A stretch of 64,000 nucleotides of DNA, taken from the NCBI GenBank assembly GCA_964597575.1, contig CAZQXB010000002.1:5624-69623 (forward strand). Direction: 5' to 3'. How positions within the stretch are numbered: the first letter of the stretch is position 1; each line of letters opens with the position of its first letter. Of this stretch, positions 1 to 64,000 are shown one piece after another. Under the pieces are notes generated by a model. The model was not told the DNA's origin, searched no databases, and saw only the letters and a list, made by a program, of their open reading frames with translations. The stretch is from an uncultured Gammaproteobacteria bacterium (GTDB taxonomy: Bacteria > Patescibacteriota > Patescibacteriia > Magasanikbacterales > UBA922). The translations under genes and the position numbers were made by a program.

Positions 1-1003
1 TCCCCTATTTTTTCATCACCATACTCCATGGCAAGAGTGCTCAGCATCGCAAGCACTGCATCGACATCTTCATACTCCCCTTTTTCATCTTTAGAAAACC
101 GCTCATCAATCAGTTCTTGAATATGAACGTAAGAGATATGCTCTGTAATTTCTGGCATCTTTGGGGTGGGTGGGATTGGTAGTACAGGAGACTGGACCTC
201 TTTTTCTTCTCTTCGAGAAGATCGATTTTTTGATTCCCCACTCACCTCTGGCATACTATTTCCTTCCGACTTTTTTTCTGGAGTTTTGAGCGGAGGGCTG
301 TTTTGAAGTGCTTCATCAGAAAAATTCAATGCTGCTTCTTGGCGTTTGTACATAACATCTACCAAGATATTGGTAATCGCCTCGTTCTTTCTGAGAAAGT
401 CGACAAAAGAAAGAAAAGATCGAGTAATCGCCACCTTATCAACCTCTTCGGTCACTGCATGCAAGGGAGCGTTGGCAAAAAGTTCTTGCTCAATACGCGC
501 GAGCGTGGCTGAATCATCGAGCCCGACATCTTTCCGAACAACAGCACTTCTTTGCTTTATCAAATCTCGAAGCGGTAAACTTCCAGATTTTCCTGGGTTA
601 ATTGGTACGGGGCTTTCTAAAATCTCTTGGCGCATGGAGCGATAGGCCACTTCTATTTCTTTCTCCCCTACATACCTCCGATAGAGAAAAAAGAATACTT
701 GATCTTCGACAGGAAGATTCAACCGAAAGGCGGTCGGTACCTGCCACTTTAAATGGGCAAAAACCTCATTTTCTGGAAGGCGGAGAAAAATATCCCACGT
801 GAGACGAACAAATAATTCCCAGTGATGAGGATACCCACTAATACGGGCGTAGTTCCCCTGATTATCGGCAAAGAAATCTCGCCACAAACGATACAGTTCA
901 TCCACCTGACTCCGTTCAGAAAACACTACATCAAAAGCCGCGTGAAGCGCTTCAGGCTCTGTTTTGATGTTCGGAATGAATGATTGAAGAGCGTCGGGCA
1001 TAT
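1..1003 (-). CDS. hypothetical protein, 5' portion (gene runs off the window start)
   Basis: Minus-strand ATG at 1001-1003 (MPDALQSFIPNIK...) with an AAGGAG 8 nt upstream, lying inside the 3' end of the preceding gene. The frame appears open to the window edge. The ORF track shows no complete minus-strand ORF here, consistent with an edge-truncated gene. No recognisable domain. Confidence 0.45.
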
Positions 1004-1009
1004 AACGTA

Positions 1010-4000
1010 TTAACTCCTTTCTACATTATCCAAAATCTCTTCTATTTTATCTCGGGTTAGCGTAGCATCTCCAGCGGCTGATTTTATGAAAGTATCAAGA
1101 GCTTTTTGACGATAATCAACCTCTGTCTTAGACATACCACCCGAAACTGCTTCAGAAACTCTCACTTCAAGGTCTGCAACAATCTTCTTGAAAATTTCTT
1201 TAATGTCAGAATTTGCAAAATCAAAACCTGTACCATTGAAGCCCCCCTTCATTTCTGTACCACCACTTAGGACATTCATGATGGATTTCTTGATTCCACT
1301 AATGGTTGAGGCATCTGCATTTCCTAAACTTTCGATCAACCTCTGCATATCGCCATCAACGACACTCTCGGCTCGTCCATCTACATTCAGTGTAAACACG
1401 GTTGGCGCACGTTCAATACCAGAAATTCTCTGGTCGCGACGAGCATACTCTACAGATCTATCTTGAATAACAGTACCCATTTTATCAGGGTTGTTTACTG
1501 CATCCGTAATATACTTCACATTCTGCGCATTCGTTCCAATTCCCATTGCTCGCGTAAACCCGTATGCTTCCCTCAAGTCATTTTCGGTATCGAGCCCACG
1601 ACGAACCTGCCCCTTATATTGATACGATTTCGAAAGCTCCGCATTCCGATCCATTGAAGTGGCCAAATTACGAAATGACCCCTGCGCTTTTCCACCTAAA
1701 CTTCTCACCAAATCTTTTTGAGCACCATCGAGTTTCTGCATCTTTTCATCGTCAGAAACCCCTGGGTCAATTCTTTTTTCAAGAGCGCCCTGAAGCCCTA
1801 AAATGATCTGTGGAATGTCTTCGGCACTTTCTGTAATATCTTTGAACCCGATGGCTTTTTCTTCACGTAAAATATTCATGAGGTTGGTTCCCTCTCCGTT
1901 TTCAAGTGAGCTATGAATGAGAGAATCCATATTCCCCCGTGCAGCAGCTAATGCTTTTTGATCTCCCGCTGCTTTTGCCTTATCAATTTCCCTAATATTT
2001 TTTCGAATCGCATCACTTCGTTCTTGAAAATTGAACTTCGCATAGTCAGCCATGGCTTTCCGATGTGCTTCATCTTGACTGAGCATAACCTCTTTAGGAT
2101 CCTGCCCTTGGATGACTCTATCCATATCACGCATCGCTGCTAACTGCCCGACTGTCTTTCCTTCGTAGCCACCCTGCGTTCTCTTCAAAAGCGCATCTTG
2201 ATAAACACTAGCAAGCATTGGCATGCTATTGCCATTTTTTTCTAAGTACTCACCAACAAACTTCGCCCGTTGTTCATCGGTATACTTTGTCTGCCCCGGA
2301 GCAAATGTATTTCGATCCCTTTTCTCCCCTTCTGCAATTTTTTTCTCCAAAGCAGCTTTCTCACGCTCCATCTGTTGATCTCTCAAGCTATATTCCTCTT
2401 TCTTTTGTTCTGCATTTCCTCGTGCTTTTTCCGTTTCCAAAGCAACTGTCGCTCTTGATAAAGCAGAACCAGCTCCTGAGGTTCGTGACCCTCTGGCAAT
2501 ATTGGTATCTCGAACAGCTTTCGTGGTTGCCTGGTACTCAGATAAACGACCTTCAAGCTCTCCATCTTTTGCACCCAGAGTTTTATAGTACCCCTGCTTA
2601 ACCTTTTCAATTCCAACCTGTCCATAGTATTTTCCGTATTTATATGGCAGGTATCCAGTTCCAGCAATTGCACCAGCCTTAAGCGCACCCTTCGTCACTT
2701 TCTTACCGGCACTAATAATGCTTCCCGCAATATCACTTCCACGTAAGCCAATTTTTTGCACACGCTCAATACCGAGAAGAAGAAAACCGACGGCAATGAA
2801 AAACCCGGATAAATTTTCCCAGCGCGCAATAGCGTTAATACTAACTGACGGACTTTCATTCCCTTGTTCAAAAACAAGATCTGAAACTCCTTGCAGTTCT
2901 TCTGCGTTACCCACGGGCCCACCGAGCGAAGCCGAGATATCACCATTTCCAAGTGTTGCAAATGAAAGCCACAAAAAGAAAGCCATCATGGGGCCGACAA
3001 TAATATATTTAGTGAACTCTCCCCAAAATTCTTTGGCATAACTATTGGTTTGGGGCAAAGCAGACAAGACAAAAGCAAGAGGTGACAAAATAATGAGCAT
3101 CCACAGTATAAGAACACGCACCAGCATGAGAAACGCATAGGCACCAATAGTAAAGAGCGATATAATCGAAAAAATAAGCGCTGCCGCTGCACCTGCTAAA
3201 AGATCTAAGTGGATACTCTCGTTTCCTGCAGCGCTACTATTTGTAGAAATCTGCAAAATTTTATCGAGCTGGAGCATATTAATCAGATTTCCTCCGGCTG
3301 CACCCTCTACGGCATTTAAAAATGTCAGAGTTATGACATGCGAAACATCAATAAAAAGCCCTAAAATAAGCCTACTAAAATTAATGAGAATGGCCGCCAT
3401 GATGAGCTGCACCAGCGATTTTTTCCAAGCATAATTTTCAAAACCGAGCATGGTGGAAAAGGCAATAACAAGAAGCGCCACAATAAAAAACATGTTCGCC
3501 AAATCGCGCACCATAAACCACCCCACCACAACAGGAGGGGCATCGATAAATGCGTTATACGCAGCTAATTTAAGAAAATAATCGAGACAAAAAACCGTTA
3601 AACTGAGAAATAGCCGAGAGATGCCAAGAAAAACATAGGAAACCGCGGTTATAATGGCGTTCGCAACACCTTCCGGAGTAAGACTTGGCGCCGAAGCCAC
3701 AGCCTCCTTAGCAACTTCAATGCCTTTGGGCAAGAGATACGGAGCTGCGAGAGCAGCCCCTTCTACAAACTGCGCATGGACCAAAGAAAATGATACAAGA
3801 GAAGCAGCGCCGATAAGGATTAAAAAAACCCAGACTTTGGTATGTCCGATCAACAGAAACTCCTTCCATTTCTGCCAAGCGCGACCGAGGGTTATTGAGA
3901 GGTAGGCACGCATGGAAATATATACAAGGAAAATCACTCTTAACCCCTTCAGTATAGCACAATCGGGCACCCGTGCCCATGGGGATAACGGGGTATTCAT

Positions 4001-4102
4001 GTTATCCACAGTTTGGGTCAAATACTTGACAAAATGCCAAAAATAGTGTCTACTATAGGATAGTTCTCGTAGTTCTTGACAACGTGTGAGGAAGAAATCC
4101 AC
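1010..4102 (-). CDS. large polytopic membrane protein (~8-9 TM in N-terminal 470 aa) with ~550-aa charged coiled-coil C-terminal domain; hypothetical, VirB6/TrbL-like topology possible
   Basis: 1030-aa ORF. N-terminal half has many long hydrophobic segments; C-terminal half is K/E/R/Q-rich with low-complexity coiled-coil character. Start uncertain (alternatives at 4000 or 3913). Stop is 7 nt before the next minus-strand start, so operon-like. Confidence 0.6.
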   Translation of the reverse strand: MDFFLTRCQELRELSYSRHYFWHFVKYLTQTVDNMNTPLSPWARVPDCAILKGLRVIFLVYISMRAYLSITLGRAWQKWKEFLLIGHTKVWVFLILIGAASLVSFSLVHAQFVEGAALAAPYLLPKGIEVAKEAVASAPSLTPEGVANAIITAVSYVFLGISRLFLSLTVFCLDYFLKLAAYNAFIDAPPVVVGWFMVRDLANMFFIVALLVIAFSTMLGFENYAWKKSLVQLIMAAILINFSRLILGLFIDVSHVITLTFLNAVEGAAGGNLINMLQLDKILQISTNSSAAGNESIHLDLLAGAAAALIFSIISLFTIGAYAFLMLVRVLILWMLIILSPLAFVLSALPQTNSYAKEFWGEFTKYIIVGPMMAFFLWLSFATLGNGDISASLGGPVGNAEELQGVSDLVFEQGNESPSVSINAIARWENLSGFFIAVGFLLLGIERVQKIGLRGSDIAGSIISAGKKVTKGALKAGAIAGTGYLPYKYGKYYGQVGIEKVKQGYYKTLGAKDGELEGRLSEYQATTKAVRDTNIARGSRTSGAGSALSRATVALETEKARGNAEQKKEEYSLRDQQMEREKAALEKKIAEGEKRDRNTFAPGQTKYTDEQRAKFVGEYLEKNGNSMPMLASVYQDALLKRTQGGYEGKTVGQLAAMRDMDRVIQGQDPKEVMLSQDEAHRKAMADYAKFNFQERSDAIRKNIREIDKAKAAGDQKALAAARGNMDSLIHSSLENGEGTNLMNILREEKAIGFKDITESAEDIPQIILGLQGALEKRIDPGVSDDEKMQKLDGAQKDLVRSLGGKAQGSFRNLATSMDRNAELSKSYQYKGQVRRGLDTENDLREAYGFTRAMGIGTNAQNVKYITDAVNNPDKMGTVIQDRSVEYARRDQRISGIERAPTVFTLNVDGRAESVVDGDMQRLIESLGNADASTISGIKKSIMNVLSGGTEMKGGFNGTGFDFANSDIKEIFKKIVADLEVRVSEAVSGGMSKTEVDYRQKALDTFIKSAAGDATLTRDKIEEILDNVERS
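4083..4096. repeat. left arm of perfect 14-bp inverted repeat (CGTGTGAGGAAGAA) flanking GC-rich cassette
   Basis: Exact reverse complement of 4706-4719. The arms bracket the only GC-rich segment in this region. Confidence 0.75.
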
Positions 4103-4143
4103 CCCTTACCCCGCCACAGTGCGGGCTGCAGAGGAGAATCACC

Positions 4144-4656
4144 ATGAATACCCATTTCTTTGCCGCCCTTCTGGCGGCTTGCGTCTCTTTCGCCACCGCC
4201 TGCGGTGGTGACGATCCGACGGATCCGGTCAACAACCCCGACAGCGGGGTCGTGAACCCCACCGTCGACAGTGGCTACCCCCCGCCCTCCTGTGAGGGCG
4301 TGTTCTGCCCCGAGCGGCAGATGTGTCAAATCGGCGTGTGCCAGCCGATCCCATCGAGCGACTGCTCGATGTACAACTGGCTCACGGAGCAGGTGTTCAC
4401 CTGCACCCGAGACAAGACCGCGGTCTTCGTGGTTGAAAACAACATGGAGCCGTCGACGTGCGTTCTCCGACCTCCGACAGAGGAGGAGGATCCGTTGTAC
4501 GACGGACTCGACGCCGAGTTCGGCTTGAACCCCGGGGCATCCCATGGAGTAGCGCGGAACGCGCACGCAACCGTGATCGACATGAACGCGGTCGACAAGA
4601 CGTTTTCCGTGACGCACACTCCGTCCGGAAGCCGGTGGGAGTGCAGAATCCCATGA
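4144..4656 (+). CDS. GC-rich (approx 62% GC) Cys-rich putative lipoprotein, foreign-looking
   Basis: GAGGAG RBS 6 nt before the ATG. Lipoprotein-type signal peptide MNTHFFAALLAACVSFATAC with Cys at the cleavage site. CxxxxCxxxxxCxxGxC EGF-like cysteine pattern. Strong GC3 bias unlike neighbours. The antisense ORF 4018-4722 is a GC artefact. Confidence 0.6.
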   Translation: MNTHFFAALLAACVSFATACGGDDPTDPVNNPDSGVVNPTVDSGYPPPSCEGVFCPERQMCQIGVCQPIPSSDCSMYNWLTEQVFTCTRDKTAVFVVENNMEPSTCVLRPPTEEEDPLYDGLDAEFGLNPGASHGVARNAHATVIDMNAVDKTFSVTHTPSGSRWECRIP

Positions 4657-4705
4657 CGAAGTTCTCGATGAGCTTGTGTCTACAAGTTCTGGATGCTTGC
4701 GAACG

Positions 4706-4719
4706 TTCTTCCTCACACG
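4706..4719. repeat. right arm of perfect 14-bp inverted repeat (TTCTTCCTCACACG)
   Basis: Reverse complement of 4083-4096, 50 nt past the cassette stop codon. Confidence 0.75.
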
Positions 4720-4754
4720 CATCCATAGAGCATCAAAAAAATTTGATCTTCTAC

Positions 4755-4795
4755 AAATAAAACAATCTGGCTACATAGCCAGATTGTTTTATTTT
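4755..4795. terminator. bidirectional rho-independent terminator
   Basis: 10-bp stem CAATCTGGCT/AGCCAGATTG with a 4-nt loop, flanked by A-run and T-run. Serves the 3' end of the giant minus-strand gene and the plus-strand cassette gene. Confidence 0.7.
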
Positions 4796-4818
4796 ACTCG
4801 AATGATCTTGTAAACTTA

Positions 4819-7800
4819 TTACTCTTGCGATGGACGAAGTGGAATTACAATGATTTCACCCTGATATCGAGTCCAAACATTCCGCGGATTATTATCGCTT
4901 AAATCATCGCAGATGTCATCGACTATACTTTGAGTATCACTCCCATCATGAAAACCCTGCACTGATTGCACCCCGTTTTCAACCCCGTTACACCACCCCC
5001 AATTATCTTTCACCTGAACTCGGGGACGGAAGACGCATACTCGTTCATTTTCACCGAGTCCATATTCCGCACTTAAACGAACACGGGCATCTGGGTTCTG
5101 AATATCTCCCACCCGAACCGTAAATGCAGCCGGGCTGTTCGGATTCACATCTTCAACCGTACAGGTATAGTCTTTCACAAAGTTAAATGGTCGGGCTAAA
5201 CACGCACGAGGAGAGTTTCCAAATCGAGCAAATTGGTATGAATCAGAACGATCTTGATCGGTATTTGCTGCTGGCCCATAACACCGATAATTTGTTTGAG
5301 CGTTTCTTGGGTCAGTTGTCGGGCAATCCGCATGTGTACGACACGTGAACAAACTGAGGTCAGTGGCAGTAGTTCCACAAAGACCGATGGTTACAATTGC
5401 GTTGTCCGCAGAAGAACAGTAGGGCTTACGATTCTTATATAAACCCGTCTGATTCTCATTCACAATAGGGCTGTTATCACCCCAATTTACCCGTACCTGA
5501 CGAATCGGCATCTTATTGTCGTCGGCTGCCGCAAAAAATTTCATATTTACCTGGAGGTTACCAATACCGATAAGACCCCGAGGATCTGGTGCACCACTTC
5601 GATCAAGGTCTTCATCCGAAGAACCATCTTGACTCCGATCGTAGTTCCGCATCGTGCTATTTTGGCCATTAATTGTCATGTTGTTTGGCTCACCGAGGCC
5701 ACATTTTGACCGTGATTGTTCGCCCACAGTACCACCACCTGGGCAGTTTGCCGGGTTAAGCGAATAGATTTGCGGCGCAACCAAGGTGCCAATTTCTGGC
5801 ACTGGATTACTCACACCACTTCGGTCAACGGCTTGTACTAATGGATCGATGGTCGTACGACTGGTCTGTACATTTGGACGTACACTTGCGTTTTCTAAAC
5901 TAAAGGTATCGAAGGTGAGGGCAAATAAGCGACTGAGTGCGTTTTCACCTGCAGTTTGGTTTTGACCAAGAACGGCCACCTGTGCCGGAATAAGCGGACT
6001 CACGAGAGCTCTTGATTCAAGTGTTGAACAAGGGTGAGCCGTATTTCCTGTTAGATAGAGCGACCCAAACCAGCTTGCCCCGCTACATGCATATGGAACA
6101 CCATCAACTAAATCTTCCCCATGCATACCCGACTGAAATCCGTATCGACGGAGTATCTCAGCCTGTTCGTCTGAAGTGCCAAAATTCGTAATTCGGAGAG
6201 AGCCAAATGGAGAATTCCGCATACCATCTTTCGTAAAGACGCTCCCGAAAGAAGGATGGGTCATCGAACGAATCGCATTACTTACACTACTTACCGCGTT
6301 CGTGGCATACTGCCATACCCGGTTAGTCCATGCTTTATTTAATTGTTCTGTAAGCGGTGCGGAACTGTCGTGCACTTGCGCAACAGCAGTACACTGGTCT
6401 GCCATTTGAGCGATCGTTGCAAAATAGATACCGTCGCTTACATCTGTTGCCTGAAGAACAGATTCATTACACCATCTGCTTACAAAACCTAAGAATTCAC
6501 CATCTTCATTAAAGTCCATCCCAATAGCCACCCAATTTTCCGTGTCTCCATCTCCATCGGCATTCGAATCGGTTTTACACAGAACACTATCGCTAAATGG
6601 ATCACTAATTGGTGCTTGATTTCGGCCAGCGAATGATGACACAGAGGTGTCGAGTTCTTGATTCAACACAAAGGAAGGAAAACGCGATCCTCCACCACTC
6701 GTATTTCCCTGACCCCGGTCAACAAAGAAAATTGAAACATATCGTTCTTGAATACGGTTTCTGCGGCACCATTCTTCAAACTGAGGCCGGACACTGGTCG
6801 TTCCACATTCTTGATTATATTGGTTAAAAAGCCAACCTGAGCCCCCCGTGAGATCCGTATAATCGAGAGAATCAAATTCTGCCCCCTCGGCTTCAGGGCG
6901 CACATACCGAACATTTACCACTACCCCATTATTTCCCCCACCCGCAGGCTCTGCATAGTAATCTCCCTGACTTCCAGCCCCACCAAAAGAGGTTTGGCGG
7001 CCAGACGTAATAATAGGATCATTATGGGCTCTACTTCGAAGAGCAGCCACATCGAGGAAAAACCCATCGTTTAAAATCTGTGGAGCATACCCTTCAAGAC
7101 CTCCCGGAAACGCAAGAGGGACGAAGGTTACTCGAGACAAATCCGATGAGCGCATAAACGCAGTTTCAGCACGTTGCATCACCCGAAAATGACCACTCTG
7201 GATACTCCGCTCAAGTTGGGAATTTGACTGATTAAACGTATCAAGCCGATCTGGAGTCATCCCCAAGTTGTACTGACCATCTGGCGTATTTGGATTTGGA
7301 GCTGGATCAGGCACACCAAGATATGAAGTATTTACCGAAAAGTTATTCATTCGGTCACGATACATGAACACATTGGTCGTGTCTCCAGGTGGCGTTACCC
7401 CAAATTGTCGAGGAGGGTGAAGAAGGGTGCCGAAAGCCGCCACCTCTGCATCAGTTTGGTTTGAAAGAACCAAATCATCATGAACATTGTTCGCAAAAAC
7501 ACTAGGAGTGTACACCTGCAGGTCACTTGCCCGAACGGTATCGTATGTGTTTGGGTCATTACTTCCATTAAGGGAGCTCATTTCTGTGCGAAGGAGCAGA
7601 GCACTTGGACCGAAACGGCGCCATGCCCACGATTGAATGGCCGAGTAAATGTACCCCTGGTCAACCGAGTTACACATGATTCGTTCAAATTCCGTATCTG
7701 TGCTACAGTCTCCTCCGTTCGTTGGGTCCTGGCCTGCAGGAAACACCTGATCGTACACAGTGTTGCCATCCGCTACAGTACGAATGGCATTATCCGTGCC

Positions 7801-10800
7801 ACCACCAACCGGAGGCGAAATATCTGGCGCCTGAAGCCCAACACCAAGACGTGTCGAGTTAACACAGTAGGCCTGTCCTGCAATTTGTGGAGTATTTCTC
7901 AAAAGTAAGGCATCGATATCGGGTTTATACCCCGCTTCGTCATCGGCATTAAAAATATCAAATGTTGAGGCTGACACGCCAATAGGAAGCCAGGTGAGGC
8001 AGGCGTATTCCGTTGGAGAATTTATGCCGTTTACTGGACGACTTAGATCTCGCTCTAAACAGAATCCTTCAAACCCATAATAGGTATCTCTCTTTTGAAT
8101 CGGTATACATTCGTGTGGTGTTTGATTGGTTTGTGGTTGGTTTGGCGTGGCAACATTACACTGCTCAATAGCTGAACATGGGCGGCCTTGGTTTGGCCCC
8201 GTAGCACATACACGCGTTGGGATTGGTGCAGCCGCATTCGCACTTTCATATAAGTAAGGCCAATAATCCACGACTCCGTTTCGGTAGGTTACTTTCACAT
8301 ACTTACACGAACAATCTTCTCCGGTTTGGCACACATTTGCTCCTGCAAATTCATTCAACTTTGAAATAAATTCAACACGGGGAGCAGAAATTCCCAGCGC
8401 TCCAAGTATATTTCTCGCGGTTGTTTCTTGTTTCAGCACTGATTGTGGATACGGTGAAGTGGCCTCAGGGTACGCTTTACACGATGCCGCTTCAAGCACA
8501 GAAACAAGGGATTCAATTTCACGAGGACTGATATTTCCTGAAGGAATTGTACGGTCTGAAGGAAATGTACCCTTTACCGGGCGAATACACTGCCCTGAAT
8601 AACACCGGCCGAGACCACCTGACCCACACACGCGCCAATCAGTGCGCTCATTCCCCACTGGGGCACACGCGCTGTTTGCACTCCGCTGTAAATACACCGC
8701 ATACGCACGCTCTTCAAGGCGCTCAAGGCGACGAAGATCCGCAGCCGCGTCTGGGCTCTGTGGGTTGATAGCTACTTTATCTGCACTCAGATCCAAAACG
8801 ATATATGATTGATTTCCGATTTGATACTGGTTAAACAGTGAGTACCCGCTGTATTCTGGATCATTCCAACCAAGCCCTCGTTGAATATAGAGATCTTCCG
8901 TAAGTTGACGTGATGCTTCAGGGGCAAGTTCCCCTACCCAGTGCGTACAGACACCACCTGCACCCATCTGATCACACGCCTTATAGTCGTAGCAGAGCTC
9001 ACTTTGTCTTCCTTGCTCATCTTCTTGAATCACCTTTCCTTTACATGCAAGCCACTCAGCACAAACACGGTCTCGATCAACCTTAAGCACGATATTTGCA
9101 TCGTTATCAGTAACACTCCCAGCGGAACGAGGAGAAACCGGGGAAAACTCTGGGCTCGCCAAAGCACTCGCGCGGTATGTAGCATCGGTACTATACGTTT
9201 TTCTTGGGTTATCGGTTTGATCAAAGAGAATACAACCGTCAACCTGGCTTGCCCCCGTAGCACAAGCTTGGGCACGGGCGCGAATTTTATCATTGTTCTT
9301 TACATAATACGGCCGACCATTTGGGTAAGCCCCTGATACATCAACCGGGTCAATAAATTCTGTACACAAATGAGCTTCGGCCGCACACACCGCTACACGG
9401 CCCGTATATTCTGGAGAATCATTGGAGCGTACGTCGTATACCACACCGGACGAAGTTCGACGCAAGAATGTTGCGTCACAGGCTACAGCTGACGCGACAC
9501 AGGTATTACCGGCTCCACAATCACTATTATTATTTGTTCGGCAAACCATGGTAGCATCTTGGCTGCACCGACCCATACCTCTCAGAAACCAACCGTTCAC
9601 TCGCGTTTGCCCTACCGATTGGCCTTCAAGGTACTCACACACCCCAGCACCAGTAAATTCAGGGTCACGGAAATAACTCACCGTATTGTCGGAGCGAAAT
9701 TCTGCACAACCAATTTGCTCGGCTTGACAAAGGATTCCGGCGCTTTCCCCAGGGGCCGTAACGTAGTTCGCAGGGTTATTCAAAAGGTACACCTCATTAA
9801 AGGTAAAGGCTGCTGCATCTGCCCGAGGCAATACTTGCGTTTCCATAGCAACTTTCTGGCAGCCAAGTTCAGTTGAGCGGCAAGTAACATCTTTTCTATT
9901 GGTAAGAAAGAGCGGCGCCGCCACTGCCGTATCAGCAGGAATAACTACTGATGTGTTCACTACTCGAAGTGGACCAACAGGAAACACAGTGCCGGTTGGA
10001 ATAATGATCGCTTCATTGATATAACAACCTTCTTGGCCACGTGGAACCGTACATTCATAATCCACATTCGCCACACGAGCAGTACAATTCGCACTTCCAG
10101 GAGCACTGCACCAAACATTGAACGCCTGAGCAAAGGTGGAAGCTGGGGCGGCACCTAACGTATTCTGTGTATCCCATACTGGCTCACATCCAACCGCGGC
10201 TTCACGACAAATCGTTTCAAAACCAGTTGCATAGACCACACGATTCTTGCTGTCCGTATATGCACGGCATCCGAGAGCTTCACCTGGGAATATATCCGTT
10301 GGGGTGCTATCGCACTGGGTTGGAACATCCCCGCCACCGGCTACTCTCCATGAATTTCGGATCAGCGGTGTACGGTCTCGAAGTTCAATTAAACGAACAT
10401 AGTCAAGGAAATAATCCCGTGCGTTTCCTGACCGAACGAACTCAATGGCGAGAGGCTCCGCAGGATCAACACCATCAAGCGAGACTGGCCCAAACGTGAA
10501 CTCCTGCCATCCACCAGTAATACCTGCAAGGGCGGTCGGTTCGGTAAATGCACCAAATTCGACACCATTCGCATTCACTCGACTTCCGTTTTGAGTAAAG
10601 TAAATTTCGAGATTTTGTAACCCGTCAGCTCGGCCCCAGAAGGTAAGAGTGAACGTTTTTCCGACTTGCACTTGAGCCTGAGGAACCGTGCGGGCAACCC
10701 GTGCTGCGGCCGCTGGAATTCCCAAAGAATGTTCACCTACAATAACCGCTTCCCCAGCCAGACGAAGTGCTGCGTTATTTTGAACCGGAGCCCAACCAAG

Positions 10801-13800
10801 GGCCAGCGGTGCCTGAGTATCTTCAAAGTTATCATTAATAACGGTTGCAAAGACATTGCGACCTGTGTTTCCTACATACACTCGGCAATTGTTTGCCAAA
10901 GCTGGGCAAGCGCTCGATTGTCCGGCGGTGGTGAGGGCTTGGTACACACAAGCGCCATTTTCTACACGGCCTCCAGCTGCACAACGGCGGCATTCATTTT
11001 CAGCAACATCCCAACTTCCGCCCCGACCTGTACAAGCAGCACTGTTCGTTAAGACAGCATCAACATAGAGCGATGAATCTGTTTTTCGTAAACGTGAACA
11101 TTCTGCCGAGACAGCGATTGTTTCTGACAATAATCGATAGTACACTTCTCCATTCGCATCATAGAGTGCACGACAGTCAATGTCAGCGCGGTTTGGATTC
11201 ACAGGGTCATTAACACCGAGCGTATAGTTTACTTCGTTACACCGGGTTACGGCGTTTTGGAGCGCCTCACCATTATCGTTTGCATACGTTGGGCTACCAA
11301 CCGCAAAAATGGTATTGTAATTCACTCCTTGCACAGTACCTGCAGCAGTAGCCGCGCTTACCATATACGCACTATTCTGAACATCGAGAGCTACAAGAGT
11401 GTGAACCCGAAGCACATACCCTTCTCGATCCGACCCTTCCCATGAATAGTATGTTTGCCCAGGATTTACCTGCGGTCGTTCACAGCGACGAAGGTCGGTG
11501 TAGTATTCACGACCCTCTCCTCCGCGGGCAGCAACATCGATATTCGTAAATTCCGAACACCCGGCAAAGCGCTCCTGACAGCGGTCGCCTGCTGAAGGAA
11601 TAAAATGAAGGGGAAATACGGCCGGGTCAAAGGCGGTGGCTTCCTGACGGAACGTATCGTAACCAACACAAATTTGGTTACAGGTATTTCCACCGACCAT
11701 ACCTGGAATTGCTGGGGCTCCGGCACCACCAAGAGGTCGATATGATTCACACCCAACTTCTTGTGGCGCACACGCCGCAGCAAACTTACCACAGGCATTA
11801 TTCCGGGCAAAAACGGTTTGCGCTTCGGCGCTGGTTCGTGGCCAATTTACTTCCGGTGTTGCAATGTTTGTATCGTAACAACCAAGATAGTCAGGGGCTT
11901 TTTTCAAATATGCAATTTCACTCACGGGCGCTTGAATATATTGCCCGCCTGCTGTTTGTGAAAACTGACCGCTTTCAACGACGCGAAGTGCAGTAAAGAA
12001 CGCATGACAACCTTCGGCGCCTGTAGGGCATGTTTTTTCTGTACCAATTTGGTTTACAAAGAGTGCTTGATTTCGCCCGAGCGTTACTGTTTTCAAGGCA
12101 AGATTCGCCTGAGCTGTAGGAATCCACTGCCCCTGTGCATTTTGTTCGGTACTGAACGCGCGACAACCAACCGTATCTGCGGTACAGGTAGAAAAATCAA
12201 TAGTACGAGTAAGATACGAGTCAACTTCACCAGTGCTATTTCGGTACGTACGACATGTGGCATACTGTGGTGCACACACATCCCCATTCAGCTTCCAAAT
12301 ATTTTTTTCTTTTGTACAGAAACCCTGACCCATACAGCTTCCATCACTATTTGTTGCGATACAGGTTGCAATGTCAGCACACTCTTCTCCGCGTGTCGGA
12401 GATGCCGGAGTAACAAGGTTCGGCCCAACCACCCGTGCAGGGCAGCTCGCCGAGAAAGAACGGAGTACCCAATTTGGATTAATAAGGTGGCAATACGGAA
12501 ACTGAGCACTTGCACGCCCGTCTGGGGCACAGTTCTCAAAGTTATCAACCACCCTCTGGAGCGTCCAGTTTTCTTGCGGGCTATCTGGATCAGCCTTAAG
12601 CGCAGCGATTTCAAAACCAAGCGGCAAAATACGCGCCTTTCGAAGCTTCTGAATGTTTGAATAACAATACGCATTACTATAGCATTCAGAGTCTCTGTTT
12701 CCGTTTCCTCCGGCAACTTCTCGGCGCGGTGAAATAAGTGGCCAATCTCCATGCAAAAGACCAGCATTCATGGCCTCACGAATGGTCATGGGCTTATCGA
12801 GCGTACCTCGCGTAAGTGCCTGGAATAAACTTTGATCCATGACACAGTTATCAAGTTTCGGATTTTTTGGACAAGTGACAAAATTGAGTAACACGTCGTA
12901 ACTTGGAACACTTACCACCTGAGCCGTAAGTAAATCAGAAAGAACCCCAGCCGGCTCACGATTTCGATTCCCTACAGCGAAAAAATTTGGGTCAAATGCG
13001 TTCGGCTGAAAAAGCCCCTGTTCAAATGTCTGATCAAGAAGTGTAGTAACGAACGACCCTAAGAAGGTCTGTACTGCCAAAGGAATGGCCTGTGCCGCAC
13101 CCGACGCAATGGCGCCACCCAATAATTGAAAACCACCGGTCACGAAATTATCGCTTGCAATATTTTTTGTTGCTGCCTGCTCAAAAAACCTCGCTGGAGT
13201 GAGAATCGTATCAGACACTTTATCTTTCAGATCACGAAATCCATTCCCAATCGTACGTTCAAGACCAGCAGACGCAGCAGCGGTCGCACGAATGGCATCA
13301 ACCTGGGCAATTGCCCCAAAAGCCAAACCAAAGTCAGATTGTTTTACGCTGACCGCATCGCTAAACTTCTGCGGAATGAGCTTACTCGCACCCTTTCCAA
13401 ATTTCCGCTCAAACCCTTCAGCGCTCCAGTTATTTCGAAATTCTTGCAATGTACACCGTGGAGTAGGGGAACCTTGACCGTATAAGTCCCCGATACCGAT
13501 TTGCAAGAAAAGCTGTAAACGAATATCAGGAATCTGACACAAATTTAACCCGAACGGCTGTCCAATACTCACAATCGCCTCCCCTACTGCTCCACCTGCC
13601 ACATCCGCAATATAATCCCCGGCTGGCTTTTCAAAAACCAGTGATTTTTTTCCGGCGGCACTTTCACCTAAAAACTTCGCGGTATCGTAGGCTAATTTTT
13701 TCAAAAAATAACTCGCGGTATTGTAGGCGGTACCAATGGCTGCCTGAAGCACCGCTTCGGTCAAGCTAAACTTAGCTTCCTGTCTCCCTTCTGATTCCCA

Positions 13801-13947
13801 CCGGGGATAGTCGAAAGTCGTTACGTTTTGTACAGCAAACTGCGCGTATGCTGGAGTAAGTGGCTGTAAAACCACACCTCCAAGAACCAAAAATAAAAGA
13901 AAAATACCTGCCATCCGCCTCCCCTTACCTAACAAAAACCTAAACAT
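4819..13947 (-). CDS. giant (3042 aa) secreted Cys-rich surface protein
   Basis: Uninterrupted 9.1-kb ORF. Sec signal peptide (KGRR n-region, hydrophobic core, AYA-QF cleavage site). Hundreds of Cys in recurring C-x-C / C-x-x-C spacings, and Gly/Asn/Thr-rich beta-type repeats. No catalytic motifs recognised. Alternative start at 13914 has a GGAGG RBS. Confidence 0.8.
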   Translation of the reverse strand: MFRFLLGKGRRMAGIFLLFLVLGGVVLQPLTPAYAQFAVQNVTTFDYPRWESEGRQEAKFSLTEAVLQAAIGTAYNTASYFLKKLAYDTAKFLGESAAGKKSLVFEKPAGDYIADVAGGAVGEAIVSIGQPFGLNLCQIPDIRLQLFLQIGIGDLYGQGSPTPRCTLQEFRNNWSAEGFERKFGKGASKLIPQKFSDAVSVKQSDFGLAFGAIAQVDAIRATAAASAGLERTIGNGFRDLKDKVSDTILTPARFFEQAATKNIASDNFVTGGFQLLGGAIASGAAQAIPLAVQTFLGSFVTTLLDQTFEQGLFQPNAFDPNFFAVGNRNREPAGVLSDLLTAQVVSVPSYDVLLNFVTCPKNPKLDNCVMDQSLFQALTRGTLDKPMTIREAMNAGLLHGDWPLISPRREVAGGNGNRDSECYSNAYCYSNIQKLRKARILPLGFEIAALKADPDSPQENWTLQRVVDNFENCAPDGRASAQFPYCHLINPNWVLRSFSASCPARVVGPNLVTPASPTRGEECADIATCIATNSDGSCMGQGFCTKEKNIWKLNGDVCAPQYATCRTYRNSTGEVDSYLTRTIDFSTCTADTVGCRAFSTEQNAQGQWIPTAQANLALKTVTLGRNQALFVNQIGTEKTCPTGAEGCHAFFTALRVVESGQFSQTAGGQYIQAPVSEIAYLKKAPDYLGCYDTNIATPEVNWPRTSAEAQTVFARNNACGKFAAACAPQEVGCESYRPLGGAGAPAIPGMVGGNTCNQICVGYDTFRQEATAFDPAVFPLHFIPSAGDRCQERFAGCSEFTNIDVAARGGEGREYYTDLRRCERPQVNPGQTYYSWEGSDREGYVLRVHTLVALDVQNSAYMVSAATAAGTVQGVNYNTIFAVGSPTYANDNGEALQNAVTRCNEVNYTLGVNDPVNPNRADIDCRALYDANGEVYYRLLSETIAVSAECSRLRKTDSSLYVDAVLTNSAACTGRGGSWDVAENECRRCAAGGRVENGACVYQALTTAGQSSACPALANNCRVYVGNTGRNVFATVINDNFEDTQAPLALGWAPVQNNAALRLAGEAVIVGEHSLGIPAAAARVARTVPQAQVQVGKTFTLTFWGRADGLQNLEIYFTQNGSRVNANGVEFGAFTEPTALAGITGGWQEFTFGPVSLDGVDPAEPLAIEFVRSGNARDYFLDYVRLIELRDRTPLIRNSWRVAGGGDVPTQCDSTPTDIFPGEALGCRAYTDSKNRVVYATGFETICREAAVGCEPVWDTQNTLGAAPASTFAQAFNVWCSAPGSANCTARVANVDYECTVPRGQEGCYINEAIIIPTGTVFPVGPLRVVNTSVVIPADTAVAAPLFLTNRKDVTCRSTELGCQKVAMETQVLPRADAAAFTFNEVYLLNNPANYVTAPGESAGILCQAEQIGCAEFRSDNTVSYFRDPEFTGAGVCEYLEGQSVGQTRVNGWFLRGMGRCSQDATMVCRTNNNSDCGAGNTCVASAVACDATFLRRTSSGVVYDVRSNDSPEYTGRVAVCAAEAHLCTEFIDPVDVSGAYPNGRPYYVKNNDKIRARAQACATGASQVDGCILFDQTDNPRKTYSTDATYRASALASPEFSPVSPRSAGSVTDNDANIVLKVDRDRVCAEWLACKGKVIQEDEQGRQSELCYDYKACDQMGAGGVCTHWVGELAPEASRQLTEDLYIQRGLGWNDPEYSGYSLFNQYQIGNQSYIVLDLSADKVAINPQSPDAAADLRRLERLEERAYAVYLQRSANSACAPVGNERTDWRVCGSGGLGRCYSGQCIRPVKGTFPSDRTIPSGNISPREIESLVSVLEAASCKAYPEATSPYPQSVLKQETTARNILGALGISAPRVEFISKLNEFAGANVCQTGEDCSCKYVKVTYRNGVVDYWPYLYESANAAAPIPTRVCATGPNQGRPCSAIEQCNVATPNQPQTNQTPHECIPIQKRDTYYGFEGFCLERDLSRPVNGINSPTEYACLTWLPIGVSASTFDIFNADDEAGYKPDIDALLLRNTPQIAGQAYCVNSTRLGVGLQAPDISPPVGGGTDNAIRTVADGNTVYDQVFPAGQDPTNGGDCSTDTEFERIMCNSVDQGYIYSAIQSWAWRRFGPSALLLRTEMSSLNGSNDPNTYDTVRASDLQVYTPSVFANNVHDDLVLSNQTDAEVAAFGTLLHPPRQFGVTPPGDTTNVFMYRDRMNNFSVNTSYLGVPDPAPNPNTPDGQYNLGMTPDRLDTFNQSNSQLERSIQSGHFRVMQRAETAFMRSSDLSRVTFVPLAFPGGLEGYAPQILNDGFFLDVAALRSRAHNDPIITSGRQTSFGGAGSQGDYYAEPAGGGNNGVVVNVRYVRPEAEGAEFDSLDYTDLTGGSGWLFNQYNQECGTTSVRPQFEEWCRRNRIQERYVSIFFVDRGQGNTSGGGSRFPSFVLNQELDTSVSSFAGRNQAPISDPFSDSVLCKTDSNADGDGDTENWVAIGMDFNEDGEFLGFVSRWCNESVLQATDVSDGIYFATIAQMADQCTAVAQVHDSSAPLTEQLNKAWTNRVWQYATNAVSSVSNAIRSMTHPSFGSVFTKDGMRNSPFGSLRITNFGTSDEQAEILRRYGFQSGMHGEDLVDGVPYACSGASWFGSLYLTGNTAHPCSTLESRALVSPLIPAQVAVLGQNQTAGENALSRLFALTFDTFSLENASVRPNVQTSRTTIDPLVQAVDRSGVSNPVPEIGTLVAPQIYSLNPANCPGGGTVGEQSRSKCGLGEPNNMTINGQNSTMRNYDRSQDGSSDEDLDRSGAPDPRGLIGIGNLQVNMKFFAAADDNKMPIRQVRVNWGDNSPIVNENQTGLYKNRKPYCSSADNAIVTIGLCGTTATDLSLFTCRTHADCPTTDPRNAQTNYRCYGPAANTDQDRSDSYQFARFGNSPRACLARPFNFVKDYTCTVEDVNPNSPAAFTVRVGDIQNPDARVRLSAEYGLGENERVCVFRPRVQVKDNWGWCNGVENGVQSVQGFHDGSDTQSIVDDICDDLSDNNPRNVWTRYQGEIIVIPLRPSQE

Positions 13948-13959
13948 ACAGAAAAATGG

Positions 13960-14631
13960 CTAGTTATTTTGTGCACCAGGCGGTGCCTCTGCGGCAACAT
14001 TGACTAATGCTTTCGCCTGTAAAAGGAGTGCCTCATCGCTGATTGCAGATAGCTGCTCAGGGGTAATTTTTCCAGTCGACAAGAGCATCGCTCGAAGCTG
14101 AGCGGGATTGCTTAAAAGAACGGAAAGATCGGCATTTGCATCACCCGAGAGAGTTGACCCTGCTCCCACTCCGCTTAAAAATTCAGAGCCATTCGGAACA
14201 GCAGCAAACTGAGAGCCTGGGGTAGTCGTACTTCCTGGTGGAAGCGTATCAGGAGTGGCAGTGCAGGTTTGACCTTGCGGACAGGTAGGATCGCTCCCTA
14301 CAGACAATTCATCCTTATCACTTGATCCGTCGGAATCGGTATCAGGTAAGTACGGACTTGTGCTATAAAAATTAAGCTCTTCGTAATCGTTTAAGCCGTC
14401 GCGGTCAGTATCAAGTTGTTGAAGTTTTGTTTCTTCGTTAGCAAATAAGGCCGAGAGATCATTTTCCGTTGGGTCAAAACGCACGACAAAGGGAGAGTAA
14501 ATCGTATTGCGCAACTGGACAGCCCCAAGCACAACCACCAAAACAGCAAAAAACAGGAGTAAAACAAAGCCTGTCTTCTGCTCCCGAGAAAGTTGTTGAA
14601 TGCGTTCGCCTGTAAACATACGGCCATTCAT
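13960..14631 (-). CDS. membrane-anchored protein with thrombospondin type-3-like Ca-binding repeats (DTDRDGLNDYEE, DTDSDGSSDKDE)
   Basis: N-terminal TM segment, DxDxDG repeats, Thr/Pro/Gly-rich linker. Immediately upstream of the giant gene and co-oriented with it. Confidence 0.6.
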   Translation of the reverse strand: MNGRMFTGERIQQLSREQKTGFVLLLFFAVLVVVLGAVQLRNTIYSPFVVRFDPTENDLSALFANEETKLQQLDTDRDGLNDYEELNFYSTSPYLPDTDSDGSSDKDELSVGSDPTCPQGQTCTATPDTLPPGSTTTPGSQFAAVPNGSEFLSGVGAGSTLSGDANADLSVLLSNPAQLRAMLLSTGKITPEQLSAISDEALLLQAKALVNVAAEAPPGAQNN

Positions 14632-14670
14632 GGCCTTAAGTATACCAAAATAGGTCGAAAAAACAATAAT

Positions 14671-15519
14671 TTACTTGGGCTTTTGGGTGGATAAGTATGA
14701 AGAAAGCTCGTGCGCAATTTTTGTCCACTCTAAAACCGAGAGTGATTCCGCTCGAACATCGGGCCGGATACCGAGCGACTGAAGTATTGACTCCACTACT
14801 TCGGCAGACACATGGAGCCCACCCGCCACATTATTGACCAACTTTTTTCGCTTATGAGAAAAACCTGCCCGTGCCACAAGAAAAAAAAGCTCAGCTTCTG
14901 ATTTCTTTTTTGGTTGAAGCACAATCGAAACGACCGCAGAATCCACTTTAGGGCTCGGCCAAAAAGAACCCTTCGATACATTCATCACTTTTTTTACCTC
15001 TCCATAATATTGAACCCCAAGCGAAAGAAGGCTCATCTCCCCGGGTTTTGCCACCAATCGCTCGGCCACCTCCTTTTGCACCATAACCACAATGTGGGTT
15101 GGTGCTGGATCTGTTTCAACGAACAACCGAATAAGTTCCGAAGTAATATGGTACGGAACATTGGCGACCACTTTATATGGTCGGTCCTGAGGAAAGGGAT
15201 GTGTTTGCGAGGAGGTAAGGACATTTCCCCAAACAACATGCACATTCGGATACTTTTTTATCTGATCATTCCAATACCCCTCTAACGTTTTTTCTATTTC
15301 AAAAGCCGTCACTTCTTTCGCAATTTTGGCAAGTGCCAAGGTAAGAACCCCAAACCCTGGCCCCACCTCAATGACCGTATCCCCAGGCTGAATTTCTGCG
15401 GCCTTAATCATGGCCTCTATGGGGGCATCGTGAATAAGATAATTCTGGCCATAGGCTTTTGAAGGCAATAGTCCGTATTCCGCACAAAGGCGTTTAATGT
15501 CACTCGGGGTTAAAGCCAT
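14671..15519 (-). CDS. rsmA: 16S rRNA (adenine1518/1519-N6)-dimethyltransferase RsmA/KsgA
   Basis: YGQNYL, EVGPGFGVLT (SAM-binding) and ANVPYHITSE motifs. Length is typical (282 aa). Confidence 0.9.
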   Translation of the reverse strand: MALTPSDIKRLCAEYGLLPSKAYGQNYLIHDAPIEAMIKAAEIQPGDTVIEVGPGFGVLTLALAKIAKEVTAFEIEKTLEGYWNDQIKKYPNVHVVWGNVLTSSQTHPFPQDRPYKVVANVPYHITSELIRLFVETDPAPTHIVVMVQKEVAERLVAKPGEMSLLSLGVQYYGEVKKVMNVSKGSFWPSPKVDSAVVSIVLQPKKKSEAELFFLVARAGFSHKRKKLVNNVAGGLHVSAEVVESILQSLGIRPDVRAESLSVLEWTKIAHELSSYLSTQKPK

Positions 15520-15524
15520 ACCAA

Positions 15525-16709
15525 TTATCGAAGATTACTGACGGTTTTTTCTTCCTCCACCACATCCTTCTTTAACCCCGCGTCAGTATACCGATTCGCA
15601 GCGTTCCAAAGAAGCCAACCTGCGTTTGGATACTTTTCGACCATATCAATTTGCGCACGAATGTTCGCGGCTCCGTAGGTTGCCCCGAGGTTAAACGCTT
15701 GAAGCCAAGGGCGAACAGCAGCTCGCTTATCGACAAAATACGGTACACCTTTTTTCATTCCATTATCAATGACAATGCCAGGGCTGGCAGCTGGGTTCAA
15801 TAACCCAAGATGCCCCGATGGATAATGCGACGGATACATCATCGGAGAAATAAAATCAACATGGTCTACAGCATCTTCCAATCGCTGCCCAATCGACATA
15901 CCGTCGTGGCGCTCCATCACAAACCCAAATAAATCAAGAGAAATATAGGCCCCTTCACTCGCAAGCGACTCACCTAAAAATGTATAGAACTCCCGCATAG
16001 TATCGTAACGAGGTTTATCTGGTTCAGAATAGACAACAAGTGACATGTTTCCGTCGGACGGAAATCGCACGTAGTCAAAATTAATCTCATCAAACCCGAG
16101 TGCAACAGATTCTTTGGCTAGTGCAACATTGTATTCCCAGACCTCTTTTTTGGTTGGATCAACCCACGACAACCCTTTATGATCACGCCAAACTCCCCCG
16201 GCTTTACTCTTCATTGCCCACTCTGGCTTTTTTTGAGCAAGGAGTGGATCTTGAAAAACAGTCTGGCGGGCAATGACATAAATTTCCTCATCATGCAGCC
16301 GATCGATAAGTGCTTTTACATCCCCAATACGGTTGTCAGCCGCCCCAATGGATTGCGCAAGTGGAACCTCAGTCGCATAAAGTACCTTTCCGCTGTAATC
16401 TTTCGTATCGATAACCACCGCATTTAATTCTGTTCTTTTAATCAAAGCAATAATTTCATCCATTTTTTTCTTGTTCCCTGCTGAGTACGCTGTAATATAC
16501 ACCCCTTTTACCCCTTCTTCCGGCAAAGGCGGAGGTGACTCAAATACAAAACGTGGAATGTTTGTCGGTGTAGGCTCGAGGACCGCGGCAACGGTTTCAT
16601 CAATATATCTATTTGTCCCGATCCACTGCACACAAAGCGTGAGGGCTGCGAGGACACCGATCGCGATAGCTATAAACTGATGGCGGGGGTGGTGAGTGTG
16701 GAGCGTCAT
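15525..16709 (-). CDS. membrane-anchored putative glycoside hydrolase (GHL10/DUF4015-like TIM barrel)
   Basis: N-terminal TM helix. GVYITAYSAG...ELNAVVIDTKDYSGKVLY and DEINFDYVRFP segments resemble YngK-like putative glycosidases. Confidence 0.4.
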   Translation of the reverse strand: MTLHTHHPRHQFIAIAIGVLAALTLCVQWIGTNRYIDETVAAVLEPTPTNIPRFVFESPPPLPEEGVKGVYITAYSAGNKKKMDEIIALIKRTELNAVVIDTKDYSGKVLYATEVPLAQSIGAADNRIGDVKALIDRLHDEEIYVIARQTVFQDPLLAQKKPEWAMKSKAGGVWRDHKGLSWVDPTKKEVWEYNVALAKESVALGFDEINFDYVRFPSDGNMSLVVYSEPDKPRYDTMREFYTFLGESLASEGAYISLDLFGFVMERHDGMSIGQRLEDAVDHVDFISPMMYPSHYPSGHLGLLNPAASPGIVIDNGMKKGVPYFVDKRAAVRPWLQAFNLGATYGAANIRAQIDMVEKYPNAGWLLWNAANRYTDAGLKKDVVEEEKTVSNLR

Positions 16710-16715
16710 AAAAAA

Positions 16716-17822
16716 TTACAAAGAAGATTTTTTATATCGAAGGTAGGCCTCCATAAATGGTTCGAGTTCTCCCTCAAGAACCGCTTCTGGATCGGTCGAT
16801 TCGTACTTGGTTCGAACATCTTTTACGAGTTTATACGGCTGAAGTACATACGAGCGAATCTGATTACCCCATTCGGCACTTTTATACTCACCTCGAAGAG
16901 ACTGGCGTTCCTTGGCCTCTGCCTCTTCTTTCAAGCGCACTAATTTTGCCTGCAGAACACGAAGCGCTGTTTCTTTATTTTGAAGCTGTGATCGTTCATT
17001 TTGACACTGTACCGTGAGTCCAGTCGGAATGTGAACAATGCGCACCGCTGAATAGGTAGTGTTCACACTCTGCCCCCCCTTCCCTCCTGCCATGAAGGTG
17101 TCAATGCGCAGATCATTGGGATTAATTTCAATTGCGGCCGACTCGTCAATTTCAGGCAACACATCAATACCTGCAAACGACGTATGACGCATTTTTTCTG
17201 CATCAAACGGAGAAATGCGCACGAGCCGATGCGTTCCATGTTCTGACTGCAAATATCCGTAAGCATAGCGCCCTTCAATGCGAATAACCGACGACTTAAT
17301 ACCTGCAGGCTCACCTCGTGATTCATCTAAAAGAGTTACGGCCCAGCCTCGCTTCTCAGCAAAACGCATAATCATCCGCCGAAGCATTGCGGCCCAGTCT
17401 TGTGCTTCAGTACCACCGGACCCCGCATGAAACGATACGATAGCATTATTTTTGTCATGAGGAGCATCTAAAAAGACTTGAAGTTCTTTTTTCGCGAATG
17501 TTTCCGAGAGTACGGCAGTTTGTTTTACGATATCTTCACCCAAAGCCTCATTCGCTTCACCGTCGACTGATTCAGACATTTCAAGCAGATCATCCACATT
17601 TTTTTGAAGCTCATCCCAGGACGCAAGGTTTTCCCGAATCTCTTCATGCCGCTTGGAAATCTGAGCAGCTTTTTCTGGTTCACGCCAAAAATCAGGAGAC
17701 TGCATCTGTGTCTCTAATTTCGAAAGGGCCTCTCGTTCTTCGGTAAGTCGAAGCAGAGTTACCGTTTCTTGAAGGCGTTTTTTGAGTTCCAAAATCGTGT
17801 CTGTGCGGAGGGACATATGCAT
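16716..17822 (-). CDS. prfB: peptide chain release factor 2
   Basis: GGQ motif (GGKGGQSVNTT) and the RF2-specific SPF motif (RISPFD). The ORF is continuous; no programmed +1 frameshift site. Confidence 0.9.
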   Translation of the reverse strand: MHMSLRTDTILELKKRLQETVTLLRLTEEREALSKLETQMQSPDFWREPEKAAQISKRHEEIRENLASWDELQKNVDDLLEMSESVDGEANEALGEDIVKQTAVLSETFAKKELQVFLDAPHDKNNAIVSFHAGSGGTEAQDWAAMLRRMIMRFAEKRGWAVTLLDESRGEPAGIKSSVIRIEGRYAYGYLQSEHGTHRLVRISPFDAEKMRHTSFAGIDVLPEIDESAAIEINPNDLRIDTFMAGGKGGQSVNTTYSAVRIVHIPTGLTVQCQNERSQLQNKETALRVLQAKLVRLKEEAEAKERQSLRGEYKSAEWGNQIRSYVLQPYKLVKDVRTKYESTDPEAVLEGELEPFMEAYLRYKKSSL

Positions 17823-17887
17823 CTATGCTACTGAAAGACACGTGAAATTACAATGGTTTCGAGCCGCAACCCACCCCAAATACCGAG

Positions 17888-18331
17888 TTATTTCTTTATT
17901 TCTTTCCCTTGACCTTTTATCATCGGTTCAGCATAGGTCGTATCAAATTCAAAACCAGCAAAACTGGTTAAACCGACAATAAGAAGACTTGATACCAAAA
18001 ACTGCCACGAGGTGTAGAGACTAAGTAATGTTCCATACGCTTCACTAGCACTTTGCATAAATGCCGGAATAAAAGTGAGAAGGTCAAGAACAAAAGAAAT
18101 GACGAGACTAAATACCCCTAAGGCGAGCCCACCGGTAAACGTGGCTTCACTTTTCCGAAAATACCATTTTGCAAGACCAAGTGTGAGAGGGATGAGAAAA
18201 ATCCAATATACGAGCGACCGCTTCACATCTCCCCCTACCGAGACAATCGGAGCCAAGGTGGTGAGTGTATAGAGCGCAACAGAAGTCGCCCACAAGAAAA
18301 CTCCAAACAGAACTGCGCGACGATAATTCAT
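17888..18331 (-). CDS. hypothetical small membrane protein (4 TM)
   Basis: 147-aa ORF with four hydrophobic helices. Confidence 0.5.
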   Translation of the reverse strand: MNYRRAVLFGVFLWATSVALYTLTTLAPIVSVGGDVKRSLVYWIFLIPLTLGLAKWYFRKSEATFTGGLALGVFSLVISFVLDLLTFIPAFMQSASEAYGTLLSLYTSWQFLVSSLLIVGLTSFAGFEFDTTYAEPMIKGQGKEIKK

Positions 18332-18385
18332 ACAGAAAAATAAAAAGTAAGGATAGTATACGCTAAAAACATTCGTTTCAGCAAC

Positions 18386-18414
18386 AAAAATCCTCCGTTT
18401 CTGGAGGATTTTTG
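18386..18414 (-). terminator. rho-independent terminator after groEL
   Basis: Stem ATCCTCC/GGAGGAT with a 7-nt loop and a T-run on the minus strand, just past the groEL stop. Confidence 0.65.
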
Positions 18415-18436
18415 CGTATATCTAAAAGAGATACTC

Positions 18437-20077
<1,641 letters not shown>

Positions 20078-20081
20078 TCAA

Positions 20082-20372
20082 TTACTGAATAATGGCTAAA
20101 ATATCTTCCATTTTAATTATCTTGTATTCTGTGCCGTCAATTTTTACTTCATCCCCTCCCCACTTTTTAAAAAGAATTTTTTGCCCCACACTTACTTCCA
20201 TTGCCCCACGGCTCCCATTTTCAAGTAATTTTCCCGGGCCAATAGCCACCACTTCGCCCTCTTCTTTTTTTTCTTTATCAATAGTATCTGGCAACACAAT
20301 TCCTGAAGCAGTCATCTTTTCTTCTTCAAGAATCTTGACCACCACATGATCTCCCAAAGGACGGATATTCAT
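20082..20372 (-). CDS. groES: co-chaperonin GroES
   Basis: MNIRPLGDHVVVK...GEVVAIGPG...KIIKMEDILAII. Start placed at the MNIRPL ATG (20370-20372) because the CIRCE-like operator and promoter lie just upstream. The longest ORF would start at 20405. Confidence 0.9.
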   Translation of the reverse strand: MNIRPLGDHVVVKILEEEKMTASGIVLPDTIDKEKKEEGEVVAIGPGKLLENGSRGAMEVSVGQKILFKKWGGDEVKIDGTEYKIIKMEDILAIIQ

Positions 20373-20394
20373 AAAGAATAAAATTAGAATGGAA

Positions 20395-20421
20395 TTATCA
20401 CTCACTTTGTATGAGTGATAA
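20395..20421 (-). promoter_or_regulatory. CIRCE-like inverted repeat (candidate HrcA operator), variant half-sites TTATCACTC-N9-GAGTGATAA
   Basis: Perfect 9-bp inverted repeat with a 9-nt spacer matching the CIRCE consensus TTAGCACTC-N9-GAGTGCTAA at 8/9 per arm with compensatory changes. Lies between the promoter and the groES start. Confidence 0.55.
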
Positions 20422-20432
20422 TTTGTATACTC

Positions 20433-20460
20433 ATTGTACCGTTTTTTTAAATGGTGTCAA
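20433..20460 (-). promoter_or_regulatory. sigma-70 promoter of groES-groEL (TTGACA-N16-TACAAT)
   Basis: On the minus strand: TTGACA at 20455-20460, TACAAT at 20433-20438. Confidence 0.6.
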
Positions 20461-20520
20461 GGGAGGGAAATCCACATGTGCCCCGGCTCAAAAAATACAC
20501 GAAAAAATAAAAAACCCAGA

Positions 20521-20616
20521 GTAGGCAGTAAGCTCATCATGCCGTCCATATGCCACACCATGATGCCTGTCGGGATTCACGGGGTGAATGGCGAGCGCGC
20601 TGTGCCTGCTGCCTAC
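20521..20616. ncRNA. candidate structured ncRNA (cloverleaf-like, approx 96 nt), class unknown
   Basis: GC-rich patch in an AT-rich spacer. 8-bp closing stem GTAGGCAG/CTGCCTAC encloses three hairpins: CATCATG...CATGATG, ATTCAC-GGG-GTGAAT and GCGAGCGCGC. No tRNA T-loop and no SRP motif. The overlapping 82-aa ORF looks spurious. Confidence 0.3.
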
Positions 20617-20722
20617 TATAGGTTCTTCTGTATCCACCTTACGCCTAAAAATGGAAGTTGTCAAGAGGAAAAAAGATGCTAAAATATGGCTTAACAGAGC
20701 TTATTTTATACATCATTTTTTC

Positions 20723-21994
20723 TTAATTTGAAGAATAGGGATAACCCTCTTTTGCATTAAAAACGGCCAAAAAAATACTCACCAAAAGGATACCCTGATA
20801 CGTTGACCACAGATAATGGTCAAAAAAAGCAATCGGCGCAATAGCCAAAAACAAAGGTGCTTTTGTCTGCCAAAGCAGAATTGCCTCTTTGCGAAAAAAG
20901 AAAAAGATGGCGATAAAAATAGAGACGCTTCCTAACCACCCCAATTCCACGAGCATAAGGAGCGGTGTATTGTGCACCGGCTGAAGCAAGTACCCTGGCG
21001 TTTGATGTGTTTCATGAAGGTATGCCGTATAGTTACCCGGACCCACCCCAAAGGGACGATTCCAGGCAAACCCTGATAGAGCCTCTTCTATCCCGCCCAG
21101 CCGCTCTTCAATAGAACGAATTTCGGCTGCCCCCGACGAACTGGTACGAGTAAAGAAGAGGGATGGATACAGAAAAAAAGCGATACAGCATACGGCAATG
21201 ACAGGAACGATTCGCTTCCACAGAAAGGAGCGTAGGCACACAAGCCCTATCGTACCGCAGATAAGAGCAAGGTACGCACTCCGCGACCACGACACCACAA
21301 GCCCTGCTGCCGCAAGCGGAAGAAGCACACTCACGAGCACCCTGTCGACCAGGTTTCTTTTTTTATATACAAAAAGATACAGAAGTAAAAAAGCTGCGTA
21401 CCCACCAAAAATATTGGGATGCGGAAACGAACTGTATGCGCGCATATATCGTCCGCCAAATTCTTCAACCACGACTGAAGTCCCGGCCACATCTCGAGCA
21501 TGAAGCGACAAACCAAAAAGCGTTGATTCTACAGTAGTTTGATTCCCCCACTGCCAAAGCCCGAGCAAAAGTACGGGAATTGCTCCAAAAAGAATATATT
21601 GACCGATATGAGTATTCTCTTTTTTTGCAAAAGAAACAAACGCATACGCCACGAACACACTCACGAGCATACGCAAAGACTGAAACGCAATACTTTGATT
21701 CACCGCGAGAAAACTACTTACAAAGAGCACACCAGCAACAAGAAGAGCCCCCCCTCCCCCCTCTTTCCATATTTTTTTTGAAAAAGAATCCTTATTTCTG
21801 CGAAAGAGAAAAAAAGTATAGAAAAGAAAAACCATGATCCATACGAGCACCTCAGATGCGTATATTCGCTCCACCCCAAACTGCCAAACACTTCCGCGCA
21901 CCATAGGAACTGAAAAAATCCACACCGTGCCGATCGGAAAAAGCACAAGGAGTGCTCGAATCGACCAATCAAGTAAGGTTTTAAGCGGTGTCAT
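20723..21994 (-). CDS. O-antigen ligase (Wzy_C/RfaL)-family polytopic membrane protein
   Basis: About 10 TM helices and the WSRSAYLAL motif typical of O-antigen ligase-like proteins. Start taken at the internal ATG 21994, overlapping the upstream gene by 14 nt. Confidence 0.6.
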   Translation of the reverse strand: MTPLKTLLDWSIRALLVLFPIGTVWIFSVPMVRGSVWQFGVERIYASEVLVWIMVFLFYTFFLFRRNKDSFSKKIWKEGGGGALLVAGVLFVSSFLAVNQSIAFQSLRMLVSVFVAYAFVSFAKKENTHIGQYILFGAIPVLLLGLWQWGNQTTVESTLFGLSLHARDVAGTSVVVEEFGGRYMRAYSSFPHPNIFGGYAAFLLLYLFVYKKRNLVDRVLVSVLLPLAAAGLVVSWSRSAYLALICGTIGLVCLRSFLWKRIVPVIAVCCIAFFLYPSLFFTRTSSSGAAEIRSIEERLGGIEEALSGFAWNRPFGVGPGNYTAYLHETHQTPGYLLQPVHNTPLLMLVELGWLGSVSIFIAIFFFFRKEAILLWQTKAPLFLAIAPIAFFDHYLWSTYQGILLVSIFLAVFNAKEGYPYSSN

Positions 21995-22943
21995 AGGGCA
22001 AAATACCGAGTTCACGACAGCGCGTGAGCCATTCGTCTCGATACTGACCCCTTCGATCATGTTCATGAAATTTGAGCACCGTATCGGTTTCAACGACTCG
22101 CGTATCTGGCTCATGCTGAATACTTTTCTTATTCATATTCATTTTTGTCTGTTGAAGCGCCTTTGCTTGCTGTTCAATAAGCGCGCCATATCCGCCGCCC
22201 CACAGACGCTCAAACACTCCTTTTATCCGTCCGGCAAATTGATTTGTCGGCGCATACACCTCTTTCAAAGGGCGGCCAAAAGCATGAGGAAGGTACGCCT
22301 TCGCAAACGTATTTTTTCCCATAAGTGTGCGGTGGACATTTTTGGAATCATACACCGGCACAAGCAGGTCAAGCCAATACATTAAATATACATCTGGCGT
22401 AGAAATCGCGAGTGGCGCCAAATCAAGTGCAGCCTCCGTCACAAAAAAACTTAAGCAAATCTGGTTTGTAACACGGTGCTTGGTGCGGCGCATGCCGGTA
22501 AGTGTAAGAGTAAGTGTAATAAGAAGACGGGTAAACCACAAACGCCCCTCTCGGACGACAATAAACACATCAATATCGCTCTCCTTTTTTGCTGTTCCCA
22601 TACCAGCAGTGTTACAAACAAACACTGCAGAAATAAAAGGAATCCACGCCATCACCCGCATTGCTTTTCCGGCACGCAAAAACTTTTCCTCTACCACTTT
22701 CCTTGCCACCTCTCGCTTCTCTACAAAAGACGCGTGACCTGGCAAAAACCAGTAACCACCACCTTCTTCAACTTTCTTTTCTTGTTTCAGCCGGAGAAGT
22801 AGTTCCTCTACGTGGCCCGCGGTTTGTTGCGGCGGAGGGCACCACAAAAAACGGAAGAGCTCTTCAAGAGTAAGCGGGTAAGAAAAAATATCAAAATACG
22901 CGAGTGTCGCCAAAAGAGACTCTTCAAGCGAAAGGCGCTTCAT
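21981..22943 (-). CDS. hypothetical protein with minimal nucleotidyltransferase (Pol-beta-like) motif
   Basis: G-x-G-x(6)-SDIDVFIV matches the G[GS]x9-13 D-x-D nucleotidyltransferase signature. The rest is unassigned. Confidence 0.4.
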   Translation of the reverse strand: MKRLSLEESLLATLAYFDIFSYPLTLEELFRFLWCPPPQQTAGHVEELLLRLKQEKKVEEGGGYWFLPGHASFVEKREVARKVVEEKFLRAGKAMRVMAWIPFISAVFVCNTAGMGTAKKESDIDVFIVVREGRLWFTRLLITLTLTLTGMRRTKHRVTNQICLSFFVTEAALDLAPLAISTPDVYLMYWLDLLVPVYDSKNVHRTLMGKNTFAKAYLPHAFGRPLKEVYAPTNQFAGRIKGVFERLWGGGYGALIEQQAKALQQTKMNMNKKSIQHEPDTRVVETDTVLKFHEHDRRGQYRDEWLTRCRELGILPYDTA

Positions 22944-23245
22944 ACCCCTTCTTTTTCTTGCATGAATGCGGCCATATCACCAAGGGAACGTTTTGAAGCA
23001 GGGTCTGGTTTCTTTTCTTCAATCAAAATCGCTGTATCGTCTACCACAACCTGTTTTTCGGTAATCGAGAGCACCTGGGAACGATGGACAAGAAGCAACT
23101 CTTTCGAGAGTCGGGAGCGTTTCACATGGAGACACACAATCATCTCTGTTTCTGAATCAATCGTAAGATCGGAAATTTTTCCGACCGGGGTTCCGCTTTT
23201 CGTTACAACCGGCAACGTTTTTAAAGTGTGCCAATTGATCCGCAT
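22940..23245 (-). CDS. small PRC-barrel-like protein (YlmC/YmxH-like), hypothetical
   Basis: 101 aa with LPVVTKSGTPVGKISDLTIDSETE pattern like PRC-barrel proteins. Weak. Confidence 0.3.
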   Translation of the reverse strand: MRINWHTLKTLPVVTKSGTPVGKISDLTIDSETEMIVCLHVKRSRLSKELLLVHRSQVLSITEKQVVVDDTAILIEEKKPDPASKRSLGDMAAFMQEKEGV

Positions 23246-23255
23246 AGAAAAAAAC

Positions 23256-23978
23256 TTACAATTGAGGCTCTTTTTTAAAGAGAAAGTGCTGTTGAGCTGC
23301 CGTTAAAACGGTCGAGAAAAACCAATACAAGGCCAAACCTGAAGGCAGGGTATACCCAATAAAAACAGTCATGATCGGAAGAACATAGAGCATTTGTTTG
23401 TTCATCATCTCAGCCATATCATCCACCTTCGCATCGCCTGTTGCCTGTTTCGGGCGCTTGGCCATCATACTCTTTGTTTGCCACCACTGAGCAACACCGG
23501 CGAGCATGGCTAAAACAAGACTCGGAATATTTTTTCCCACACCAAGATCAACAAAACCAAAAGCAAACGGATTAATGTGTTCTGGGCGAGGAATGAATGA
23601 ATAAAGCGCATCAAGCCCCTGGCTTCCGAGCCCGTCACGAAGAACCCAGTACAGTGCCAAAAATACTGGCAACTGAATAAGAACCGGCAAGCAAGAACCG
23701 AGAGGGTTCACTTTATGCTCTTTATAAAGCTTCATGGTTTCTTCGGCCAACTTTTGTTTATCGGTCTTATGCGTATCGCGCAGCGCGGTCAACTTTGGCT
23801 GAATAGCCGTCATGGCTTTCTGTGCTCGAAGTGATTTTGCGGTAAGCGGATAAAACGCTGCTTTAATCAAAATCGTGAGGAGAATAATAGCCACACCCAC
23901 GTCTGGGATAAGAGTGTAGAGACCGACAAAAATGTTATAGATGGGTTGGTATAAAATGATGTGAAAAAGGCCAGACAT
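23256..23978 (-). CDS. yidC: membrane protein insertase YidC (short form)
   Basis: ILLTILIKAAFYPLTAKS...QKLAEETMKLYKEHKVNPLGSCLPVLIQLPVF, a canonical YidC/Oxa1 core. Start taken at the internal ATG 23978. Confidence 0.85.
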   Translation of the reverse strand: MSGLFHIILYQPIYNIFVGLYTLIPDVGVAIILLTILIKAAFYPLTAKSLRAQKAMTAIQPKLTALRDTHKTDKQKLAEETMKLYKEHKVNPLGSCLPVLIQLPVFLALYWVLRDGLGSQGLDALYSFIPRPEHINPFAFGFVDLGVGKNIPSLVLAMLAGVAQWWQTKSMMAKRPKQATGDAKVDDMAEMMNKQMLYVLPIMTVFIGYTLPSGLALYWFFSTVLTAAQQHFLFKKEPQL

Positions 23979-24096
23979 AGAGTAAAAATATATGGGGCGA
24001 GTATACCATGTGAGTATGGGCACGGCAAGGATACTAGTAAAAAAGAGACCCTGATAAAGAAAAAGAAAACCCGATCGGATGATCGGGTTTTCGGCT

Positions 24097-25341
24097 TTAC
24101 TCTGCCTTCTCTTCAGCAGGTTTTTCTTCTTCTACCCCCACTTCTTTGGTTGCGGCTTCAACTGCTTCAGGAGCATCTTCACTGCTGACCACGGCTCCAC
24201 CGCCTTCTTCAGCGACGGTAATCTTCCAACCGGTAAGCTCAGCGGCTAAGCGAACATTTTGTCCGCCACGACCGATCGCAAGTGAAAACTGATCTGGCAC
24301 AACAAAGGCTTGAGCTTCTTTCAGCGCTTCGTTTAATTCCACACGAACTACTTTAGCCGGCGAAAGAGCGTGTTTAATAAACTCAATTGCGTTTTCATTC
24401 CACTGAATAATGTCTACCTTTTCTCCACCGAGTTCCGTAATAATCGTCGTAATACGGCTGCCACGTTGACCAATACACGCACCAATCGGATCAATCGACT
24501 CATCATCCGTCGAAACAGCTACTTTAGAGCGGTTTCCTGGGTCTCGCGCAATGCCACGGATGACAACGGCTCCATCTTGAATTTCAGGAATTTCTTCACG
24601 GAAAATCGTCTCAACCATTTTTGAGCTTGAACGAGAAAGAATAATTTCTGGTCCACGTTGCCCAACACCAACAGATGCTACAAAAAAACGCATGCGGCTC
24701 CCTGGGCGATACATTTCACGGGTAATTTGTTCATTCTGAGGAAGAAGACCGGTGATACGACCGAGGTCAATAATCACATTACCACTTCGATCACGGCGTT
24801 GCACTACTCCGTTCACTACTCCCCCAGCTTGTTTTTCAAAGTCGGCCATAACCGTTGTGCGCTCAGCTTCGCGCAACTTCTGCATAATAACCTGCTTCGC
24901 GGTTTGTGCGGCCATACGACCAAAGCTTCCTGGAACTTCTTGAGGAAGCTCTAAAATATCACCGATTTTTGCTTTTGGTGCAACCAAAACAGCATCCTTC
25001 ATCATGAGCTGTGTTTTTGGATTAAAACGCACTAAATCAGCTGCCTCTTCTTCGGTCATTTCACGACCAGCCATTCGTGCGGCTTCACGTCGTTCAGCTA
25101 AGGCAACCTGAGCAGCTTCGAGCTCTGATTCTTCCACATCTTCCACCACTTCTTTAATATCCCACACTTTCATGTCGCCTGTTTCCGGATCAAACTTCAC
25201 CTTATAATTTCCTTGGCGAGAACCAAAATCCTTACGGAAGGCTGCCGCAAGTGCCGATTCAATGGCCTCCATGACCGCCTCTGGATTAAGCCCTTTTTCA
25301 TCACAGATGATCTGGATGCTTTTTGAGATTTCCGATGCCAT
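24097..25341 (-). CDS. nusA: transcription termination/antitermination factor NusA
   Basis: N-terminal NusA domain, an S1 domain, and KH domains (GACIGQRGSRI, AIGRGGQNVRLAAELTGWKI), plus an acidic C-terminal tail. Confidence 0.93.
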   Translation of the reverse strand: MASEISKSIQIICDEKGLNPEAVMEAIESALAAAFRKDFGSRQGNYKVKFDPETGDMKVWDIKEVVEDVEESELEAAQVALAERREAARMAGREMTEEEAADLVRFNPKTQLMMKDAVLVAPKAKIGDILELPQEVPGSFGRMAAQTAKQVIMQKLREAERTTVMADFEKQAGGVVNGVVQRRDRSGNVIIDLGRITGLLPQNEQITREMYRPGSRMRFFVASVGVGQRGPEIILSRSSSKMVETIFREEIPEIQDGAVVIRGIARDPGNRSKVAVSTDDESIDPIGACIGQRGSRITTIITELGGEKVDIIQWNENAIEFIKHALSPAKVVRVELNEALKEAQAFVVPDQFSLAIGRGGQNVRLAAELTGWKITVAEEGGGAVVSSEDAPEAVEAATKEVGVEEEKPAEEKAE

Positions 25342-25414
25342 ATAATAATACTTAGACTAAAATACGTAAATTTCAAGAAAAAAAGCAGCTTATATAAGCT
25401 ACTTCAATATAAAA

Positions 25415-25443
25415 AGTATAGCATAAAAATGGTTCTTTGTCAA
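25415..25443 (-). promoter_or_regulatory. sigma-70 promoter upstream of nusA (TTGACA-N17-TATACT)
   Basis: Minus strand: TTGACA at 25438-25443, TATACT at 25415-25420. Confidence 0.55.
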
Positions 25444-25451
25444 GAAATACA

Positions 25452-25835
25452 CTAATTTACCGGAATAACGTAATGGGTACAGCTCGGTTCACCGCCAGAG
25501 GCTTTATACACTCCGACATGCTCAAACTGAATAGGAGTTTTATCGATATTCATATTTTCTTCGGCCAAGTATTTTCGTGCAGCAAGCATAATATGATGCA
25601 TCTTTTTTCCGTTCGTGGCCCGCTCCGCGCTTCCTGCTTCCCCACTTCGTGTTTTTACTTCAATGAAACAAAGGGTCTTTTCTCCGCGGATATTCGGGTG
25701 CCAAGCAACAATATCGATTTCCCCTCCTCGTTTTAATACGTTCCGAGCGACAATCTCATAGCCTTTTTGGACTAAAAAACGTGCGGCAATTTCCTCGCCC
25801 CACGCGCCGATTGCTTTGGTTGTGCGCGTTATCAT
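25452..25835 (-). CDS. YraN-family (UPF0102) endonuclease
   Basis: GAWGEEIAARFL...GEIDIVAW...IEVKTR motif set. Confidence 0.8.
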   Translation of the reverse strand: MITRTTKAIGAWGEEIAARFLVQKGYEIVARNVLKRGGEIDIVAWHPNIRGEKTLCFIEVKTRSGEAGSAERATNGKKMHHIMLAARKYLAEENMNIDKTPIQFEHVGVYKASGGEPSCTHYVIPVN

Positions 25836-26392
25836 ACCGCACGATACAACACTACCCCCGCATGATGTGGCCCAGCATGAAAGGTTTCTTGTTCAACAAA
25901 CCCATGGGCTTGAGCAAGTTTTACGAGTGAGGCAAAATCAACTAAGGAATTTTTTGGTGGCGCAATCGACAAACCAGAGTCTGCCCAATCGACAATCACG
26001 AGTCGGGCTTTTGGTTTAAGTAAACGAGCGGTTTCATCCATCACTTTCAGATGCTGCTCGCGAGGAATACGGCACAAAACGTTTACAATAAAAACGCCAT
26101 CAAGGCTAGCTGCCGGGATGGCCACCCCCCCAACCTCTTCAATATCACCCCAAACCGTTCGTATCATGGAAAGCCCTTCCATCTTCGCGCGTTTACTCAA
26201 GGCATCAAGAACATCTTTCAAAATATCAACAGCAAACAGGCACCCGGTATCGCCCACAATGGACGCTGCGGGAAAAATAAGATGCCCGGTTCGACCAGAA
26301 CCCAAATCAGCAACCCGCATCCCAGTGCGAAGTTGCATCTTCTCGAAAAGAAAACTCGCGTCGATTAATTCATTCCCCGAATGATAGCTCAT
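25832..26392 (-). CDS. class I SAM-dependent methyltransferase
   Basis: VADLGSGRTG motif I. 186 aa. Overlaps the yraN start by 4 nt. Confidence 0.7.
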   Translation of the reverse strand: MSYHSGNELIDASFLFEKMQLRTGMRVADLGSGRTGHLIFPAASIVGDTGCLFAVDILKDVLDALSKRAKMEGLSMIRTVWGDIEEVGGVAIPAASLDGVFIVNVLCRIPREQHLKVMDETARLLKPKARLVIVDWADSGLSIAPPKNSLVDFASLVKLAQAHGFVEQETFHAGPHHAGVVLYRAV

Positions 26393-26397
26393 AAATA

Positions 26398-26646
26398 CTA
26401 GGCTGGACGCGGAAAAAGATTTCCAAAGATGCTGAGGACCACTTCACCCAAAAGCCCGGTGACTCCCATAAGTGCTAAGATAATTGCAGCGAGGCCAATG
26501 AGTTTATACATGAGACGCGATCCTCCTTCGGTTCCCAAATGCTGTTCTGCCCAGGCAATGGAACCAAAATTACTTAAAAACCATTCGGTTTTTGCAATAA
26601 GAATTACCCCGATCGCGATTACAACTACAGCAATAACATACGACAT
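26398..26646 (-). CDS. hypothetical small membrane protein (2 TM)
   Basis: 82 aa with two hydrophobic helices. Confidence 0.45.
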   Translation of the reverse strand: MSYVIAVVVIAIGVILIAKTEWFLSNFGSIAWAEQHLGTEGGSRLMYKLIGLAAIILALMGVTGLLGEVVLSIFGNLFPRPA

Positions 26647-26835
26647 AACAGTTCCAAATATATTTTACTTTCATCTATTAGACACGGAGCCCCATTTCTT
26701 CACAACTTTTATATAGTATAGCCTATGTGGGTAAGATGTGGAAAAAGAGATATACACAGGGAGTTTACATAGGGGGCATGGCGTGTGATACTACGATTGT
26801 TCGTAAACGAAAAAGAAAAGGGGGGGTGAACGAAC

Positions 26836-27789
26836 ATGCTCACTACAAACAAATTCTCCATGGAAAAAGCGGTGAGCCAATTCGTTCACCGTGGATATAC
26901 TTTTGTTCCTGCCGACCTATGGCGCTTTGTCAGACCACTCAACACAGGATTCACCGAATTCCTACGGTATTCAGAGCAAGAACGCCGTTCTTTTACCTCG
27001 TTCCGGCGGTTTGACCCAAATGACCCTAACCAACCCGATGATGGATATATGGCTCGGCGCGGAGCCGAAACCAAGAGCCGGAATGGCAAGCAGGGCGGGA
27101 AGACCGATATCAAGGATATTATCCACATCCGCGGAGACATCTTTGATATCTACCGCGAAGCTGGTCTAAGACTGAGCCCAAGGGAGACCAGATGGCTCCA
27201 AACCGGCGTCGATGCGCACCAGGCTGTACGCACACTACTCGATCCGTTCTATCTCCAACTCGAGAAGACGCTCACTCAGAAAAACCTCCTGAAAAAAGAG
27301 GGGTTTTACCGAATGATGCGAGACCTCTCGGTGGACCGATCGGTGCTACGCCTCAACCACTACCTGAAGATGCGCGACGACCGTCCGTCGAGTACGCGTT
27401 GGGCTCAGGTGGGTCGCAGTCACACCGACCGATGCTTTCTCACGGTGGCCTGGTTTGAGGGTCTTGCTGACGGTAACCGCGACGAGTCCTCTCGATTGCA
27501 ACGGTATTTCGGAAATTTCATCCTTCCGCAGATACCCAATTTCGTGCCGGATGAAAGCCTGAAGCTCGAGACATCTGACAAGCGCGACCGCGACCACCTC
27601 AAGTGGCGACGAGTTGCTCCACGACCAAGCTACGTTCTCATCTTCGCATCAGCCATGGCCAATCAGGAGTTCGGTATCCCCGCCATGTGGCATCGCATCT
27701 TGTCCGAGAACGGTAAGAGGGTCGCACGTCGGTCGTTCGTCCACTTCGAGCAGATGCCGATCGAATTTTTCGGGTATGGAAACCACTAA
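26836..27789 (+). CDS. GC-rich island gene: putative 2-oxoglutarate/Fe(II)-dependent oxygenase (isopenicillin-N-synthase-like superfamily)
   Basis: AAAGGGGGGG RBS. LRLNHYL (cf. LRLNYYP), HTD followed by LTV (HxD...LT), distal WH and RxS 12 aa later (WHRILSENGKRVARRS). GC ~55% against a ~45% backbone. Candidate extended -10 promoter TTTACA-N17-TGTGATACT upstream. Confidence 0.5.
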   Translation: MLTTNKFSMEKAVSQFVHRGYTFVPADLWRFVRPLNTGFTEFLRYSEQERRSFTSFRRFDPNDPNQPDDGYMARRGAETKSRNGKQGGKTDIKDIIHIRGDIFDIYREAGLRLSPRETRWLQTGVDAHQAVRTLLDPFYLQLEKTLTQKNLLKKEGFYRMMRDLSVDRSVLRLNHYLKMRDDRPSSTRWAQVGRSHTDRCFLTVAWFEGLADGNRDESSRLQRYFGNFILPQIPNFVPDESLKLETSDKRDRDHLKWRRVAPRPSYVLIFASAMANQEFGIPAMWHRILSENGKRVARRSFVHFEQMPIEFFGYGNH

Positions 27790-27860
27790 CCTAAGCCCCC
27801 GACTATGCCACCTTCAGGAGCATGCGTACCGGGGCTTTTTCAATTAAAAAAATTTTCAAA

Positions 27861-27895
27861 CAAAAAATCTGGCCAATTGACCAGATTTTTTGTTC
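27861..27895. terminator. bidirectional terminator between island-2 gene and typA
   Basis: AATCTGG-CCAATTGA-CCAGATT hairpin flanked by an A-run and a T-run. Confidence 0.65.
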
Positions 27896-27902
27896 ATTCT
27901 AT

Positions 27903-29678
27903 TTAGTTCCGTCGACGATCGGTTTCTTTCAAAAACTGTTTGCGTAAACGAATGCTCTTTGGAGTAATTTCCAAGTATTCATCATCAGTCATAATTTCAA
28001 GCCCACGCTCCAGCGTTACTTCGAGCGGTGGGGTCAAAAGAATCGCATCATCCGACCCAGAAGCTCGCATGTTGGTAAGCTGTTTCCCCTTTGTTGGGTT
28101 CACAGCCATTTCTTCACCCTTCGCTGTATTTCCGATAACCATACCCTCGTACACTTCCACATTCGGACCAATATACAAACTGCCACGTTCTTGCAGATTC
28201 CACAGAGAATACCCAAGAGCAACACCTGGAACCATTGAAATCATCGAACCAACAGCACGTTTTTCAATTGTTCCGACATGAGGACGGAAACCAATAACAC
28301 GGCTTGCCATAATACCTTCTCCACGAGTATCCATCACAAACTGTCCGCGATACCCAAGGATACCACGAGTTGGTACCTCAAAAATCATACGAGTATGCCC
28401 GTTCGCTGGCTGCATGTTAATCATCTGACCCTTGCGTTTGGAAAGTTTTTCAATAATGGTTCCCATGAACTCATCCGGAGTATCAATCGTGACTTCTTCA
28501 AACGGTTCAAGCTTCTGACCTGCTTCTTCTTTAATAATAACCTGAGGCTGTGATACTTGAAGTTCAAACCCTTCACGGCGCATGTTTTCAAGCAAAATCG
28601 CGATGTGCATTTCTCCACGGCCATACACGCGAGTGCGGTCGGCTGAAGAAAAATCGATCTTTAACCCCACGTTTACCTCGAGTTCTTTTTCTAAACGTTC
28701 TTTAATTTGGCGGCTTGTGACAAACTTTCCTTCTTTGCCGGCAAATGGAGAGCTGTTCACCATTAAATCCATCGAGATCGTTGGCTCATCAACCGTAATC
28801 GCAGGAAGAGCGGTCTGATCCATGTTTGCACAAATCGTTTCTCCAATATAGATGTCTGGGATACCTGCAACCATCACCAAGTCCCCCGCCTGAGCTTCGG
28901 CTGTTTCTACTTTTTCAAACCCTTTGAAAGAATAAATTTTGGTAATCGTTCCCGTGCGTGATTCGCCGTCGGCTTTCTTTACAACCACTTTATCGCCCTG
29001 GCGCATAATCCCCTCGTAAATACGACCGATCGCCATACGACCCAAATAATTGTCGTACGCCAAATTGAATGGTTGCATGCGGAAAGGAACCGTAATATCA
29101 GCTGGAGCTGGTTCAACAAATTCTAAAATGGTATCAAGAAGTGGATCAAGATTGGTTGACTCATCAGTGAGTTTCTTTTTTGCAATTCCCTGGCGACCAA
29201 TCGCGTAGACGGTATGAAAATTGAGCTGTGCATCGTTCGCTCCCAAATCCATGAAGAGTCCAAGAACTTCATCATGAACACGATCTGGCTCAGCCGCTGG
29301 TTTGTCGATTTTATTAATCACGACAATCGGCTTAAGACCAAGCTCCAATGACTTTTTCAAAACGAATTTCGTTTGAGGCATTGGACCTTCCTGCGCATCA
29401 ACCACAAGAACCACAGAGTCAATAGAGCGAAGCACGCGTTCTACTTCAGAACCAAAGTCCGCGTGCCCGGGAGTATCTACAATGTTAATTTTGGTATCTT
29501 TATAGAAGAGAGCCGTGTTTTTCGCGTAAATCGTAATACCACGCTCTTTTTCAAGCGTGTTTGAGTCCATACTCTGGCCTTCTTCGGTAATCATACCAGT
29601 TTGGCGAAGAAGTGAGTCGGTCAGGGTGGTTTTTCCATGGTCTACATGGGCGATAATTGCGATGTTTCGAATCTGCAT
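27903..29678 (-). CDS. typA: translational GTPase TypA/BipA
   Basis: [31 protein letters not shown]-motifs and a BipA C-terminal domain. Start at the ATG 29676-29678 (MQIRNIAI). Confidence 0.93.
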
Positions 29679-29700
29679 AAAGATGGTCAAAGATTGGCAA

Positions 29701-29729
29701 AGTATAGCAGAAAACAGTTTGTTTGTCAA
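29701..29729 (-). promoter_or_regulatory. sigma-70 promoter of typA (TTGACA-N17-TATACT)
   Basis: Minus strand: TTGACA at 29724-29729, TATACT at 29701-29706, about 20 nt from the start codon. Confidence 0.55.
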
Positions 29730-29809
29730 ACCCTGCACACAGCACTCACTTTTTACCATTTAACAAGGCTGAAGAAATGCCCTGAGGGACCCGTCTTTTT
29801 GCACCAGCC

Positions 29810-30892
29810 TTAGCCTTTGGGTTGCTCAACCACCAACTGCCCACAAGCAGCCGCAATATCATCCCCCATGGTTTTTCGCTCGGTTACGTCAATATTAAAC
29901 GAGCGGATAATCTCTTTAAAGGCTTCACGGCGGTGCTCGTCAGATCGCTCAAATGGTTTCCCTGCAACAGGGTTATACGGAATCACATTCACTTTGGTAA
30001 ACCCGGTTTTCGCTACATATTTTCCAAGTTCTCTTGCGAGTTCAGGTGTATCGTTTACCCCTGAAAGAACCGTATATTCGAACGTAATATGGTGCTTTCG
30101 GTTTCCAAGCGTTTCTTTATATTTGTGGGTCCATTCGATTAGATCAGTCAGAAAATTTGGAACCGTCGTTGGGACAATCTCTTCACGCTTTTTCTGGTTT
30201 GCACTGTGCAAGGAAATTGCGATGCGTACAGGTGGCCAATCTGGATCAGTCAGAAGTTTCGTGAGTTGTGTCAAAATACCCACCGTCGACACCGTAATTT
30301 TGGTTGACCCTAAATCAGTATACTCGAGCCAGGTATGAATGGCCTCTTTCACATTTTCATAATTAGCCATCGGTTCACCCATGCCCATGAAAACCACATT
30401 ACTAATACGACCTGGTAAATTCTTTTTCTTAATAAACCCGCGCCAAAATCGGTATTGATCAACAATTTCATCCGCGAGCAAACTTCGTTTGAGCCCCATC
30501 GTACCAGTTGCACAAAAGGTACAGCGCATGGCACAGCCAATTTGACTCGACACACAAATCGTCCACTGCCCCTTTTTATTTTGCATGAGCACGGTTTCGA
30601 ACTGCTTGTTATCAGATGACAGAAGCAGGGCCTTGTATGTGTCTTGTTTCGCACTTGTATACACTTTGTGTTCACCCACACTCATGAAGGGCACTTCTTT
30701 TTCTAACACGTCACGCATGGCTTTACCAAAGGTAGTCACCTCAGTCCAAGCAGACACCGTATCATCAAAAAGAGCTGATCTCACTTGCTTCACACGAAAA
30801 GACGGCTCATTCGGAAAGAGTTCGGCAAATCTTTTTTCTCGTGAGACGACTGGTGTCCCGGACATAATATATGTATAGAGAAGATGCCACAT
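29810..30892 (-). CDS. rlmN: 23S rRNA/tRNA m2A methyltransferase RlmN (radical SAM)
   Basis: GCAMRCTFCATG radical-SAM CxxxCxxC, GMGEPMANYENV, and a C-terminal Cys. Alternative start at 30865. Confidence 0.9.
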   Translation of the reverse strand: MWHLLYTYIMSGTPVVSREKRFAELFPNEPSFRVKQVRSALFDDTVSAWTEVTTFGKAMRDVLEKEVPFMSVGEHKVYTSAKQDTYKALLLSSDNKQFETVLMQNKKGQWTICVSSQIGCAMRCTFCATGTMGLKRSLLADEIVDQYRFWRGFIKKKNLPGRISNVVFMGMGEPMANYENVKEAIHTWLEYTDLGSTKITVSTVGILTQLTKLLTDPDWPPVRIAISLHSANQKKREEIVPTTVPNFLTDLIEWTHKYKETLGNRKHHITFEYTVLSGVNDTPELARELGKYVAKTGFTKVNVIPYNPVAGKPFERSDEHRREAFKEIIRSFNIDVTERKTMGDDIAAACGQLVVEQPKG

Positions 30893-30977
30893 ATCATACG
30901 TACATTTTTCTTACTTTGCAATCATTGTGAGGTTTTTTGTAGCAAAACCGACCATCCTATGGCATACTTACCCGTGT

Positions 30978-31544
30978 ATGATGAACAAAAAAATCAAAAT
31001 ACTATTATACGGCGCGAACCTGTGGTACCTCGGTGAAGGCATGTTTGGCCCTCTCTTTGCCGTATTTTCTGAGCGCATCGGGGGAAACATTTTAGATATT
31101 ACCTGGGCATGGGCTGTATATTTAATTGTGAGCGGCATCATGATCATGTACATTGGCCGCCTGTCAGATAAAAAATTTGATAAAACAAACCTCATGATAA
31201 TAGGGTATGCTTTAAATGCTCTCGCCACTCTCGGCTATCTTTTCGTCAGCACCCAAGCTCAATTTTTCCTCATTCAAATTATTTTAGGTGTGGCCGCGGC
31301 ACTCGCTATTCCAACCTGGAATGCGCTGTATGCCAAATATGAAGATAGAGGAGCTGAAGGAGGTGAGTGGGGGCTTGCGACAGGAGAAGCAAAAATTTTA
31401 ACTGGGGTTGCCACCATTCTCGGCGGTCTCATTGTTACGTGGTTTTCATTCACCACCCTCTTTTTTATCATGGGACTTATTCAAGTAACTGCCTGCGTCT
31501 ACCAGGCACAAATCCTCCGTCTAGAGAAAAAAAAGAGTTTATGA
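30978..31544 (+). CDS. six-TM MFS-like half-transporter membrane protein
   Basis: About 189 aa with 6 hydrophobic helices and MFS-like loop motifs. Stop overlaps the next start (ATGA). Confidence 0.45.
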   Translation: MMNKKIKILLYGANLWYLGEGMFGPLFAVFSERIGGNILDITWAWAVYLIVSGIMIMYIGRLSDKKFDKTNLMIIGYALNALATLGYLFVSTQAQFFLIQIILGVAAALAIPTWNALYAKYEDRGAEGGEWGLATGEAKILTGVATILGGLIVTWFSFTTLFFIMGLIQVTACVYQAQILRLEKKKSL

Positions 31545-32119
31545 TGCACACAGAGAAAGTAAAAAAACAACTACTAGCCACACGTACATCTTTAGGGATA
31601 GTAATTCAAAGTAGCGGAAACAGTACCTGGAATGTATCTGAAGAGGTTGGTCTTTTTCTGCGAAATCTGATTATTCAAAGAAACGCGACGCATATTCTAG
31701 AAATCGGAACATCGATTGGATACTCTGCGTTATTCTTAGCCGAGGGTGCTCTTTCAACAAACGGCCACATAACAACCATTGAATCGCATGCCGAGCGACG
31801 CACAAAAGCAAAAGAGGCATTTACTAATGCAGGAGTAACAGACATCATCACCCTTGTTGAAGGTCATGCACCTGAAATATTTTCTTCTCTCACGGGCACA
31901 TGGGATTTTATCTTTTTCGATGCCACAAAATACGAACACACTTCCTATATTGAAGCCCTTCTCCCAAAACTCAAAGAACGCGTATGTGTCGTGGCCGACA
32001 ACTGCCTTAGCCACGCAAATGCCATGGCTCCATACATGGCATTTATGGAAACCCTTCCCCATTTTACCCACGAACTTCTCGAAAAAGGTTCTGGGTTATT
32101 TGTAAGTATTCGAGGGTAA
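31541..32119 (+). CDS. class I SAM-dependent O-methyltransferase (family 3, caffeoyl-CoA OMT-like)
   Basis: ILEIGTSIGYSALFLAEG, VEGHA and FIFFDATK motifs. Start MMHTEK is translationally coupled to the upstream gene. Confidence 0.7.
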   Translation: MMHTEKVKKQLLATRTSLGIVIQSSGNSTWNVSEEVGLFLRNLIIQRNATHILEIGTSIGYSALFLAEGALSTNGHITTIESHAERRTKAKEAFTNAGVTDIITLVEGHAPEIFSSLTGTWDFIFFDATKYEHTSYIEALLPKLKERVCVVADNCLSHANAMAPYMAFMETLPHFTHELLEKGSGLFVSIRG

Positions 32120-32125
32120 GGCACT

Positions 32126-33844
32126 CTAGCCAAAGGTAAAAGTAAAAAGACGAAAACCAGAAGATTGTGGCATAAGACGAATCGTATGCTGCCCAAATAA
32201 TGGATCAGCTCCAAGAAGATAAAGATCTTCACTTGAAATGGTTGGCCCGGGTACGACGAGTCCGTCTTTCAGCACCTTCAAATCAACACTCTTTTTGAGG
32301 CCAGGACTCATCACACCAAAAATCTTTTGGGCTTCGTACTGAAAGACTACCGCGGCATTTGGGCCTGCAGCTTCAACATATTCTGCTTCCACCTTCCACG
32401 CGCCTACCAAATAAATGGTATTGGGTTCAACAACCTTAGGTTCTTCGTACACCACAACCTTGCCGGGCTCAATTAGACCATTTCCTATCCCCTCTGATCG
32501 CTCATACCCAAAGTAAGTTTCAGGGCTTTTCGAACGCACCCGCTCAGCCACCACATTTGGCTCACTCTCAAGCGGTAGATCAATATTAATACCGAAACGA
32601 TCGGCACGTTCCTGAAGCAACGATTGAATTTTCTTTTCTGTTTCCTCATAGTCCCCTTCTCCAATATGGTCGTATACGATATTACCGTCGAGGTCGATAA
32701 TATATTTTCGTGGCCAGTAGCTGTTTCCGTACGCATTCCATGTACCATAATTATTATCTAAAATAACAGGAAACGTAAGGCCGTATTTTTTCATCGCCTC
32801 CACTACATTATCTTTATTTTTTTCAAACGCAAATTCAGGAGTGTGAATACCAATAATGGTAAGGCCATTTTTGCGATATTTTTCATCCCATGCCTTTAGG
32901 TACGGAAACGTACGAATGCAATTAATGCAGCTATACGTCATAAAATCGAGCAAGATAATGTTTTTACCAATGCGTTCTTTCAAGGTAAATGGCCCACTGT
33001 TTACATATCCTGCCGGGTCTGTAATTTCTTGATACCGTGCATAATTTTTCCCCCCTGCTATACGTTCAGTATTTGTACATGTTTCATTTGTACACTGCGT
33101 ATCAAGGCTATTACCCACGCTCGTTTTTTCTTGCAAAAAATAATTTTCGAATTTCGTTACATCAAGATAACCATAGTCAAGAATAAGAGTTGAAATCTTT
33201 TTATCGATACCGAAGAAAATAAGGATACCAACCGCGATAAAAACCACACCAAGCCCGCGACGAAACAAACCGTTTGGATTAGCAAGTGCCGCCACTTTTG
33301 CCACCATCCTTCTTCCAAGAAGTCCAATAGCAAGTAGCATAAGCGCAAGCCCAAGCGCATACACAAACAAATACACCACACCCTTAAGAAAACTTACTGG
33401 GAGTATTGTAGCTAGAATGAGAAAGTACGTCGGTGAACAACTAGAAAACACTGGACCAAGTGCCGCCCCCACAAGGACATCACGCCATACCGACGTTCTT
33501 TCTCCTGCTAAATGCAGAGTTTGCTCGCTTTTACGCTGCAAACCAACCCTATTCATAACCCACGTCCAAGCTGTCGGGAAAAGAGTTGATAGACCAAGAA
33601 CAATAATAATAAGGGCAGAAATTGATTTCCACACACTTTCTGGAATATCAATAAAGAGAGTGCTCGCCTTTAGTAAAAGAGTAAAAGCAACAACGGAGAA
33701 GGTAAGGGATAGCGCAATGACATATGGGCGCAACCGGTGACCTTGGCCAATAGCTCCCCCCACAATAATGGGTAAAAGTGGCAACACACACGGTGCAAGT
33801 ACGGTTAAGACACCGGCAAAAAAAGAAGTAAATAAGAGAATCAT
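32126..33844 (-). CDS. DsbD/CcdA transmembrane domain fused to periplasmic thioredoxin-like (redoxin) domain
   Basis: LAPCVLPLLP DsbD-type TM Cys motif, multiple TM helices, a C-terminal CINC redoxin motif, and a TlpA-like fold region. Longest ORF starts at 33874. Confidence 0.7.
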   Translation of the reverse strand: MILLFTSFFAGVLTVLAPCVLPLLPIIVGGAIGQGHRLRPYVIALSLTFSVVAFTLLLKASTLFIDIPESVWKSISALIIIVLGLSTLFPTAWTWVMNRVGLQRKSEQTLHLAGERTSVWRDVLVGAALGPVFSSCSPTYFLILATILPVSFLKGVVYLFVYALGLALMLLAIGLLGRRMVAKVAALANPNGLFRRGLGVVFIAVGILIFFGIDKKISTLILDYGYLDVTKFENYFLQEKTSVGNSLDTQCTNETCTNTERIAGGKNYARYQEITDPAGYVNSGPFTLKERIGKNIILLDFMTYSCINCIRTFPYLKAWDEKYRKNGLTIIGIHTPEFAFEKNKDNVVEAMKKYGLTFPVILDNNYGTWNAYGNSYWPRKYIIDLDGNIVYDHIGEGDYEETEKKIQSLLQERADRFGINIDLPLESEPNVVAERVRSKSPETYFGYERSEGIGNGLIEPGKVVVYEEPKVVEPNTIYLVGAWKVEAEYVEAAGPNAAVVFQYEAQKIFGVMSPGLKKSVDLKVLKDGLVVPGPTISSEDLYLLGADPLFGQHTIRLMPQSSGFRLFTFTFG

Positions 33845-33904
33845 ACGTTTTAACAATGAACAGACTGTGCACATGAATCGTGTTCATGTGCACTACTGAA
33901 ACTG

Positions 33905-34507
33905 TTAACTTTTCACTTGAGCCGCAATTTCCGTGACTGTTGTTGAACCGAGCCATTTCTTTATCATGTTTCCTTCTGCGTCCACCTGTACAAACGTATG
34001 CTGACTCGTCACCCCATATTTCTTTTTTAATTCTAACGATGAGTCATAGTCAATTTTTAACACCAAAAGCCCATCGGGAATAATACTATCTGCCAAACTT
34101 TTATTAGCCGCACGGCACGTTGGACACCATGGGGCATGAAAAAAAAGTACGGCAGTACCGCCCGCTTTTGCATAAGCCAATTTTTCTTTTGCATATATTT
34201 CGTATGAGCCTTTTTGAGCCACCACCATCATCGTTTCACTTTTCATCATCGCCTCGTCTTTTACAGGCGCCGGCATTACCGTATCCACGGTTACGTTCGC
34301 TTTCGTCTCCAACATCACCGCGCTATCCTTTTCCATATTATCACCTTTCATCATTGCATCACCCCGCACTTCCATCATATCGCCACTTTCCTTTTTCATC
34401 ATTGTGCCACCTTCTGAGACGTCTTGTTGCGCTACCCGTGCACAGCCCGCACCAATAACAAGCAATCCGACGACTATCCCAAAAACGGACGATGTACGTA
34501 TATTCAT
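33905..34507 (-). CDS. thioredoxin-like lipoprotein with Met-rich linker
   Basis: Lipobox GAGC, WCPTC thioredoxin motif, and a 60-aa linker with nine MM/MxxM motifs (MMKKESGDMMEVRGDAMMKGDNM...) reminiscent of Cu(I)-binding Met motifs. Confidence 0.7.
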   Translation of the reverse strand: MNIRTSSVFGIVVGLLVIGAGCARVAQQDVSEGGTMMKKESGDMMEVRGDAMMKGDNMEKDSAVMLETKANVTVDTVMPAPVKDEAMMKSETMMVVAQKGSYEIYAKEKLAYAKAGGTAVLFFHAPWCPTCRAANKSLADSIIPDGLLVLKIDYDSSLELKKKYGVTSQHTFVQVDAEGNMIKKWLGSTTVTEIAAQVKS

Positions 34508-34527
34508 ACAAATTATTTAAAAATAAC

Positions 34528-34896
34528 CTACAGATGCTTTGCAGCATGCCAATGGCCAATCACTTTTACAAGTACTGCTATAGCTAAAATGAGAAGAAGG
34601 CGCGTATCGTACATATAGGTAAACACATCGTATGCACTGACGAGTAGGAGCCCTCCAGCACACACCAAAAATGCGATTCGATCAACTAAACGGGTATGGA
34701 AAATCGCCCGCTCATCTTGTTCATTTTCTCGCCAAAAAAATACAGTCACAACTCCAAAAAGCAAAATGGCCACACCCATGAGTATTTTTTCGACCATACT
34801 TGGCGTAGCCATACCAAATGAACGTACAAGGAAAGCAATGACACCTAAAAAACCAATTAAAGAAAAAACAGAAAAGAGGTGGACAAATTTATTCAT
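34528..34896 (-). CDS. hypothetical membrane protein (DUF2178-like partner of XRE regulator)
   Basis: 122 aa, 4 TM. Overlaps the XRE gene by 8 nt, a conserved pairing. Confidence 0.5.
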
Positions 34897-35092
34897 ATGA
34901 AAAAAGTGATTCTACCGTTACCTTAAAAAAACGTGCCAAGGAAAATGCGAGCAGTAGCGAAGGAATATAATTCCCCTTTTCGATAGCGATGATCGTCTGC
35001 CGACTAACACCAACAGCTACGGCTAAATCTTCTTGAGTCATATGACGTTTTTCTCGCCACATAAGAACTGAGTTTTTCATGGTTTTCCCCAT
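34889..35092 (-). CDS. XRE-family helix-turn-helix transcriptional regulator
   Basis: [22 protein letters not shown] is a classic Cro/C1 HTH. Confidence 0.85.
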
Positions 35093-35122
35093 ATGCTACC
35101 ACTATAGCACGCATAAAAAGTA

Positions 35123-35170
35123 ATGTAAAGTACACTTTACATTTATACAGGGTCGCTCTATTCTGTATAA
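35123..35170. promoter_or_regulatory. two palindromic operator candidates in XRE/flavodoxin divergent promoter region
   Basis: ATGTAAAGT-ac-ACTTTACAT (9-bp arms, 35123-35142) and TTATACAG-N12-CTGTATAA (35143-35170). Confidence 0.5.
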
Positions 35171-35208
35171 CTTCGAGGCCATGGGCTATGGTATACTATA
35201 TGAATAGT

Positions 35209-35670
35209 ATGACCATTCTTATTTCATACAGTACCAATTCCGGTAGTACCTATGTGGCAGCACGCACCATTGCTTCCGTATTTGCCCCAAAATACAGGGT
35301 TTTCCTAAAAAAGGCAGATGAAACCACGGTGCGAGATGTTCTCTCGGCAGATATTATTTTTTTAGGTTCTCCGAGCTGGGATTTTGAAGGGAAAGAAGGG
35401 CAGCCACACGAAACAATGATTAAATTATTAAAACGTGTTGAAGGAAACGACCTCAGCGGAAAGCAGTGTTTTGTTTTTGGTTGCGGAGATTCTTCTTATA
35501 CCCACTTTTGCGGAGCAGTTGACATACTTGAAGCTTGGACGAAAAAACATGGCGCTACCGTTCATCTCCCCTCACTTCGACTCGACGAATTTTTCTTTCA
35601 CGAAAAAGAAAATACAGAAAAAACAAAAGAATGGGCCGCGACTATCCTTAAAAACCACTTTGGCTCTTAG
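35209..35670 (+). CDS. flavodoxin
   Basis: MTILISYSTNSGSTYVAA flavodoxin N-terminal signature and GSPSW. TATACT at 35192-35197 puts the start codon about 12 nt after the -10, so near-leaderless. Confidence 0.7.
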   Translation: MTILISYSTNSGSTYVAARTIASVFAPKYRVFLKKADETTVRDVLSADIIFLGSPSWDFEGKEGQPHETMIKLLKRVEGNDLSGKQCFVFGCGDSSYTHFCGAVDILEAWTKKHGATVHLPSLRLDEFFFHEKENTEKTKEWAATILKNHFGS

Positions 35671-35685
35671 CGAATTTGCTTCAAT

Positions 35686-36417
35686 TTATTTCTGAAGTTC
35701 ATTAATAACCCTTTCCATTTCATCATAATTTTCCCGGCCCATTTCTCCCCCCTTATACCGCTTCCACGCTTCTTGTCTCATAGCTTTGCGGTCAAGACGT
35801 GTTATGTCATGTCCTGCTGTTTTGCTAAGAGCTTCCTCCTCAAGCATTTTCTCTAAAAATTGTTTATCGTCTTTTGAGAAATTATAGGCTCCTTTGTTTG
35901 CCCGATACACCCCGCTCATTCGTCTTCCCAAACGGGACAGTCCTGTTTTTCGAAAAGACTGACCGACGCCCCCAAGATGAACTTCGTACGGATCTTTTTT
36001 AGAAGTTCCTTCATGAAACTTTTCCACCTTAGCGTGTTCGTGGACGGCTTGTCGATGAGCTCTTGAAGATTGGACATCTCGACTGGTCTCGGCTGATGTT
36101 CTCGTGTCGTAAATCGAATATCGAGAATCTTCCCCATGCGCTGCGCCTTGAGAGGTTTCGGTATGATGATTCAGATCAGCAACCGAGGTAACCGGAGCAT
36201 GACCCGCTAACCCCTGCAGATCCTGAACTGAAGTTACTGCGGGATGATTAAGGGCGACGGCATCGTGAATTGACGTAACAGGGCCATGGCCCGCAAGCGT
36301 ACCAATATCATGAACAGAAGTGACCGGTGGAGTATGGTGTTCACTTGGCTGAAATGTTGGGAGTGGCGCCCTTAAAGAAAGTGCAGGGCTGCCAAGATGG
36401 CTAATAGGGGGTTCCAT
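35686..36417 (-). CDS. hypothetical protein with four tandem approx 15-aa repeats (consensus HxPVTSVxDLxxLAG)
   Basis: Repeats PVTSVHDIGTLAGHG, PVTSIHDAVALNHPA, VTSVQDLQGLAGHA, PVTSVADLNHH, followed by a basic C-terminal domain. Confidence 0.5.
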   Translation of the reverse strand: MEPPISHLGSPALSLRAPLPTFQPSEHHTPPVTSVHDIGTLAGHGPVTSIHDAVALNHPAVTSVQDLQGLAGHAPVTSVADLNHHTETSQGAAHGEDSRYSIYDTRTSAETSRDVQSSRAHRQAVHEHAKVEKFHEGTSKKDPYEVHLGGVGQSFRKTGLSRLGRRMSGVYRANKGAYNFSKDDKQFLEKMLEEEALSKTAGHDITRLDRKAMRQEAWKRYKGGEMGRENYDEMERVINELQK

Positions 36418-36475
36418 ACAAAAAAGTAAAGCATCTGAAAAGAGTATACCCCTGACTCTCCGTCGAAGCCAGAGC

Positions 36476-37336
36476 CTAGCTAAAATGATGCTCTAATGCC
36501 TTCAAATTCCGTTTATCTGCTGACTGCGCGACAAGAGTCTTCTTTTGTAAAACAGGCAACTGATCTTCGTGAGTCGGAGTCTTCACTTCATAAAAAATAC
36601 CAACAGGAATCTGCTTTTCACCCCATTCTAATGTTTTTGCAAACGCTGCCGTACGATCGGTTCGATCAAATTCTTTGGGTAGTTCGTAAATATTTTTTTG
36701 AAAAAAGATATGTGTGTATTGCTTATTAAAGGTTACACATGGTTGCAGCACTTGAATAATGGCAAAACCCTTATGCTTTGCACCCTCAATCATAAGTTCT
36801 TTTAAACGTGGCACATCCCCGGCATAGGCTCTGGCTACAAATGTGGCTCCGGCTGCGAGTGCCATACGAAGGGGGTGAAGAGGTTCATCAATATTTCCTT
36901 TGGGAGTTGATTTTGATTGATAGCCTTTCGGGGAACGGGGTGATGTTTGTCCAGTCGTAAGGCCATATACCGCATTATCATGAAGCACGACCAACATATC
37001 GTGATTGCGCCTCGCGGCATGGGCAAAGTGATTTCCCCCTTCAGCCAAAGAATCGCCGTCGCCGGTAAACACCACAATATTGAGTTTGTGGTTCGTCATA
37101 GCAATTCCCGAAGCTACCGGAAGTGCCCTTCCGTGAAGCCCTTCAAAACTAGAGAGGTTAATAAAATTCACAATATGTCCGTGACACCCAACCCCCGCAA
37201 CGACCACCGTATTTTTATTTGACCACTTTTCTTGTTCAGCCGCATCTTTAAACGCTGTCCAAATACCAAAGTCTCCACACCCTGGGCACCAAGTAGGAGT
37301 TTGCGGACTGGCCATTCGCTCTGTGGAAGATGACAT
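36476..37336 (-). CDS. 2-oxoacid:ferredoxin oxidoreductase beta subunit (TPP-binding)
   Basis: WCPGCGDFG motif and GDGD TPP-binding segment. Confidence 0.85.
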   Translation of the reverse strand: MSSSTERMASPQTPTWCPGCGDFGIWTAFKDAAEQEKWSNKNTVVVAGVGCHGHIVNFINLSSFEGLHGRALPVASGIAMTNHKLNIVVFTGDGDSLAEGGNHFAHAARRNHDMLVVLHDNAVYGLTTGQTSPRSPKGYQSKSTPKGNIDEPLHPLRMALAAGATFVARAYAGDVPRLKELMIEGAKHKGFAIIQVLQPCVTFNKQYTHIFFQKNIYELPKEFDRTDRTAAFAKTLEWGEKQIPVGIFYEVKTPTHEDQLPVLQKKTLVAQSADKRNLKALEHHFS

Positions 37337-37349
37337 ACAAAAAAGAAAT

Positions 37350-39068
37350 TTACATGGCCAACTGTTTTTTCACCGCCGCGATAATATCTTCTGGGAAAAA
37401 GGGTCGGCCCGAGTACCCAAGTAATTGGTGAGATATCCGAATCCCCGTCTGTTCAGCAATAAGGCCAGTGAGCTGTCCGCTATAATTATTTTCTACAATT
37501 AAAACTTGAGGTGCTTTGCGGATAAGTGTAGTAAGCGCGTCTTTTGGAAATGGTGACATCCAGGTCACATGAACATAGTTCACATGAGGAAGCTGTTTCA
37601 TCGCTTCGAGAATAGCCCCCTTATTACTCCCCCAAGACACAATAGTGAGTTCTGCATCTTTCGCACCATACACACTTGGCGCTTCCATATCTTCGAGCGC
37701 TACTCGCACCAGTTTGCCCATGCGCTTTTCCATTTGCGCTTCACGCATAGATATTTCCTCATTGGAATATCCAGATTCGTCATGCTCATCAGAATTAGCC
37801 ACCACACAATTCCCCACCCCTGGGATACTCCTTGGAGACACATGGTCGGGGGTAAGTGCATAGCGCTTATAGTTTTTTTCTGAGCGGTCCACAAACTTCC
37901 CACGAGAAAGGTACTCAGTGTTTTTTTTCTGTGGGAACATGGTAACATGCCCTTCGCACACATGTTTATCAACCAAAAGAACGACCGGAGTTTGATACTT
38001 ATCGGCCAAATAAAATGCCTGAGCTGTCATCCTCTGTGCTTCTTCTGCATCACCCGCAGCGAGGACGATACGAGGAAAATCTCCCTGGTGTGCATGAAGG
38101 ATAAACCGTAAATCCCCCTGTTCAGTCCAGGTGGGAAGCCCGGTCGCGGGAGCGCCTCGCATACCCTCAATAATAACAAGCGGGGTCTCAGTAATGCCCG
38201 CGAGCCCATACGCTTCGGTCATGAGGCAAAACCCTCCGCCAGAGGTGGCGACCATAGAACGCACACCGGCATATGAGGCACCGATCGCCATATTGATTCC
38301 AGAAATTTCATCTTCTGGCTGAATGCACACAAGCCCTTGCTCTTCCGCCACAGCCGCTAACGTATGAAGCACATTTGAAGTTGGAGTCATGGGGTAAATG
38401 GCCACAAACTGCACGCCGGCCTGAAGCGCACCGAGCGCAATCGCTTCGTTGCCTGTGATAACGAGCTGGGTCGGTGTTTTTGAAAGAATCTGTAAACGGC
38501 TGGTGACACACTGTTTAGCGGCAGAGAGCAGCGCCTCAAAACCTGCTTTTGCCACGGCTTTATTTTTCAAAACGATTTCTGGTTTTTTATCCCCAAATTC
38601 TTCTTCTAAAAGAGTAAACAAAAGATCAAGTGACCCACCTGTAAGTGCAACCAGTGCCCCGAGCGCAACGGTATTTTTCATGAGAATGGTTCCGCCGACG
38701 CTTTTCGCAATTTCGGCACACGGGAGACCGATACTTTCTATATGATTTGGAATTTCGGGAAGATTTTTTATGCGTGTGGAATCATAGAGCAATACTCCTT
38801 TCCGGGTAATACTTTGCACATGTCTTTTTACCGTCTCTTCGGTAAGAGCAACCAAAATGTCGACTCCTGTTTCTGTCGAAAAAACTTTTTCTTCTCCAAT
38901 AGTTAAAAAAAGCACATTGTGCCCTCCACGAATCACGGAGGGGTACTCGGTATAATCGCACACACTATACCCCGACCGACTCGCGAGCTTAGCAACCAGA
39001 AGTCCGGCTGCCATGATGCCAAACCCTGCCTCCCCACCAATAGCTAAAGTAAAACGTCCGTCGCTCAT
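37350..39068 (-). CDS. 2-oxoacid:ferredoxin oxidoreductase fused gamma-alpha subunit
   Basis: N-terminal gamma-type domain (GGEAGFGIMAAG...GYSV) followed by the alpha domain (GNEAIALGA...YPMTP). Confidence 0.85.
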   Translation of the reverse strand: MSDGRFTLAIGGEAGFGIMAAGLLVAKLASRSGYSVCDYTEYPSVIRGGHNVLFLTIGEEKVFSTETGVDILVALTEETVKRHVQSITRKGVLLYDSTRIKNLPEIPNHIESIGLPCAEIAKSVGGTILMKNTVALGALVALTGGSLDLLFTLLEEEFGDKKPEIVLKNKAVAKAGFEALLSAAKQCVTSRLQILSKTPTQLVITGNEAIALGALQAGVQFVAIYPMTPTSNVLHTLAAVAEEQGLVCIQPEDEISGINMAIGASYAGVRSMVATSGGGFCLMTEAYGLAGITETPLVIIEGMRGAPATGLPTWTEQGDLRFILHAHQGDFPRIVLAAGDAEEAQRMTAQAFYLADKYQTPVVLLVDKHVCEGHVTMFPQKKNTEYLSRGKFVDRSEKNYKRYALTPDHVSPRSIPGVGNCVVANSDEHDESGYSNEEISMREAQMEKRMGKLVRVALEDMEAPSVYGAKDAELTIVSWGSNKGAILEAMKQLPHVNYVHVTWMSPFPKDALTTLIRKAPQVLIVENNYSGQLTGLIAEQTGIRISHQLLGYSGRPFFPEDIIAAVKKQLAM

Positions 39069-41233
39069 AGACCGCGTTCTTCAGAATGTAAAATCATTTT
39101 AATATCAAGAGCAATCACACGTTGTTCTGTTACGATCATTGGGTTAATATCCAATTCTTTAATACGAGGATTTTGAGCAACAAACTCGGAGATTTTCTCG
39201 ACCACTTCATAAAAAAGTTTGCGTGCTTTTGGCGGGGCTCCACGATACCCGCGGAGGAGTGTTTCAAGCGGAGTGCTGAGGAGCGCCTCGGCCACAGTGG
39301 AGCGCATAACGGGAGCTAAAAACATTGTATGCGGTTTCATAATTTCGGTATAAATTCCCCCGCGACCAACCACAACGATCGGGCCAAATTCTCTATCGCG
39401 CTTCGCTCCGACAAAGACTTCTACCCCACCCTCAATTTTTTCTTCAATAAGAATAGAAGCACTTTTATCTCCTTCTGATTGAAGCCGACGAATAAGATCG
39501 GTGAGCATGTGCCAGGCGGCTTCCAATTGAACTTCGTTCGGAATATCAGTCACGACACCATGAATATCTGTTTTATGAAGATTCTTTATCGAAGAAATTT
39601 TAAGAACGACTTTATACTCACACTGTTTAGCAAAAAATACAGCCTCTTCAAACGTGTGGACCATGCGAGAATTAGGCACCTCAACACCGAGTTCACGAAA
39701 AATCATGCCACCTTCATACGGGGTTAAAACGGCTCTCTCTTCACGACGAAGAATATCTTCCATTTCAGAAAATCTTCTCAGGGCTTTTTTTACCCCACTC
39801 GCACTTCCAGCTAAACCTGACTTCTTTAGTTCAGTTTGTTTTGCCCACCACCACATCGCACCGAGGGCCTTTACGGCGCGTTCAGGGTAGCGAAATGAAG
39901 GAATGCCGTGGCGGTGGAGAACATGCTCCCCTTGGGCCACCCGATACCCGCCCATAAATGCACAGAAAATAGGCTTACCAAATTTCTCCCCTACTTCTCC
40001 TACCACTTCCGCTACCTGCGCAATATCGGTCATGATTTGCGGGGTTAAAATAACGAGAAGCGCATCAACCGTTGATTCTTTGGCCACAATCGTCAAAGCC
40101 TCCCGGTACCGAACCGAAGTGGCATCGCCTAAAACATCAACCGGATTGTGAATTGCTGCTGCACGGGGCAACACTTCTTCTAAACGCTCAATGGTTTTTT
40201 CTTTGAGTGGCGCCATCGTCAGACCATATTGTTCAAGTGCATCGCTCGCAATAACCGCCGGACCTCCGGCATTTGAAATCACCGCCACATTTGGCCCACG
40301 CGGCACATCTTCAAAAGAAAAAGCTTGGAGAAGATCGAACATGTCTTCTACCCCTTCTGCCCGAATAATGCCGGCTTCGTTTAGGGCAGCCGCCAGGATC
40401 GTATCTTCACCTGCCATAGCACCGGTGTGCGACAGCATAGCAGCTTTCGCGGCTTCTGTTTTTCCAGGCTTAATCAGAATAACCGGTTGTTTTTTAGCAA
40501 TAGCTTTGGCCGTTTCAATAAATGCGCGCCCATCAGTAATGGATTCTAAATAAATTCCAACCGGTTCGTGTGGCGACATGTTTTTTGGCACCTTGATTTC
40601 ACTCGGTACATTGGCCCAATACGAAAGAACATCTGCTTCATGTAAGACTGTTTTATTCCCCAAAGTGACCACCTCAGCCATACCAAGCTCTGCCGCACGG
40701 GCCATGTCAAGCAGGCTCGACACCATCGCCCCAGATTGCGATAAAAAGCGAATATTCCCCGCACGATTATTTACTTCAGCAAAGGTGGCATTGAGTTTAC
40801 TCGCTGCGTGATAGAACCCTAAACAATTTGGCCCAAGAATAGTGAGTTCATACACATCAGCGAGGGCTGCTAATTTCTGCTCAAGCGCCTCACCCTCATG
40901 ACCCGCTTCTTTAAATCCGGCAGTAAATAAAACGAGAAACTTTGTTCCTTTCTTTGCGATTTCTTCAATAACAGGAAGAACAATTCCCGCCGGAAGTGAG
41001 ATAAGGGCGAGATCAGGAACAACAGGAAGCATCGCATATGAAGGATATGCTGTGATATCTAAGATTGTGTCGGCCTCAGGGTTCACCGGGTATACCTCAC
41101 CCTCAAACCCACCCTCAAGAATGTTACGAAGAACGATGTGTCCAATTTTTTTAGGATCACGTGACGCGCCAACAACCGCCACAGATCGCGGATGGAACAT
41201 GCGGAATAATTGTTTGGCATTTACTCGATGCAT
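39065..41233 (-). CDS. acetyl-CoA synthetase (ADP-forming), fused alpha-beta
   Basis: CoA-binding N-terminus (SVAVVGASRDPKKIG), succinyl-CoA-synthetase-like ligase-CoA domain, and a C-terminal ATP-grasp. 722 aa. Overlaps the downstream OFOR gene by 4 nt. Confidence 0.85.
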   Translation of the reverse strand: MHRVNAKQLFRMFHPRSVAVVGASRDPKKIGHIVLRNILEGGFEGEVYPVNPEADTILDITAYPSYAMLPVVPDLALISLPAGIVLPVIEEIAKKGTKFLVLFTAGFKEAGHEGEALEQKLAALADVYELTILGPNCLGFYHAASKLNATFAEVNNRAGNIRFLSQSGAMVSSLLDMARAAELGMAEVVTLGNKTVLHEADVLSYWANVPSEIKVPKNMSPHEPVGIYLESITDGRAFIETAKAIAKKQPVILIKPGKTEAAKAAMLSHTGAMAGEDTILAAALNEAGIIRAEGVEDMFDLLQAFSFEDVPRGPNVAVISNAGGPAVIASDALEQYGLTMAPLKEKTIERLEEVLPRAAAIHNPVDVLGDATSVRYREALTIVAKESTVDALLVILTPQIMTDIAQVAEVVGEVGEKFGKPIFCAFMGGYRVAQGEHVLHRHGIPSFRYPERAVKALGAMWWWAKQTELKKSGLAGSASGVKKALRRFSEMEDILRREERAVLTPYEGGMIFRELGVEVPNSRMVHTFEEAVFFAKQCEYKVVLKISSIKNLHKTDIHGVVTDIPNEVQLEAAWHMLTDLIRRLQSEGDKSASILIEEKIEGGVEVFVGAKRDREFGPIVVVGRGGIYTEIMKPHTMFLAPVMRSTVAEALLSTPLETLLRGYRGAPPKARKLFYEVVEKISEFVAQNPRIKELDINPMIVTEQRVIALDIKMILHSEERGL

Positions 41234-41304
41234 AGAAGATGCACCTAGTATACCAAAATTTTTTCACTTCTCCCACTTTCAGACAGGCCCAAGGAAGGAA
41301 TAAA

Positions 41305-41338
41305 CAAAAACTCAGCCGGAAGGCTGAGTTTTTTCTTT
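41305..41338. terminator. rho-independent terminator downstream of tsf
   Basis: CTCAGCC-GGAA-GGCTGAG hairpin with a T-run on the minus strand. Confidence 0.7.
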
Positions 41339-41348
41339 CTTTTGTTGT

Positions 41349-41999
41349 TTAGGCGCCCATCTGTGCTGCGACCTCTGCCGCATAATCCACCTTCGCTTTT
41401 TCGATACCTTCACCGACAACGAAACGAGTAAAGCGACGAACAGACACCTTTTCTCCAATCTCAACGGTCTTTTGTGTTAAGAGAGCACTGATCGTTTTGT
41501 CTTCATCTTTAATAAACGGTTGATCGAGAAGGCAAATATCGCCGTAGAACTTAGACATCTTCCCTTCGATAATTTTTTCTATCATTGCCTCAGGTTTCCC
41601 TTCAACTTTGAGTTGCTCACGGTGAAAGTTCTTTTCTTTTTCTAAAACGTCAGCAGGAACTTCTTCACGAGAAAGATACTTTGGAGCAACCGCAGCCACA
41701 TGCATTGCTACATCAGTTGCAAGTGCTTTAAAACCATCCGTTTTGGCCACAAAGTCAGTTTCACAATTCATTTCAAGAAGAACTCCGATGCGTCCGCCAC
41801 CATGAAGGTATGACACGATCAATCCCTCAGCAGCCACCTTGTCTGCGCGTTTTGCTGCCTTAAGCATTCCGCGTTCACGCAAAATTTCAGCCGCACGAAC
41901 CATGTCGCCAGCGGCCTCATCAAGCGCTTTTTTACAATCAAGCATACCGGCTCCGGTTTGAGTGCGGAGTTCGGCTACCATCGAAGCTGTAATAGCCAT
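41349..41999 (-). CDS. tsf: elongation factor Ts
   Basis: MVAELRTQTGAGMLDCKKAL and LLEMNCETDFVAKT. Start at the ATG 41997-41999. Confidence 0.92.
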   Translation of the reverse strand: MAITASMVAELRTQTGAGMLDCKKALDEAAGDMVRAAEILRERGMLKAAKRADKVAAEGLIVSYLHGGGRIGVLLEMNCETDFVAKTDGFKALATDVAMHVAAVAPKYLSREEVPADVLEKEKNFHREQLKVEGKPEAMIEKIIEGKMSKFYGDICLLDQPFIKDEDKTISALLTQKTVEIGEKVSVRRFTRFVVGEGIEKAKVDYAAEVAAQMGA

Positions 42000-42096
42000 A
42001 GAAAATGTATAGAATAAATGGACAAGAACCTTCTTCACCTAGGAAGAAAACGAAATTGAGAGGCGGACTCGAAGAATATGGGTCCACTCTCTTTTT

Positions 42097-42858
42097 TTAC
42101 TGTGAAGCTACCGCTACGTCTTTCGCAATTTCCTTTTTCAGCACTTCCATTTTCTTTTCTTTCATTTGTTTTTCAAATTCCGCGCGACCTTCTTTGGCAG
42201 CTTCAGCTACGAGGGTTACAATCATCTTGATTGCGTTCACTGCGTCGTCGTTGGCTGGAATAACGTAGTCTGCTTTTTCTGGATTTGCATTCGTATCACA
42301 CACAGCAATTACCGGAACGTTCATTGATTTCGCTTCTGTGATCGTGGTTTTTTCACGCTGCATCGCAGGCACAAAAACGGCATCTGGAAGTTTATCGAGA
42401 TTCACGAGCCCAGCAAGCATTTTATCCATCTTTTCAAGTTTCTTTGCAATATCAACCTGTTCTTTCTTGGTGTAGCGTTCCAATTCACCTGAAGCCTGTT
42501 CGCCTTTTAAGCGTTTATAATTCGTAATCAACTTTTTCATTTCTGGAAAGTTGGTGAGAAGACCACCGAGCCAACGACCAACCAAAAATGGCATGCCGCA
42601 TGATTCTGCAGCTTCTTTTACGATATCAAGCGCTTGAGGCTTGGTCGTAACAAACAAAACCTGCTTCCCTTCAGCGGCCATGGCTTTAATTTGCGGAAGA
42701 ACTTCTTCCAACTGTCGGCGAGTTTCTTCTAAATGAATCACATGCACACCATTCCGTTCGGTAAAGATGTACTTTGCCATTTTTGGATGCCAACGAGAAA
42801 CCTGGTGCCCAAAATGAACACCGGCCTGCAGCATCTCCATGATTGATGGAACTTTCAT
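42097..42858 (-). CDS. rpsB: 30S ribosomal protein S2
   Basis: MLQAGVHFGHQVSRWHPKM...FVTTK...VIAVCDTNANP. Start at the MKVPS ATG 42856-42858 with an AAGGA RBS. The longer ORF up to 43038 is leader sequence. Confidence 0.93.
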   Translation of the reverse strand: MKVPSIMEMLQAGVHFGHQVSRWHPKMAKYIFTERNGVHVIHLEETRRQLEEVLPQIKAMAAEGKQVLFVTTKPQALDIVKEAAESCGMPFLVGRWLGGLLTNFPEMKKLITNYKRLKGEQASGELERYTKKEQVDIAKKLEKMDKMLAGLVNLDKLPDAVFVPAMQREKTTITEAKSMNVPVIAVCDTNANPEKADYVIPANDDAVNAIKMIVTLVAEAAKEGRAEFEKQMKEKKMEVLKKEIAKDVAVASQ

Positions 42859-42958
42859 AGATTTCCTTAAACCTCCCAGGGTTGGCTGTTCGAATGGCGA
42901 ACAGAGGAAATAGTGCCTTTTCTCAGGCGGTCCCTGGTGAGAGATGAATATGGGCCTC

Positions 42959-42987
42959 AGTGTACCGAAACTACTATAAATTGTCAA
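42959..42987 (-). promoter_or_regulatory. sigma-70 promoter of rpsB-tsf (TTGACA-N17-TACACT)
   Basis: Minus strand: TTGACA at 42982-42987, TACACT at 42959-42964. The transcript would carry a ~95-nt structured leader with the CTGTTCG-ccatt-CGAACAG hairpin. Confidence 0.55.
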
Positions 42988-43122
42988 GGCTCTTGACAAC
43001 AGAGCCAAAATGGAGTATATTTTCTGGTTGACTGCCATAGGAAAAATGCCTGGGCAGCGGCTTACCTTGGCAATTCGCCTCGGTAATTACCCCCTTCATC
43101 CGAAGGGACAAGGACACGACAA

Positions 43123-43956
43123 GTGAGCAAGCAGAAGAGCGGTTCGATGGTTCCCGGCAAGATGACCCTGGCCGAGGCGAAGCAGTGGCGCCCGGACCCA
43201 GCCAACAAGCCGACCCGCGTCATCCCGGAGCGCCTGCAGACCAAGGGGCGCATGAACGCGGTCGCCCGCTACGAGCAGGTCTTCGCCCGGCGCAAGGGCG
43301 TCGGTGGCACGAAGGATCAGATCATGGCGGGCATGAAGAACATCCGCCGTAAGAACGAGACGGTGTACGCCTGCCGGCAGGCGTACACCGCCCTGCTCGA
43401 CTGCGGGTACATCCGTGAGATCGAACTGACCGACAAGAAGGACATGGTGTTCGTCATCTTCCTCGTGGCGCCGGCCGTGCCCGAGAAGAAGACCGCGACG
43501 AAGACGACCGGGGTCAAGAAGGTCGAAGGAACCATCAAGGTCGACCGCAGCAAGATCACGGATCTCCAGCCGGTCGAGACGCGTGGGAGCGACCGCACCG
43601 AGGAGGAGCTGCTCACGCAGAGGATGGCCGAGCTCGACGCCGAGGAAGGTGCGCTCGAGGCCAACCTCCTCAACGTGCGCGACGAGAAGAAGGCCACCCA
43701 GACCAGGCTCACAGAACTTCTGGCCGCCGCGGTCGATCAGAAGGCGAGGGACTTGATCCCGAACGTCACCCACCTGGGCGAGCTGGCGTTCAGCGAGCTG
43801 GCCTTCGCGATCGAGGCCGAGAAGTTGCGCCGTCGAGGCCGTGACAGCACGGACAGCACCGACGAGAACGATGGCGCTGGAGCGACCGCCCCGGCCATGA
43901 TGGCCACTCCCGGTCTGAGCGGCACCAGTTCCGCGACCCAGATGGCCACCGCCTAG
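43123..43956 (+). CDS. GC-rich island gene: hypothetical protein with central coiled-coil and acidic Ser/Thr-rich C-terminus
   Basis: GC ~65% with extreme GC3 bias. GTG start per the ORF track, with alternative ATGs at 43147 and 43162. No recognisable catalytic motif. The antisense ORF 43096-43965 is a GC artefact. Confidence 0.55.
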   Translation: MSKQKSGSMVPGKMTLAEAKQWRPDPANKPTRVIPERLQTKGRMNAVARYEQVFARRKGVGGTKDQIMAGMKNIRRKNETVYACRQAYTALLDCGYIREIELTDKKDMVFVIFLVAPAVPEKKTATKTTGVKKVEGTIKVDRSKITDLQPVETRGSDRTEEELLTQRMAELDAEEGALEANLLNVRDEKKATQTRLTELLAAAVDQKARDLIPNVTHLGELAFSELAFAIEAEKLRRRGRDSTDSTDENDGAGATAPAMMATPGLSGTSSATQMATA

Positions 43957-43996
43957 CCACACCACTCACGTGACGTAGCAAGGCAAGGAGAAGATA

Positions 43997-44056
43997 CCCG
44001 AGTTTACGCACACATTGAAAGGAGATGTGCGCAACTCGGGTGTTTTTATTTTTTCT
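43997..44056 (+). terminator. strong rho-independent terminator after island-3 gene
   Basis: Long stem CCCGAGTT..GCGCAC / GTGCGC..AACTCGGG followed by TGTTTTTATTTTTT. Confidence 0.7.
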
Positions 44057-44064
44057 GCTATACT

Positions 44065-44832
44065 ATGTACCATATGTTTACCCCTTCTGCTCCTTGGTAT
44101 AAACATGGCGCCGGCCGTGCCTTCCTTATTTTTCTCGCTATCATCGGGCTTATTGCAGCGAGCTTCGGTACTTTGGTTGCTTATTATTTGTGGCACTATA
44201 ACCAAGGTACTTTTGCAACTGTTGAAAAAAAACTCTATGAAGGCAGGCAAAGCACCTTGACTGGAGCGGCGCAGCAACCCAAAAACCCAACCATTGCGGA
44301 CCCTACAAAACTGATCCGTGCGCACAACCCTACCATTGGCGAGACCGATGCGCCGATTACGGTCATCATGTTCATCGACTTTGAGTGTCCATTTTGCCAA
44401 GCCGATTACGCCAGCATGCAAAAAATTCGTGACCAGTACGCCGGCGTGGCGCGATTTGTATTTAAACATTTTCCCGTTGAAGCCATTCATCCCAACGCAC
44501 GCACGGCTGCCATGGCTGCCGCTTGTGCAGCAGAAGAGGGAAAATTCTGGCCGTACTACGATCATTTATTTCAAAACAAAAATCTTTCTGAACACGGTTT
44601 AGCGACCGCAGCCACAGCGCTTAACATTAAAACCCCTCGTTTCGACAGCTGTCGAAGCACGTACCGCACGGCAAAATTCATTGAAGAAGATGTAAACGAC
44701 GCTTACGCTATTGGTATTCGCGGAACACCAACGTATATCGTCAACGGCACCCGTATCGATGGGAGTATTCCAGAAAGCGAATGGCAGCGCATCATGGTTG
44801 AAGCACTCAAAACACCCGCCACAAAACCATAA
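44065..44832 (+). CDS. membrane-anchored DsbA/BdbD-like thiol:disulfide oxidoreductase
   Basis: N-terminal TM anchor, FECPFC CxxC motif, and a thioredoxin fold. TATACT -10 at 44050-44055 only ~9 nt before the ATG, suggesting a leaderless transcript; alternative ATG at 44074. Confidence 0.75.
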
Positions 44833-44881
44833 TTGACATATTCCCTTTCCTCGCGTATACTTCTCATCCGACCAATCCTCA

Positions 44882-47743
44882 ATGAATTGTATGCCCGAGT
44901 ATATCAGCATTAAAGGTGCCCGCGTCAATAATTTAAAAAACATTTCGGTTAAGATTCCTAAAAATGCCCTTACGGTTATTACCGGTCTTTCAGGTTCTGG
45001 AAAATCTTCTTTAGCTTTTGATACCATTTACGCCGAGGGTCAGCGCCGCTACGCAGAAAGCTTGAATGCCTACGCGCGACAATTCATGGAACTTCAAGAT
45101 AAACCCGATGTTGACGAGATTACCGGCCTCTCCCCGACTATTGCGATCGATCAGCGAAACACTACTCAAAACCCTCGTTCAACGGTTGGTACGACCACCG
45201 AAATTTACGATGGTCTTCGCCTTCTTTTTTCTCGTGTTGGCGTGCAGTACGACCCGGAGACTGGTGAATCGGTCAGCCATTTTACCTCCGGCCAAATTGT
45301 AGAAACGGTTCGCTCTCTCGCCCGTAAGGTCTCACCGCTTCTTATTGTGTCGCCGGTATACACCAATATTACGGTGCAATCGCGCACCCTTGTAAAACAA
45401 CTTGAACAAAGCGGGCACACTTCTGTGCGTGTGAATGGTGTACCAATGAAACTCGCACAAATAAAAACCTATCCTTTCCAGACAGAAAAAAAATATTCTA
45501 TTGATGTCGTTCTTGCAACGATTACGGATTCTAAAAAACAAGATGTCGCTGAAGCAGTACTAAAAGCCTTAGAGCTTGCGAATGGCACAGTAATTATCGC
45601 GAACGCTGAAACAGGCGAAGAGACACGGTACTCCACCTTCCCCTACGCTATTAAAAGTGATCGCCGTTTTGACCCAATCGAACCTCGTACGTTTAGTTTT
45701 AATAGCCCCTATGGCGCTTGCGCACGCTGTACTGGTCTTGGCTACACACTTGAAGTGAACCCAGAACTCGTTATCCCAAACCCCCGCCTTACCTTAGCCG
45801 AAGGCGCCATTCAGCCATGGACTCGTATTGTTGGGAACCAAAGCATGTACAGCAAGCTCGTTGAAGCAGTTGCCACTGTTCACGCTTTTTCAGTGCATAC
45901 GCCGGTAAAAGATTTATCGGGCAAAGTCATGGACATGCTCCTGTTCGGTACCGACGGACAAGAGTACGATGTGGAAGGGAAAAAAATGCGCTTTGAGGGG
46001 ATTATCCCCAACCTCACCGCTCGTCATGCTGAAACTGATTCTGAATACATCCGCAAGGAAATCCAAGAATACATGCGTGAAACACTCTGTTCTTCCTGCA
46101 AAGGAAAACGGCTGAAAGTAGAATCACTTCATGTGCGCATTGGAGACATGTCGATTGCTGACATTGTAGAGTTAAGCGTTGAAGAAGCGCTGAACCTTTT
46201 TCAGAATTATCTTCCGAACGGAAAGACCAAAAAAACTCCAACGAGTGATCCGTTTCGTTTAAGCACTCAACACGAAAAAATTACGTTTCCTATTTTAAAG
46301 GAAATGATTCGCCGTCTTGAAGATTTGCGTTCAGTTGGGTTGCACTACCTCACACTTGATCGAAGCATGGCTACATTGTCAGGAGGTGAATCACAACGTG
46401 TTCGCCTTTCAACGCAGCTTTCAACCGGACTCACGAATGTTATTTATATCTTAGATGAACCTTCCATTGGGCTTCACAGTAAAGATAACGACAAGCTCAT
46501 TGCAACCTTAAAAACTCTTCGCGATATTGGAAACACCGTCATCGTGGTTGAGCACGATGCCGCCATGATGGAATCGGCCGACTACGTCATTGATATTGGT
46601 CCAGGAGCTGGAGAATATGGTGGTGAGGTGGTGGCCGAAGGAACCCCTGCAGCCATTAAAAAGGCCAAGAAATCTCTCACCGGTCAGTATCTTTCCGGCA
46701 AAGAAGGAATTACACCGCCAAAAACACTCCACAAAGGGAATGGAAAGAGTATCGACATTGTCGGGGCGACTGCCTTCAACTTAAAAAATATTGATGTTTC
46801 TATTCCTCTTGGAAAGTTGGTCTGTGTTACTGGCGTTTCTGGTTCTGGAAAATCAACTCTTATTATTGATATTTTGAGTAAGGCCTTGAGCCAACATTTT
46901 TATCGTGCAAAAGCCGAACCAGGAGCACACAAAAACATTAAAGGGCTCACCAATATTGACAAAGTGATCTCCATTGACCAAACTCCTATCGGTCGTACCC
47001 CTCGTTCAAATCCAGCCACCTACACCGGTGTTTTCACGGCGATTCGTGACTTATTTACGAATGTCCCAGAAGCTAAAATGCGTGGCTACGATGCCGGCAT
47101 GTTCAGCTTCAATGTAAAAGGTGGTGGACGTTGCGAGGCCTGTGCCGGGGAAGGATATATTCGCATTCCAATGCAATTTTTAACCGACGTATTTGTTGAG
47201 TGTACGGAATGTGTCGGTAAACGCTACAATAAGGAAGCTCTTGAAATTCATTATCGCGGGAAACACATTGGGGATGTCCTTGAAATGACGGTTGAGGAAG
47301 CACACCGATTCTTCCGCGATATTCCGGCTATTGCAGACAAACTCGATATTTTACGCGATGTCGGCTTAAGTTATTTAAAACTTGGCCAGCCTGCAACCAC
47401 CGTTTCTGGGGGTGAGGCACAACGTATTAAATTGGCCACAGAACTTGCGCGTCGATCAACCGGAAAAACCTTATACATTTTAGACGAACCAACGACGGGT
47501 CTTCATTTTGAAGATATTAAACGCCTGCTTCATGTCTTGAACCAGCTCGTCGATAAAGGCAATACAGTTCTTATTATCGAACATAACATGGATGTCGCTG
47601 CCTCTTCAGACTGGATTATTGACCTCGGGCCAGATGGGGGTAAAAGTGGAGGTGAGCTTGTGGCTGAGGGCACACCAAAAGAAGTCGCTGCAGTGAAAAA
47701 AAGCTACACAGGTCATTATCTCAAGGATCTCGTAAAAAAATAA
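44882..47743 (+). CDS. uvrA: excinuclease ABC subunit A
   Basis: Two ABC ATPase modules ([20 protein letters not shown]), Zn-finger Cys clusters, and two LSGGE signatures. 953 aa. Confidence 0.97.
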
Positions 47744-47764
47744 AATCTTTTCTTAATTAAAGGA

Positions 47765-47800
47765 ACCCGCATCGAGAATTCGATGCGGGTCTTTGGTTCA
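47765..47800 (+). terminator. hairpin terminator after uvrA
   Basis: 11-bp stem ACCCGCATCGA / TCGATGCGGGT with loop GAAT. The T-tract (CTTTGGTT) is weak. Confidence 0.5.
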
Positions 47801-47831
47801 GGCCAGCTGCAGGATTGCAAGCGACCCACTT

Positions 47832-48230
47832 CTACATGTGGTGGACGAGCTTGACCCAGCCAACAACCGGCTCTGGTTTCGCCTCCCACTCATAACGGGA
47901 ACGGTCGCACAGGTTTCCGGTCGGCAGGCGGCAAAGCTTAGTCTCGCGGACCATGACAATCCAGCCCCGCAATAAGGTGGCACACGCCTCCACAGACGCG
48001 TCGACATGTGATATGCCGGTGTAGAACTCGAGGGTGGCTTCTCCAGCGCGAGCGTGAAACTCGCAGGAGATGAGCACTCCGTCGGCGTCTCGACTGGCGA
48101 TGATGTAGACCACTTCAGCCGGATACGACTCAGCATTCACGAAACATCCCCGCTCTCGAGTAATGACATCGATCGGGTAGATGATGAAAGCCACGAACAC
48201 GAGGAACTTGAGCCAGCTCTTGTTTTCCAT
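47832..48230 (-). CDS. GC-rich island gene: small membrane-anchored hypothetical protein (approx 131 aa)
   Basis: GGGAGAGG RBS 8 nt before the MENKSW ATG. N-terminal TM helix (WLKFLVFVAFIIYPI) then a ~100-aa Cys-containing domain. GC ~57%. Start placed by counting from the ORF end; the local sequence is ambiguous by ~2 nt. Confidence 0.5.
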   Translation of the reverse strand: MENKSWLKFLVFVAFIIYPIDVITRERGCFVNAESYPAEVVYIIASRDADGVLISCEFHARAGEATLEFYTGISHVDASVEACATLLRGWIVMVRETKLCRLPTGNLCDRSRYEWEAKPEPVVGWVKLVHHM

Positions 48231-48360
48231 TGTTTTTACCTCTCCCTGTGAACAATCTCTCATGGCAGTAGAAGCAAGGCACATGACCCTGAACCACTAC
48301 CGCCACGAAAGACTGTTCTTGCCTAATGAAAGCTAAAATAAAGCTCTATATAGACACATG

Positions 48361-48389
48361 ATTATAGCACAACATAGCACTTTTGTCAA
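48361..48389 (-). promoter_or_regulatory. perfect consensus sigma-70 promoter (TTGACA-N17-TATAAT) driving island-4 gene
   Basis: Minus strand: TTGACA at 48384-48389, TATAAT at 48361-48366, in AT-rich DNA just outside the GC-rich block. Confidence 0.6.
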
Positions 48390-48408
48390 GATTATTAGCA
48401 ACTTACCG

Positions 48409-48442
48409 ATAAAAAAGAACCCCGATATCGGGGTTCTTTTTA
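48409..48442. terminator. terminator downstream of rplS
   Basis: Palindrome GAACCCCGAT/ATCGGGGTTC flanked by AAAAAA and TTTTT. Confidence 0.7.
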
Positions 48443-48449
48443 AGAAAAT

Positions 48450-48788
48450 TTACGCTTTTTTCTCAACGGCACCAACTTCTTTGAGGCGCTTCTTTGAGGT
48501 ACGAAGATGAAGTGGCTTTGCTTGATTCACCTTCATTTGTCGAACGACATCAATCTTGTCAATGACTGGGGAATGAATTGGGAAGATACGCTCTACTCCT
48601 ACGCCGTCTGACATTTTGCGTACGGTAATCGTGGCGCCGGCTTCATGACCATGTTTCATGGAAATGATAATCCCTTCAAAAATCTGAATACGTTCTTTTT
48701 CTTCACCTTTGGTGTTGGTTTCTTTAATTTTTTGATGAACTTTTACGATCATCCCGGCTTGCAATTCTGGCAATCGTGCGTCTGACAT
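48450..48788 (-). CDS. rplS: 50S ribosomal protein L19
   Basis: IVKVHQKIKE...ERIQIFEGIIISMKHGH...RTSKKRL are typical L19 motifs. Confidence 0.92.
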   Translation of the reverse strand: MSDARLPELQAGMIVKVHQKIKETNTKGEEKERIQIFEGIIISMKHGHEAGATITVRKMSDGVGVERIFPIHSPVIDKIDVVRQMKVNQAKPLHLRTSKKRLKEVGAVEKKA

Positions 48789-48860
48789 AAAAAATCAATA
48801 GAAGCGAGAGGTTGAGAATGGACCCAACGTCGGCACATGAAGTTAAGTAATCTAGGCCAA

Positions 48861-48889
48861 AGTGTACCGTATCGAAGGAAGAATGTCAA
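48861..48889 (-). promoter_or_regulatory. sigma-70 promoter of rplS (TTGACA-N17-TACACT)
   Basis: Minus strand: TTGACA at 48884-48889, TACACT at 48861-48866. Confidence 0.55.
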
Positions 48890-48932
48890 GACCCTTTCAG
48901 CCGGCTACAAAAGAGGCTATACTTCTTCGCAT

Positions 48933-49676
48933 ATGAAGAAAATCCTCGGTATTCTTTTTCTCATTCTCGGAGCCAGCGGCCTCCTTTTTACTCACCTGTA
49001 CAAAAAGATGCTCAGGGAAGAAATAAGCCCTTCTTTACCCCAAAAAGAGGTGCCGGCGGCAGAAACACCCCCCCTCTTTATCCTCCCCATTCCTACCTCA
49101 TCCACAATTTCCTTGGGTTTCTCAACAGCAACTCCTCGTTATATTTCTGAGTGGGTAACCAGTACAACAGACATCGCACTAAATGGTGGGTATTTCCATG
49201 AGGACTACACGCCCTCGGGATATCTTGTTATAAACGGAAATCGCATTGGCTCACGGCACTTTGACGAAAATCTTACCGGACTCATCGTATTTTCTTCGAA
49301 CACTATTCGTATTCATGATTTATCTTTAACACCACTCAAAAAAATCCCCCTAGGTGGCAATAATTCAGCAATTCAAAGCTATCCTTTTCTCATAAAAAAT
49401 GGAAATCCTGCGGTCAAAGAAGATTCAGGGAAAATAGCTCGACGCACAGCAATTGGTTTAACGAACACGCATGAGCCCTACCTTATTGTTTCAAGAGAGC
49501 TCATGAGTTTATATGAACTGAGTCTTCGCCTTGCATCTTCAACACCTGCATTTGAAACCGTCCTTAATCTCGATGGCGGGCCTTCAACTGGGTTCATATA
49601 CCGCACTCCAACAACGACGGAAATACTCGATAGTATTACAAAAATTCCACAGACGATCCTTATCGATGCGTGGTAA
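48933..49676 (+). CDS. phosphodiester glycosidase-family (DUF2233/NAGPA-like) protein, membrane-anchored
   Basis: TM anchor, ALNGGYF, GYLVINGN, RTAIGLT and LNLDGGPST motifs. TATACT -10 about 10 nt before the ATG. Confidence 0.55.
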   Translation: MKKILGILFLILGASGLLFTHLYKKMLREEISPSLPQKEVPAAETPPLFILPIPTSSTISLGFSTATPRYISEWVTSTTDIALNGGYFHEDYTPSGYLVINGNRIGSRHFDENLTGLIVFSSNTIRIHDLSLTPLKKIPLGGNNSAIQSYPFLIKNGNPAVKEDSGKIARRTAIGLTNTHEPYLIVSRELMSLYELSLRLASSTPAFETVLNLDGGPSTGFIYRTPTTTEILDSITKIPQTILIDAW

Positions 49677-49685
49677 CCAAAAAAA

Positions 49686-50375
49686 CTATCCTAAAAATGT
49701 CTCTGTAAAAACTTTGGCAGCATTTTTATACGAAGCCTCGGACTCGTCTCCTGGCTTTGTAAACTGCCAATTCCAGCAAAGTTTTGAAACAACGGAAAAA
49801 CCAAAGTATTTCAGTACTTTTTTCTGTACTCGTACCACACTCGCCCCGCGCCAATTATGCCCAGTGACAATAATTCCAGCCTCAATAGTTTCAAGAATAT
49901 TTTTTTCTCCAAGGGCTGAGTGTCGATTCTCGAGCCAGGTTAATCGTTCTATGAGTTTTTGATACATCGCATTCATCTGCCCCCAACGGACTGAGCCAAA
50001 AAATACCACGGTATCTGCTACCAACAACACCTGACTCACCTTCCAAAGTTCATCATCCGCATTGTTAATGCTTGCCCAGCACCGATGAGCCCCACTTGGA
50101 TTTTTCATTTCGTCTGGAAGAAGAGCATCCTTTACCCCGCAGACATTTCCTGACTTTGTCGACACATTCCCTTCACAGGGATGAATAAGGAGAGAGGGAA
50201 TGTCAATAATATCCACATGCGTATGTGGAAGCATCGCCTTAAGGCGATGCGCAAGCTCTGTACTCTTGGCACGCTCCCCTTCTTTTTCCCCGCTCCAACG
50301 ATTTGAAGTGGTAATAAAAAGAATGCGTTTTTTATTCTTCAGATAACTCAGGGTTTTTTCTACACGAGCATGCAT
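49686..50375 (-). CDS. flavodoxin-like fold NAD(P)H-dependent oxidoreductase family protein
   Basis: KRILFITTSNRWSG phosphate-binding loop, as in FMN-reductase/MdaB-like proteins. Family assignment is tentative. Confidence 0.45.
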   Translation of the reverse strand: MHARVEKTLSYLKNKKRILFITTSNRWSGEKEGERAKSTELAHRLKAMLPHTHVDIIDIPSLLIHPCEGNVSTKSGNVCGVKDALLPDEMKNPSGAHRCWASINNADDELWKVSQVLLVADTVVFFGSVRWGQMNAMYQKLIERLTWLENRHSALGEKNILETIEAGIIVTGHNWRGASVVRVQKKVLKYFGFSVVSKLCWNWQFTKPGDESEASYKNAAKVFTETFLG

Positions 50376-50392
50376 ATAAAAAAATCATTCCT

Positions 50393-51016
50393 TTACAGAA
50401 TCGACACGCTCTCTATAATACGATTTACAAATGAATCTGGGGAAAATTCTTGCTGTTCTTTCGTACAGGCAGTTTTCTTTTCTGCATCATAATTCGCACA
50501 CTGTGGTGCCCGGAGTACAAACTCTACGGTAACCATTTTTTCACCCTCTTCCTTAGAGTACGTATACTTTGTATACACTGAGCCTGCGGCCCCTTCACTT
50601 TCTGTTCTTACACAGTATCGACTACCCTGAATCGTTCGCATGACTATCTGAATATTTGGCGCAATCGCACCTCCTGTTGCACATGCAAATACCCCGTTCC
50701 TCACGGTAACGGTTGGCGGCCATTCTGAAGGGCGAATAAACGATGTGCCGAGCACTTTCGGATAAGAAAATGATACCCCTCCTGAAGTGACAGGGGAAGC
50801 GGTCCATTCTTCCTCTGTCGAAACCCCCGAAGGGCAGGTAGCGAATTCACAGCGTGGCCCGCTACGACCCACATACGACCCATCAGGGCATAACTTTGCC
50901 TCCATGGTACACACAGCACCCTCCTCGTTCTGTTCTCCATACATTGACCACACCACAAAAATTCCCAGAGCGAGCACCGCTCCGAGCAAGATAAACCACA
51001 ACGTGTTCTTTTTCAT
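50393..51016 (-). CDS. hypothetical secreted/membrane-anchored Cys-containing protein
   Basis: Signal anchor MKKNTLWFILLGAVLALGIF and 8 Cys in the extracytoplasmic domain. Confidence 0.45.
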   Translation of the reverse strand: MKKNTLWFILLGAVLALGIFVVWSMYGEQNEEGAVCTMEAKLCPDGSYVGRSGPRCEFATCPSGVSTEEEWTASPVTSGGVSFSYPKVLGTSFIRPSEWPPTVTVRNGVFACATGGAIAPNIQIVMRTIQGSRYCVRTESEGAAGSVYTKYTYSKEEGEKMVTVEFVLRAPQCANYDAEKKTACTKEQQEFSPDSFVNRIIESVSIL

Positions 51017-51104
51017 ATATAAGAGAAATGAAATGATAACATTAGTATACTTGTTTAGAATATTGTACACCACCCACACCTTTCCTTTTCACCTTGTCGA
51101 ACAA

Positions 51105-51656
51105 TCAAAGCGAAATTCCAAAAAATCCGGCCAATATACCAGCAAATATAATAAGAAGTATAATGATACGTAAAGCTCTAAAGTACCGAGGGGATTTTCT
51201 ACACACTCTCATAAGCACTGCCAAAACCCCTGTCACTACAAGTTGTGGCCCAATCAAAAAAAGAACTACCTGCGGAATCATGAAAGGCTGAAAAGAAGAA
51301 CTGTTTTGCAAAATAAAAACGTAAAAAAATAATACCGATACCACCTGAATCAAAAAACCCCCTGCTAACAGCTTCAGAAAATCTTGAATTTTCAGTACAG
51401 GAACATATATCAAGAAAAGTGATACCCCAGACGCCACCCAAAAGGAAAATAAGGTGAAGTACCACGACGGTTCTGTCATGAACACCTGCTGAAACAGACA
51501 GAACACAATCACACCTGGACTAAGGACCCATATACTCGGGGCCAAAAAGCGTACAAAAAGAAGCCGATTCCTTCTCAGATGCTCTTCTATACTATTATTT
51601 TCTTTAGAATTCTCCATAGATGGCTCAAGTATACCGCTTCCCCGAGCATCCGCCAA
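51105..51656 (-). CDS. hypothetical membrane protein (5 TM)
   Basis: Hydrophobic helices throughout; no motif recognised. Confidence 0.45.
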   Translation of the reverse strand: MADARGSGILEPSMENSKENNSIEEHLRRNRLLFVRFLAPSIWVLSPGVIVFCLFQQVFMTEPSWYFTLFSFWVASGVSLFLIYVPVLKIQDFLKLLAGGFLIQVVSVLFFYVFILQNSSSFQPFMIPQVVLFLIGPQLVVTGVLAVLMRVCRKSPRYFRALRIIILLIIFAGILAGFFGISL

Positions 51657-51710
51657 GCCAAAAAAGCCACCCTGGAGACAGGGTGACTTTTTCTTGAAAT
51701 ACCTTTTCTC

Positions 51711-53234
51711 TTACTGGGCTTCTCTCAGAAGCATAATCGGACCACCGTTTGGCGGGGTGGGATTTTCCCGAGCATCAAGGATTTCTTTTGGCAAAGGTAC
51801 TCGCACGAACTGTTGCACATACCCTTCTGCCTCATTTGAGTTCAGCAGCGGGAACGAAAGTGCTGGAACATACAATTCCTGTGATGTTTGATTGGTATCG
51901 CTATAGATATATTGTTGTTCGTACACAATCGTCGGAGTGCCTAAACGCAACGTCTTTTTAGTGATATCCATGCCATCGTAGAAAATAGGGCCACTGCCAA
52001 TATACCCACCATTTTCTGCAAATTTTTTCAAACGAATGGCGTCAGTCTCAAGGATGTACTTTGAACTTTCATAGGTGCCACCACTAATATTCCACGCACC
52101 TTGCACTTTATTCTTCCGAATATCAACATTCACACGAATCCCGTATGGCGATGTGCCATAACTCTCCATGATTTGTTTCTCGCCCAGAACGAGTGGGTAA
52201 ATAACACTGACGGTATCTGGAATGTAACGCACTCCTTCGCCCACCGGAAAATCTTTCCAGCTCGTATCAACAATGGGGGCGCCATATAATTCACGATTAA
52301 TATCGTATTCTTCCATAAACGCATTTGCCAAACGAATCAACTCAGCATCGGCCGGAACATCACTTTCGGTAAGCGGATTCTGGTTACACGGAGTGGGCCC
52401 ACACACATCGGCTCCGTACCACTTCGTGTAATTTGGACCAATCGATACACGGGCATCATCAAAATCAACCGAAGCCGTATATCCATCCTTTTTATCTTGA
52501 ACAAAGTTAATGTTCTGAATTCTCGCATCAGCAAGAGGGCGTAAATTAATGTTTGGAAAAAGTTTTGATACGGTTCCAAACATGCTATTTCCTGAGGCAT
52601 TCAGGGCTTTATTTCTTCGAAAAACCGGCAAGTCTGCTGAAGGCACTGCAATGTCGTCTCCTTCATATACATACGTGTACATGATGGCGGGAGCGATCAT
52701 TTTATCGGCTGCCATACTTGGAGACCCACCACCAGCACCCACAAGCCCAGTCATAGCAGGTCTTGGCGAAACAGTTGGATCTACGGCCACATCACTAGTG
52801 TCGCGAGCCGAGGCACTCTCAAGAGCACCGGAGTTTCCAGATGCACCAACGAGAGAACCAAATGCTCCGGGTGAAACAGACACAAAAGCTACTCGGGTAT
52901 TTTTCTCAACACTACTTGACCCAGGGGCCTTTGCATAATACGCACCAATACCAACGACAACAACGAGCGTAGCTAAAACCGGTACCAAAACCATTGACGT
53001 TTTTTGTGTGTTCATAAAAGAAGAAAAAAATGAGTAGGAGCGCGGCTTTTCTTCCGCAAGAAGAAGTTTCGTTCGAAGCCGAGAGACAAACGCTGCATCA
53101 GGTTCGAGATCTGGCTCAAGCTGAAGCAGCACCTCAACAGCTGCCCGAACCTGTTCTCGTGATGAACGAAGTGAAGGTTCGATATGTAATATTTCTTCCA
53201 CGAGCTGATCAACCTTTGTTGTTTGGGTAATCAT
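51711..53234 (-). CDS. putative anti-sigma factor with single TM and large extracytoplasmic domain
   Basis: 4-bp overlap with the upstream ECF sigma gene. A ~70-aa cytoplasmic N-terminus, one TM (VLVPVLATLVVVVGIG), and a ~420-aa external domain. Confidence 0.5.
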   Translation of the reverse strand: MITQTTKVDQLVEEILHIEPSLRSSREQVRAAVEVLLQLEPDLEPDAAFVSRLRTKLLLAEEKPRSYSFFSSFMNTQKTSMVLVPVLATLVVVVGIGAYYAKAPGSSSVEKNTRVAFVSVSPGAFGSLVGASGNSGALESASARDTSDVAVDPTVSPRPAMTGLVGAGGGSPSMAADKMIAPAIMYTYVYEGDDIAVPSADLPVFRRNKALNASGNSMFGTVSKLFPNINLRPLADARIQNINFVQDKKDGYTASVDFDDARVSIGPNYTKWYGADVCGPTPCNQNPLTESDVPADAELIRLANAFMEEYDINRELYGAPIVDTSWKDFPVGEGVRYIPDTVSVIYPLVLGEKQIMESYGTSPYGIRVNVDIRKNKVQGAWNISGGTYESSKYILETDAIRLKKFAENGGYIGSGPIFYDGMDITKKTLRLGTPTIVYEQQYIYSDTNQTSQELYVPALSFPLLNSNEAEGYVQQFVRVPLPKEILDARENPTPPNGGPIMLLREAQ

Positions 53235-53803
53235 ACGGTTCGAGATAAAAGAAGTAAGATAATGGCCACGGCCCCGAGCGGAATGCGCGTACGAATTTTT
53301 TGAATTGCCCGGCCATAGGCAACCTTGCAGGCATCCGGGGAAGTGCCCAAGATGTCACTTATTTCCTGAAACGATAACCCTTGCCACAAACGAAGCACAA
53401 TGAGATCTCGGTCTCTTGTTGAGAGCTCCTGCATTACCATTTTTACTTTCGCGAAACGAAGAGCGGTGTCTGTGTCGCGAACGGTGTCTGTACTGTCAGG
53501 AAGATCCCAGGCATCCTCAATATCTTCATGCTTGTGAGTCGTACGGTAGTGATCAATCACAGTCCGACGAGCAATCGTAAAGAGCCAGGTGGCAAACGAT
53601 GCTTTTTTTACCTGAAATGAACCAATATGTTCAAGTGCTTTTAAAAACGTTTGACTTGTGAGGTCCTCAGCGGTGGGCGGGTGCTGGACTTTGGTGAAAA
53701 TAAATCCATATACTTGTCGCACATACCCATCATAAAGACGAGCAAACGCTTCACGATCACCAGTTTTTGCTGCCTGAATATCCGTATCCATGTGAATTGT
53801 CAT
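53231..53803 (-). CDS. ECF (sigma-70 family group IV) RNA polymerase sigma factor
   Basis: Region 2 (FARLYDGYVRQVYGFI...) and region 4 HTH (LSFQEISDILGTSPDACKVAYGRA). 190 aa. Confidence 0.85.
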   Translation of the reverse strand: MTIHMDTDIQAAKTGDREAFARLYDGYVRQVYGFIFTKVQHPPTAEDLTSQTFLKALEHIGSFQVKKASFATWLFTIARRTVIDHYRTTHKHEDIEDAWDLPDSTDTVRDTDTALRFAKVKMVMQELSTRDRDLIVLRLWQGLSFQEISDILGTSPDACKVAYGRAIQKIRTRIPLGAVAIILLLLSRTV

Positions 53804-53977
53804 AGGAGTTGATCAACGTTCCTGTACTAAGATATACGAACCGGACTGGAAAAAGGAACATAGATATACAGATAGCATAACAGAGCGGTTCTTTATATTC
53901 CACAAAGAAAGGACAGGAAGTTGTTTCACATTCTTTATAAGCGTGTTACGATACCTTTATAAAATAATAATCTCTCT

Positions 53978-54643
53978 ATGAAATCCACGACCTACGTTTC
54001 GGGAGCGATCATTATTCTTGCCGTCTTTATCATAACAGGAGCATACCTCTATCGAACACCTGAAAAAACCAATCCTCCGGCAACAATGATCCAACTTGAA
54101 GTTCCCTCAATTACTCAGGCACCCGGCGATAACTGGAATGACCCTTGGGGAAATGCCTGTGAAGAAGCAAGTGCAAGCATGGTACAGGCATTTTATGCCG
54201 AAAAAGCACTCTCACAAGACGAAGCGAATAAAACCATGCAAGCCCTGTTTGTTTGGGAAAATGAGTATTTGAAAAAGAATGCCGACACCAACGCGGTAGA
54301 AACAAAACAGATGATTGAAGCGAATACAAAAATTCGCATAACCATTAAACGAAAACCAACTCTTGAAGAAATCAAGAAAGAATTACAAGCCAAACGACCC
54401 GTAATCGCTCTTGTCAATCAATTTGCTTTATACAATGAGCCTCCGACTGGAATTAAGGGGGCCTCCTTTCATGTTTTTGTGATCACGGGATACAACGACA
54501 CAACAAATGAATTTACTGTGAACGACCCTGCAAGACCAACCATAAAAAAGTATCAGTATGCTCGCATCATGAAAGCGCTTCATGACTTAGGGGAAAGTGG
54601 CGAAGCTGAAGGAGAACCTACCGTTCTTTTTACTAAACTCTAG
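53978..54643 (+). CDS. membrane-anchored C39-like cysteine peptidase domain protein (Peptidase_C39_2/YvpB-like)
   Basis: TM anchor and NDPWGNACEEASASM, a candidate catalytic Cys in a C39_2-like context. Tentative. Confidence 0.35.
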   Translation: MKSTTYVSGAIIILAVFIITGAYLYRTPEKTNPPATMIQLEVPSITQAPGDNWNDPWGNACEEASASMVQAFYAEKALSQDEANKTMQALFVWENEYLKKNADTNAVETKQMIEANTKIRITIKRKPTLEEIKKELQAKRPVIALVNQFALYNEPPTGIKGASFHVFVITGYNDTTNEFTVNDPARPTIKKYQYARIMKALHDLGESGEAEGEPTVLFTKL

Positions 54644-54654
54644 GTTTCGACACT

Positions 54655-54694
54655 AAAAAAACCATGACTACATACAGTGTTCATGGTTTTTATT
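54655..54694. terminator. bidirectional terminator
   Basis: AAAAAACCATGA-N13-TCATGGTTTTTATT. Confidence 0.65.
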
Positions 54695-54716
54695 CCCTCC
54701 AAAGAAAGTAGGTCGC

Positions 54717-55082
54717 CTATTTTCTTCTCACCGGAAGGTTTGCTAAAAACAACGAAAGAAGTCCGGATAAAATTCCCACATCACGAACAATAATTGGACC
54801 AGAAGAAAGAAGGAATACCGTATGAAGAAGGTTCAAAAAAAGAAGCCCAGAGACAATTCCAAGTCTTACCCCCATAACAAGAAGAACCCCTCCGATAAGC
54901 TCAAAAATGCCGTGAATTCGCACAAGAGTTTCAGGAGAAGCAATACTAATTATCCAATCAGGGACCAACCCAGCCCAGTTTTCCGGCTCGGTTATACCAC
55001 TCCAACCAAAATACGCAAAAACAAAACCAAGACCCACACGAAGAACTACTGGAGCGAGGGCATGTACATGCTCTCTATTCAT
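54717..55082 (-). CDS. DoxX-family membrane protein
   Basis: LRVGLGFVFAYFGWSGIT motif and 4 TM. Confidence 0.75.
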   Translation of the reverse strand: MNREHVHALAPVVLRVGLGFVFAYFGWSGITEPENWAGLVPDWIISIASPETLVRIHGIFELIGGVLLVMGVRLGIVSGLLFLNLLHTVFLLSSGPIIVRDVGILSGLLSLFLANLPVRRK

Positions 55083-55092
55083 AAAAAATAAG

Positions 55093-55626
55093 TTAAGAGG
55101 CTAACTCAGCAATATAAAAAGAACTGAGTACAGCCTGGGCTTTAGCACTTGATCCGTGTTGCTTTAAAAATTGAGCGGTACCGTCTTTACCGCACAAGCC
55201 GATAATTTTATCTGAACCGCCTCGATGTTTATTGATAAAATCTGTAACATCGTACACCTTATCACCCATAATCGTATAACAACTACTGACATTATTATGC
55301 GTTGCCACTTCTGCTTCCGTTACGGTTTTGATTGTTACTGAAATAGGCGCAGGTGGCGTCGGAGGCACGACGACAGGTGAAGGTTTTACCGAAGGCGTTA
55401 CAGGAGTGGGAGTTGGCATAAACACTGGCTCTGGGACAGACGGTGAAGGTTCCTGAGAGGCAGCGGGCGTTGCTGAAGGTATTGGAGCAGGTGTTTCCAA
55501 AACTGACATTTCACTCTTGTTACTGAATGAAACATACGCCAATGCACCAATAATTCCCAATCCTAGAACTAAAGCAATCCATTTTGGCATATACAAAAAT
55601 AAAATTGAAAATAATAAAGGTATCAT
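55093..55626 (-). CDS. membrane-anchored cytochrome b5-like heme/steroid-binding domain protein
   Basis: TM anchor, a Pro/Thr/Ser-rich linker, and YTIMGDKVYDVTDFINKHRGG (HPGG-like). Confidence 0.55.
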   Translation of the reverse strand: MIPLLFSILFLYMPKWIALVLGLGIIGALAYVSFSNKSEMSVLETPAPIPSATPAASQEPSPSVPEPVFMPTPTPVTPSVKPSPVVVPPTPPAPISVTIKTVTEAEVATHNNVSSCYTIMGDKVYDVTDFINKHRGGSDKIIGLCGKDGTAQFLKQHGSSAKAQAVLSSFYIAELAS

Positions 55627-55654
55627 ACTCTCTTAAAAAAGAGACTGTCAAAAC

Positions 55655-55700
55655 AAAAAAGACCTTATGTCTTGGCACAAGGTCTTTTCTCTTTTTTCTA
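55655..55700 (-). terminator. terminator after ABC permease gene
   Basis: GACCTT..AAGGTC hairpin followed by a T-run on the minus strand. Confidence 0.55.
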
Positions 55701-56510
55701 TCACTGAATCGACTTTGTTCGAAACAAATATGCCGCGAGCGGAATACATACCACAATCAATCCAATACACCACAACACCGCTGCCCACGCATGGTTACCG
55801 ACTGGAGTACCGGTCATATAGGCACGAATAGCTTCGATCACGTGCGTTAATGGCTGATTCTCTGCAAAAATTCGTAAATACTTTGGCATTCCCGCGGTTG
55901 GCACAAATGTCGCACTTGCAAATGTTAGAGGAAAGACAAGAACAAACCCAATCCACTGCACTGCCTCAACACTCTTTGCAAGAAGGCCAATCACCGCAGA
56001 GAGCCACGAAAATGCGAAGGTAAACAGAAGTAAAATTCCCCAAATCGCAAACCACTCCGTAACAGATGCGACTGGCCGAAAACCGATAAGAAATGCGACC
56101 CCAATCATAATAACCGATGACATCGTATTTCTTACGAGATCGGCTACGACATGCCCAACCATCACTGCAGAACTAAGCATTGGCAAAGATTTAAACCGAT
56201 CAATGATCCCCCGCTTTAAATCGGTCGCAACGCTAAGTGAAGTGGTCTGCGCACCAAAGGCAGCATTTTGAATTAAAATACCGGCCACAAGAAAATTCAC
56301 ATAACTTACTCCACCCGTATTAATCGCTCCTCCGAAAACATACCGAAATAAAAGCATGAACATGATCGGCTGAATCGCCACCGAGAGCAGTTGATCAAGA
56401 TTCTTAAAAATATGCTTTAAACTTCGGGTAATAAGCACTCCGATATCACTGAGCGCCCACATAAAGTGATTGCCTTCTCTTTTTTTCTCTTCCTGAAATG
56501 AGGTTTGCAT
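55701..56510 (-). CDS. ABC-2 type transporter permease
   Basis: 6 TM and an ABC-2 membrane-domain pattern. Confidence 0.8.
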   Translation of the reverse strand: MQTSFQEEKKREGNHFMWALSDIGVLITRSLKHIFKNLDQLLSVAIQPIMFMLLFRYVFGGAINTGGVSYVNFLVAGILIQNAAFGAQTTSLSVATDLKRGIIDRFKSLPMLSSAVMVGHVVADLVRNTMSSVIMIGVAFLIGFRPVASVTEWFAIWGILLLFTFAFSWLSAVIGLLAKSVEAVQWIGFVLVFPLTFASATFVPTAGMPKYLRIFAENQPLTHVIEAIRAYMTGTPVGNHAWAAVLWCIGLIVVCIPLAAYLFRTKSIQ

Positions 56511-56515
56511 AGAAT

Positions 56516-57487
56516 TTATTGAGAAGAAGAAGTACTTTCAACTTCACGACCAGTCACTTTCAAAAAGACATCATCGAGCGTAGGTTTGTGCACGGACAAA
56601 TTATCAATCTCCACTCCTGCGGCATAGATCGCATCAAGAATATCTTTCAGTTCACGTACACTTCCATCCGTTCCAATACTAATCGTACGCTCTTCCTTAT
56701 TCGAGCGCACATCACTCGCCTTAATGACAGAAAGAGCTTTTTCAAAATCACTGCCTGCTTCGACGGCAAATTCGATACGTTCATTTCCAACGCTTGCCTT
56801 TAATTCGTTTGGGGTGCCGTAGGCAATTACTTTTCCATGATCAATAACTGCGATCTGATCAGCCAGCTTATCTGCTTCTTCTAAATACTGAGTGGTCAAA
56901 AGAATGGTTGCACCATTCTCCTTTAATTTTTGAATGATATTCCACATAGTAATACGACTGCGTGGATCAAGGCCCGTCGTTGGTTCATCAAGGAAGATAA
57001 TCGGAGGTGTCGCCACCAAACTTGCCGCTAAATCCAATCGACGTCGCATACCACCCGAGTACGTTTTTGCCGCGCGCTCTGCTGCCTCAAGCAAATCAAA
57101 CTCTTTTAAAAGCTCTTCGGCCCGAGCCTTGCTTTTTTCTTTTCCCAAATGGTAGAGCTGCCCCATCATAACCAAATTTTCACGACCAGTGAGATACTCG
57201 TCTACGGCTGCATACTGCCCAGTTAAACCAATAACCCCGCGCACTTTGTGAGCGTCTTTCACGATATCGAAACCATTCACCCGAACCTCCCCTTCATCCG
57301 GCTTCAAAAGGGTACTCAAAATACGCACTGTGGTTGTTTTTCCAGCTCCATTTGGCCCAAGCAGGGCAAGCATGGAACCGCGCTTTACCGTTAAATCGAC
57401 GCCCTTTAGGACATCGAGTTTTTTAAAAGACTTTGTTAAACCTTTGACCTCAATTGCATTGGGTTCGAGTGGCATAGAGAAGTTCAT
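56516..57487 (-). CDS. ABC transporter ATP-binding protein (DrrA-like)
   Basis: Walker A GPNGAGKTT, signature YSGGMRRRL, and Walker [13 protein letters not shown]. Confidence 0.92.
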   Translation of the reverse strand: MNFSMPLEPNAIEVKGLTKSFKKLDVLKGVDLTVKRGSMLALLGPNGAGKTTTVRILSTLLKPDEGEVRVNGFDIVKDAHKVRGVIGLTGQYAAVDEYLTGRENLVMMGQLYHLGKEKSKARAEELLKEFDLLEAAERAAKTYSGGMRRRLDLAASLVATPPIIFLDEPTTGLDPRSRITMWNIIQKLKENGATILLTTQYLEEADKLADQIAVIDHGKVIAYGTPNELKASVGNERIEFAVEAGSDFEKALSVIKASDVRSNKEERTISIGTDGSVRELKDILDAIYAAGVEIDNLSVHKPTLDDVFLKVTGREVESTSSSQ

Positions 57488-57558
57488 GAATGTCTGAGGA
57501 GGTTATCACAATATACCCTCTTTGACTAGAGTAGCAACCCCTCCTCGCTTTCTTTATT

Positions 57559-58023
57559 TTAGTATACCGTAATTTTCCCAAGTTCGATAAGAAGATCAGA
57601 AAATTCTCCTAATTTCTTCGCCTTTTCCGTTGGCAATAGATCTTCAGTTAGAATTTCCACACTGTCGAGAGCTTCAGTAAAACGACGTTTTCCACCCGGA
57701 GCAAGAGCCACGAAACTCACCCTGGCATCATCTTTACTCACTTCTCGCTTTACCAAACCTATCTTTTCCATAGGGAGAAGCATGCGGGTGATTCCCGAAG
57801 GGGTGAGACCGACTTTTTCAGCAAGGTCAGTACGACGAAGTTTCCCTTCTCCGGCTTGGCTCAGGTGAAAAAGAATCATAAAGTCACTAAATCCGAGCCC
57901 GTGGAAACTCAGGCGATTATCAAAGCGGCGCACAAGGACGGTTTTGACCTTAGCAAGATTTAAAAAAAATGCGAGTGAAGGTGTGATGTTTGACATATGA
58001 TTGAATAATAGTTGATTAATCAA
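57559..58023 (-). CDS. MarR-family transcriptional regulator
   Basis: Winged-helix segment LRRTDLAEKVGLTPSGITRMLLPMEKIGLVKRE. Alternative start at 57996. Confidence 0.85.
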   Translation of the reverse strand: MINQLLFNHMSNITPSLAFFLNLAKVKTVLVRRFDNRLSFHGLGFSDFMILFHLSQAGEGKLRRTDLAEKVGLTPSGITRMLLPMEKIGLVKREVSKDDARVSFVALAPGGKRRFTEALDSVEILTEDLLPTEKAKKLGEFSDLLIELGKITVY

Positions 58024-58040
58024 TCATATAGCAAATATGT
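58004..58040. promoter_or_regulatory. palindromic operator candidate (CATATGATTGA...TGATTAATCA...TCAATCATAT) overlapping marR start
   Basis: 10-bp perfect palindrome TGATTAATCA nested within an 11-bp inverted repeat. Confidence 0.5.
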
Positions 58041-58170
58041 GTTCTTGTCAAGAAGCGGGGTATTCAGAACCAAAGTTACCCCCTCTCCACAAGAGGTACT
58101 TTTACTTGTTTTCCCACACAAAAATGGACTATAGTACCCGTATTATTATTCATTCGCGCTTTTCTTTATC

Positions 58171-58671
58171 ATGCAAATTCCCTACCGCAAACCCACCAAG
58201 TTCAGTAACATTCCAATTGATCCGCTTATTACGAAGGAAAAACTTGCGGAGCTTCAGACTGAGCTCGACACTCTGAAATGGCACAAAAAACCCAAAGCCG
58301 CGGCTGAAGTCTCCCGCTTAGCAGAATTTGGCGACTTCTCGGAGAATGCCGAATATCAATTAGCCAAAGGACGACTCCGCGGAATCAATAGCGCCATTAT
58401 TCGCCTTGAAGCCCAAATCAACCAGGCAGTGATTATTGAACCACACAAAAACGGCGGGATCATTCAGATAGGCCATACGGTTACCGTTGAACAAAACGGG
58501 AAACAAAAAACCTATCAAATTCTTGGTTCCTCAGAAACCAACCCGGAACTGGGTATTATTTCGCACACGTCCCCTCTCGGATCAGCGCTCCTCGGACATA
58601 CGGTTGGCGAACAGATAATCATGCTTCTCGGAAACAAAGAAAGTCGCATCACGATTCTTCGTATTGAATAG
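58171..58671 (+). CDS. greA: transcription elongation factor GreA
   Basis: N-terminal coiled-coil with acidic tip (EFGDFSENAEY) and a C-terminal FKBP-like domain. Confidence 0.92.
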   Translation: MQIPYRKPTKFSNIPIDPLITKEKLAELQTELDTLKWHKKPKAAAEVSRLAEFGDFSENAEYQLAKGRLRGINSAIIRLEAQINQAVIIEPHKNGGIIQIGHTVTVEQNGKQKTYQILGSSETNPELGIISHTSPLGSALLGHTVGEQIIMLLGNKESRITILRIE

Positions 58672-59112
58672 GAAAGTTGAGACAGTAGCACTCTGTCGCC
58701 TCATTATTGACATAAGCCAAAAAATGAGATTTACTAGGCGACGGAAAAGGACGGTGAATATATGGGCGCATGGGAAGACTCTGTCGATGCCAACCGCCTC
58801 CTTCGGCTACCGAGCGAAACGGTTGGTTGGGCTAAGGCAGCAGATGGAAGAAGTCGATGAGTACTTCTGCGAAAGGCGGCATTTTATCGCCGACAGTCCA
58901 CGCGACTGGAAGATCCTTCGTGATCGTAAAAAGTGTTGCCAAGAAAAGAGAGTCGCGGCACCACGACAGAACCCGGAAAAAACGAGCGGGTTGCCACCTA
59001 ACTTTCAAGTCTTCACTCCGGAAGCACTCGCACGGTCAGCCAGACCCATCGCATTCATCCCTCTCAGACCTCGAAGAATCGGTGAGAAGTAGTCGCTTCA
59101 CACCAATGATCG
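58672..59112 (+). ncRNA. candidate RNase P RNA (structured GC-rich ncRNA)
   Basis: Exact 16-nt CCACGACAGAACCCGG at 58961-58976 equals the universally conserved P4 3'-strand motif of bacterial RNase P RNA. 5' region has AGACAGT...GTCGCC resembling P2 and a P3-like hairpin. Many local hairpins including a UUCG tetraloop stem. The overlapping 142-aa ORF is Arg-rich and looks spurious. The complementary CCGGG for a canonical P4 5' strand was not found. Confidence 0.4.
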
Positions 59113-59114
59113 AA

Positions 59115-59175
59115 AAAACCACCTTAGCTCACCGAGTAGAAAATTATTTTTCTTTTTGGTGAGGGTGGTTTTTTA
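59115..59175 (+). terminator. rho-independent terminator
   Basis: AAAAAACCACC..CTCACC / GGTGAG-GGTGGTTTTTT long hairpin. Confidence 0.6.
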
Positions 59176-59335
59176 TTTTCTAAAATATTTTTTAATTATT
59201 CGATCATTTTTTCTAAAAATAATTTTAAAATCCTACTTACCCACAACGCTGTAACAAAAAAATCGTTGACATGCAGTGAGTGAGAGACTAGTCTACCTGT
59301 AAGGGTTACAGCGATTTGTGTTCTGTATCAATTAT

Positions 59336-61492
59336 ATGCAAACACGGTCCGCCCCACGGGCAGCGCACACAACCGAACTCCGAAAATTTCGCACTATTCG
59401 CTGCGGTGTAAAAAGATCTCTTTCTGCACTGCGGATACTAGCCCTTGTTCTTTTTGCTCTTTTTCTTCCTGCCGCAAGTTTTTTCCTCTATCTCTTTATC
59501 ACTCTCCCAGATCCGACGCTCTACATCATGACCGCGGCTCCGAAGTCCACTCACATCCTTGACCGTCATGGAACACTGCTTTATGAAGTACATGGCGATG
59601 TAAAACGCACTCCGGTTCCTTTAGAAGACATTCCATCATACGTCAAAAATGCTACCATTGCCATTGAAGATAAAGAATTCTACTCGCATCCTGGTTTTAA
59701 AATAACCTCTATCATACGAGCCATGCTCGTTAATTTTCGTCATGGAGAAATTCGCCAAGGAGCAAGCACGATTACGCAACAAATGGCCCGCATGGCGCTC
59801 CTTGATCAAAGCCCCACGTACACCAGAAAAATAAAGGAACTTGTTTTGGCCGTAAAAATTGAACTTCGTTACACTAAGGATGAAATTTTGGAAATGTACT
59901 TGAACAATGCTCCCTACGGGGGAAATGCGTATGGTATTGAGGCTGCCAGTGATTCGTACTTTAAAAAACACGTTCACGATCTCACTCTCCTCGAATCAGC
60001 CTACTTAGCTGCACTTCCCAAAGCCCCAAGTGACTATTCACCCTACGGGCCAAATGCAGAAACCTTGAAAAAAAGAGCTCACGAAGTTCTCCGAACCATG
60101 GAGGCAGAAAAGTACATCTATTCCATTGAAAAAGAAGCTGCCCTTCGGGATGAGCCTCTGGTATTTCTTCAGCCAAAAGCGGAAATTCATGCGCCTCATT
60201 TTGTTTTTTATGTTATTGACACCCTTATCAAACGTTACGGCGAACATACGGTTCGAAACGGCGGGCTGTTTGTTCGAACCACCCTCGATCTCCCTCTTCA
60301 AGAAAAGGCAGAATCAATTATTGCTGAGCGCGGCCTTGAAAATGAAAAAAAATACGGCGCAGGAAATGCGTCTCTTGTAGCCCTCGACTCAAAAAATGGT
60401 GAGATTCTTGCAATGGTTGGCAGTCGAGATTACTTTCGAGAAGAAGATGGGGCCGTGAATGTGGCTCTTCAGCCGAGGCAGCCTGGTTCTTCTTTTAAAC
60501 CCTATGTGTATGCGACGGCCTTTATGCATGGGCAGAGTCCCGCGAGCATGATTCTTGATGTCGAAACAAACTTCGCAAGTGATAATCACGGTATTCCCTA
60601 TATCCCTCATAACTATACTGGCCGAAACTATGGCCCGGTCTCCATTCGCCAAGCCTTAGCCGGATCTTTAAATGTTCCCGCGGTCAAAGTCCTTCTTTTA
60701 TCCGGAATCAACAATGCCATCGACACCGCAGAACAACTCGGCATTACAACACTGAAAGAAAGAAAACGATTTGGACCTGCACTTGTTCTTGGGGGTGCCG
60801 AGGTAACACTTCTTGAACACACGGCCGGTATTGGTACATTTGGAACGGGTGGGAAGCGACAGCCGACCACCCCTATTCTCTCCATCACAAAGGATTCTGG
60901 TGAGATAGTCTATGAAAAACAGGAAAGCCCGGGTCTCCAAGCAATTGATCCGCAAGTAGCTTACCTTATTACTGATATTCTTTCCGACACCAATGCCCGA
61001 CAATTTATTTTCGGTCTTGGAAAAAACCTTCGTCTCCCTGATCGACCCGTGGCAGTAAAAACAGGGACGACTCAGCAATTTCGTGATGCTTGGACTGTCG
61101 GATACACCCCGAGCCTCGCTGTTGGAGTGTGGGTCGGAAACAATGACAATAGCCCTATGAAAGAAGGAGCCGACGGGTCAGTCGTTGCAGCGCCGATCTG
61201 GAACTCATTTATGGTTGCCGCCCTTGAAAACACTCCGCCAGAACCATTCGTACGTCCGGCTGGAATTGTTGAACTCACCGTTGACGCGGTTTCGGGAAAA
61301 CTACCGACCAAGTACACTCCTTTCACCAAAAAAGAAATCTTTGCTTCGTTTAATGCACCAAAAGACAGTGACGATGTTCACGTACCCTCAAATCTGGCCG
61401 ATTCTCGCGTGGTCATTATGCGACTCCGCTCCGAAAAACCAGACGACCCCCTCTGGGAGGGGGCCGTACGGCGCTGGATAGAATCCTTCTAA
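59336..61492 (+). CDS. class A penicillin-binding protein (transglycosylase + transpeptidase), PBP1A-like
   Basis: GT51 motifs (EDKEFYSHPG, RQGASTITQQ), transpeptidase SxxK-like (GSSFKP), SLN and KTGT. ORF track starts at the GTG 59318; the ATG at 59336 is preferred. Confidence 0.9.
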   Translation: MQTRSAPRAAHTTELRKFRTIRCGVKRSLSALRILALVLFALFLPAASFFLYLFITLPDPTLYIMTAAPKSTHILDRHGTLLYEVHGDVKRTPVPLEDIPSYVKNATIAIEDKEFYSHPGFKITSIIRAMLVNFRHGEIRQGASTITQQMARMALLDQSPTYTRKIKELVLAVKIELRYTKDEILEMYLNNAPYGGNAYGIEAASDSYFKKHVHDLTLLESAYLAALPKAPSDYSPYGPNAETLKKRAHEVLRTMEAEKYIYSIEKEAALRDEPLVFLQPKAEIHAPHFVFYVIDTLIKRYGEHTVRNGGLFVRTTLDLPLQEKAESIIAERGLENEKKYGAGNASLVALDSKNGEILAMVGSRDYFREEDGAVNVALQPRQPGSSFKPYVYATAFMHGQSPASMILDVETNFASDNHGIPYIPHNYTGRNYGPVSIRQALAGSLNVPAVKVLLLSGINNAIDTAEQLGITTLKERKRFGPALVLGGAEVTLLEHTAGIGTFGTGGKRQPTTPILSITKDSGEIVYEKQESPGLQAIDPQVAYLITDILSDTNARQFIFGLGKNLRLPDRPVAVKTGTTQQFRDAWTVGYTPSLAVGVWVGNNDNSPMKEGADGSVVAAPIWNSFMVAALENTPPEPFVRPAGIVELTVDAVSGKLPTKYTPFTKKEIFASFNAPKDSDDVHVPSNLADSRVVIMRLRSEKPDDPLWEGAVRRWIESF

Positions 61493-61507
61493 ACTATTTT
61501 GAGAAAA

Positions 61508-62512
61508 TTACGACACGATAAAATCTCCATGCTCGTATATTCGTTGACCGTCGGCGGTGATCGTTTCAATATCAACGAAAATATCAACATGGTAGCGTCC
61601 GTCTTTTCGATTCAACCCGGGTTTTTTGTAGACCCCGTGCTTCGCCCCAAGCGAGATGTGCATCCCCTTTTGACGTTCAAAAGCGGTAATATCGTTTACA
61701 ATATAATTTTTTCCCATCGCGGGATTAAGCCCTAAACCAAACTCTCGCACCCAAAGTTCTTCTTCGCTTTTTACTAAATCAAGAATCTTCTGAAATTCTT
61801 CTGGTGCGTCTGGTGCTGAAAAAATCCCATTCACAATAAAGGCCTTAAACGGCGGCACAATTCGCACTTTATGATCGTCGGCAGCGTACCCAAAAATCAT
61901 GGCTTCGCCATTTGTGCGTGTTAGGTCTTTTGCCTCACTAAATACCTCCCCAATCGGGTAGGTACCACCCACATTTTTCATGCCACTGTAATCGCCGATA
62001 TTCAATTTTGATTCTTCCATGCCACCGCTATAGGTAAGGGTTGTGCCGGCACAATTCACCACAATCTCGTTCGTACGATCAATCACCTTCTTTAACCCGT
62101 GACCGTACGTATGATAGTACGCTGAATCGTACGCCAAAGAATCAATGTAGCGCTCAAACTGATCTTCATTCAGACGAAGAAGATGAAGGTGCTCGATTGT
62201 TTTCAAATCACGATTAAATAACTCGATGCGTAAGCGAAACTCATTTAGGCGAAAATTTGTTGATTGAAGTACCACCACTAAGTCCTTTGGTTTTAAGGCG
62301 CTAATTCGTGCCAAAATCTCCTCGGGAGTATGAGCATGGAAATCCATAAACTCCCCTTGAGGAAGCGCGTTTCGGTACCCCGCAAGAATAATTTGAGTAA
62401 GCGGCGCATCAGTATCATAAATCACAAGAGCGTGCTCCGACGGCTCGAGGCGAATTGCTTGGCTGATAATATCTTTAAGATGTTTTGTTGCGAGAGAAAT
62501 AAGGTCAGTCAT
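61508..62512 (-). CDS. M29-family aminopeptidase (AmpS/aminopeptidase T-like)
   Basis: YPIGEVFSEA, MHISLGAKHG and YHVDIFVDIETITADG parallel the AmpT motifs EEVFTAP, SHIAFGQAY and VHVDWMIGSEEVDVDG. Confidence 0.6.
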   Translation of the reverse strand: MTDLISLATKHLKDIISQAIRLEPSEHALVIYDTDAPLTQIILAGYRNALPQGEFMDFHAHTPEEILARISALKPKDLVVVLQSTNFRLNEFRLRIELFNRDLKTIEHLHLLRLNEDQFERYIDSLAYDSAYYHTYGHGLKKVIDRTNEIVVNCAGTTLTYSGGMEESKLNIGDYSGMKNVGGTYPIGEVFSEAKDLTRTNGEAMIFGYAADDHKVRIVPPFKAFIVNGIFSAPDAPEEFQKILDLVKSEEELWVREFGLGLNPAMGKNYIVNDITAFERQKGMHISLGAKHGVYKKPGLNRKDGRYHVDIFVDIETITADGQRIYEHGDFIVS

Positions 62513-62560
62513 ATGAAAAGAGACTACCACAAAGAGCGGGAAAATCAAGAGGCATCCCTT

Positions 62561-63103
62561 TTAACGCACAAAACACATCCGGCACGTTGGCTCGTACGTA
62601 AACGTGCCATCGTCTGGGATAACCGTAGGAATCCCTTCAGTCACAGCAATCTTATTATTATAAATCTGTGTCTGTGTGGCAGAATAGCCTTTGCACAAAT
62701 GACATACGGCTCGTTTATAGCGCACCTCGCGCGGACCGAGCTCAAAGAGCTTGTGTACAATTTCAAATAAATGTCCGCGATAGTCCATGTCGAGCCCAGA
62801 AACCACGACATCTGTCCCCCGTGTAAGAAGGTCGTGAATATACACGGTATCGAGCGGATCAAACATGTGAATCTCGTCTATTCCGACAACCGACCATTTT
62901 TCATCCAAGGCTTCGCGGATTGAGGAGATCTTCTTGGCTTCAATAAATAACCCACTCCGCGATTCAATTTTCTCATCTCGTACATTCCGCTTCGGCTGAT
63001 AAAGTGCATACTTCGAAGTCGTATACTGAAGTGGCGAAAAGTAACTAATCAGGTCAAATGATTTTCCACTTTTCATGGGACCTAAAATGAGAGTGAGATT
63101 CAT
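62561..63103 (-). CDS. tdk: thymidine kinase
   Basis: GPMKSGKS P-loop, and a C-terminal Zn ribbon CHLC...CRMC. Confidence 0.9.
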   Translation of the reverse strand: MNLTLILGPMKSGKSFDLISYFSPLQYTTSKYALYQPKRNVRDEKIESRSGLFIEAKKISSIREALDEKWSVVGIDEIHMFDPLDTVYIHDLLTRGTDVVVSGLDMDYRGHLFEIVHKLFELGPREVRYKRAVCHLCKGYSATQTQIYNNKIAVTEGIPTVIPDDGTFTYEPTCRMCFVR

Positions 63104-63154
63104 ACAAGCATAAAAGAATCGCCCCAAAACTATGCCATAGATACGAAAAAGTGT

Positions 63155-63652
63155 CTATAATTTGGCATCTTTCATGATCATACTGAGCGTATCCTCTAAC
63201 GAAAATGTTTGAGGGATAATTTTTTCTCCAGCAAAATGAGTAAAATCTTTTTCTCGATACCATGTTTTCATTTCTTTCTCACCAAACTCGTGTTTATTTG
63301 GTTTTGTGGCGTGGCGTTTCAGGGTTTCTTCAAAAGAAATTTCAAAATAGTACACGTAGTGTTCCGGACACTTCTCTATTAAGAGCTGAAGCATAGGGCC
63401 GTACTGCTTCATACTTAAAATACCTTCCAAAAGCACATCGTAGCCATGAGCTAAAGCAAACTCGACAACCTGTAAAATCAACGTATCATTTATAGCACCT
63501 TCTGACACCTTTTCATTTAAAATATGTCTCCGAATAACATCTTGCTCAACAATCGCAATTTTTCGACTGCTCAGCTCACGAAGTCTTCTTACTACAGTGG
63601 TCTTGCCTGAACCAGAATTTCCTCTAATGATAATAAGTTTTGATGGATACAT
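63155..63652 (-). CDS. P-loop kinase-like protein (AAA_33-like small NTPase)
   Basis: IIRGNSGSGKTT Walker A; about 166 aa. Confidence 0.5.
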   Translation of the reverse strand: MYPSKLIIIRGNSGSGKTTVVRRLRELSSRKIAIVEQDVIRRHILNEKVSEGAINDTLILQVVEFALAHGYDVLLEGILSMKQYGPMLQLLIEKCPEHYVYYFEISFEETLKRHATKPNKHEFGEKEMKTWYREKDFTHFAGEKIIPQTFSLEDTLSMIMKDAKL

Positions 63653-63665
63653 ACCATGGAAAAAC

Positions 63666-63971
63666 TTAATACCAAATTGTTCTCGTACGATGATATGGTA
63701 GATCATCCGGGGATTTTGTCTGCCCACGGAACCAAAAAATATTATCGGCCTCTTTGGCAGTAATGTCTGGGTACACTTTTTTTAATTCCCTCGTCACAAG
63801 TTCTACAGCCCAAATTGTGTGGGCACGAATTTCCACTTCCTCTTCACTCCCACTTTGGACTTCTTTTTTTGAATCTACCTTATTTGCCAACGCTTCGCCG
63901 TACAGAAGTATGCCAGCTTTGCGCAAAAGTTGCGGCACTTTGTAATCCGCAAAGGCGGTGAGGTTTTCCAT
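63666..63971 (-). CDS. hypothetical protein (may extend beyond window end)
   Basis: 101-aa ORF. No motif recognised. Confidence 0.35.
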   Translation of the reverse strand: MENLTAFADYKVPQLLRKAGILLYGEALANKVDSKKEVQSGSEEEVEIRAHTIWAVELVTRELKKVYPDITAKEADNIFWFRGQTKSPDDLPYHRTRTIWY

Positions 63972-64000
63972 ACCTGTTACTTTTTCCCGAATTACCCCTA

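Follow-up and report, generated by a model that had tools for sequence, protein, structure and literature searches.

A giant cysteine-rich secreted protein and its membrane partner beside the putative first genes of a Patescibacteria-type T4SS

Patescibacteria (CPR) carry a chromosomal, MPF-FATA-like T4SS made up of VirB6, PrgI/VirB3 and VirB4, with KsgA reported to be common near virB4 and, in class ABY1, comF coming after the cluster (Quinonero-Coronel et al. 2025, PMC12102498); that paper reports no PrgB-type adhesin in Patescibacteria and mentions neither a giant or large protein nor Magasanikbacteria. In the Prg/Pcf T4SS of Enterococcus faecalis pCF10, the adhesins PrgA, PrgB and PrgC, which play an extracellular contact role, are encoded just upstream of the VirB6-like PrgH, PrgI (VirB3) and PrgJ (VirB4). 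Large Cys-rich proteins with signal peptides but no annotation have been described in Peribacteria, also members of the CPR, and proposed to serve in attachment (PMC4736985). Here we compare these systems with a locus in a 64,000-nucleotide stretch of DNA (the window) from an uncultivated, ultrasmall member of the CPR of Magasanikbacteria type, a region that, with somewhat better than even chances, is best explained as two adjacent conserved chromosomal modules, namely, a pair formed by a giant surface protein and its partner and the first genes of a T4SS.

All members of the co-oriented minus-strand gene string, prfB, DUF4015, RsmA/KsgA, a 223-aa protein, the giant, a 1030-aa ORF and a terminal ORF, were located by ORF and Pfam analysis (Table 1). 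The string described in an earlier note on this DNA is thus real and intact, while several details of that note proved overstated and its interpretation was partly supported. Every homologue came from a Magasanikbacteria or Patescibacteria metagenome-assembled genome, in line with the CPR origin initially suggested. RsmA occupies the same place in related loci L001, L068 and L087 and usually lies upstream of the partner-giant pair, whereas the DUF4015 gene, also upstream in L001, gives way to Sua5 in L086 and L087. These two genes, first listed with the string, are housekeeping neighbors rather than parts of a machine, and the DUF4015 gene has no demonstrated membership of the system.

Table 1. 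Features of the window, in order of position
Feature	Coordinates	Strand	Basis or remark
Soluble protein, 333 aa seen, about 341 expected	3..1001	-	Next gene after VirB6-like gene; runs off window
C-terminal charged tail of VirB6-like protein, aa 452-1030	1010..2749	-	Composition
VirB6/TrbL-like polytopic membrane domain, aa 64-451 of maximal ORF	2750..3913	-	AF2/Foldseek, TrbL, NF046089
GC-rich island	4051..4725	+	Peaks at 66% GC against 46% for the window; between modules
170-aa lipoprotein-like ORF in GC-rich island	4144-4656	+ (opposite)	Good Shine-Dalgarno sequence
18-bp perfect hairpin	4755..4794	-	24 nt past giant stop codon
Giant secreted protein, 3031 aa	4819..13914	-	Start as in public copies; maximal ORF 4819-13947
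Giant, conserved Cys-rich C-terminal region, aa 2701-3031 and stop	4819..5814	-	Consensus and near-invariant columns
Giant, variable gap-rich region, about aa 2021-2700	5815..7854	-	Column identity 0.15-0.28, gap fraction 0.21-0.41 (44-sequence alignment)
Giant, conserved Cys-rich core, aa 334-2020	7855..12915	-	Column identity 0.34-0.56 per 100 aa
CBM4/9/22-like jelly-roll domain in giant core, about aa 1020-1190	10345..10857	-	Foldseek; Pfam in homologues
Giant, N-terminal Cys-poor region, aa 25-333, predicted helical	12916..13842	-	AF2 and alignment
Giant, Sec signal peptide, aa 1-24, ...PAYA/Q	13843..13914	-	Hydrophobic N terminus; cleavage site inferred
223-aa partner membrane protein	13960..14631	-	TSP3_bac 22.4 bits; TM and motifs
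RsmA/KsgA 16S rRNA dimethyltransferase	14671..15519	-	Pfam RrnaAD 5e-50
DUF4015 putative glycosyl hydrolase	15525..16709	-	Pfam PF13200 7e-103
prfB	16716-17822	-	Member of co-oriented minus-strand string
DsbD_TM+Redoxin+Thioredoxin_10	32126-33874		Domain matches
Trx lipoprotein	33905-34507		
DsbA-like gene	44065-44832		

The 1030-aa protein had been called VirB6/TrbL-like, a call that is now supported by several individually weak but agreeing lines, namely, fold, TrbL, NCBIfam and synteny. Its size corresponds to the maximal ORF (1010-4102), but the likely start is M64 (3913), and the database copy is 967 aa long. Between aa 81 and 451 the sequence has about 8-10 hydrophobic segments, in line with the nine or so TM helices originally noted, and a 580-aa charged tail devoid of Cys and Trp comes after them; the coiled coil of 550 aa claimed for this tail comes down to composition and to compositional matches to SMC/TolA coiled coils. 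Composition and positive-inside reasoning suggest that the tail is probably cytoplasmic. The TM domain shows 45-70% identity to 374 relatives in genome contigs and is the only conserved part of the homologues (900-1,770 aa), whose tails vary in both length and sequence. In the AlphaFold (AF2) model of the TM domain (pLDDT 77.8, pTM 0.70), the top five Foldseek matches in the PDB were all TrwI/VirB6 of R388 (E 0.02-0.14, prob 0.77-1.00, TM-score 0.3-0.4). Pfam TrbL (PF04610) scored just under threshold in 11 of 41 homologues, and NCBIfam NF046089, the Gram-positive VirB6-type CD3337/EF1877 family, gave a weak match (E=0.0028).

It is highly improbable that this is an unrelated polytopic membrane protein, such as a transporter or a scaffold, with a superficial likeness to VirB6. 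The window protein had no Pfam match even at E<=10, all Foldseek E-values were above 0.001 with TM-scores below 0.5, and hhalign against TrwI and PrgH was not significant (E about 0.05). However, VirB6 was the sole fold family found at high probability in the PDB, TrbL was the sole recurring Pfam family among the homologues, no transporter family (the outcome that the earlier note had set against its own call) was matched in Pfam, NCBIfam or the PDB, and in 50 of 53 related loci the gene heads a cluster in which PrgI/VirB3 and a split VirB4 come next.

Although TrwI (PDB 8rt9, 8rtd and 7o3v) is the best fold match, both proteins being polytopic and the same conserved TM segment aligning in hhalign, the two are only 14-16% identical, and the long charged tail is absent from the 342-aa TrwI. 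Such a tail recalls the extended VirB6 paralogues of Rickettsiales (for example, Anaplasma VirB6-4), in which a VirB6 membrane domain is described as fused to a C-terminal extension that is very long and differs in length (PMC7648143); the likeness is one of architecture, and these paralogues belong to diderm P-type systems, unlike the window protein.

VirB4, VirB3 and VirD4 are not encoded inside the window. The gene order of the related loci predicts PrgI/VirB3 and a split VirB4 ATPase 0.7-5.6 kb beyond window position 1. The ORF that runs off this end had no family match but is 44% identical over 335 residues to a 341-aa gene at the same position in L006, a locus that also carries ComFC, and about 25 loci have a homologue there. 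As part of our overall explanation, and with the same modest edge in its favor, the VirB6-like gene and this ORF would be the first genes of the published Patescibacteria-type T4SS. With that system (PMC12102498) the window and related loci share gene order, a nearby KsgA/RsmA, comF and the lack of a nearby relaxase, although the window itself carries only the first two cluster genes.

The giant matches P0121 (3031 aa) at 100%, so that a later start than that of the maximal ORF, the source of the 3042 aa first given, is likely. Its ORF, for which an interruption had been considered, is unbroken, and homologues of equal length are collinear with it. We counted 100 Cys (3.3%), not several hundred as claimed, and 94 of these are conserved at >=90% in an alignment of 44 homologues that are 33-47% identical. 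About 47-50 conserved disulfide bonds would stiffen the protein, the monomer of which is 330 kDa. The family comprises 1,079 cluster representatives at E<=1e-30, nearly all of 2,500-3,300 aa and collinear. Apart from a single N-terminal hydrophobic segment there is no further TM segment, and the sequence contains neither an LPXTG motif nor, by self-BLAST, internal repeats. The PAxAQ consensus around the predicted cleavage site of the signal peptide is conserved, with an invariant A24, and the following region (aa 25-333) has conserved motifs and was modeled as long helices at pLDDT 25-64. A C-x5-6-[GNL]-C-x-x-[FYV] motif occurs about 12 times in the core, and the C-terminal region, which had no family match, carries the consensus motifs DDNRMPIRRVxVDWGDG and DNWGWCNG. 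The model as a whole, including the N-terminal third and the Cys-rich folds, was poor (pLDDT 60.5).

The sole recognizable domain in the giant is the CBM4/9/22-like beta-sandwich. It matched CBM22 4xup_C (Foldseek E=4.5e-6, TM-score 0.71 on the target) and CBM4 1gui, which the giant profile also hit in the PDB (E=0.04), and Pfam CBM_4_9 was found in 5 of 16 homologues (best 2.6e-6), the window protein itself being below Pfam detection. The modeled domain thus appears to share the jelly-roll fold of CBM4, CBM9 and CBM22 modules, but it is one domain among about 3,000 residues, and the likeness is in fold, with binding putative. Such a domain could target polysaccharide if the giant were a secreted enzyme or toxin acting on the host cell wall, with an unrecognized catalytic domain elsewhere. 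The DUF4015 neighbor and the M23 peptidase or transglutaminase-core giants encoded near the T4SS in relatives agree with that idea, which we nevertheless consider improbable, as neither the 16 homologues nor the profile search of the PDB revealed a catalytic family, the DUF4015 neighbor is not conserved with the giant, and an always-present membrane partner together with so many conserved disulfides points to a retained structural protein.

The partner is predicted to have an N-terminal TM anchor (N-in) and two extracellular DxDxDG TSP3-type Ca-binding motifs. It also contains a CxxGxxC motif; its linker varies, and its helical C-terminal part is conserved. Its earlier description as a TSP3 Ca-binding membrane protein holds for the two motifs, which are plain, but the Pfam TSP3_bac score lies under the GA cut-off of 25. 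In L001, L086, L087, L063, L068, L078 and L084, a homologue with 40-44% identity immediately precedes the giant gene. The giant as a window protein had no match in Pfam, NCBIfam or PDB sequences, and in no part did giant or partner show homology to a known T4SS component or adhesin (Pfam, NCBIfam, PDB, homologue and profile searches). The earlier description of the architecture as unannotated holds for the giant; it does not hold for the T4SS, described in 2025 (PMC12102498).

As to whether the two modules work together, 24 of 46 informative loci, from several deep clades of the VirB6 tree, have the giant upstream of the VirB6-like gene at a distance within 10 kb. In L086 this distance is 13 kb, and two further large secreted proteins are encoded in between; in other loci different large secreted proteins precede the VirB6-like gene. 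In contrast, the T4SS of one large clade is set among SecY...RsmB housekeeping genes, with no giant beside it; in at least one genome of this clade, giant and T4SS are about 380 kb apart, the partner still directly upstream of the giant. The adjacency, in which the earlier note saw plausible host-interaction machinery, exists in only about half of the related genomes, and a single unit is not confirmed, given this unlinked clade and the hairpin that follows the giant gene here. The hairpin, missed by a simple terminator scan, folds as RNA at -30.1 kcal/mol (z = -8.7; none of 200 shuffles did as well) and is probably an intrinsic terminator. The GC-rich island beyond it is foreign-looking, and its 170-aa ORF had no homologue in 5.8 billion proteins, no Pfam match and no tblastn match in 80 related loci. 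Hairpin and island between the modules count against coupling of giant and T4SS here, while extracytoplasmic disulfide machinery encoded in the window was counted in favor. Three thiol-disulfide oxidoreductase genes indeed exist, as reported, but at a distance of 18-30 kb from the giant gene; their supposed dedication to it was not borne out.

Alternatively, giant and Ca-binding partner might constitute a stand-alone envelope structure (an S-layer-like coat, a wall scaffold or an attachment organelle) with no tie to the T4SS. Since prfB, Sua5 and RsmA also belong to the conserved block, the adjacency may be gene order inherited around rsmA; the presence of GroEL in the same block, the unlinked clade with its intact RsmA-partner-giant unit and the terminator fit this alternative, as do the constant length, lack of repeats and near-invariant Cys of the giant, expected of a structural component rather than of a fast-evolving adhesin. 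We regard it as possible but rather unlikely, because the adjacency survives across deep clades whose VirB6 domains are only 40-50% identical to each other, loci without the giant repeatedly have other large secreted proteins encoded upstream of the VirB6-like gene, and the size of the monomer, its CBM-type domain and its hypervariable segment suit a contact protein better than a lattice-forming coat. The functional link between giant and T4SS is unproven.

Returning to the two-module explanation, a close parallel is pCF10, with the same gene order and, in common with the window lineage, a monoderm-type envelope and PrgI (Pfam PF12666). However, the window locus is chromosomal with no relaxase or coupling protein seen, and the giant has no sequence or fold similarity to PrgA/B/C, is 2-3 times larger and disulfide-rich and lacks an LPXTG motif. 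The Peribacteria proteins, likened by description, have a mean length of about 1,650 aa and differ from strain to strain, whereas the giants form a single, collinear, strongly conserved family of about 3,000 aa with a fixed partner gene. The pair is a new, uncharacterized family next to an already known T4SS.

In the mechanism that we propose, the VirB6-like protein would be a polytopic channel subunit, with its long charged tail probably in the cytoplasm, of a monoderm MPF-FATA-like T4SS, and ORF 3..1001 would be a lineage-variable soluble protein encoded by the second gene of the cluster. The partner would be anchored by its one N-terminal helix, with two TSP3-type Ca-binding loops outside the cell, and, because no anchor is present in the giant itself, we infer that the partner would hold the giant on the cell surface. 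The giant itself, Sec-exported, disulfide-stiffened and non-repetitive, with one carbohydrate-binding-type beta-sandwich and one fast-evolving region, would form a rigid contact or attachment structure toward a host cell or its glycans. By analogy with pCF10, it may even supply the extracellular contact function for the T4SS, the least secure step of the proposal and one that we advance tentatively, the chances being against it.

The genes considered here form a single co-oriented minus-strand string at positions 1-17822 of the window, for which the coordinates and gene order given in an earlier note on this DNA proved correct (see table). The lengths that it gave for the two large proteins have to be reduced, since the public copies begin later than the maximal ORFs and comprise 3031 aa for the secreted Cys-rich protein, here called the giant, and 967 aa for the VirB6-like protein. 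The gap between the two genes is 716 bp when measured from the maximal ORF of the VirB6-like gene and 905 bp when measured from its probable start, M64. We did not retain the GH-like gene and rsmA as parts of a system, their linkage to the giant differing among genomes. Over the whole window the GC skew is negative and the minus strand holds nearly all genes, and neither tRNA genes nor Rfam families at threshold were found anywhere in the 64 kb. Two further envelope genes encode a Wzy_C/O-antigen-ligase-like membrane protein and a class A penicillin-binding protein with transglycosylase and transpeptidase domains.

Features of the window discussed in the text
Feature	Position	Strand	Remarks
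ORF 3-1001	3-1001	-	8 bases past the VirB6-like ORF; leaves the window
VirB6-like protein, 1030-aa ORF	1010-4102	-	maximal ORF
Promoter-like site	3979-3951		ahead of the VirB6-like M64 start
GC-rich island	4051-4725		675 bp; between giant and VirB6-like gene
ORF in GC-rich island	4144-4656	+	170 aa; opposite strand to neighbours
Giant, 9.1-kb ORF	4819-13947	-	maximal ORF
Partner, 223-aa membrane protein	13960-14631	-
RsmA/KsgA	14671-15519	-	Pfam 5e-50
DUF4015 putative glycosyl hydrolase	15525-16709	-	Pfam 7e-103
prfB	16716-17822	-	neighbour gene in string
Wzy_C/O-antigen-ligase-like membrane protein	20723-22114
GC-rich island, weaker	27051-27775
DsbD-like membrane reductase fusion	32126-33874		DsbD_TM+Redoxin+Thioredoxin_10
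Thioredoxin lipoprotein	33905-34507		adjoins DsbD-like gene
GC-rich island	43026-44050
DsbA-like gene	44065-44832
GC-rich island, weaker	47776-48175
Class A penicillin-binding protein	59318-61492

Direct searches with the VirB6-like protein in Pfam, NCBIfam and PDB sequences yielded nothing useful. There was no Pfam match even at E≤10, leaving the window protein below the gathering score of TrbL/VirB6 (PF04610), and NCBIfam returned a weak match (E=0.0028), at identical profile positions, to the CD3337/EF1877 mobilome membrane family. A homologue search retrieved 195 proteins; the homologues, 900-1,770 aa long, share a membrane domain of ~390 aa that is 40-70% identical and is followed by a C-terminal part varying in both sequence and length. 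When 41 homologues were scanned individually, TrbL/VirB6 was the sole recurring Pfam family, matched by 11 of them the best of them reaching 24.7 bits where the cut-off is 25.9. The window protein has 8-10 hydrophobic segments within aa 81-451, in line with the polytopic build (at least five TM segments) of TrbL/VirB6. An AlphaFold (AF2) model of the membrane domain, built on the alignment of its homologues, was an all-helical bundle (pLDDT 77.8, pTM 0.70), and the top five Foldseek matches to it in the PDB were all R388 TrwI/VirB6 (probability 0.77-1.00) with modest scores (E 0.02-0.14, TM-score 0.22-0.41), while no other fold reached a probability of 0.5. Aligning the family profile with single TrwI and PrgH sequences by hhalign picked out the same conserved TM segment (E ~0.05), which is suggestive only. 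Comparison of the family profile with the PDB was uninformative, giving tail-derived compositional coiled-coil matches alone (SMC, TolA, dynactin). The tail itself (aa 452-1030) contains many charged residues and abundant Gly, Ala, Lys and Glu, and it has no Cys or Trp; it is probably cytoplasmic, since a positively charged stretch precedes it, and may, going by its compositional matches, be a coiled coil.

What decided in favor of the VirB6/TrbL assignment guessed for this ORF was gene context. [quoted passage not shown] We limited the count to the 53 loci that extend at least 10.5 kb past the start of the VirB6-like gene; 50 of these encode PrgI and a split VirB4 and so contain a virB3/virB4 cluster. 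PrgI starts 4.6-9.5 kb (median, 6.3 kb) past the VirB6-like start. In GCA_000990355.1, two or three unknown genes separate the VirB6-like orthologue from PrgI (PF12666), after which come a TraC-like ORF and a DUF87/P-loop_TraG ATPase. In the closest relative, L006, the VirB6-like gene, a 341-aa gene, a 281-aa gene and PrgI (2.3e-10) come first, followed by a TraC N-terminal ORF, a VirB4 ATPase (P-loop_TraG, 3.8e-29), a 191-aa gene and ComFC. The window ORF 3-1001 is 44% identical to the 341-aa gene of this locus. No T4SS ATPase, VirD4 or PrgI was found inside the 64-kb window, and judging from the relatives, the ATPase genes of its T4SS should lie ~0.7-5.6 kb beyond position 1. Because the orthologous loci match the Patescibacteria T4SS context, the VirB6 guess is supported, and the VirB6-like gene and ORF 3-1001, predicted to be the first T4SS genes, probably belong to a known system and not to a new one, namely, the chromosomal, relaxase-less, MPF-FATA-like Patescibacteria T4SS described in 2025 (PMC12102498).

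Across these Magasanikbacteria loci VirB4 is consistently split into two ORFs, a TraC-like N-terminal piece of 229-234 aa and a P-loop ATPase of 617-623 aa (L004, 18541-21100; L006, 5061-7646; most of L006-L085). In L006 the T4SS cluster is directly followed by a gene (8237-8896) for a ComFC-like protein with a phosphoribosyltransferase and a double zinc ribbon, which hints at a role in DNA uptake and fits the comF association reported for class ABY1; the same paper noted KsgA near virB4 (PMC12102498). Genes for 23S rRNA intervening-sequence proteins (PF05635) occur in and beside the T4SS cluster of GCA_000990355.1 (L001, 2821-3177 and 26627-26989).

The giant carries a single N-terminal hydrophobic segment ending in a conserved PAxA|Q motif, and neither a second TM segment nor LPXTG was present up to its C-terminus (...IVIPLRPSQE). 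It therefore differs from the Gram-positive T4SS adhesins (PrgB/aggregation substance), which are recognized by LPXTG together with homologous domains. Pfam, NCBIfam and PDB sequences contained no match to the window protein, and we found nothing specific in the literature on this family in Magasanikbacteria. A word-indexed homologue search gave 252 matches, and an exhaustive phmmer search with aa 1-1200 gave 1,351 cluster representatives, of which 1,079 had E≤1e-30; the homologues from the latter search are, with few exceptions, 2,500-3,300 aa long and collinear from the N-terminus. The protein contains 100 Cys (3.3%), not the several hundred claimed earlier, and 94 of these show 90% conservation or more across 44 aligned sequences that are 33-47% identical to the query, which implies a fixed framework of roughly 47-50 predicted disulfides. 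Conservation peaks at aa 334-2020 and 2701-3031, and aa 2021-2700 are variable and gap-rich. Some 12 copies of the motif C-x5-6-[GNL]-C-x-x-[FYV] are distributed over aa 570-1650. Self-BLAST detected no internal repeats, which rules out a repetitive adhesin.

The AlphaFold model of aa 1-1200 was poor overall (pLDDT 60.5), with the first 333 residues helical at low confidence. Only one domain was recognizable, a jelly roll of the CBM4/9/22 type spanning roughly aa 1020-1190 (local pLDDT 62-86), which shares the fold of solved CBMs: Foldseek matched it to CBM22 (4xup_C; E=4.5e-6, TM-score 0.71 on the target) and to CBM4 (1gui; E=3.1e-5). Pfam CBM_4_9 was matched by 5 of 16 homologues (best, 2.6e-6) and not by the window protein itself, and the family profile aligned to PDB 1gui with E=0.04. 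The better-modelled parts (aa 334-530 and 780-1010) had no fold match, so that only the CBM-type domain was recovered.

The partner, encoded directly upstream, combines a positively charged N-terminus with a single TM helix, and its C-terminal part should for that reason lie outside the cell. Two DxDxDG loops and a CxxGxxC motif are found in this part, along with a linker that varies and a helical end that is conserved. Both loops, DTDRDGLNDYEE and DTDSDGSSDKDE, are of the TSP3 type and putatively calcium binding. The first is kept in three of four aligned homologues (DTDKDTLSDYDE in L087), and the second varies in two of them (DTDSDGINDKTE in L001 and DTDSDKRADATE in L087). The TSP3 assignment made earlier falls just short of the Pfam threshold, PF18884 giving 22.4 bits (E=1.1e-4) against a cut-off of 25; the L086 homologue has a precomputed PF18884 match rated weak. 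Wherever the position just upstream of the giant is readable, it is occupied by a partner gene 40-44% identical to that of the window (L001-L003, L063, L068, L078, L084, L086 and L087). As the giant itself lacks an anchor, the partner would be the protein that retains it at the cell surface, possibly in a calcium-dependent manner.

Three thiol-disulfide oxidoreductases, previously described as dedicated, do exist in the window. Their genes are surrounded by housekeeping genes at a distance of 18-30 kb from the giant, and we rejected a role dedicated to the giant on that account. They indicate a cell with extracytoplasmic disulfide machinery, consistent with, yet not specific to, the ~47-50 disulfides predicted for the giant.

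We then considered whether the giant and its partner are linked to the T4SS. In favor of a link, the giant in 24 of 46 informative loci lies at most 10 kb upstream of the VirB6-like gene, and in a neighbor-joining tree of the VirB6 domain the giant-adjacent state appears in several deep clades. The same logic is seen in pCF10, where prgA, prgB and prgC are followed by prgH, prgI and prgJ. In L086 a distance of 13 kb separates the giant from the VirB6-like gene downstream of it, and two large secreted proteins are encoded between them, one with a transglutaminase core (1,563 aa; 18686-23377) and one with CBM_4_9 (1,747 aa; 24883 onward); in L009 (2435-5980) and L027 (1663-5835) large secreted M23-peptidase proteins of 1,181 and 1,390 aa, which could be VirB1-type wall hydrolases, precede the VirB6-like gene. 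On the other side, most of the non-adjacent loci fall into a single clade whose T4SS is placed after SecY-Adk-CAP-Map-RecO-aaRS-RsmB, and one genome of this clade has RsmA-partner-giant ~380 kb away. Proximity could also reflect a conserved block, since prfB, Sua5 and GroEL share such a block with the giant, and we counted this against the link.

In the window itself, a further point against the link is an 18-bp perfect hairpin (-30.1 kcal/mol, z = -8.7) that lies 3' of the giant stop codon. Since this hairpin, a GC-rich island and the promoter-like site separate the two modules, co-transcription of the giant and the VirB6-like gene is unlikely. The island reaches 66% GC against 46% for the window, and its ORF has a Shine-Dalgarno sequence and encodes a Cys-rich protein with a lipoprotein-type signal that had no homologue among 5.8 billion proteins, self-match included, and no counterpart in the 80 related loci. 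The island may have been inserted from a foreign source, or it may be a chimera produced in assembly. Three more islands, two of them weaker, reach up to 69% GC and have long ORFs on both strands without a Pfam match; they resemble the first island and may be insertions of the same kind.

Weighing these observations, we consider functional coupling of the giant and its partner to the T4SS a serious possibility, if the less probable outcome. The fuller proposal, that the two proteins supply the extracellular contact or adhesin function so far missing from the Patescibacteria T4SS, as a new and non-homologous means of filling the role that PrgA/B/C or pili have elsewhere, and that the CBM-type domain and the hypervariable segment set the host specificity of Magasanikbacteria, is about as uncertain and is put forward tentatively.

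Named sources of homologues of both large proteins were Candidatus Magasanikbacteria or Patescibacteria MAGs, apart from a single one labelled Nomurabacteria and a group of genome records under the title "uncultured Gammaproteobacteria bacterium." These records carry Magasanikbacteria-type loci (many in L006-L082) and look mislabelled, such source labels being unreliable. NCBI places the lineage in the Patescibacteria group, Parcubacteria group, and in a scan of genome contigs the best relative among species representatives was 70% identical. We know of no cultured member of the lineage to which the giant and its partner belong.

Large Cys-rich extracellular proteins are a noted feature of CPR bacteria, reported for Peribacteria (PMC4736985). 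The role of the CPR T4SS has been called completely unknown (PMC11665869), even though the single species tested could not grow epibiotically without it, and a 2025 survey found no adhesin associated with the Patescibacteria T4SS (PMC12102498). Against this background, the giant and its partner constitute a large unannotated family of unusual predicted build, namely, a nonrepetitive protein of ~3,000 aa with a fixed disulfide framework and a putative calcium-binding anchor. As the evidence stands, they do not amount to a new mechanism, yet they are a well-defined candidate for a T4SS contact component. The family is now defined by more than 1,000 sequence clusters as a predicted secreted protein of ~330 kDa with a fixed membrane partner, often beside a T4SS, and because it is conserved, secreted and frequently T4SS adjacent, where the survey found no adhesin, it is a concrete candidate for host contact and offers targets for cryo-ET, proteomics and complex prediction. 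If the T4SS link is not real, the pair would still rank, for Magasanikbacteria, among the best-conserved envelope proteins specific to the lineage and be a good model for disulfide-stabilized surface structures in CPR cells.

Follow-up and report, generated by a model that had tools for sequence, protein, structure and literature searches.

The coding sequence of a fast-evolving, Cys-rich lipoprotein on a Patescibacteria chromosome is enclosed by two exactly complementary 14-nt arms, and the same repeat surrounds the same gene in two distant relatives, so the two ends of this mRNA most likely pair with each other. Reading the nucleotide sequences, we hold with moderate confidence that the arms are conserved complementary segments of the 5' UTR and the 3' UTR of one lipoprotein mRNA, and we infer that the pairing takes place in RNA rather than that the arms are read in DNA. 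The original prediction had named a small mobile or recombined cassette first and an mRNA with 14-nt pairing between its UTRs as the alternative. The alternative is now favoured, since the arms are conserved despite saturation and show one compensatory change and one G-U pair.

The cassette (4083-4719) was analysed in a window of 64,000 nt from a Patescibacteria chromosome of 46% GC, in which the lipoprotein gene is flanked by a giant surface-protein gene and a TrbL/VirB6-like gene. The comparison set consisted of the window and two distant Patescibacteria relatives with genomic context, L010 and L012. The 20,672 nt of the window that contain the cassette showed 100% identity to the Logan assembly of run SRR13355621, and because this independent assembly is identical and the module recurs in further samples, an assembly chimera was ruled out. 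The 3042-aa neighbour that had been described was present: the gene for this giant secreted protein (4819..13947, minus strand) is convergent with the lipoprotein gene, and a Pfam scan found no family in it. The other neighbour had been given as a 1030-aa ORF reaching position 4102, which proved to be an over-extension. The product of 967 aa (1010..3913, minus strand) is identical to the database protein P0001, and the N-termini from the three genomes align from MRAYLS, MRASIV and MRASML; the gene therefore starts at 3913 and does not overlap the left arm. It encodes a TrbL/VirB6-like membrane protein of a type IV secretion cluster, and several of its homologues carry PF19590 or PF04610. Downstream of it, PrgI, a TraC-like protein and a VirB4-type ATPase are encoded in both relatives, and L012 shows the equal gene order of large gene, cassette and TrbL-like gene. 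The lipoprotein gene may well be a fixed part of a Patescibacteria type IV secretion locus beside the giant surface-protein and TrbL/VirB6-like genes, a statement to which we give intermediate confidence.

Upstream of the cassette lies a conserved divergent control region (3949..4010), whose blocks are invariant in the three-genome alignment. A promoter scan placed the extended -10 element of the TrbL-like gene, TGTGCTATACT, at 3949-3961 on the minus strand, and a palindromic operator-like pair is formed by TGGGGATAA (3980-3988) and TTATCCACA (4002-4010). A replication origin, suggested by the DnaA-box-like TTATCCACA, was rejected, as such boxes are not enriched in the window and the GC skew has no switch. 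The candidate sigma-70 promoter of the lipoprotein gene (4026..4056, plus strand) consists of TTGACA (4026-4031), 19 nt and TACTAT (4051-4056). It had been described correctly. It is a consensus match with a predicted start, and in L010 and L012 the -35 hexamer is kept and is again followed, after 19 nt, by a -10 hexamer of the form TAMTAK. Both relatives also have a leader of about 100 nt with a hairpin and a small upstream ORF; this leader is deleted in the window, so a leader-based mechanism cannot be general.

The ribosome-binding site GAGGAG (4131..4136, plus strand) shows a GGAG core ahead of the ATG in each of the three genomes, and the lipoprotein gene (4144..4656, plus strand) encodes 170 aa with a signal peptide that ends in FATAC before GG. 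On reading the sequence we thus found the ribosome-binding site, the Cys-rich lipoprotein gene with its lipobox signal peptide and the terminator all present as predicted. The N-terminus reads MNTHFFAALLAACVSFATAC followed by GG, and the n-region of the protein in the window contains neither Lys nor Arg. The homologues in L010 and L012 have 27-37% identity, with a conserved ACGG lipobox, a motif that is invariant in the three homologues, and four conserved cysteines. The lipoprotein had no match in Pfam, NCBIfam, PHROGs or, by profile search, the PDB; a word search of 5.8 billion proteins gave no homologue, and phmmer against 1.84 billion representatives returned one spurious low-complexity match. 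No homologue was found in phages (DNA and protein search), plasmids (DNA search) or IMG/VR, and Rfam gave no family. The single-sequence AlphaFold model of the lipoprotein had a mean pLDDT of 37 and was unusable. A second GC island encodes a protein that is likewise an orphan, searches with it being negative. Other orphan genes rich in GC occupy 43123-43956, 26836-27789 and 47832-48284. On the opposite strand, a 234-aa ORF (4018..4722, minus strand) was judged a non-gene and a by-product of the GC-rich sequence, because its GC by codon position (0.70/0.49/0.55) mirrors the sense frame. The gene caller of the Logan assembly chose this antisense ORF instead of the lipoprotein, which is probably why the exact look-up and the homology searches in billions of proteins came back empty.

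The 5' arm, CGTGTGAGGAAGAA (4083..4096, plus strand), lies about 20-30 nt past the predicted transcription start and holds a Shine-Dalgarno-like GAGGAA, and the 3' arm, TTCTTCCTCACACG (4706..4719, plus strand), is CU-rich, anti-Shine-Dalgarno-like and 50 nt past the stop codon. As had been stated, they form a perfect 14-bp inverted repeat, as each is the exact reverse complement of the other at a distance of 609 nt; no further matching base follows at either end, and neither arm is itself palindromic. The 5' arm sits inside the conserved block ACAACGTGTGAGGAARAA and the 3' arm inside the conserved block TTYTTCCTYACACGCAYC. Allowing up to two mismatches, the 64-kb window holds no copy of the arms besides these two and no trans target of the CU-rich arm. 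In the other loci examined, copies occurred at the orthologous sites only, and scanning the conserved arm blocks against IMG/VR gave no match. In shuffles of the 64 kb, a perfect 14-nt inverted repeat with 50-1000 nt spacing was expected 0.34 times per shuffle and at least one was found in 21% of shuffles, so the inverted repeat by itself is unremarkable. When only windows of 100 nt at the two GC boundaries were counted, 1 of 20,000 shuffles held such a repeat, in agreement with the earlier chance estimate of about 1e-5.

At the same locus, both relatives share the promoter, a homologous lipoprotein with a GC-rich coding sequence, the terminator and the 14-nt arms. The arms are CGTGTGAGGAAAAA and TTTTTCCTTACACG in L010 (808 nt apart, matching at 13/14 positions) and CGTGTGAGGAAAAA and TTTTTCCTCACACG in L012 (704 nt apart). 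The fourfold-degenerate sites of the adjacent TrbL-like genes are 34-36% identical between the genomes, which is close to saturation, and 12 of the 14 arm pairs are invariant across the three genomes. All 42 pair cells of the arm helix in the three genomes are standard pairs. One pair is changed on both sides, being G-C in the window and A-U in L010 and L012, and one pair is G-U on the mRNA strand, which would be A-C on the other strand. When the register of the arms was slid, pairing fell to 31-69%. The sequence just outside the arms is conserved and non-complementary, so that in 3/3 genomes the same 14 positions, and no others, are complementary. In a shuffle control with the three sequences, 173 of 500 shuffles reached the observed covariation, so the covariation is suggestive and not statistically significant. 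The record of one compensatory event and one wobble in three genomes weighs against pairing in the mRNA, as does the fact that a recombinase or a looping regulator reading double-stranded DNA would equally keep the arms alike. In all three genomes both arms lie between the conserved promoter-like element and the conserved terminator, from which the transcript ends are predicted.

The 3' arm is embedded in a structured region. Hairpin B (4690..4725, plus strand), with the stem GGAUGC/GCAUCC, has an apical loop that includes UUCUUCC, seven nucleotides of the 3' arm. When the three 3' UTRs were folded as single sequences, hairpin B formed in each, and each time its loop exposed the CU-rich half of the arm. 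In its outer stem, 3/7 pairs are changed on both sides yet still paired. Hairpin A (4726..4753, plus strand) is conserved in structure and differs in sequence, with five pairs changed on both sides. A bidirectional intrinsic terminator with a perfect 19-bp stem (4755..4794) follows, which is common to the convergent giant gene; the equivalent hairpins lie at 319-352 in L010 and at 2714-2749 in L012. The other strand forms these hairpins too, at the 3' end of the transcript of the giant gene, and the six G-U pairs against three A-C mismatches on the sense strand are only a modest excess. Folding the UTRs together, which had been proposed as a check, predicted an end-to-end helix in the minimum-energy and centroid structures of all three full transcripts.

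These features suggest how the lipoprotein mRNA may be closed. Transcription would start from the TTGACA-N19-TAMTAK promoter, a conserved element some 20-30 nt ahead of the 5' arm, and end at the conserved terminator beyond the 3' arm, and the 3' UTR would fold into an sRNA-like series of hairpins. The loop of hairpin B would then display the CU-rich half of the 3' arm (UUCUUCC), where pairing with the GA-rich, Shine-Dalgarno-like 5' arm could nucleate, and the pairing could grow into a helix of 14 bp by which the entire mRNA is looped. This would probably affect the stability or processing of the mRNA and/or the access of ribosomes to its leader. Against this reading, the lipoprotein gene does not have its Shine-Dalgarno sequence in the 5' arm, the real ribosome-binding site lying 35 nt (window) to about 140 nt (relatives) downstream of it. 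In L012, the 5' arm could serve the small upstream ORF.

The high GC content belongs to the coding sequence and not to the repeat-bounded unit. The predicted contrast between a segment of about 62% GC and a genome of about 45% was borne out, as the lipoprotein coding sequence has 62.2% GC and the chromosome 46%; third codon positions reach 80%, compared with 37-47% in host genes. The maximum-likelihood GC island spans 4099-4644, so the left arm abuts it and the right arm lies about 60 nt beyond. In the relatives, the arms are off the GC boundary. There, the GC island matches the coding sequence and not the arm-bounded unit, and a leader of 36-41% GC lies inside the arms. The arms and UTRs are host-like in composition and more conserved than the enclosed gene. 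The lipoprotein coding sequences have 62-77% GC at fourfold sites, where the adjacent gene has 35-41%. Selection for extra mRNA structure was rejected as the source of the GC-richness, since the codon-shuffle z values of -3.9, -0.9 and -1.4, compared with -2.7 to +0.7 for controls, are inconsistent among the orthologues.

The strongest competing explanation is an invertible DNA segment, in which a recombinase would flip the 609 nt and uncouple the gene from its outside promoter, making the surface protein phase-variable. We consider it unlikely. It agrees with a perfect repeat (13/14 in L010) at a spacing of 609-808 nt that brackets the whole gene of a small surface protein and leaves the promoter outside, and a need for two like sites agrees with arms that are both conserved and that show the double change. 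A general point in its favour is that a fast-evolving surface lipoprotein is the kind of protein that phase variation typically targets. However, neither the ORFs scanned in the 64-kb window nor the genes listed for L010 and L012 included a recombinase. Relative to the TrbL-like gene, the lipoprotein gene points the same way in each of the three genomes, and the window agrees with the Logan re-assembly. The two arms of L010 are unlike at one position, and the two sites cease to be similar after exactly 14 nt, even though their flanks are conserved. Inversion would also leave the covarying hairpin that presents the 3' arm unaccounted for.

Slightly less probable is an exchange of cassettes in place, in which recombination would be anchored in, or occur at, the conserved flanks with their arms, and divergent alleles drawn from a mobile pool or from relatives of higher GC would time and again take the place of the coding sequence. 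This is what survives of the recombined passenger cassette proposed at first. The flanks are indeed conserved while the coding sequences are 27-37% identical, and the coding sequence is GC-rich at fourfold sites despite saturation, so vertical descent under the host mutation bias is hard to invoke. Further TrbL-like loci belong to Patescibacteria with 52-58% GC, and horizontal transfer is common in Patescibacteria (PMC12455944), which also speaks for an exchange. On the other side, the more distant, higher-GC TrbL-like loci have no cassette. The lipoprotein had no homologue in any high-GC genome, phage or plasmid searched, the GC island tracks the coding sequence rather than the arm-bounded unit in L010 and L012, and a target-site duplication, a transposase and a second arm copy are all absent.

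A pair of protein-binding DNA sites, with a regulator that would loop or insulate the locus by binding the 14-bp sequence on both sides of the gene, is in our view improbable. The arms do lie within larger conserved blocks that adjoin the conserved divergent promoter/operator region. But they are individually non-palindromic, looping at 600-800 bp does not need an inverted orientation, the G-to-A difference in one L010 arm is tolerated, and the covarying hairpin B points to a single-stranded structure.

Least probable, and to a large extent refuted by these data, is a recent MIC/MITE-type insertion from a high-GC donor with the arms as terminal inverted repeats: a perfect inverted repeat does edge a compositionally foreign-looking single gene in the window, and 0.80 is a usual third-position GC for high-GC genomes, but the module is syntenic and occupied in three genomes at saturated synonymous divergence, its arms and UTRs are host-like and more conserved than the gene between them, and there is no transposase among the scanned ORFs and no other copy. 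The idea of a small mobile or recombined foreign cassette fails on the same grounds. The empty site that it led one to look for is lacking, as L010 and L012 are both occupied in the same orientation and loci with 30-33% identical TrbL-like genes have a wholly different gene order. A foreign origin is contradicted by the relatives, which are about as AT-rich (43-45% GC) and have lipoprotein homologues at this locus. No target-site duplication is present: the flanks read GACAA on the left and CATCC on the right, a self-complementary CG inside the arms being ambiguous, and local alignment of the flanks, whether for a duplication or for flanks common to the two GC islands, did not rise above shuffles. 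In a test for a recent island, the composition was atypical (third-position GC of 0.80 against 0.37-0.47), yet the gene is present in two divergent relatives. No plausible donor emerged, as the protein databases, phages and plasmids searched held no lipoprotein homologue. An integron gene cassette was likewise rejected, since GTTRRRY / RYYYAAC cores are missing at the boundaries, the arms flank the gene and do not form a 3' attC, and no integrase was found in the window.

Returning to pairing between the mRNA ends, we tentatively propose, as a possibility of rather low confidence, a new regulatory module in the type IV secretion locus of this Patescibacteria lineage, in which an sRNA-like 3' UTR with an anti-Shine-Dalgarno-like loop would pair with the 5' leader and close the mRNA of a hypervariable surface lipoprotein. 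Its coding sequence would have been held at about twice the genomic third-position GC for a very long time, by selection on synonymous sites or by continual in-place replacement of alleles, and the family would be absent from databases because gene callers pick the antisense ORF. If this is true, the locus is a testable example of long-range pairing between 5' and 3' UTRs in a bacterial mRNA beyond a few model cases. It would come from a phylum in which almost no gene regulation is understood, and it adjoins the type IV secretion genes that Patescibacteria need on their hosts; type IV secretion is reported to be essential for their epibiotic lifestyle. The locus also calls for caution in the detection of horizontal transfer by composition, because a third-position GC of 0.8 in a genome of 46% GC mimics a fresh import, yet this import-like gene is syntenic and compositionally deviant in relatives with saturated synonymous sites. 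In addition, it exposes a blind spot of annotation, as a public assembly calls the antisense 234-aa ORF and misses the lipoprotein.

Several known systems resemble parts of this locus. MICs and passenger-carrying MITEs, such as MIC231 of Bacillus cereus, hold a single non-transposase gene within short terminal inverted repeats, and here too one non-transposase gene lies between short inverted repeats; in contrast to them, the cassette has no target-site duplication and no cognate IS element, and it occurs as a single copy at a fixed syntenic position. Invertons (fimS, hin and the invertible promoters of Bacteroides) share with it short inverted repeats a few hundred bp apart and a variable surface protein, but here no recombinase was found nearby, the promoter is outside and the whole gene inside the segment, one orientation is seen in every assembly, and the similarity of the sites is limited to 14 bp. 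In Borrelia, vlsE is a surface lipoprotein gene with GC markedly above that of the genome, short conserved direct repeats and a hypervariable coding sequence, whose variation needs an array of silent cassettes. The gene described here is likewise a GC-high surface lipoprotein gene with short conserved flanking repeats and a hypervariable coding sequence; unlike those of vlsE, its repeats are inverted, and blastn and tblastn searches for silent donor cassettes in the 64-kb window found only the gene itself. As with VirB7 and the entry-exclusion lipoproteins (TrbK, Eex), a small fast-evolving lipoprotein lies beside VirB6-family and type IV secretion genes. With Pfam, PDB profiles and the unusable AlphaFold model, no sequence or structural similarity to VirB7, TrbK or Eex could be shown, and monoderm-type systems are said to be without VirB7 (PMC12102498). 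A functional link to the type IV secretion lipoproteins would thus be a guess made from gene position. The remaining parallel, and a precedent for such pairing, is the icaR mRNA of S. aureus, in which a 3' UTR motif pairs with the 5' UTR (PMC3868564). Masking of the ribosome-binding site by the 3' UTR motif, as in icaR, was not found here, where the main gene has its ribosome-binding site 35-140 nt downstream of the 5' partner. The helix here also differs in being a perfect 14 bp and in belonging to a Patescibacterium, the evidence for it being purely comparative. In both mRNAs, a pyrimidine-rich, anti-Shine-Dalgarno-like motif in a structured 3' UTR complements a purine-rich, Shine-Dalgarno-like segment of the 5' UTR across the whole coding sequence.

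The lipoprotein ORF (4144-4656, + strand) has a GC content of 62%, and its third codon positions reach 80% GC versus 37-47% in the window's other genes; the maximum-likelihood GC island spans 4099-4644. The GC-rich segment claimed in the original prediction was thus confirmed, and all of the elements assigned to the gene are present in the sequence: a candidate promoter matching the consensus (TTGACA-N19-TACTAT, 4026-4056), a GAGGAG motif (4131-4136), a lipoprotein signal peptide with its lipobox (MNTHFFAALLAACVSFATAC followed by GG), and a terminator, which is a perfect 19-bp hairpin at 4755-4794. The two arms flanking the gene, 4083-4096 (CGTGTGAGGAAGAA) and 4706-4719 (TTCTTCCTCACACG), are exact reverse complements with 609 nt between them, as predicted; the match stops at 14 nt and cannot be extended at either end. 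Searching for further copies of the arms, we found none in the 64-kb window with up to 2 mismatches allowed, and none in the other loci except at the orthologous sites. Shuffled 64-kb windows should contain on average 0.34 perfect 14-nt inverted repeats with 50-1000 nt spacing, and 21% of shuffles had one; by itself, anywhere in the window, the arm repeat is unremarkable. Tied to both composition boundaries (100-nt windows at each edge), it arose in 1 of 20,000 shuffles, which agrees with the chance level originally estimated. A perfect 11-nt inverted repeat (GGGTATTCATG / CATGAATACCC, 3991-4001 and 4143-4153) overlaps the start codon of the lipoprotein gene; it is no longer than chance would give in this region, and on the minus strand the partner would be translated as MNT....

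The window is bacterial chromosome, encoding ribosomal protein S2, GroEL, UvrA, BipA, and a class A penicillin-binding protein (PBP). The gene divergent from the lipoprotein gene encodes a 967-aa TrbL/VirB6-like membrane protein with homologues from Magasanikbacteria, Uhrbacteria, and other Patescibacteria, and in relatives PrgI, TraC-like, and VirB4-type genes come after it. This gene had been described as a 1030-aa ORF (1010-4102, - strand), which begins too early, at an upstream GTG; conservation places the start at the ATG of position 3913, matching the identical database protein P0001 and the relatives. The next gene of the cluster (6-989, - strand) is homologous to the 337-aa protein encoded after the TrbL-like gene of L010, a fetched relative locus (46% identity, E 2e-89), and 1-1009 is without a listed ORF only because this gene runs past the window edge. 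A 91-kb Logan contig (run SRR13355621) is 100% identical to the window over 20,672 nt, including the arm-bounded cassette, so the cassette is no artefact of one assembler. In the Logan assembly, an antisense 234-aa ORF (4018-4722, - strand) was called instead of the lipoprotein gene; the lipoprotein is missing from protein collections, probably because of this choice by the gene caller, and such a call across the cassette probably hides the whole family from protein databases.

In L010 (a JGI metagenome contig), a GC scan of the fetched relatives picked out a GC-rich patch directly upstream of the TrbL-like gene, and a third locus, L012 (Logan run SRR29476927), has the same gene order as L010 and the window. 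The architecture is common to all three, element by element: a large gene ends at a terminator hairpin, next comes the GC-rich lipoprotein gene with an arm on either side, reading away from the TrbL-like gene, and then a conserved promoter/operator region and the TrbL-like gene itself. In mRNA sense, the 5' and 3' arms are CGTGTGAGGAAAAA and TTTTTCCTTACACG in L010 (spacing 808 nt) and CGTGTGAGGAAAAA and TTTTTCCTCACACG in L012 (spacing 704 nt). Between the divergent promoters, the window (3980-4010) and the equivalent positions of both relatives hold a conserved palindromic pair (TGGGGATAA ... TTATCCACA), probably an operator. The second element of the pair matches the DnaA-box consensus perfectly; the window shows no enrichment of such boxes. 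In Patescibacteria, type IV secretion loci are often close to the replication origin (PMC12102498).

The three lipoproteins are homologous at just 27-37% identity, with an invariant ACGG lipobox and four conserved cysteines, and identity between the TrbL-like proteins is 48-57%; at more distant loci, where TrbL-like identity is 30-33%, the upstream context is another and the cassette is missing. Fourfold-degenerate sites in identical-residue codons are 34-36% identical, compared with ~27% expected from base composition alone, indicating that neutral sites are near saturation and, therefore, that selection must hold the 14-nt arms and other intergenic blocks. The GC island coincides with the coding sequence in L010 (459-1035, CDS 480-1055) and L012 (2815-3340, CDS 2850-3359), where a ~100-nt leader of 36-41% GC separates the 5' arm from the GC-rich part. 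This AT-rich leader (L010 1100-1211, L012 3400-3506) precedes the ribosome-binding site and is missing between window positions 4096 and 4097. Its features are a conserved hairpin of 23 bp (CGAGTGA...TCACTCGAGC) and a short upstream ORF (7 and 16 codons), and in L012 the GAGGA of the 5' arm sits 9 nt from the ATG of this ORF. The window has lost the leader, so that its left arm abuts the GC island, and among these three sequences the coincidence of arm and GC boundary is peculiar to the window. Since the GC island matches the coding sequence in the relatives, the inverted repeat and the unusual composition are distinct phenomena, the former a feature of the UTRs and the latter of the coding sequence.

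All 14 arm pairs are standard in the three genomes: 12 are invariant, one differs at both bases, being G-C in the window and A-U in L010 and L012, and one is G-U on the mRNA strand of L010, where the other strand would give an A-C mismatch. Arm pairing falls to 31-69% when the register is slid by 1-3 columns. The adjoining sequences are conserved without complementarity, which is confined to the same 14 positions in each genome. The covariation of the arms, drawn from three sequences only, is not significant in the shuffle control (173 of 500 reached the observed score). An inverted repeat recognised in double-stranded DNA would likewise preserve the similarity of both arms. The predicted transcription unit includes both arms, with the conserved TTGACA-N19-TAMTAK promoter before them and the terminator after them, and folding of the full predicted transcripts gave the end-to-end helix in the minimum-energy and centroid structures of all three. 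Folded alone, the three 3' UTRs share an sRNA-like arrangement of four hairpins (z = -7 to -8 with the terminator counted in). In hairpin B (4690-4725), which encloses the 3' arm, 3 of the 7 pairs of the stem GGAUGC/GCAUCC are changed on both sides, and the apical loop exposes UUCUUCC, the CU-rich half of the arm. A pyrimidine-rich loop opposite a GAGGAA-containing partner is the usual geometry for nucleation of RNA-RNA interactions. With arms kept complementary, located inside the predicted unit, and joined by a helix in the folds, UTR end-pairing of the lipoprotein mRNA, the second choice of the original prediction, is the best-supported explanation, and we give it an even chance of being correct. 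In such a model, the hairpin B loop would contact the 5' arm, the pairing would grow to 14 bp at the cost of the inner part of hairpin B, and the mRNA would become closed, with decay or processing as the likely consequence; where the leader is retained, its short upstream ORF and its hairpin would likely be affected too.

DNA inversion (phase variation) between the arms also fits the geometry, with the promoter outside the arms and the whole gene inside, and suits this type of gene, but no recombinase was found among the scanned ORFs, there is no sign of the other orientation, and hairpin B is left unexplained. Repeated in-place replacement of the lipoprotein coding sequence, through recombination in the conserved flanks, would explain why this sequence is hypervariable and GC-rich; no donor pool was identified for it. 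The arms may also be paired binding sites for a regulator. The mobile or foreign cassette favored in the original prediction was not supported: all three divergent genomes, L010 and L012 included, have the cassette at this site and in one orientation, no target-site duplication flanks the arms, there is no second arm copy, the scanned ORFs include no transposase or recombinase, and no donor homologue was found in the genomes, metagenomes, phages, plasmids, and viral contigs searched, which makes a recent one-off insertion untenable. A MIC/MITE-type element is essentially refuted.

UTR pairing, as proposed here, would be regulation in a phylum that is little understood, and it comes together with a genuine puzzle of composition. 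In all three genomes, with synonymous divergence saturated, fourfold-site G+C is 62-77% in the lipoprotein genes versus 35-41% in the adjacent TrbL-like genes. The composition may stem from replacement by alleles of higher-GC relatives, from selection acting on codon choice or mRNA stability, or from GC-biased gene conversion at a recombination hotspot. Silent cassettes of the gene were not found in the window. Extra mRNA structure was rejected as a cause (codon-shuffle z of -3.9, -0.9, and -1.4 versus -2.7 to +0.7 for controls). Three further orphan genes have raised third-position GC: 43123-43956 (+, 0.90), 47832-48284 (-, 0.67), and 26836-27789 (+, 0.62); none is flanked by arms, and the latter two, in which the rise is moderate, are without a Pfam, NCBIfam, or PHROG match. 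All four window genes with raised GC3 are orphans (reference 0.37-0.47). ORF 43123-43956 forms a second single-gene GC island (43040-43975, 63-71% GC) between the divergent rpsB and a DsbA-like gene, with a near-consensus promoter upstream (TTGACA-N17-TATATT, 42994-43022) and a terminator at 43991-44046; for its 277-aa product, neither a Pfam, NCBIfam, or PHROG match nor a homologue was found. Within its CDS lies a perfect 30-nt palindrome (CGGTGTACGCCTGCC and GGCAGGCGTACACCG, 43361-43390; ~6e-5 expected in 64 kb). The window's sole exact direct repeat of at least 16 nt (TGGCGCCGGCCGTGCC, 43466-43481 and 44106-44121) has one copy in this GC-rich orphan; the other lies 640 nt away in the DsbA-like gene, which is host-like, and is read there in another frame (~0.02 expected within 1.5 kb). 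Other perfect palindromes are AAAAAGAACCCCGATATCGGGGTTCTTTTT (30 nt, 48412-48441, intergenic and terminator-like) and GCATCGCCTTAAGGCGATGC (20 nt, 50231-50250, within ORF 49686-50375).

The lipoprotein gene lies between a giant secreted protein gene and the VirB6-like gene, which belongs to a type IV secretion system of the monoderm type, and its product would be a small, disulphide-rich, fast-evolving surface lipoprotein. Conjugation-system lipoproteins such as VirB7 (discussed in PMC12102498) and entry-exclusion proteins are likewise small and fast-evolving, a likeness suggested by gene position; no sequence or structural similarity to them was found. For the proposed pairing of the 3' and 5' UTRs, the closest precedent would be the icaR mRNA, in which the 5' UTR is the pairing partner of a motif in the 3' UTR (PMC3868564).

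What the first reader, a model, noticed from the sequence alone, without database searches (positions are those of the whole stretch)
4083..48294. Four GC-anomalous single-gene islands inserted in intergenic gaps of an AT-rich backbone
Islands at 4.1-4.7 kb, 26.8-27.8 kb, 43.1-44.0 kb and 47.8-48.3 kb are 55-65% GC with strong GC3 codon bias; everything else is ~45% GC. Each holds exactly one ORF with its own RBS, and a terminator follows closely. The encoded products are a lipoprotein, a 2OG-oxygenase-like protein, a coiled-coil protein and a small membrane protein. The pattern fits repeated acquisition from a high-GC donor, for example an actinobacterial host of an episymbiont. An assembly chimera or an engineered construct is also possible. 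The island-1 repeats are 14 nt and perfect, the island-4 boundaries share a 9-nt inverted repeat (CCTGAACCA), and the island-3 boundaries share an imperfect 9/11 inverted repeat.
Basis: partly seen in the sequence, partly recalled or inferred. Interest (0 to 1): 0.75.

Follow-up and report, generated by a model that had tools for sequence, protein, structure and literature searches.

The report
GC-rich single-gene islets in a CPR genome
Four short GC-rich stretches in this candidate-phyla-radiation (Magasanikbacteria-like) chromosome are real one-gene accessory loci of unknown function and foreign-looking composition, but at least three sit at the same sites in sister lineages as very divergent GC-rich versions, so they are old, fast-evolving residents rather than fresh imports or assembly errors.

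Summary
Four stretches (4083-4719, about 26836-27800, about 43045-43990, about 47794-48296) are 54-66% GC in a 46% GC window. Each holds one ORF with high GC3 (0.62-0.90; backbone median 0.415), a Shine-Dalgarno sequence and a hairpin terminator. All four have a dinucleotide signature outside the backbone range. They are not RNA genes and not chimeras: two assembly pipelines give the same contig, and other samples carry counterparts.

No donor was found and none of the four proteins matches a known family. The backbone is Magasanikbacteria-like housekeeping DNA without mobility genes. Islands 2, 3 and 4 have positional counterparts in sister lineages (UvrA 87% identical, synonymous sites near saturation), also GC-rich but 42% identical or less. 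The next outgroup (UvrA 77%) lacks islands 3 and 4. Two strains with 99.2% identical backbones carry island-2 alleles only 33% identical.

Most likely these are promoter-ORF-terminator units acquired by the clade's ancestor, then kept, lost or replaced lineage by lineage. Island 3's GC3 of 0.90 in two lineages is too high for neutral amelioration and stays unexplained. Only island 1's 14-nt inverted repeat exceeds chance.

The parts
4083..4719 (.). Island 1: GC-rich body (62% GC) bounded by a perfect 14-nt inverted repeat
   Evidence: GC run; inverted repeat 4083-4096 / 4706-4719; 1 of 300 shuffles reaches 14 nt; the repeat has no other copy in the window
4144..4656 (+). isl1 ORF, 170 aa: N-terminal hydrophobic segment with lipobox-like LAAC/ATAC, 10 Cys, acidic. 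GAGGAG Shine-Dalgarno at 4131-4136
   Evidence: (GC3 0.80). Gene callers instead called the antisense 234-aa ORF 4018-4722
4755..4794 (.). 19-bp perfect AT-rich hairpin. Likely bidirectional terminator shared with the convergent 3042-aa gene
   Evidence: I1; the AATCTGGY..RCCAGATT motif is shared with the hairpin after island 2
26836..27789 (+). isl2 ORF, 317 aa (a gene caller starts it at 26860, giving 309 aa). HxD...H...RRS motif. G-rich Shine-Dalgarno at 26820-26826
   Evidence: Orthologues or alleles at the same slot in L016, L017 and L018
27859..27894 (.). Hairpin terminator between isl2 and the convergent BipA/TypA gene. It belongs to the backbone because it is conserved in relatives
42993..43021 (+). 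Promoter-like site TTGACA-17-TATATT (11 of 12) upstream of isl3
   Evidence: consensus match only
43045..44046 (.). Island 3 unit (GC-rich body about 43045-43990 plus its own terminator), defined as the insertion relative to L012
   Evidence: Alignment of the S2-DsbA spacers; GC run
43123..43956 (+). isl3 ORF, 277 aa, GTG start, AAGGA at 43110-43114. Basic N-terminal part with helix-helix-helix-strand-strand order, long helix at residues 160-244, low-complexity tail
   Evidence: (GC3 0.90). Gene callers called the antisense 288-aa ORF
43361..43390 (.). 30-nt perfect palindrome inside the isl3 ORF
   Evidence: (I2)
43991..44046 (+). Hairpin terminator of isl3. Alignable with L002 and absent from L012, so it is part of the island unit
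47765..47790 (.). Bidirectional hairpin terminator between uvrA and isl4. Conserved with compensatory changes in L012, absent from L002
47832..48230 (-). isl4 ORF, 132 aa from MENKSW (the longer ORF runs to 48284): one N-terminal hydrophobic helix and 5 Cys. GGGAGAGG Shine-Dalgarno at 48239-48246 (minus strand)
   Evidence: (GC3 0.71). Homologous 132-aa gene at the same place in L012 (z = 8.2, 0 of 1000 shuffles)
48361..48389 (-). Promoter-like site TTGACA-17-TG-TATAAT (12 of 12) upstream of isl4
   Evidence: consensus match only

Best explanation
The four islands are single-gene accessory units, each a promoter, ribosome-binding site, ORF and hairpin terminator. They sit in intergenic spacers of the core chromosome of a Magasanikbacteria-like (candidate phyla radiation) bacterium.

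Their coding bodies carry the codon usage and dinucleotide signature of genomes much richer in GC. They were most likely taken up horizontally, from unidentified donors, by the common ancestor of a small clade: the window genome plus the L002/L016 and L012/L018 lineages. This happened after that clade split from the lineage of L013.

Since then the genes have been expressed from host-type signals and have evolved several times faster than their neighbours. They have been partly ameliorated, lost in some lineages (island 3 in L012, island 4 in L002), and at least once replaced by a very divergent allele through recombination in the conserved flanks (island-2 slot, L016 versus L017).

The products are a Cys-rich secreted or lipoprotein-like protein, a small membrane-anchored Cys protein, a possible 2OG-oxygenase-like enzyme, and a protein with a long helix and possibly a winged-helix domain. 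These fit a variable, niche- or partner-facing accessory function.

Shown: the composition, the anatomy, the presence/absence pattern, the homology of the slot occupants and the allele replacement. Inferred: the foreign origin, the timing, expression and function.
For: - Composition and signature are foreign. GC3 is 0.62-0.90 against a backbone median of 0.415. Signature distance lies beyond the backbone windows, with high GA/TC and low TA shared by the islands and by their counterparts in relatives.
- The islands are coding, not RNA. They show strong third-position periodicity. Rfam has no hit at gathering score, and at E up to 1 it matches only the terminator hairpins.
- The backbone is housekeeping and has no integrase, transposase, reverse transcriptase or tRNA.
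- UvrA tree: ((L002/L009, L012) 95%, window 87-88%), L013 77%.
- Island 3 with its terminator is present in the window and in L002. It is absent from L012, L013, L003 and L008.
- The island-4 gene is homologous to the 132-aa gene directly after uvrA in L012. It is absent from L002/L009 and L013.
- The island-2 gene has a 42%-identical orthologue at the same slot in L016, and a frameshifted orthologue in L018 that is 77-83% identical to L016's.
- L016 and L017 backbones are 99.16% identical over 8.2 kb, yet their island-2 alleles are 33% identical and cannot be aligned as DNA.
- The genes evolve fast. The island-2 protein is 82.5% identical between L016 and L018, against 96.8% for BipA.
- Host-type expression signals flank each ORF.
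- Single transferred genes and islands are already reported as common in Patescibacteria (PMC12455944).
Against: - No donor homologue was found for any island protein.
- Island 3 keeps GC3 of 0.90 (window) and 0.92 (L002), although 4-fold sites of uvrA are only 40% identical between the two genomes. My rough estimate is 0.4-0.6 substitutions per 4-fold site per lineage, which should have relaxed about half of the excess GC. That fits islands 2 and 4 but not island 3.
- Homology of the two island-3 proteins is weak: Smith-Waterman score 54 against 37 +/- 6.4, with 7 of 500 shuffles as high, and BLASTP E = 0.24.
- Island 1 could not be examined in any relative.
- Promoters and terminators are consensus matches only.
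- Negative homology searches are weak evidence. One search missed the L016 orthologue found, and gene callers took the antisense strand in islands 1 and 3.
Confidence: 0.55

Rival explanations
1. Native hypervariable loci whose GC is raised locally. The genes are long-standing residents, and their high GC3 is kept up by a locus-specific process. Candidates are GC-biased gene conversion at recombination hot spots, a targeted A:T-to-G:C mutator, or selection on the mRNA.
For: - Each gene family keeps its own GC level across very divergent alleles: island 3 at 0.90 and 0.92; island 2 at 0.62, 0.65, 0.55 and 0.58-0.67; island 4 at 0.71 and 0.56.
- Island 3's GC3 cannot be explained by neutral amelioration (plus inference).
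- The slots are recombination-active: allele replacement between 99.2%-identical strains, and 81 of 86 L002-L009 differences packed into 250 nt of another GC-rich gene.
- GC-rich islets are frequent in this clade and rare in about 120 kb of more distant relatives.
Against: - The dinucleotide signature also differs, not only GC.
- Islands 3 and 4 are absent from the outgroup L013.
- From general knowledge, the reported effect of biased gene conversion on bacterial GC3 is a few percent, not 50 points.
- The L002-L009 differences include all substitution types, not a single class.
- No reverse transcriptase, deaminase or repeat donor is in the window.
Confidence: 0.2
2. One reading: four recent, independent insertions into this genome from one high-GC donor such as an actinobacterial host of an episymbiont.
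For: - Unameliorated GC3 of islands 1 and 3.
- The four islands resemble one another in dinucleotide signature more than they resemble the backbone.
- Island 1 is bounded by a perfect 14-nt inverted repeat and has GC-rich untranslated flanks, as a fresh insert might.
Against: - Islands 2, 3 and 4 are shared with sister lineages at the same slots.
- There are no actinobacterial or other donor homologues.
- The islands differ widely in GC3 (0.62-0.90).
- Nothing is known here about a host.
Confidence: 0.12
3. Artefact: an assembly chimera joining CPR and high-GC reads, or an engineered construct.
For: - Sharp compositional boundaries.
- A 12-of-12 consensus promoter in front of isl4.
- Related contigs tend to break at island borders: L009 starts at the island-3 border and L017 ends inside the island-2 gene.
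Against: - The same 91-kb contig appears in the NCBI and Logan assemblies.
- Homologous GC-rich genes sit at the same slots in four other samples or assemblies.
- Every island is a complete ORF placed exactly between host signals.
Confidence: 0.02
4. The GC-rich stretches are structured non-coding RNAs, the usual cause of GC peaks in AT-rich genomes.
For: - The island-1 transcript folds with z = -9.5 against shuffles.
- A fifth GC-rich stretch just outside the window has no long ORF.
Against: - Strong GC3 periodicity and full-length ORFs in all four islands.
- Protein-level conservation with conserved Cys and HxD motifs.
- No Rfam family.
- The fold z-score is mostly due to the 14-bp closing stem and the 19-bp terminator (inference).
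Confidence: 0.02

Closest known systems
Individually transferred genes and small genomic islands in Patescibacteria/CPR genomes (PMC12455944)
   Same: Single foreign-looking genes in streamlined CPR chromosomes, detected by composition and patchy distribution. That paper also concedes that donors may go uncaptured.
   Different: - Three of the four slots are shared by sister lineages with very divergent alleles.
- GC3 stays as high as 0.9.
- None of the products belongs to a known family.
Phage 'morons': autonomous promoter-ORF-terminator units of deviant base composition inserted between two genes of a prophage (recalled from the lambdoid-phage literature, not read here)
   Same: One ORF with its own promoter-like site and terminator. 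Composition differs from both neighbours. Inserted exactly in an intergenic spacer. Present in some relatives and absent from others.
   Different: The neighbours are core cellular genes (S2, UvrA, L19, BipA), not phage genes. No prophage is nearby.
Taxonomically restricted (orphan) genes of bacteria (PMC11293555; PMC1559721)
   Same: No detectable homologues outside a narrow clade, short length, fast evolution, and a debated origin (external element versus native).
   Different: The GC content is far above the host genome, not below it. My recollection, not checked here, is that bacterial orphan genes usually lean AT-rich.
Integron gene cassettes
   Same: Single-ORF units, often orphans with atypical GC, each followed by a palindromic element.
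   Different: - No integrase and no cassette array.
- Each unit has its own promoter.
- The palindromes are ordinary AT-rich terminators, one of which belongs to the backbone.

Membership tests
Horizontally acquired genomic islet | Base composition and codon usage deviate from the host genome | tested here: met
   GC 54-66% against 46%. GC3 0.62-0.90 against a median of 0.415
Horizontally acquired genomic islet | Composition-normalised oligonucleotide signature deviates from the host | tested here: met
   Distance 0.136-0.192. At most 0.5% of 400 backbone windows reach it
Horizontally acquired genomic islet | Patchy distribution: absent from close outgroups with an intact empty site | tested here: met
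   Met for islands 3 and 4. Empty S2-DsbA and uvrA-L19 spacers in L013, and also in L012 and L002 respectively. Not testable for island 1. No outgroup was reached for island 2
Horizontally acquired genomic islet | Identifiable donor lineage (homologues nested in another taxon) | tested here: not met
   No homologue outside the clade. These searches are imperfect
Horizontally acquired genomic islet | Mobility hallmarks: integrase or transposase, tRNA target, flanking direct repeats | tested here: not met
   None in the window or its annotated flanks
Phage moron | Single ORF with its own promoter and terminator, and composition unlike its neighbours | tested here: met
   Promoter-like sites of 11 and 12 out of 12 for isl3 and isl4, hairpins after all four ORFs. 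These are consensus matches, not transcripts
Phage moron | Located inside a prophage genome | tested here: not met
   The neighbours are S2, EF-Ts, UvrA, L19, BipA, NusA and GroEL. The window's four island proteins have no credible PHROG hit (only a chance-level E = 0.023 for isl1)
Integron gene cassette | attC site (imperfect palindrome with RYYYAAC / GTTRRRY cores) at the 3' end | tested here: not met
   The hairpins are perfect AT-rich stems followed by T-runs, without the core sites (read). The island-2 hairpin is BipA's conserved terminator
Integron gene cassette | Array next to an intI integrase; cassettes without promoters | tested here: not met
   The units are dispersed over 44 kb, there is no integrase, and each has its own promoter-like site
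Inverted-repeat-bounded transposable element (island 1) | Terminal inverted repeats | tested here: met
   14-nt perfect repeat at 4083-4096 / 4706-4719; 1 of 300 shuffles reaches 14 nt
Inverted-repeat-bounded transposable element (island 1) | Target-site duplication, further copies, or a transposase | tested here: not met
   The flanks GACAA and CATCC differ. The 14-mer occurs only at these two places, allowing up to 2 mismatches. No transposase
Diversity-generating retroelement target | Reverse transcriptase, template/variable repeat pair, adenine-specific differences | tested here: not met
   No reverse transcriptase in the annotated genes. No second copy of any island segment. The L002-L009 differences involve all bases
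2OG-Fe(II) oxygenase (isl2) | Match to PF03171 or related Pfam models at the gathering score | tested here: not met
   No hit for isl2 or the L016 allele. The best is E = 0.18 (12.6 bits, cut-off 23) for the L017 allele. A profile search against PDB gave nothing relevant
2OG-Fe(II) oxygenase (isl2) | HxD...H iron triad and RxS 2OG-binding motif | tested here: met
   SHTDR...HRIL...RRS is conserved in the window, L016, L017 (RRT) and L018 alleles. Motif reading only
2OG-Fe(II) oxygenase (isl2) | Double-stranded beta-helix fold | tested here: inconclusive
   The single-sequence AlphaFold model has mean pLDDT 36.5, so no fold search was run
Bacterial lipoprotein (isl1) | Signal peptide ending in a lipobox Cys | tested here: inconclusive
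   Hydrophobic window at residues 4-22, and LAAC / ATAC before Cys13 / Cys20. No dedicated predictor was available

The most novel reading that the evidence does not exclude
These are not imports at all. They would be a class of hypervariable single-gene loci in a CPR clade whose GC content is actively driven upward at the locus. The driver could be GC-biased gene conversion at recombination hot spots or a targeted A:T-to-G:C diversification process. The same slots would swap very divergent alleles between nearly identical strains. This would be a bacterial analogue of recombination-driven GC islands, tied to fast-evolving surface or interaction genes.
Probability: 0.12. Interest if true: 0.8.

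Novelty: new member of a known kind. Interest (0 to 1): 0.45.

Why it matters
CPR bacteria have tiny genomes and are thought to depend on partner organisms, so their few variable genes are the best clues to how they interact with those partners.

These loci are expressed-looking, fast-evolving and partly secreted or membrane-bound. They are gained, lost and swapped at fixed slots between core genes, which makes them good candidates for that interface.

Two practical points follow:
- Standard gene callers read the wrong strand in two of the four islands. The real proteins are therefore missing from protein databases, and 'orphan' status is partly an artefact.
- GC3 near 0.9 persists in two lineages separated by near-saturated synonymous divergence. 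This is a concrete case for testing amelioration against locus-specific GC drive in bacteria.

Tried and rejected
- **RNA genes.** Rfam at gathering score on the whole window found nothing. At E up to 1 on three islands it matched only the terminator hairpins. There are no tRNA or tmRNA genes.
- **Known protein families.** Pfam, NCBIfam, PHROGs and PADLOC gave nothing credible. The L002 island-3-like fragment hits phrog_33955 at 6e-5 over a Lys/Glu-rich stretch, which I do not trust.
- **Donor search.**
  - isl3: no hit.
  - isl2: only itself.
  - isl1: one 2e-5 hit to a repetitive 500-aa protein, judged uninformative.
  - tblastn against phages and plasmids and four viral-contig scans found nothing.
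- **Structure.** The single-sequence models were too poor for fold searches: isl2 pLDDT 36.5, isl3 pLDDT 55. No fold search was run.
- **Transposon or MITE for island 1.** No target duplication, no other copy, no transposase.
- **Integron cassettes, retroelement targets and silent-cassette gene conversion.** No integrase, no reverse transcriptase and no paralogous segments.
- **Shared module between islands.** The four islands share no sequence. The hairpin motif common to islands 1 and 2 turned out, at least for island 2, to be the neighbour's conserved terminator.
- **Inversion as the cause of the L002/L009 variable block.** Rejected.
- **Literature search for the sample accessions.** Nothing found.
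- **Island 1 in relatives.** All neighbouring proteins are singletons at 90% identity, so no related contig could be reached.
Full report
**1. The observation**

The window is 45.95% GC. Among 200-nt windows (mean 0.460, sd 0.052), the only long runs of at least 54% GC are 4051-4700, 26901-27800, 43001-44050 and 47751-48200, peaking at 0.66, 0.60, 0.68 and 0.615.

Each run contains one ORF whose third codon positions carry the excess GC:
- isl1, 4144-4656 +: GC3 0.80
- isl2, 26836-27789 +: GC3 0.62
- isl3, 43123-43956 +: GC3 0.90
- isl4, 47832-48230 -: GC3 0.71

The median GC3 of 54 non-overlapping ORFs of the window is 0.415, and the four highest values are the four island loci.

The anomaly is not only GC. 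The composition-normalised dinucleotide distance to the backbone is 0.136-0.192. None of 400 same-size backbone windows reaches it for islands 1-3, and 0.5% do for island 4. The islands share high GA/TC, low TA and lower AA/TT.

Shine-Dalgarno-like sequences precede each start, and a hairpin follows each stop. Rfam and ARAGORN find no RNA gene. At E up to 1, Rfam matches only the terminator hairpins. So the described features are real and far beyond chance.

**2. The repeats**

The 14-nt perfect inverted repeat bounding island 1 (4083-4096 / 4706-4719) is confirmed. Only 1 of 300 composition-preserving block shuffles gives an inverted repeat that long.
- It has no other copy in the window and no target-site duplication.
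- In a predicted fold of the transcript it closes the whole ORF.

The 9-nt inverted repeat at island 4 exists, but 45% of shuffles give a repeat at least that long. Nothing at the island-3 borders exceeds chance.

**3. Where the window comes from**

Exact protein look-ups place the window on a 91-kb contig that exists both in an NCBI assembly and in the independent Logan assembly of run SRR13355621.

The neighbours of the islands are core genes: S2, EF-Ts, UvrA, L19, BipA/TypA, NusA, YidC, GroEL/ES, RF-1, KsgA and a class A PBP, plus two giant proteins of 3042 and about 1000 aa. No integrase, transposase or reverse transcriptase is present. The closest public relatives are Candidatus Magasanikbacteria, a CPR/Patescibacteria group.

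**4. What the products are**

None of the four proteins matches Pfam, NCBIfam, PHROGs or PADLOC.
- isl1 has an N-terminal hydrophobic segment with lipobox-like LAAC/ATAC, 10 Cys, and is acidic.
- isl4 has one N-terminal hydrophobic helix and 5 Cys.
- isl3 is predicted with confidence only as a long helix (residues 160-244, pLDDT above 90). Its N-terminal part shows a helix-helix-helix-strand-strand order compatible with a winged helix, but at low confidence.
- isl2 carries HxD...H...RRS, conserved in all alleles found. The 2OG-oxygenase family is not detected at significance: the best Pfam result is E = 0.18 for one allele, the PDB search gave nothing, and the model has pLDDT 36.5.

Homology searches found no donor. 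Two caveats weaken these negatives:
- The word-indexed search for isl2 missed an orthologue that I later found by context.
- In islands 1 and 3 the gene callers chose the antisense ORFs of 234 and 288 aa. The true proteins of this genome, and probably of its relatives, are therefore not in protein databases.

**5. Relatives**

UvrA identities give the tree ((L002/L009, L012) 95%, window 87-88%), L013 77%. Four-fold sites are only 35-40% identical in every pair, which is close to saturation.

Island 3:
- L002 carries, at the same S2-DsbA spacer and in the same orientation, a 64-73% GC ORF with GC3 0.92. It is followed by a hairpin terminator that aligns with the window's at 74.5% over 165 nt.
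- The two proteins are only weakly and collinearly similar: IFLVxP ... DLIP, Smith-Waterman score 54 against 37 +/- 6.4, with 7 of 500 shuffles as high.
- L012, L013, L003 and L008 have a short empty spacer without the hairpin.

Island 4:
- L012 has, directly after uvrA and its conserved terminator, a 132-aa gene homologous to isl4 (z = 8.2, 0 of 1000 shuffles, four aligned Cys; GC3 0.56 against 0.36-0.39 for the flanking uvrA and DsbA genes).
- In L012 that gene is followed by a five-gene carotenoid cluster inserted in the same spacer.
- L002/L009 and L013 have uvrA and L19 separated by only 52-90 nt.

Island 2:
- L016, from the same MAG as L002, has a 303-aa gene at the same slot. It is 42% identical to isl2, with 57% GC and GC3 0.65.
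- L018, from the L012 lineage, has an orthologue 77-83% identical to L016's, but frameshifted.
- L017 has a backbone 99.16% identical to L016 over 8.2 kb, yet carries an allele only 33% identical that cannot be aligned as DNA.

Island 1 could not be examined.

**6. Reading**

The islands are not private, recent insertions of this genome, and they are not artefacts. The simplest account is as follows:
- Foreign single genes entered the common ancestor of the window, L002 and L012 lineages, after the split from L013.
- They came under host-type signals. These include an 11-of-12 promoter-like site for isl3, a 12-of-12 site for isl4, and hairpin terminators, one of which (island 3) travels with the gene.
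- They then evolved fast. The island-2 protein is 82.5% identical between L016 and L018, against 96.8% for BipA.
- They were lost in single lineages and occasionally replaced by divergent alleles through the conserved flanks.

A rough calculation gives about 0.4-0.6 substitutions per 4-fold site per lineage since the window/L002 split, which should have removed about half of any excess GC3 (inference).
- For islands 2 and 4 this is compatible with an ancestral GC3 of about 0.85-1.0.
- For island 3 it is not: GC3 is 0.90 and 0.92 in the two lineages.

Island 3 therefore needs one of three things: later or repeated renewal of the coding body, a locus-specific GC-raising force, or selection. I cannot decide among these. 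I keep the local-GC-drive reading as the main rival (0.2) and as the novel case.

**7. Comparison with known systems**

In function and anatomy the units resemble phage morons: a promoter-ORF-terminator unit of deviant composition inserted between two genes and patchily present. They sit among core cellular genes, however.

They match the single transferred genes and small islands reported as common in Patescibacteria (PMC12455944), and they are taxonomically restricted orphan genes.

They fail the defining tests for integron cassettes, transposable elements, retroelement targets and structured RNAs (see the membership table).

I therefore file them as new members of a known kind. The unexplained persistence of very high GC3 and the allele replacement are the parts worth following up.

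Noticed in passing
window 4018-4722 (-) and 43096-43965 (-): The gene calls on record for this contig take the antisense ORFs (234 aa and 288 aa) in islands 1 and 3. In those ORFs GC is highest at codon position 1, not 3. The sense proteins are absent from the protein collections, which inflates their 'orphan' status.
   Followed up: partly
window 43361-43390: A 30-nt perfect palindrome (CGGTGTACGCCTGCC/GGCAGGCGTACACCG) lies inside the isl3 coding region. The related L002 contig ends about 26 nt downstream of the equivalent position.
   Followed up: no
window 43466-43481 and 44106-44121: A 16-nt perfect direct repeat (TGGCGCCGGCCGTGCC) is shared by the interior of isl3 and the N-terminal coding part of the neighbouring DsbA-like gene, read in different frames. 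None of 500 block shuffles reaches 16 nt.
   Followed up: partly
window 4764-4785 and 27866-27887: The only two copies in the window of the hairpin AATCTGGY..RCCAGATT, each preceded by AAAAAAATTT, follow islands 1 and 2 (0 expected). The island-2 copy is BipA's terminator and is conserved in relatives, so the motif is probably a native terminator type.
   Followed up: partly
L014:17800-19000 (same contig, about 2-3 kb beyond the window end): A fifth GC-rich stretch (up to 65% GC) with only short ORFs, weak codon periodicity and no Rfam match. It may be a decayed island or something else.
   Followed up: partly
L009:4426-4676 versus L002:5004-5254: Two assemblies of one species differ at 86 positions in 4.7 kb. 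Of these, 81 fall in two blocks within 250 nt of a GC-rich 143-aa ORF between L19 and the NAGPA-like gene, with no indels. The window lacks this gene.
   Followed up: partly
L016:8646-9694 versus L017:8206-8784: Backbones are 99.16% identical, but the gene at the island-2 slot is only 33% identical in protein and cannot be aligned as DNA. The L017 contig ends inside it.
   Followed up: yes
L012:3989-9966: In a sister lineage the uvrA-L19 spacer holds 6.2 kb: the isl4 homologue, a five-gene carotenoid cluster of normal GC (Caroten_synth, UbiA, a phytoene-desaturase-like gene, SQS_PSY, polyprenyl synthase), and a GC-rich ORF of about 100 aa. The spacer is an insertion hot spot.
   Followed up: partly
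L018:4269-5193 and L018:465-1055: The island-2 orthologue of the L012 lineage is split by a frameshift into 138-aa and 177-aa ORFs (a pseudogene or a sequencing error). A further 196-aa gene of 51-56% GC replaces the GST gene found at that place in L016.
   Followed up: no
L005:88-975: A more distant Magasanikbacteria contig (40% GC) carries a 57% GC gene (GC3 0.69) that reads like a purine nucleoside phosphorylase (my reading of the translation, not family-tested). It looks like a separate single-gene import with a recognisable family.
   Followed up: no
L002, L005, L007 record titles: Three public MAGs titled 'uncultured Gammaproteobacteria bacterium' carry loci related to and largely syntenic with Magasanikbacteria (DsbA-like, UvrA and L19 in the same order). 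They are probably mislabelled.
   Followed up: no
window 1010-4102 (-) and 4819-13947 (-): Two adjacent giant ORFs (about 970-1030 aa and 3042 aa) with N-terminal hydrophobic segments. The larger is Cys-rich. Neither has a family on record: a Pfam scan of the smaller found nothing and the larger has no precomputed Pfam hit. Island 1 lies between them.
   Followed up: no
window 48361-48389 (-): The only perfect 12-of-12 sigma-70 consensus with an extended -10 (TTGACA-17-TG-TATAAT) in the 10 kb scanned drives the small isl4 gene. This suggests strong expression.
   Followed up: no
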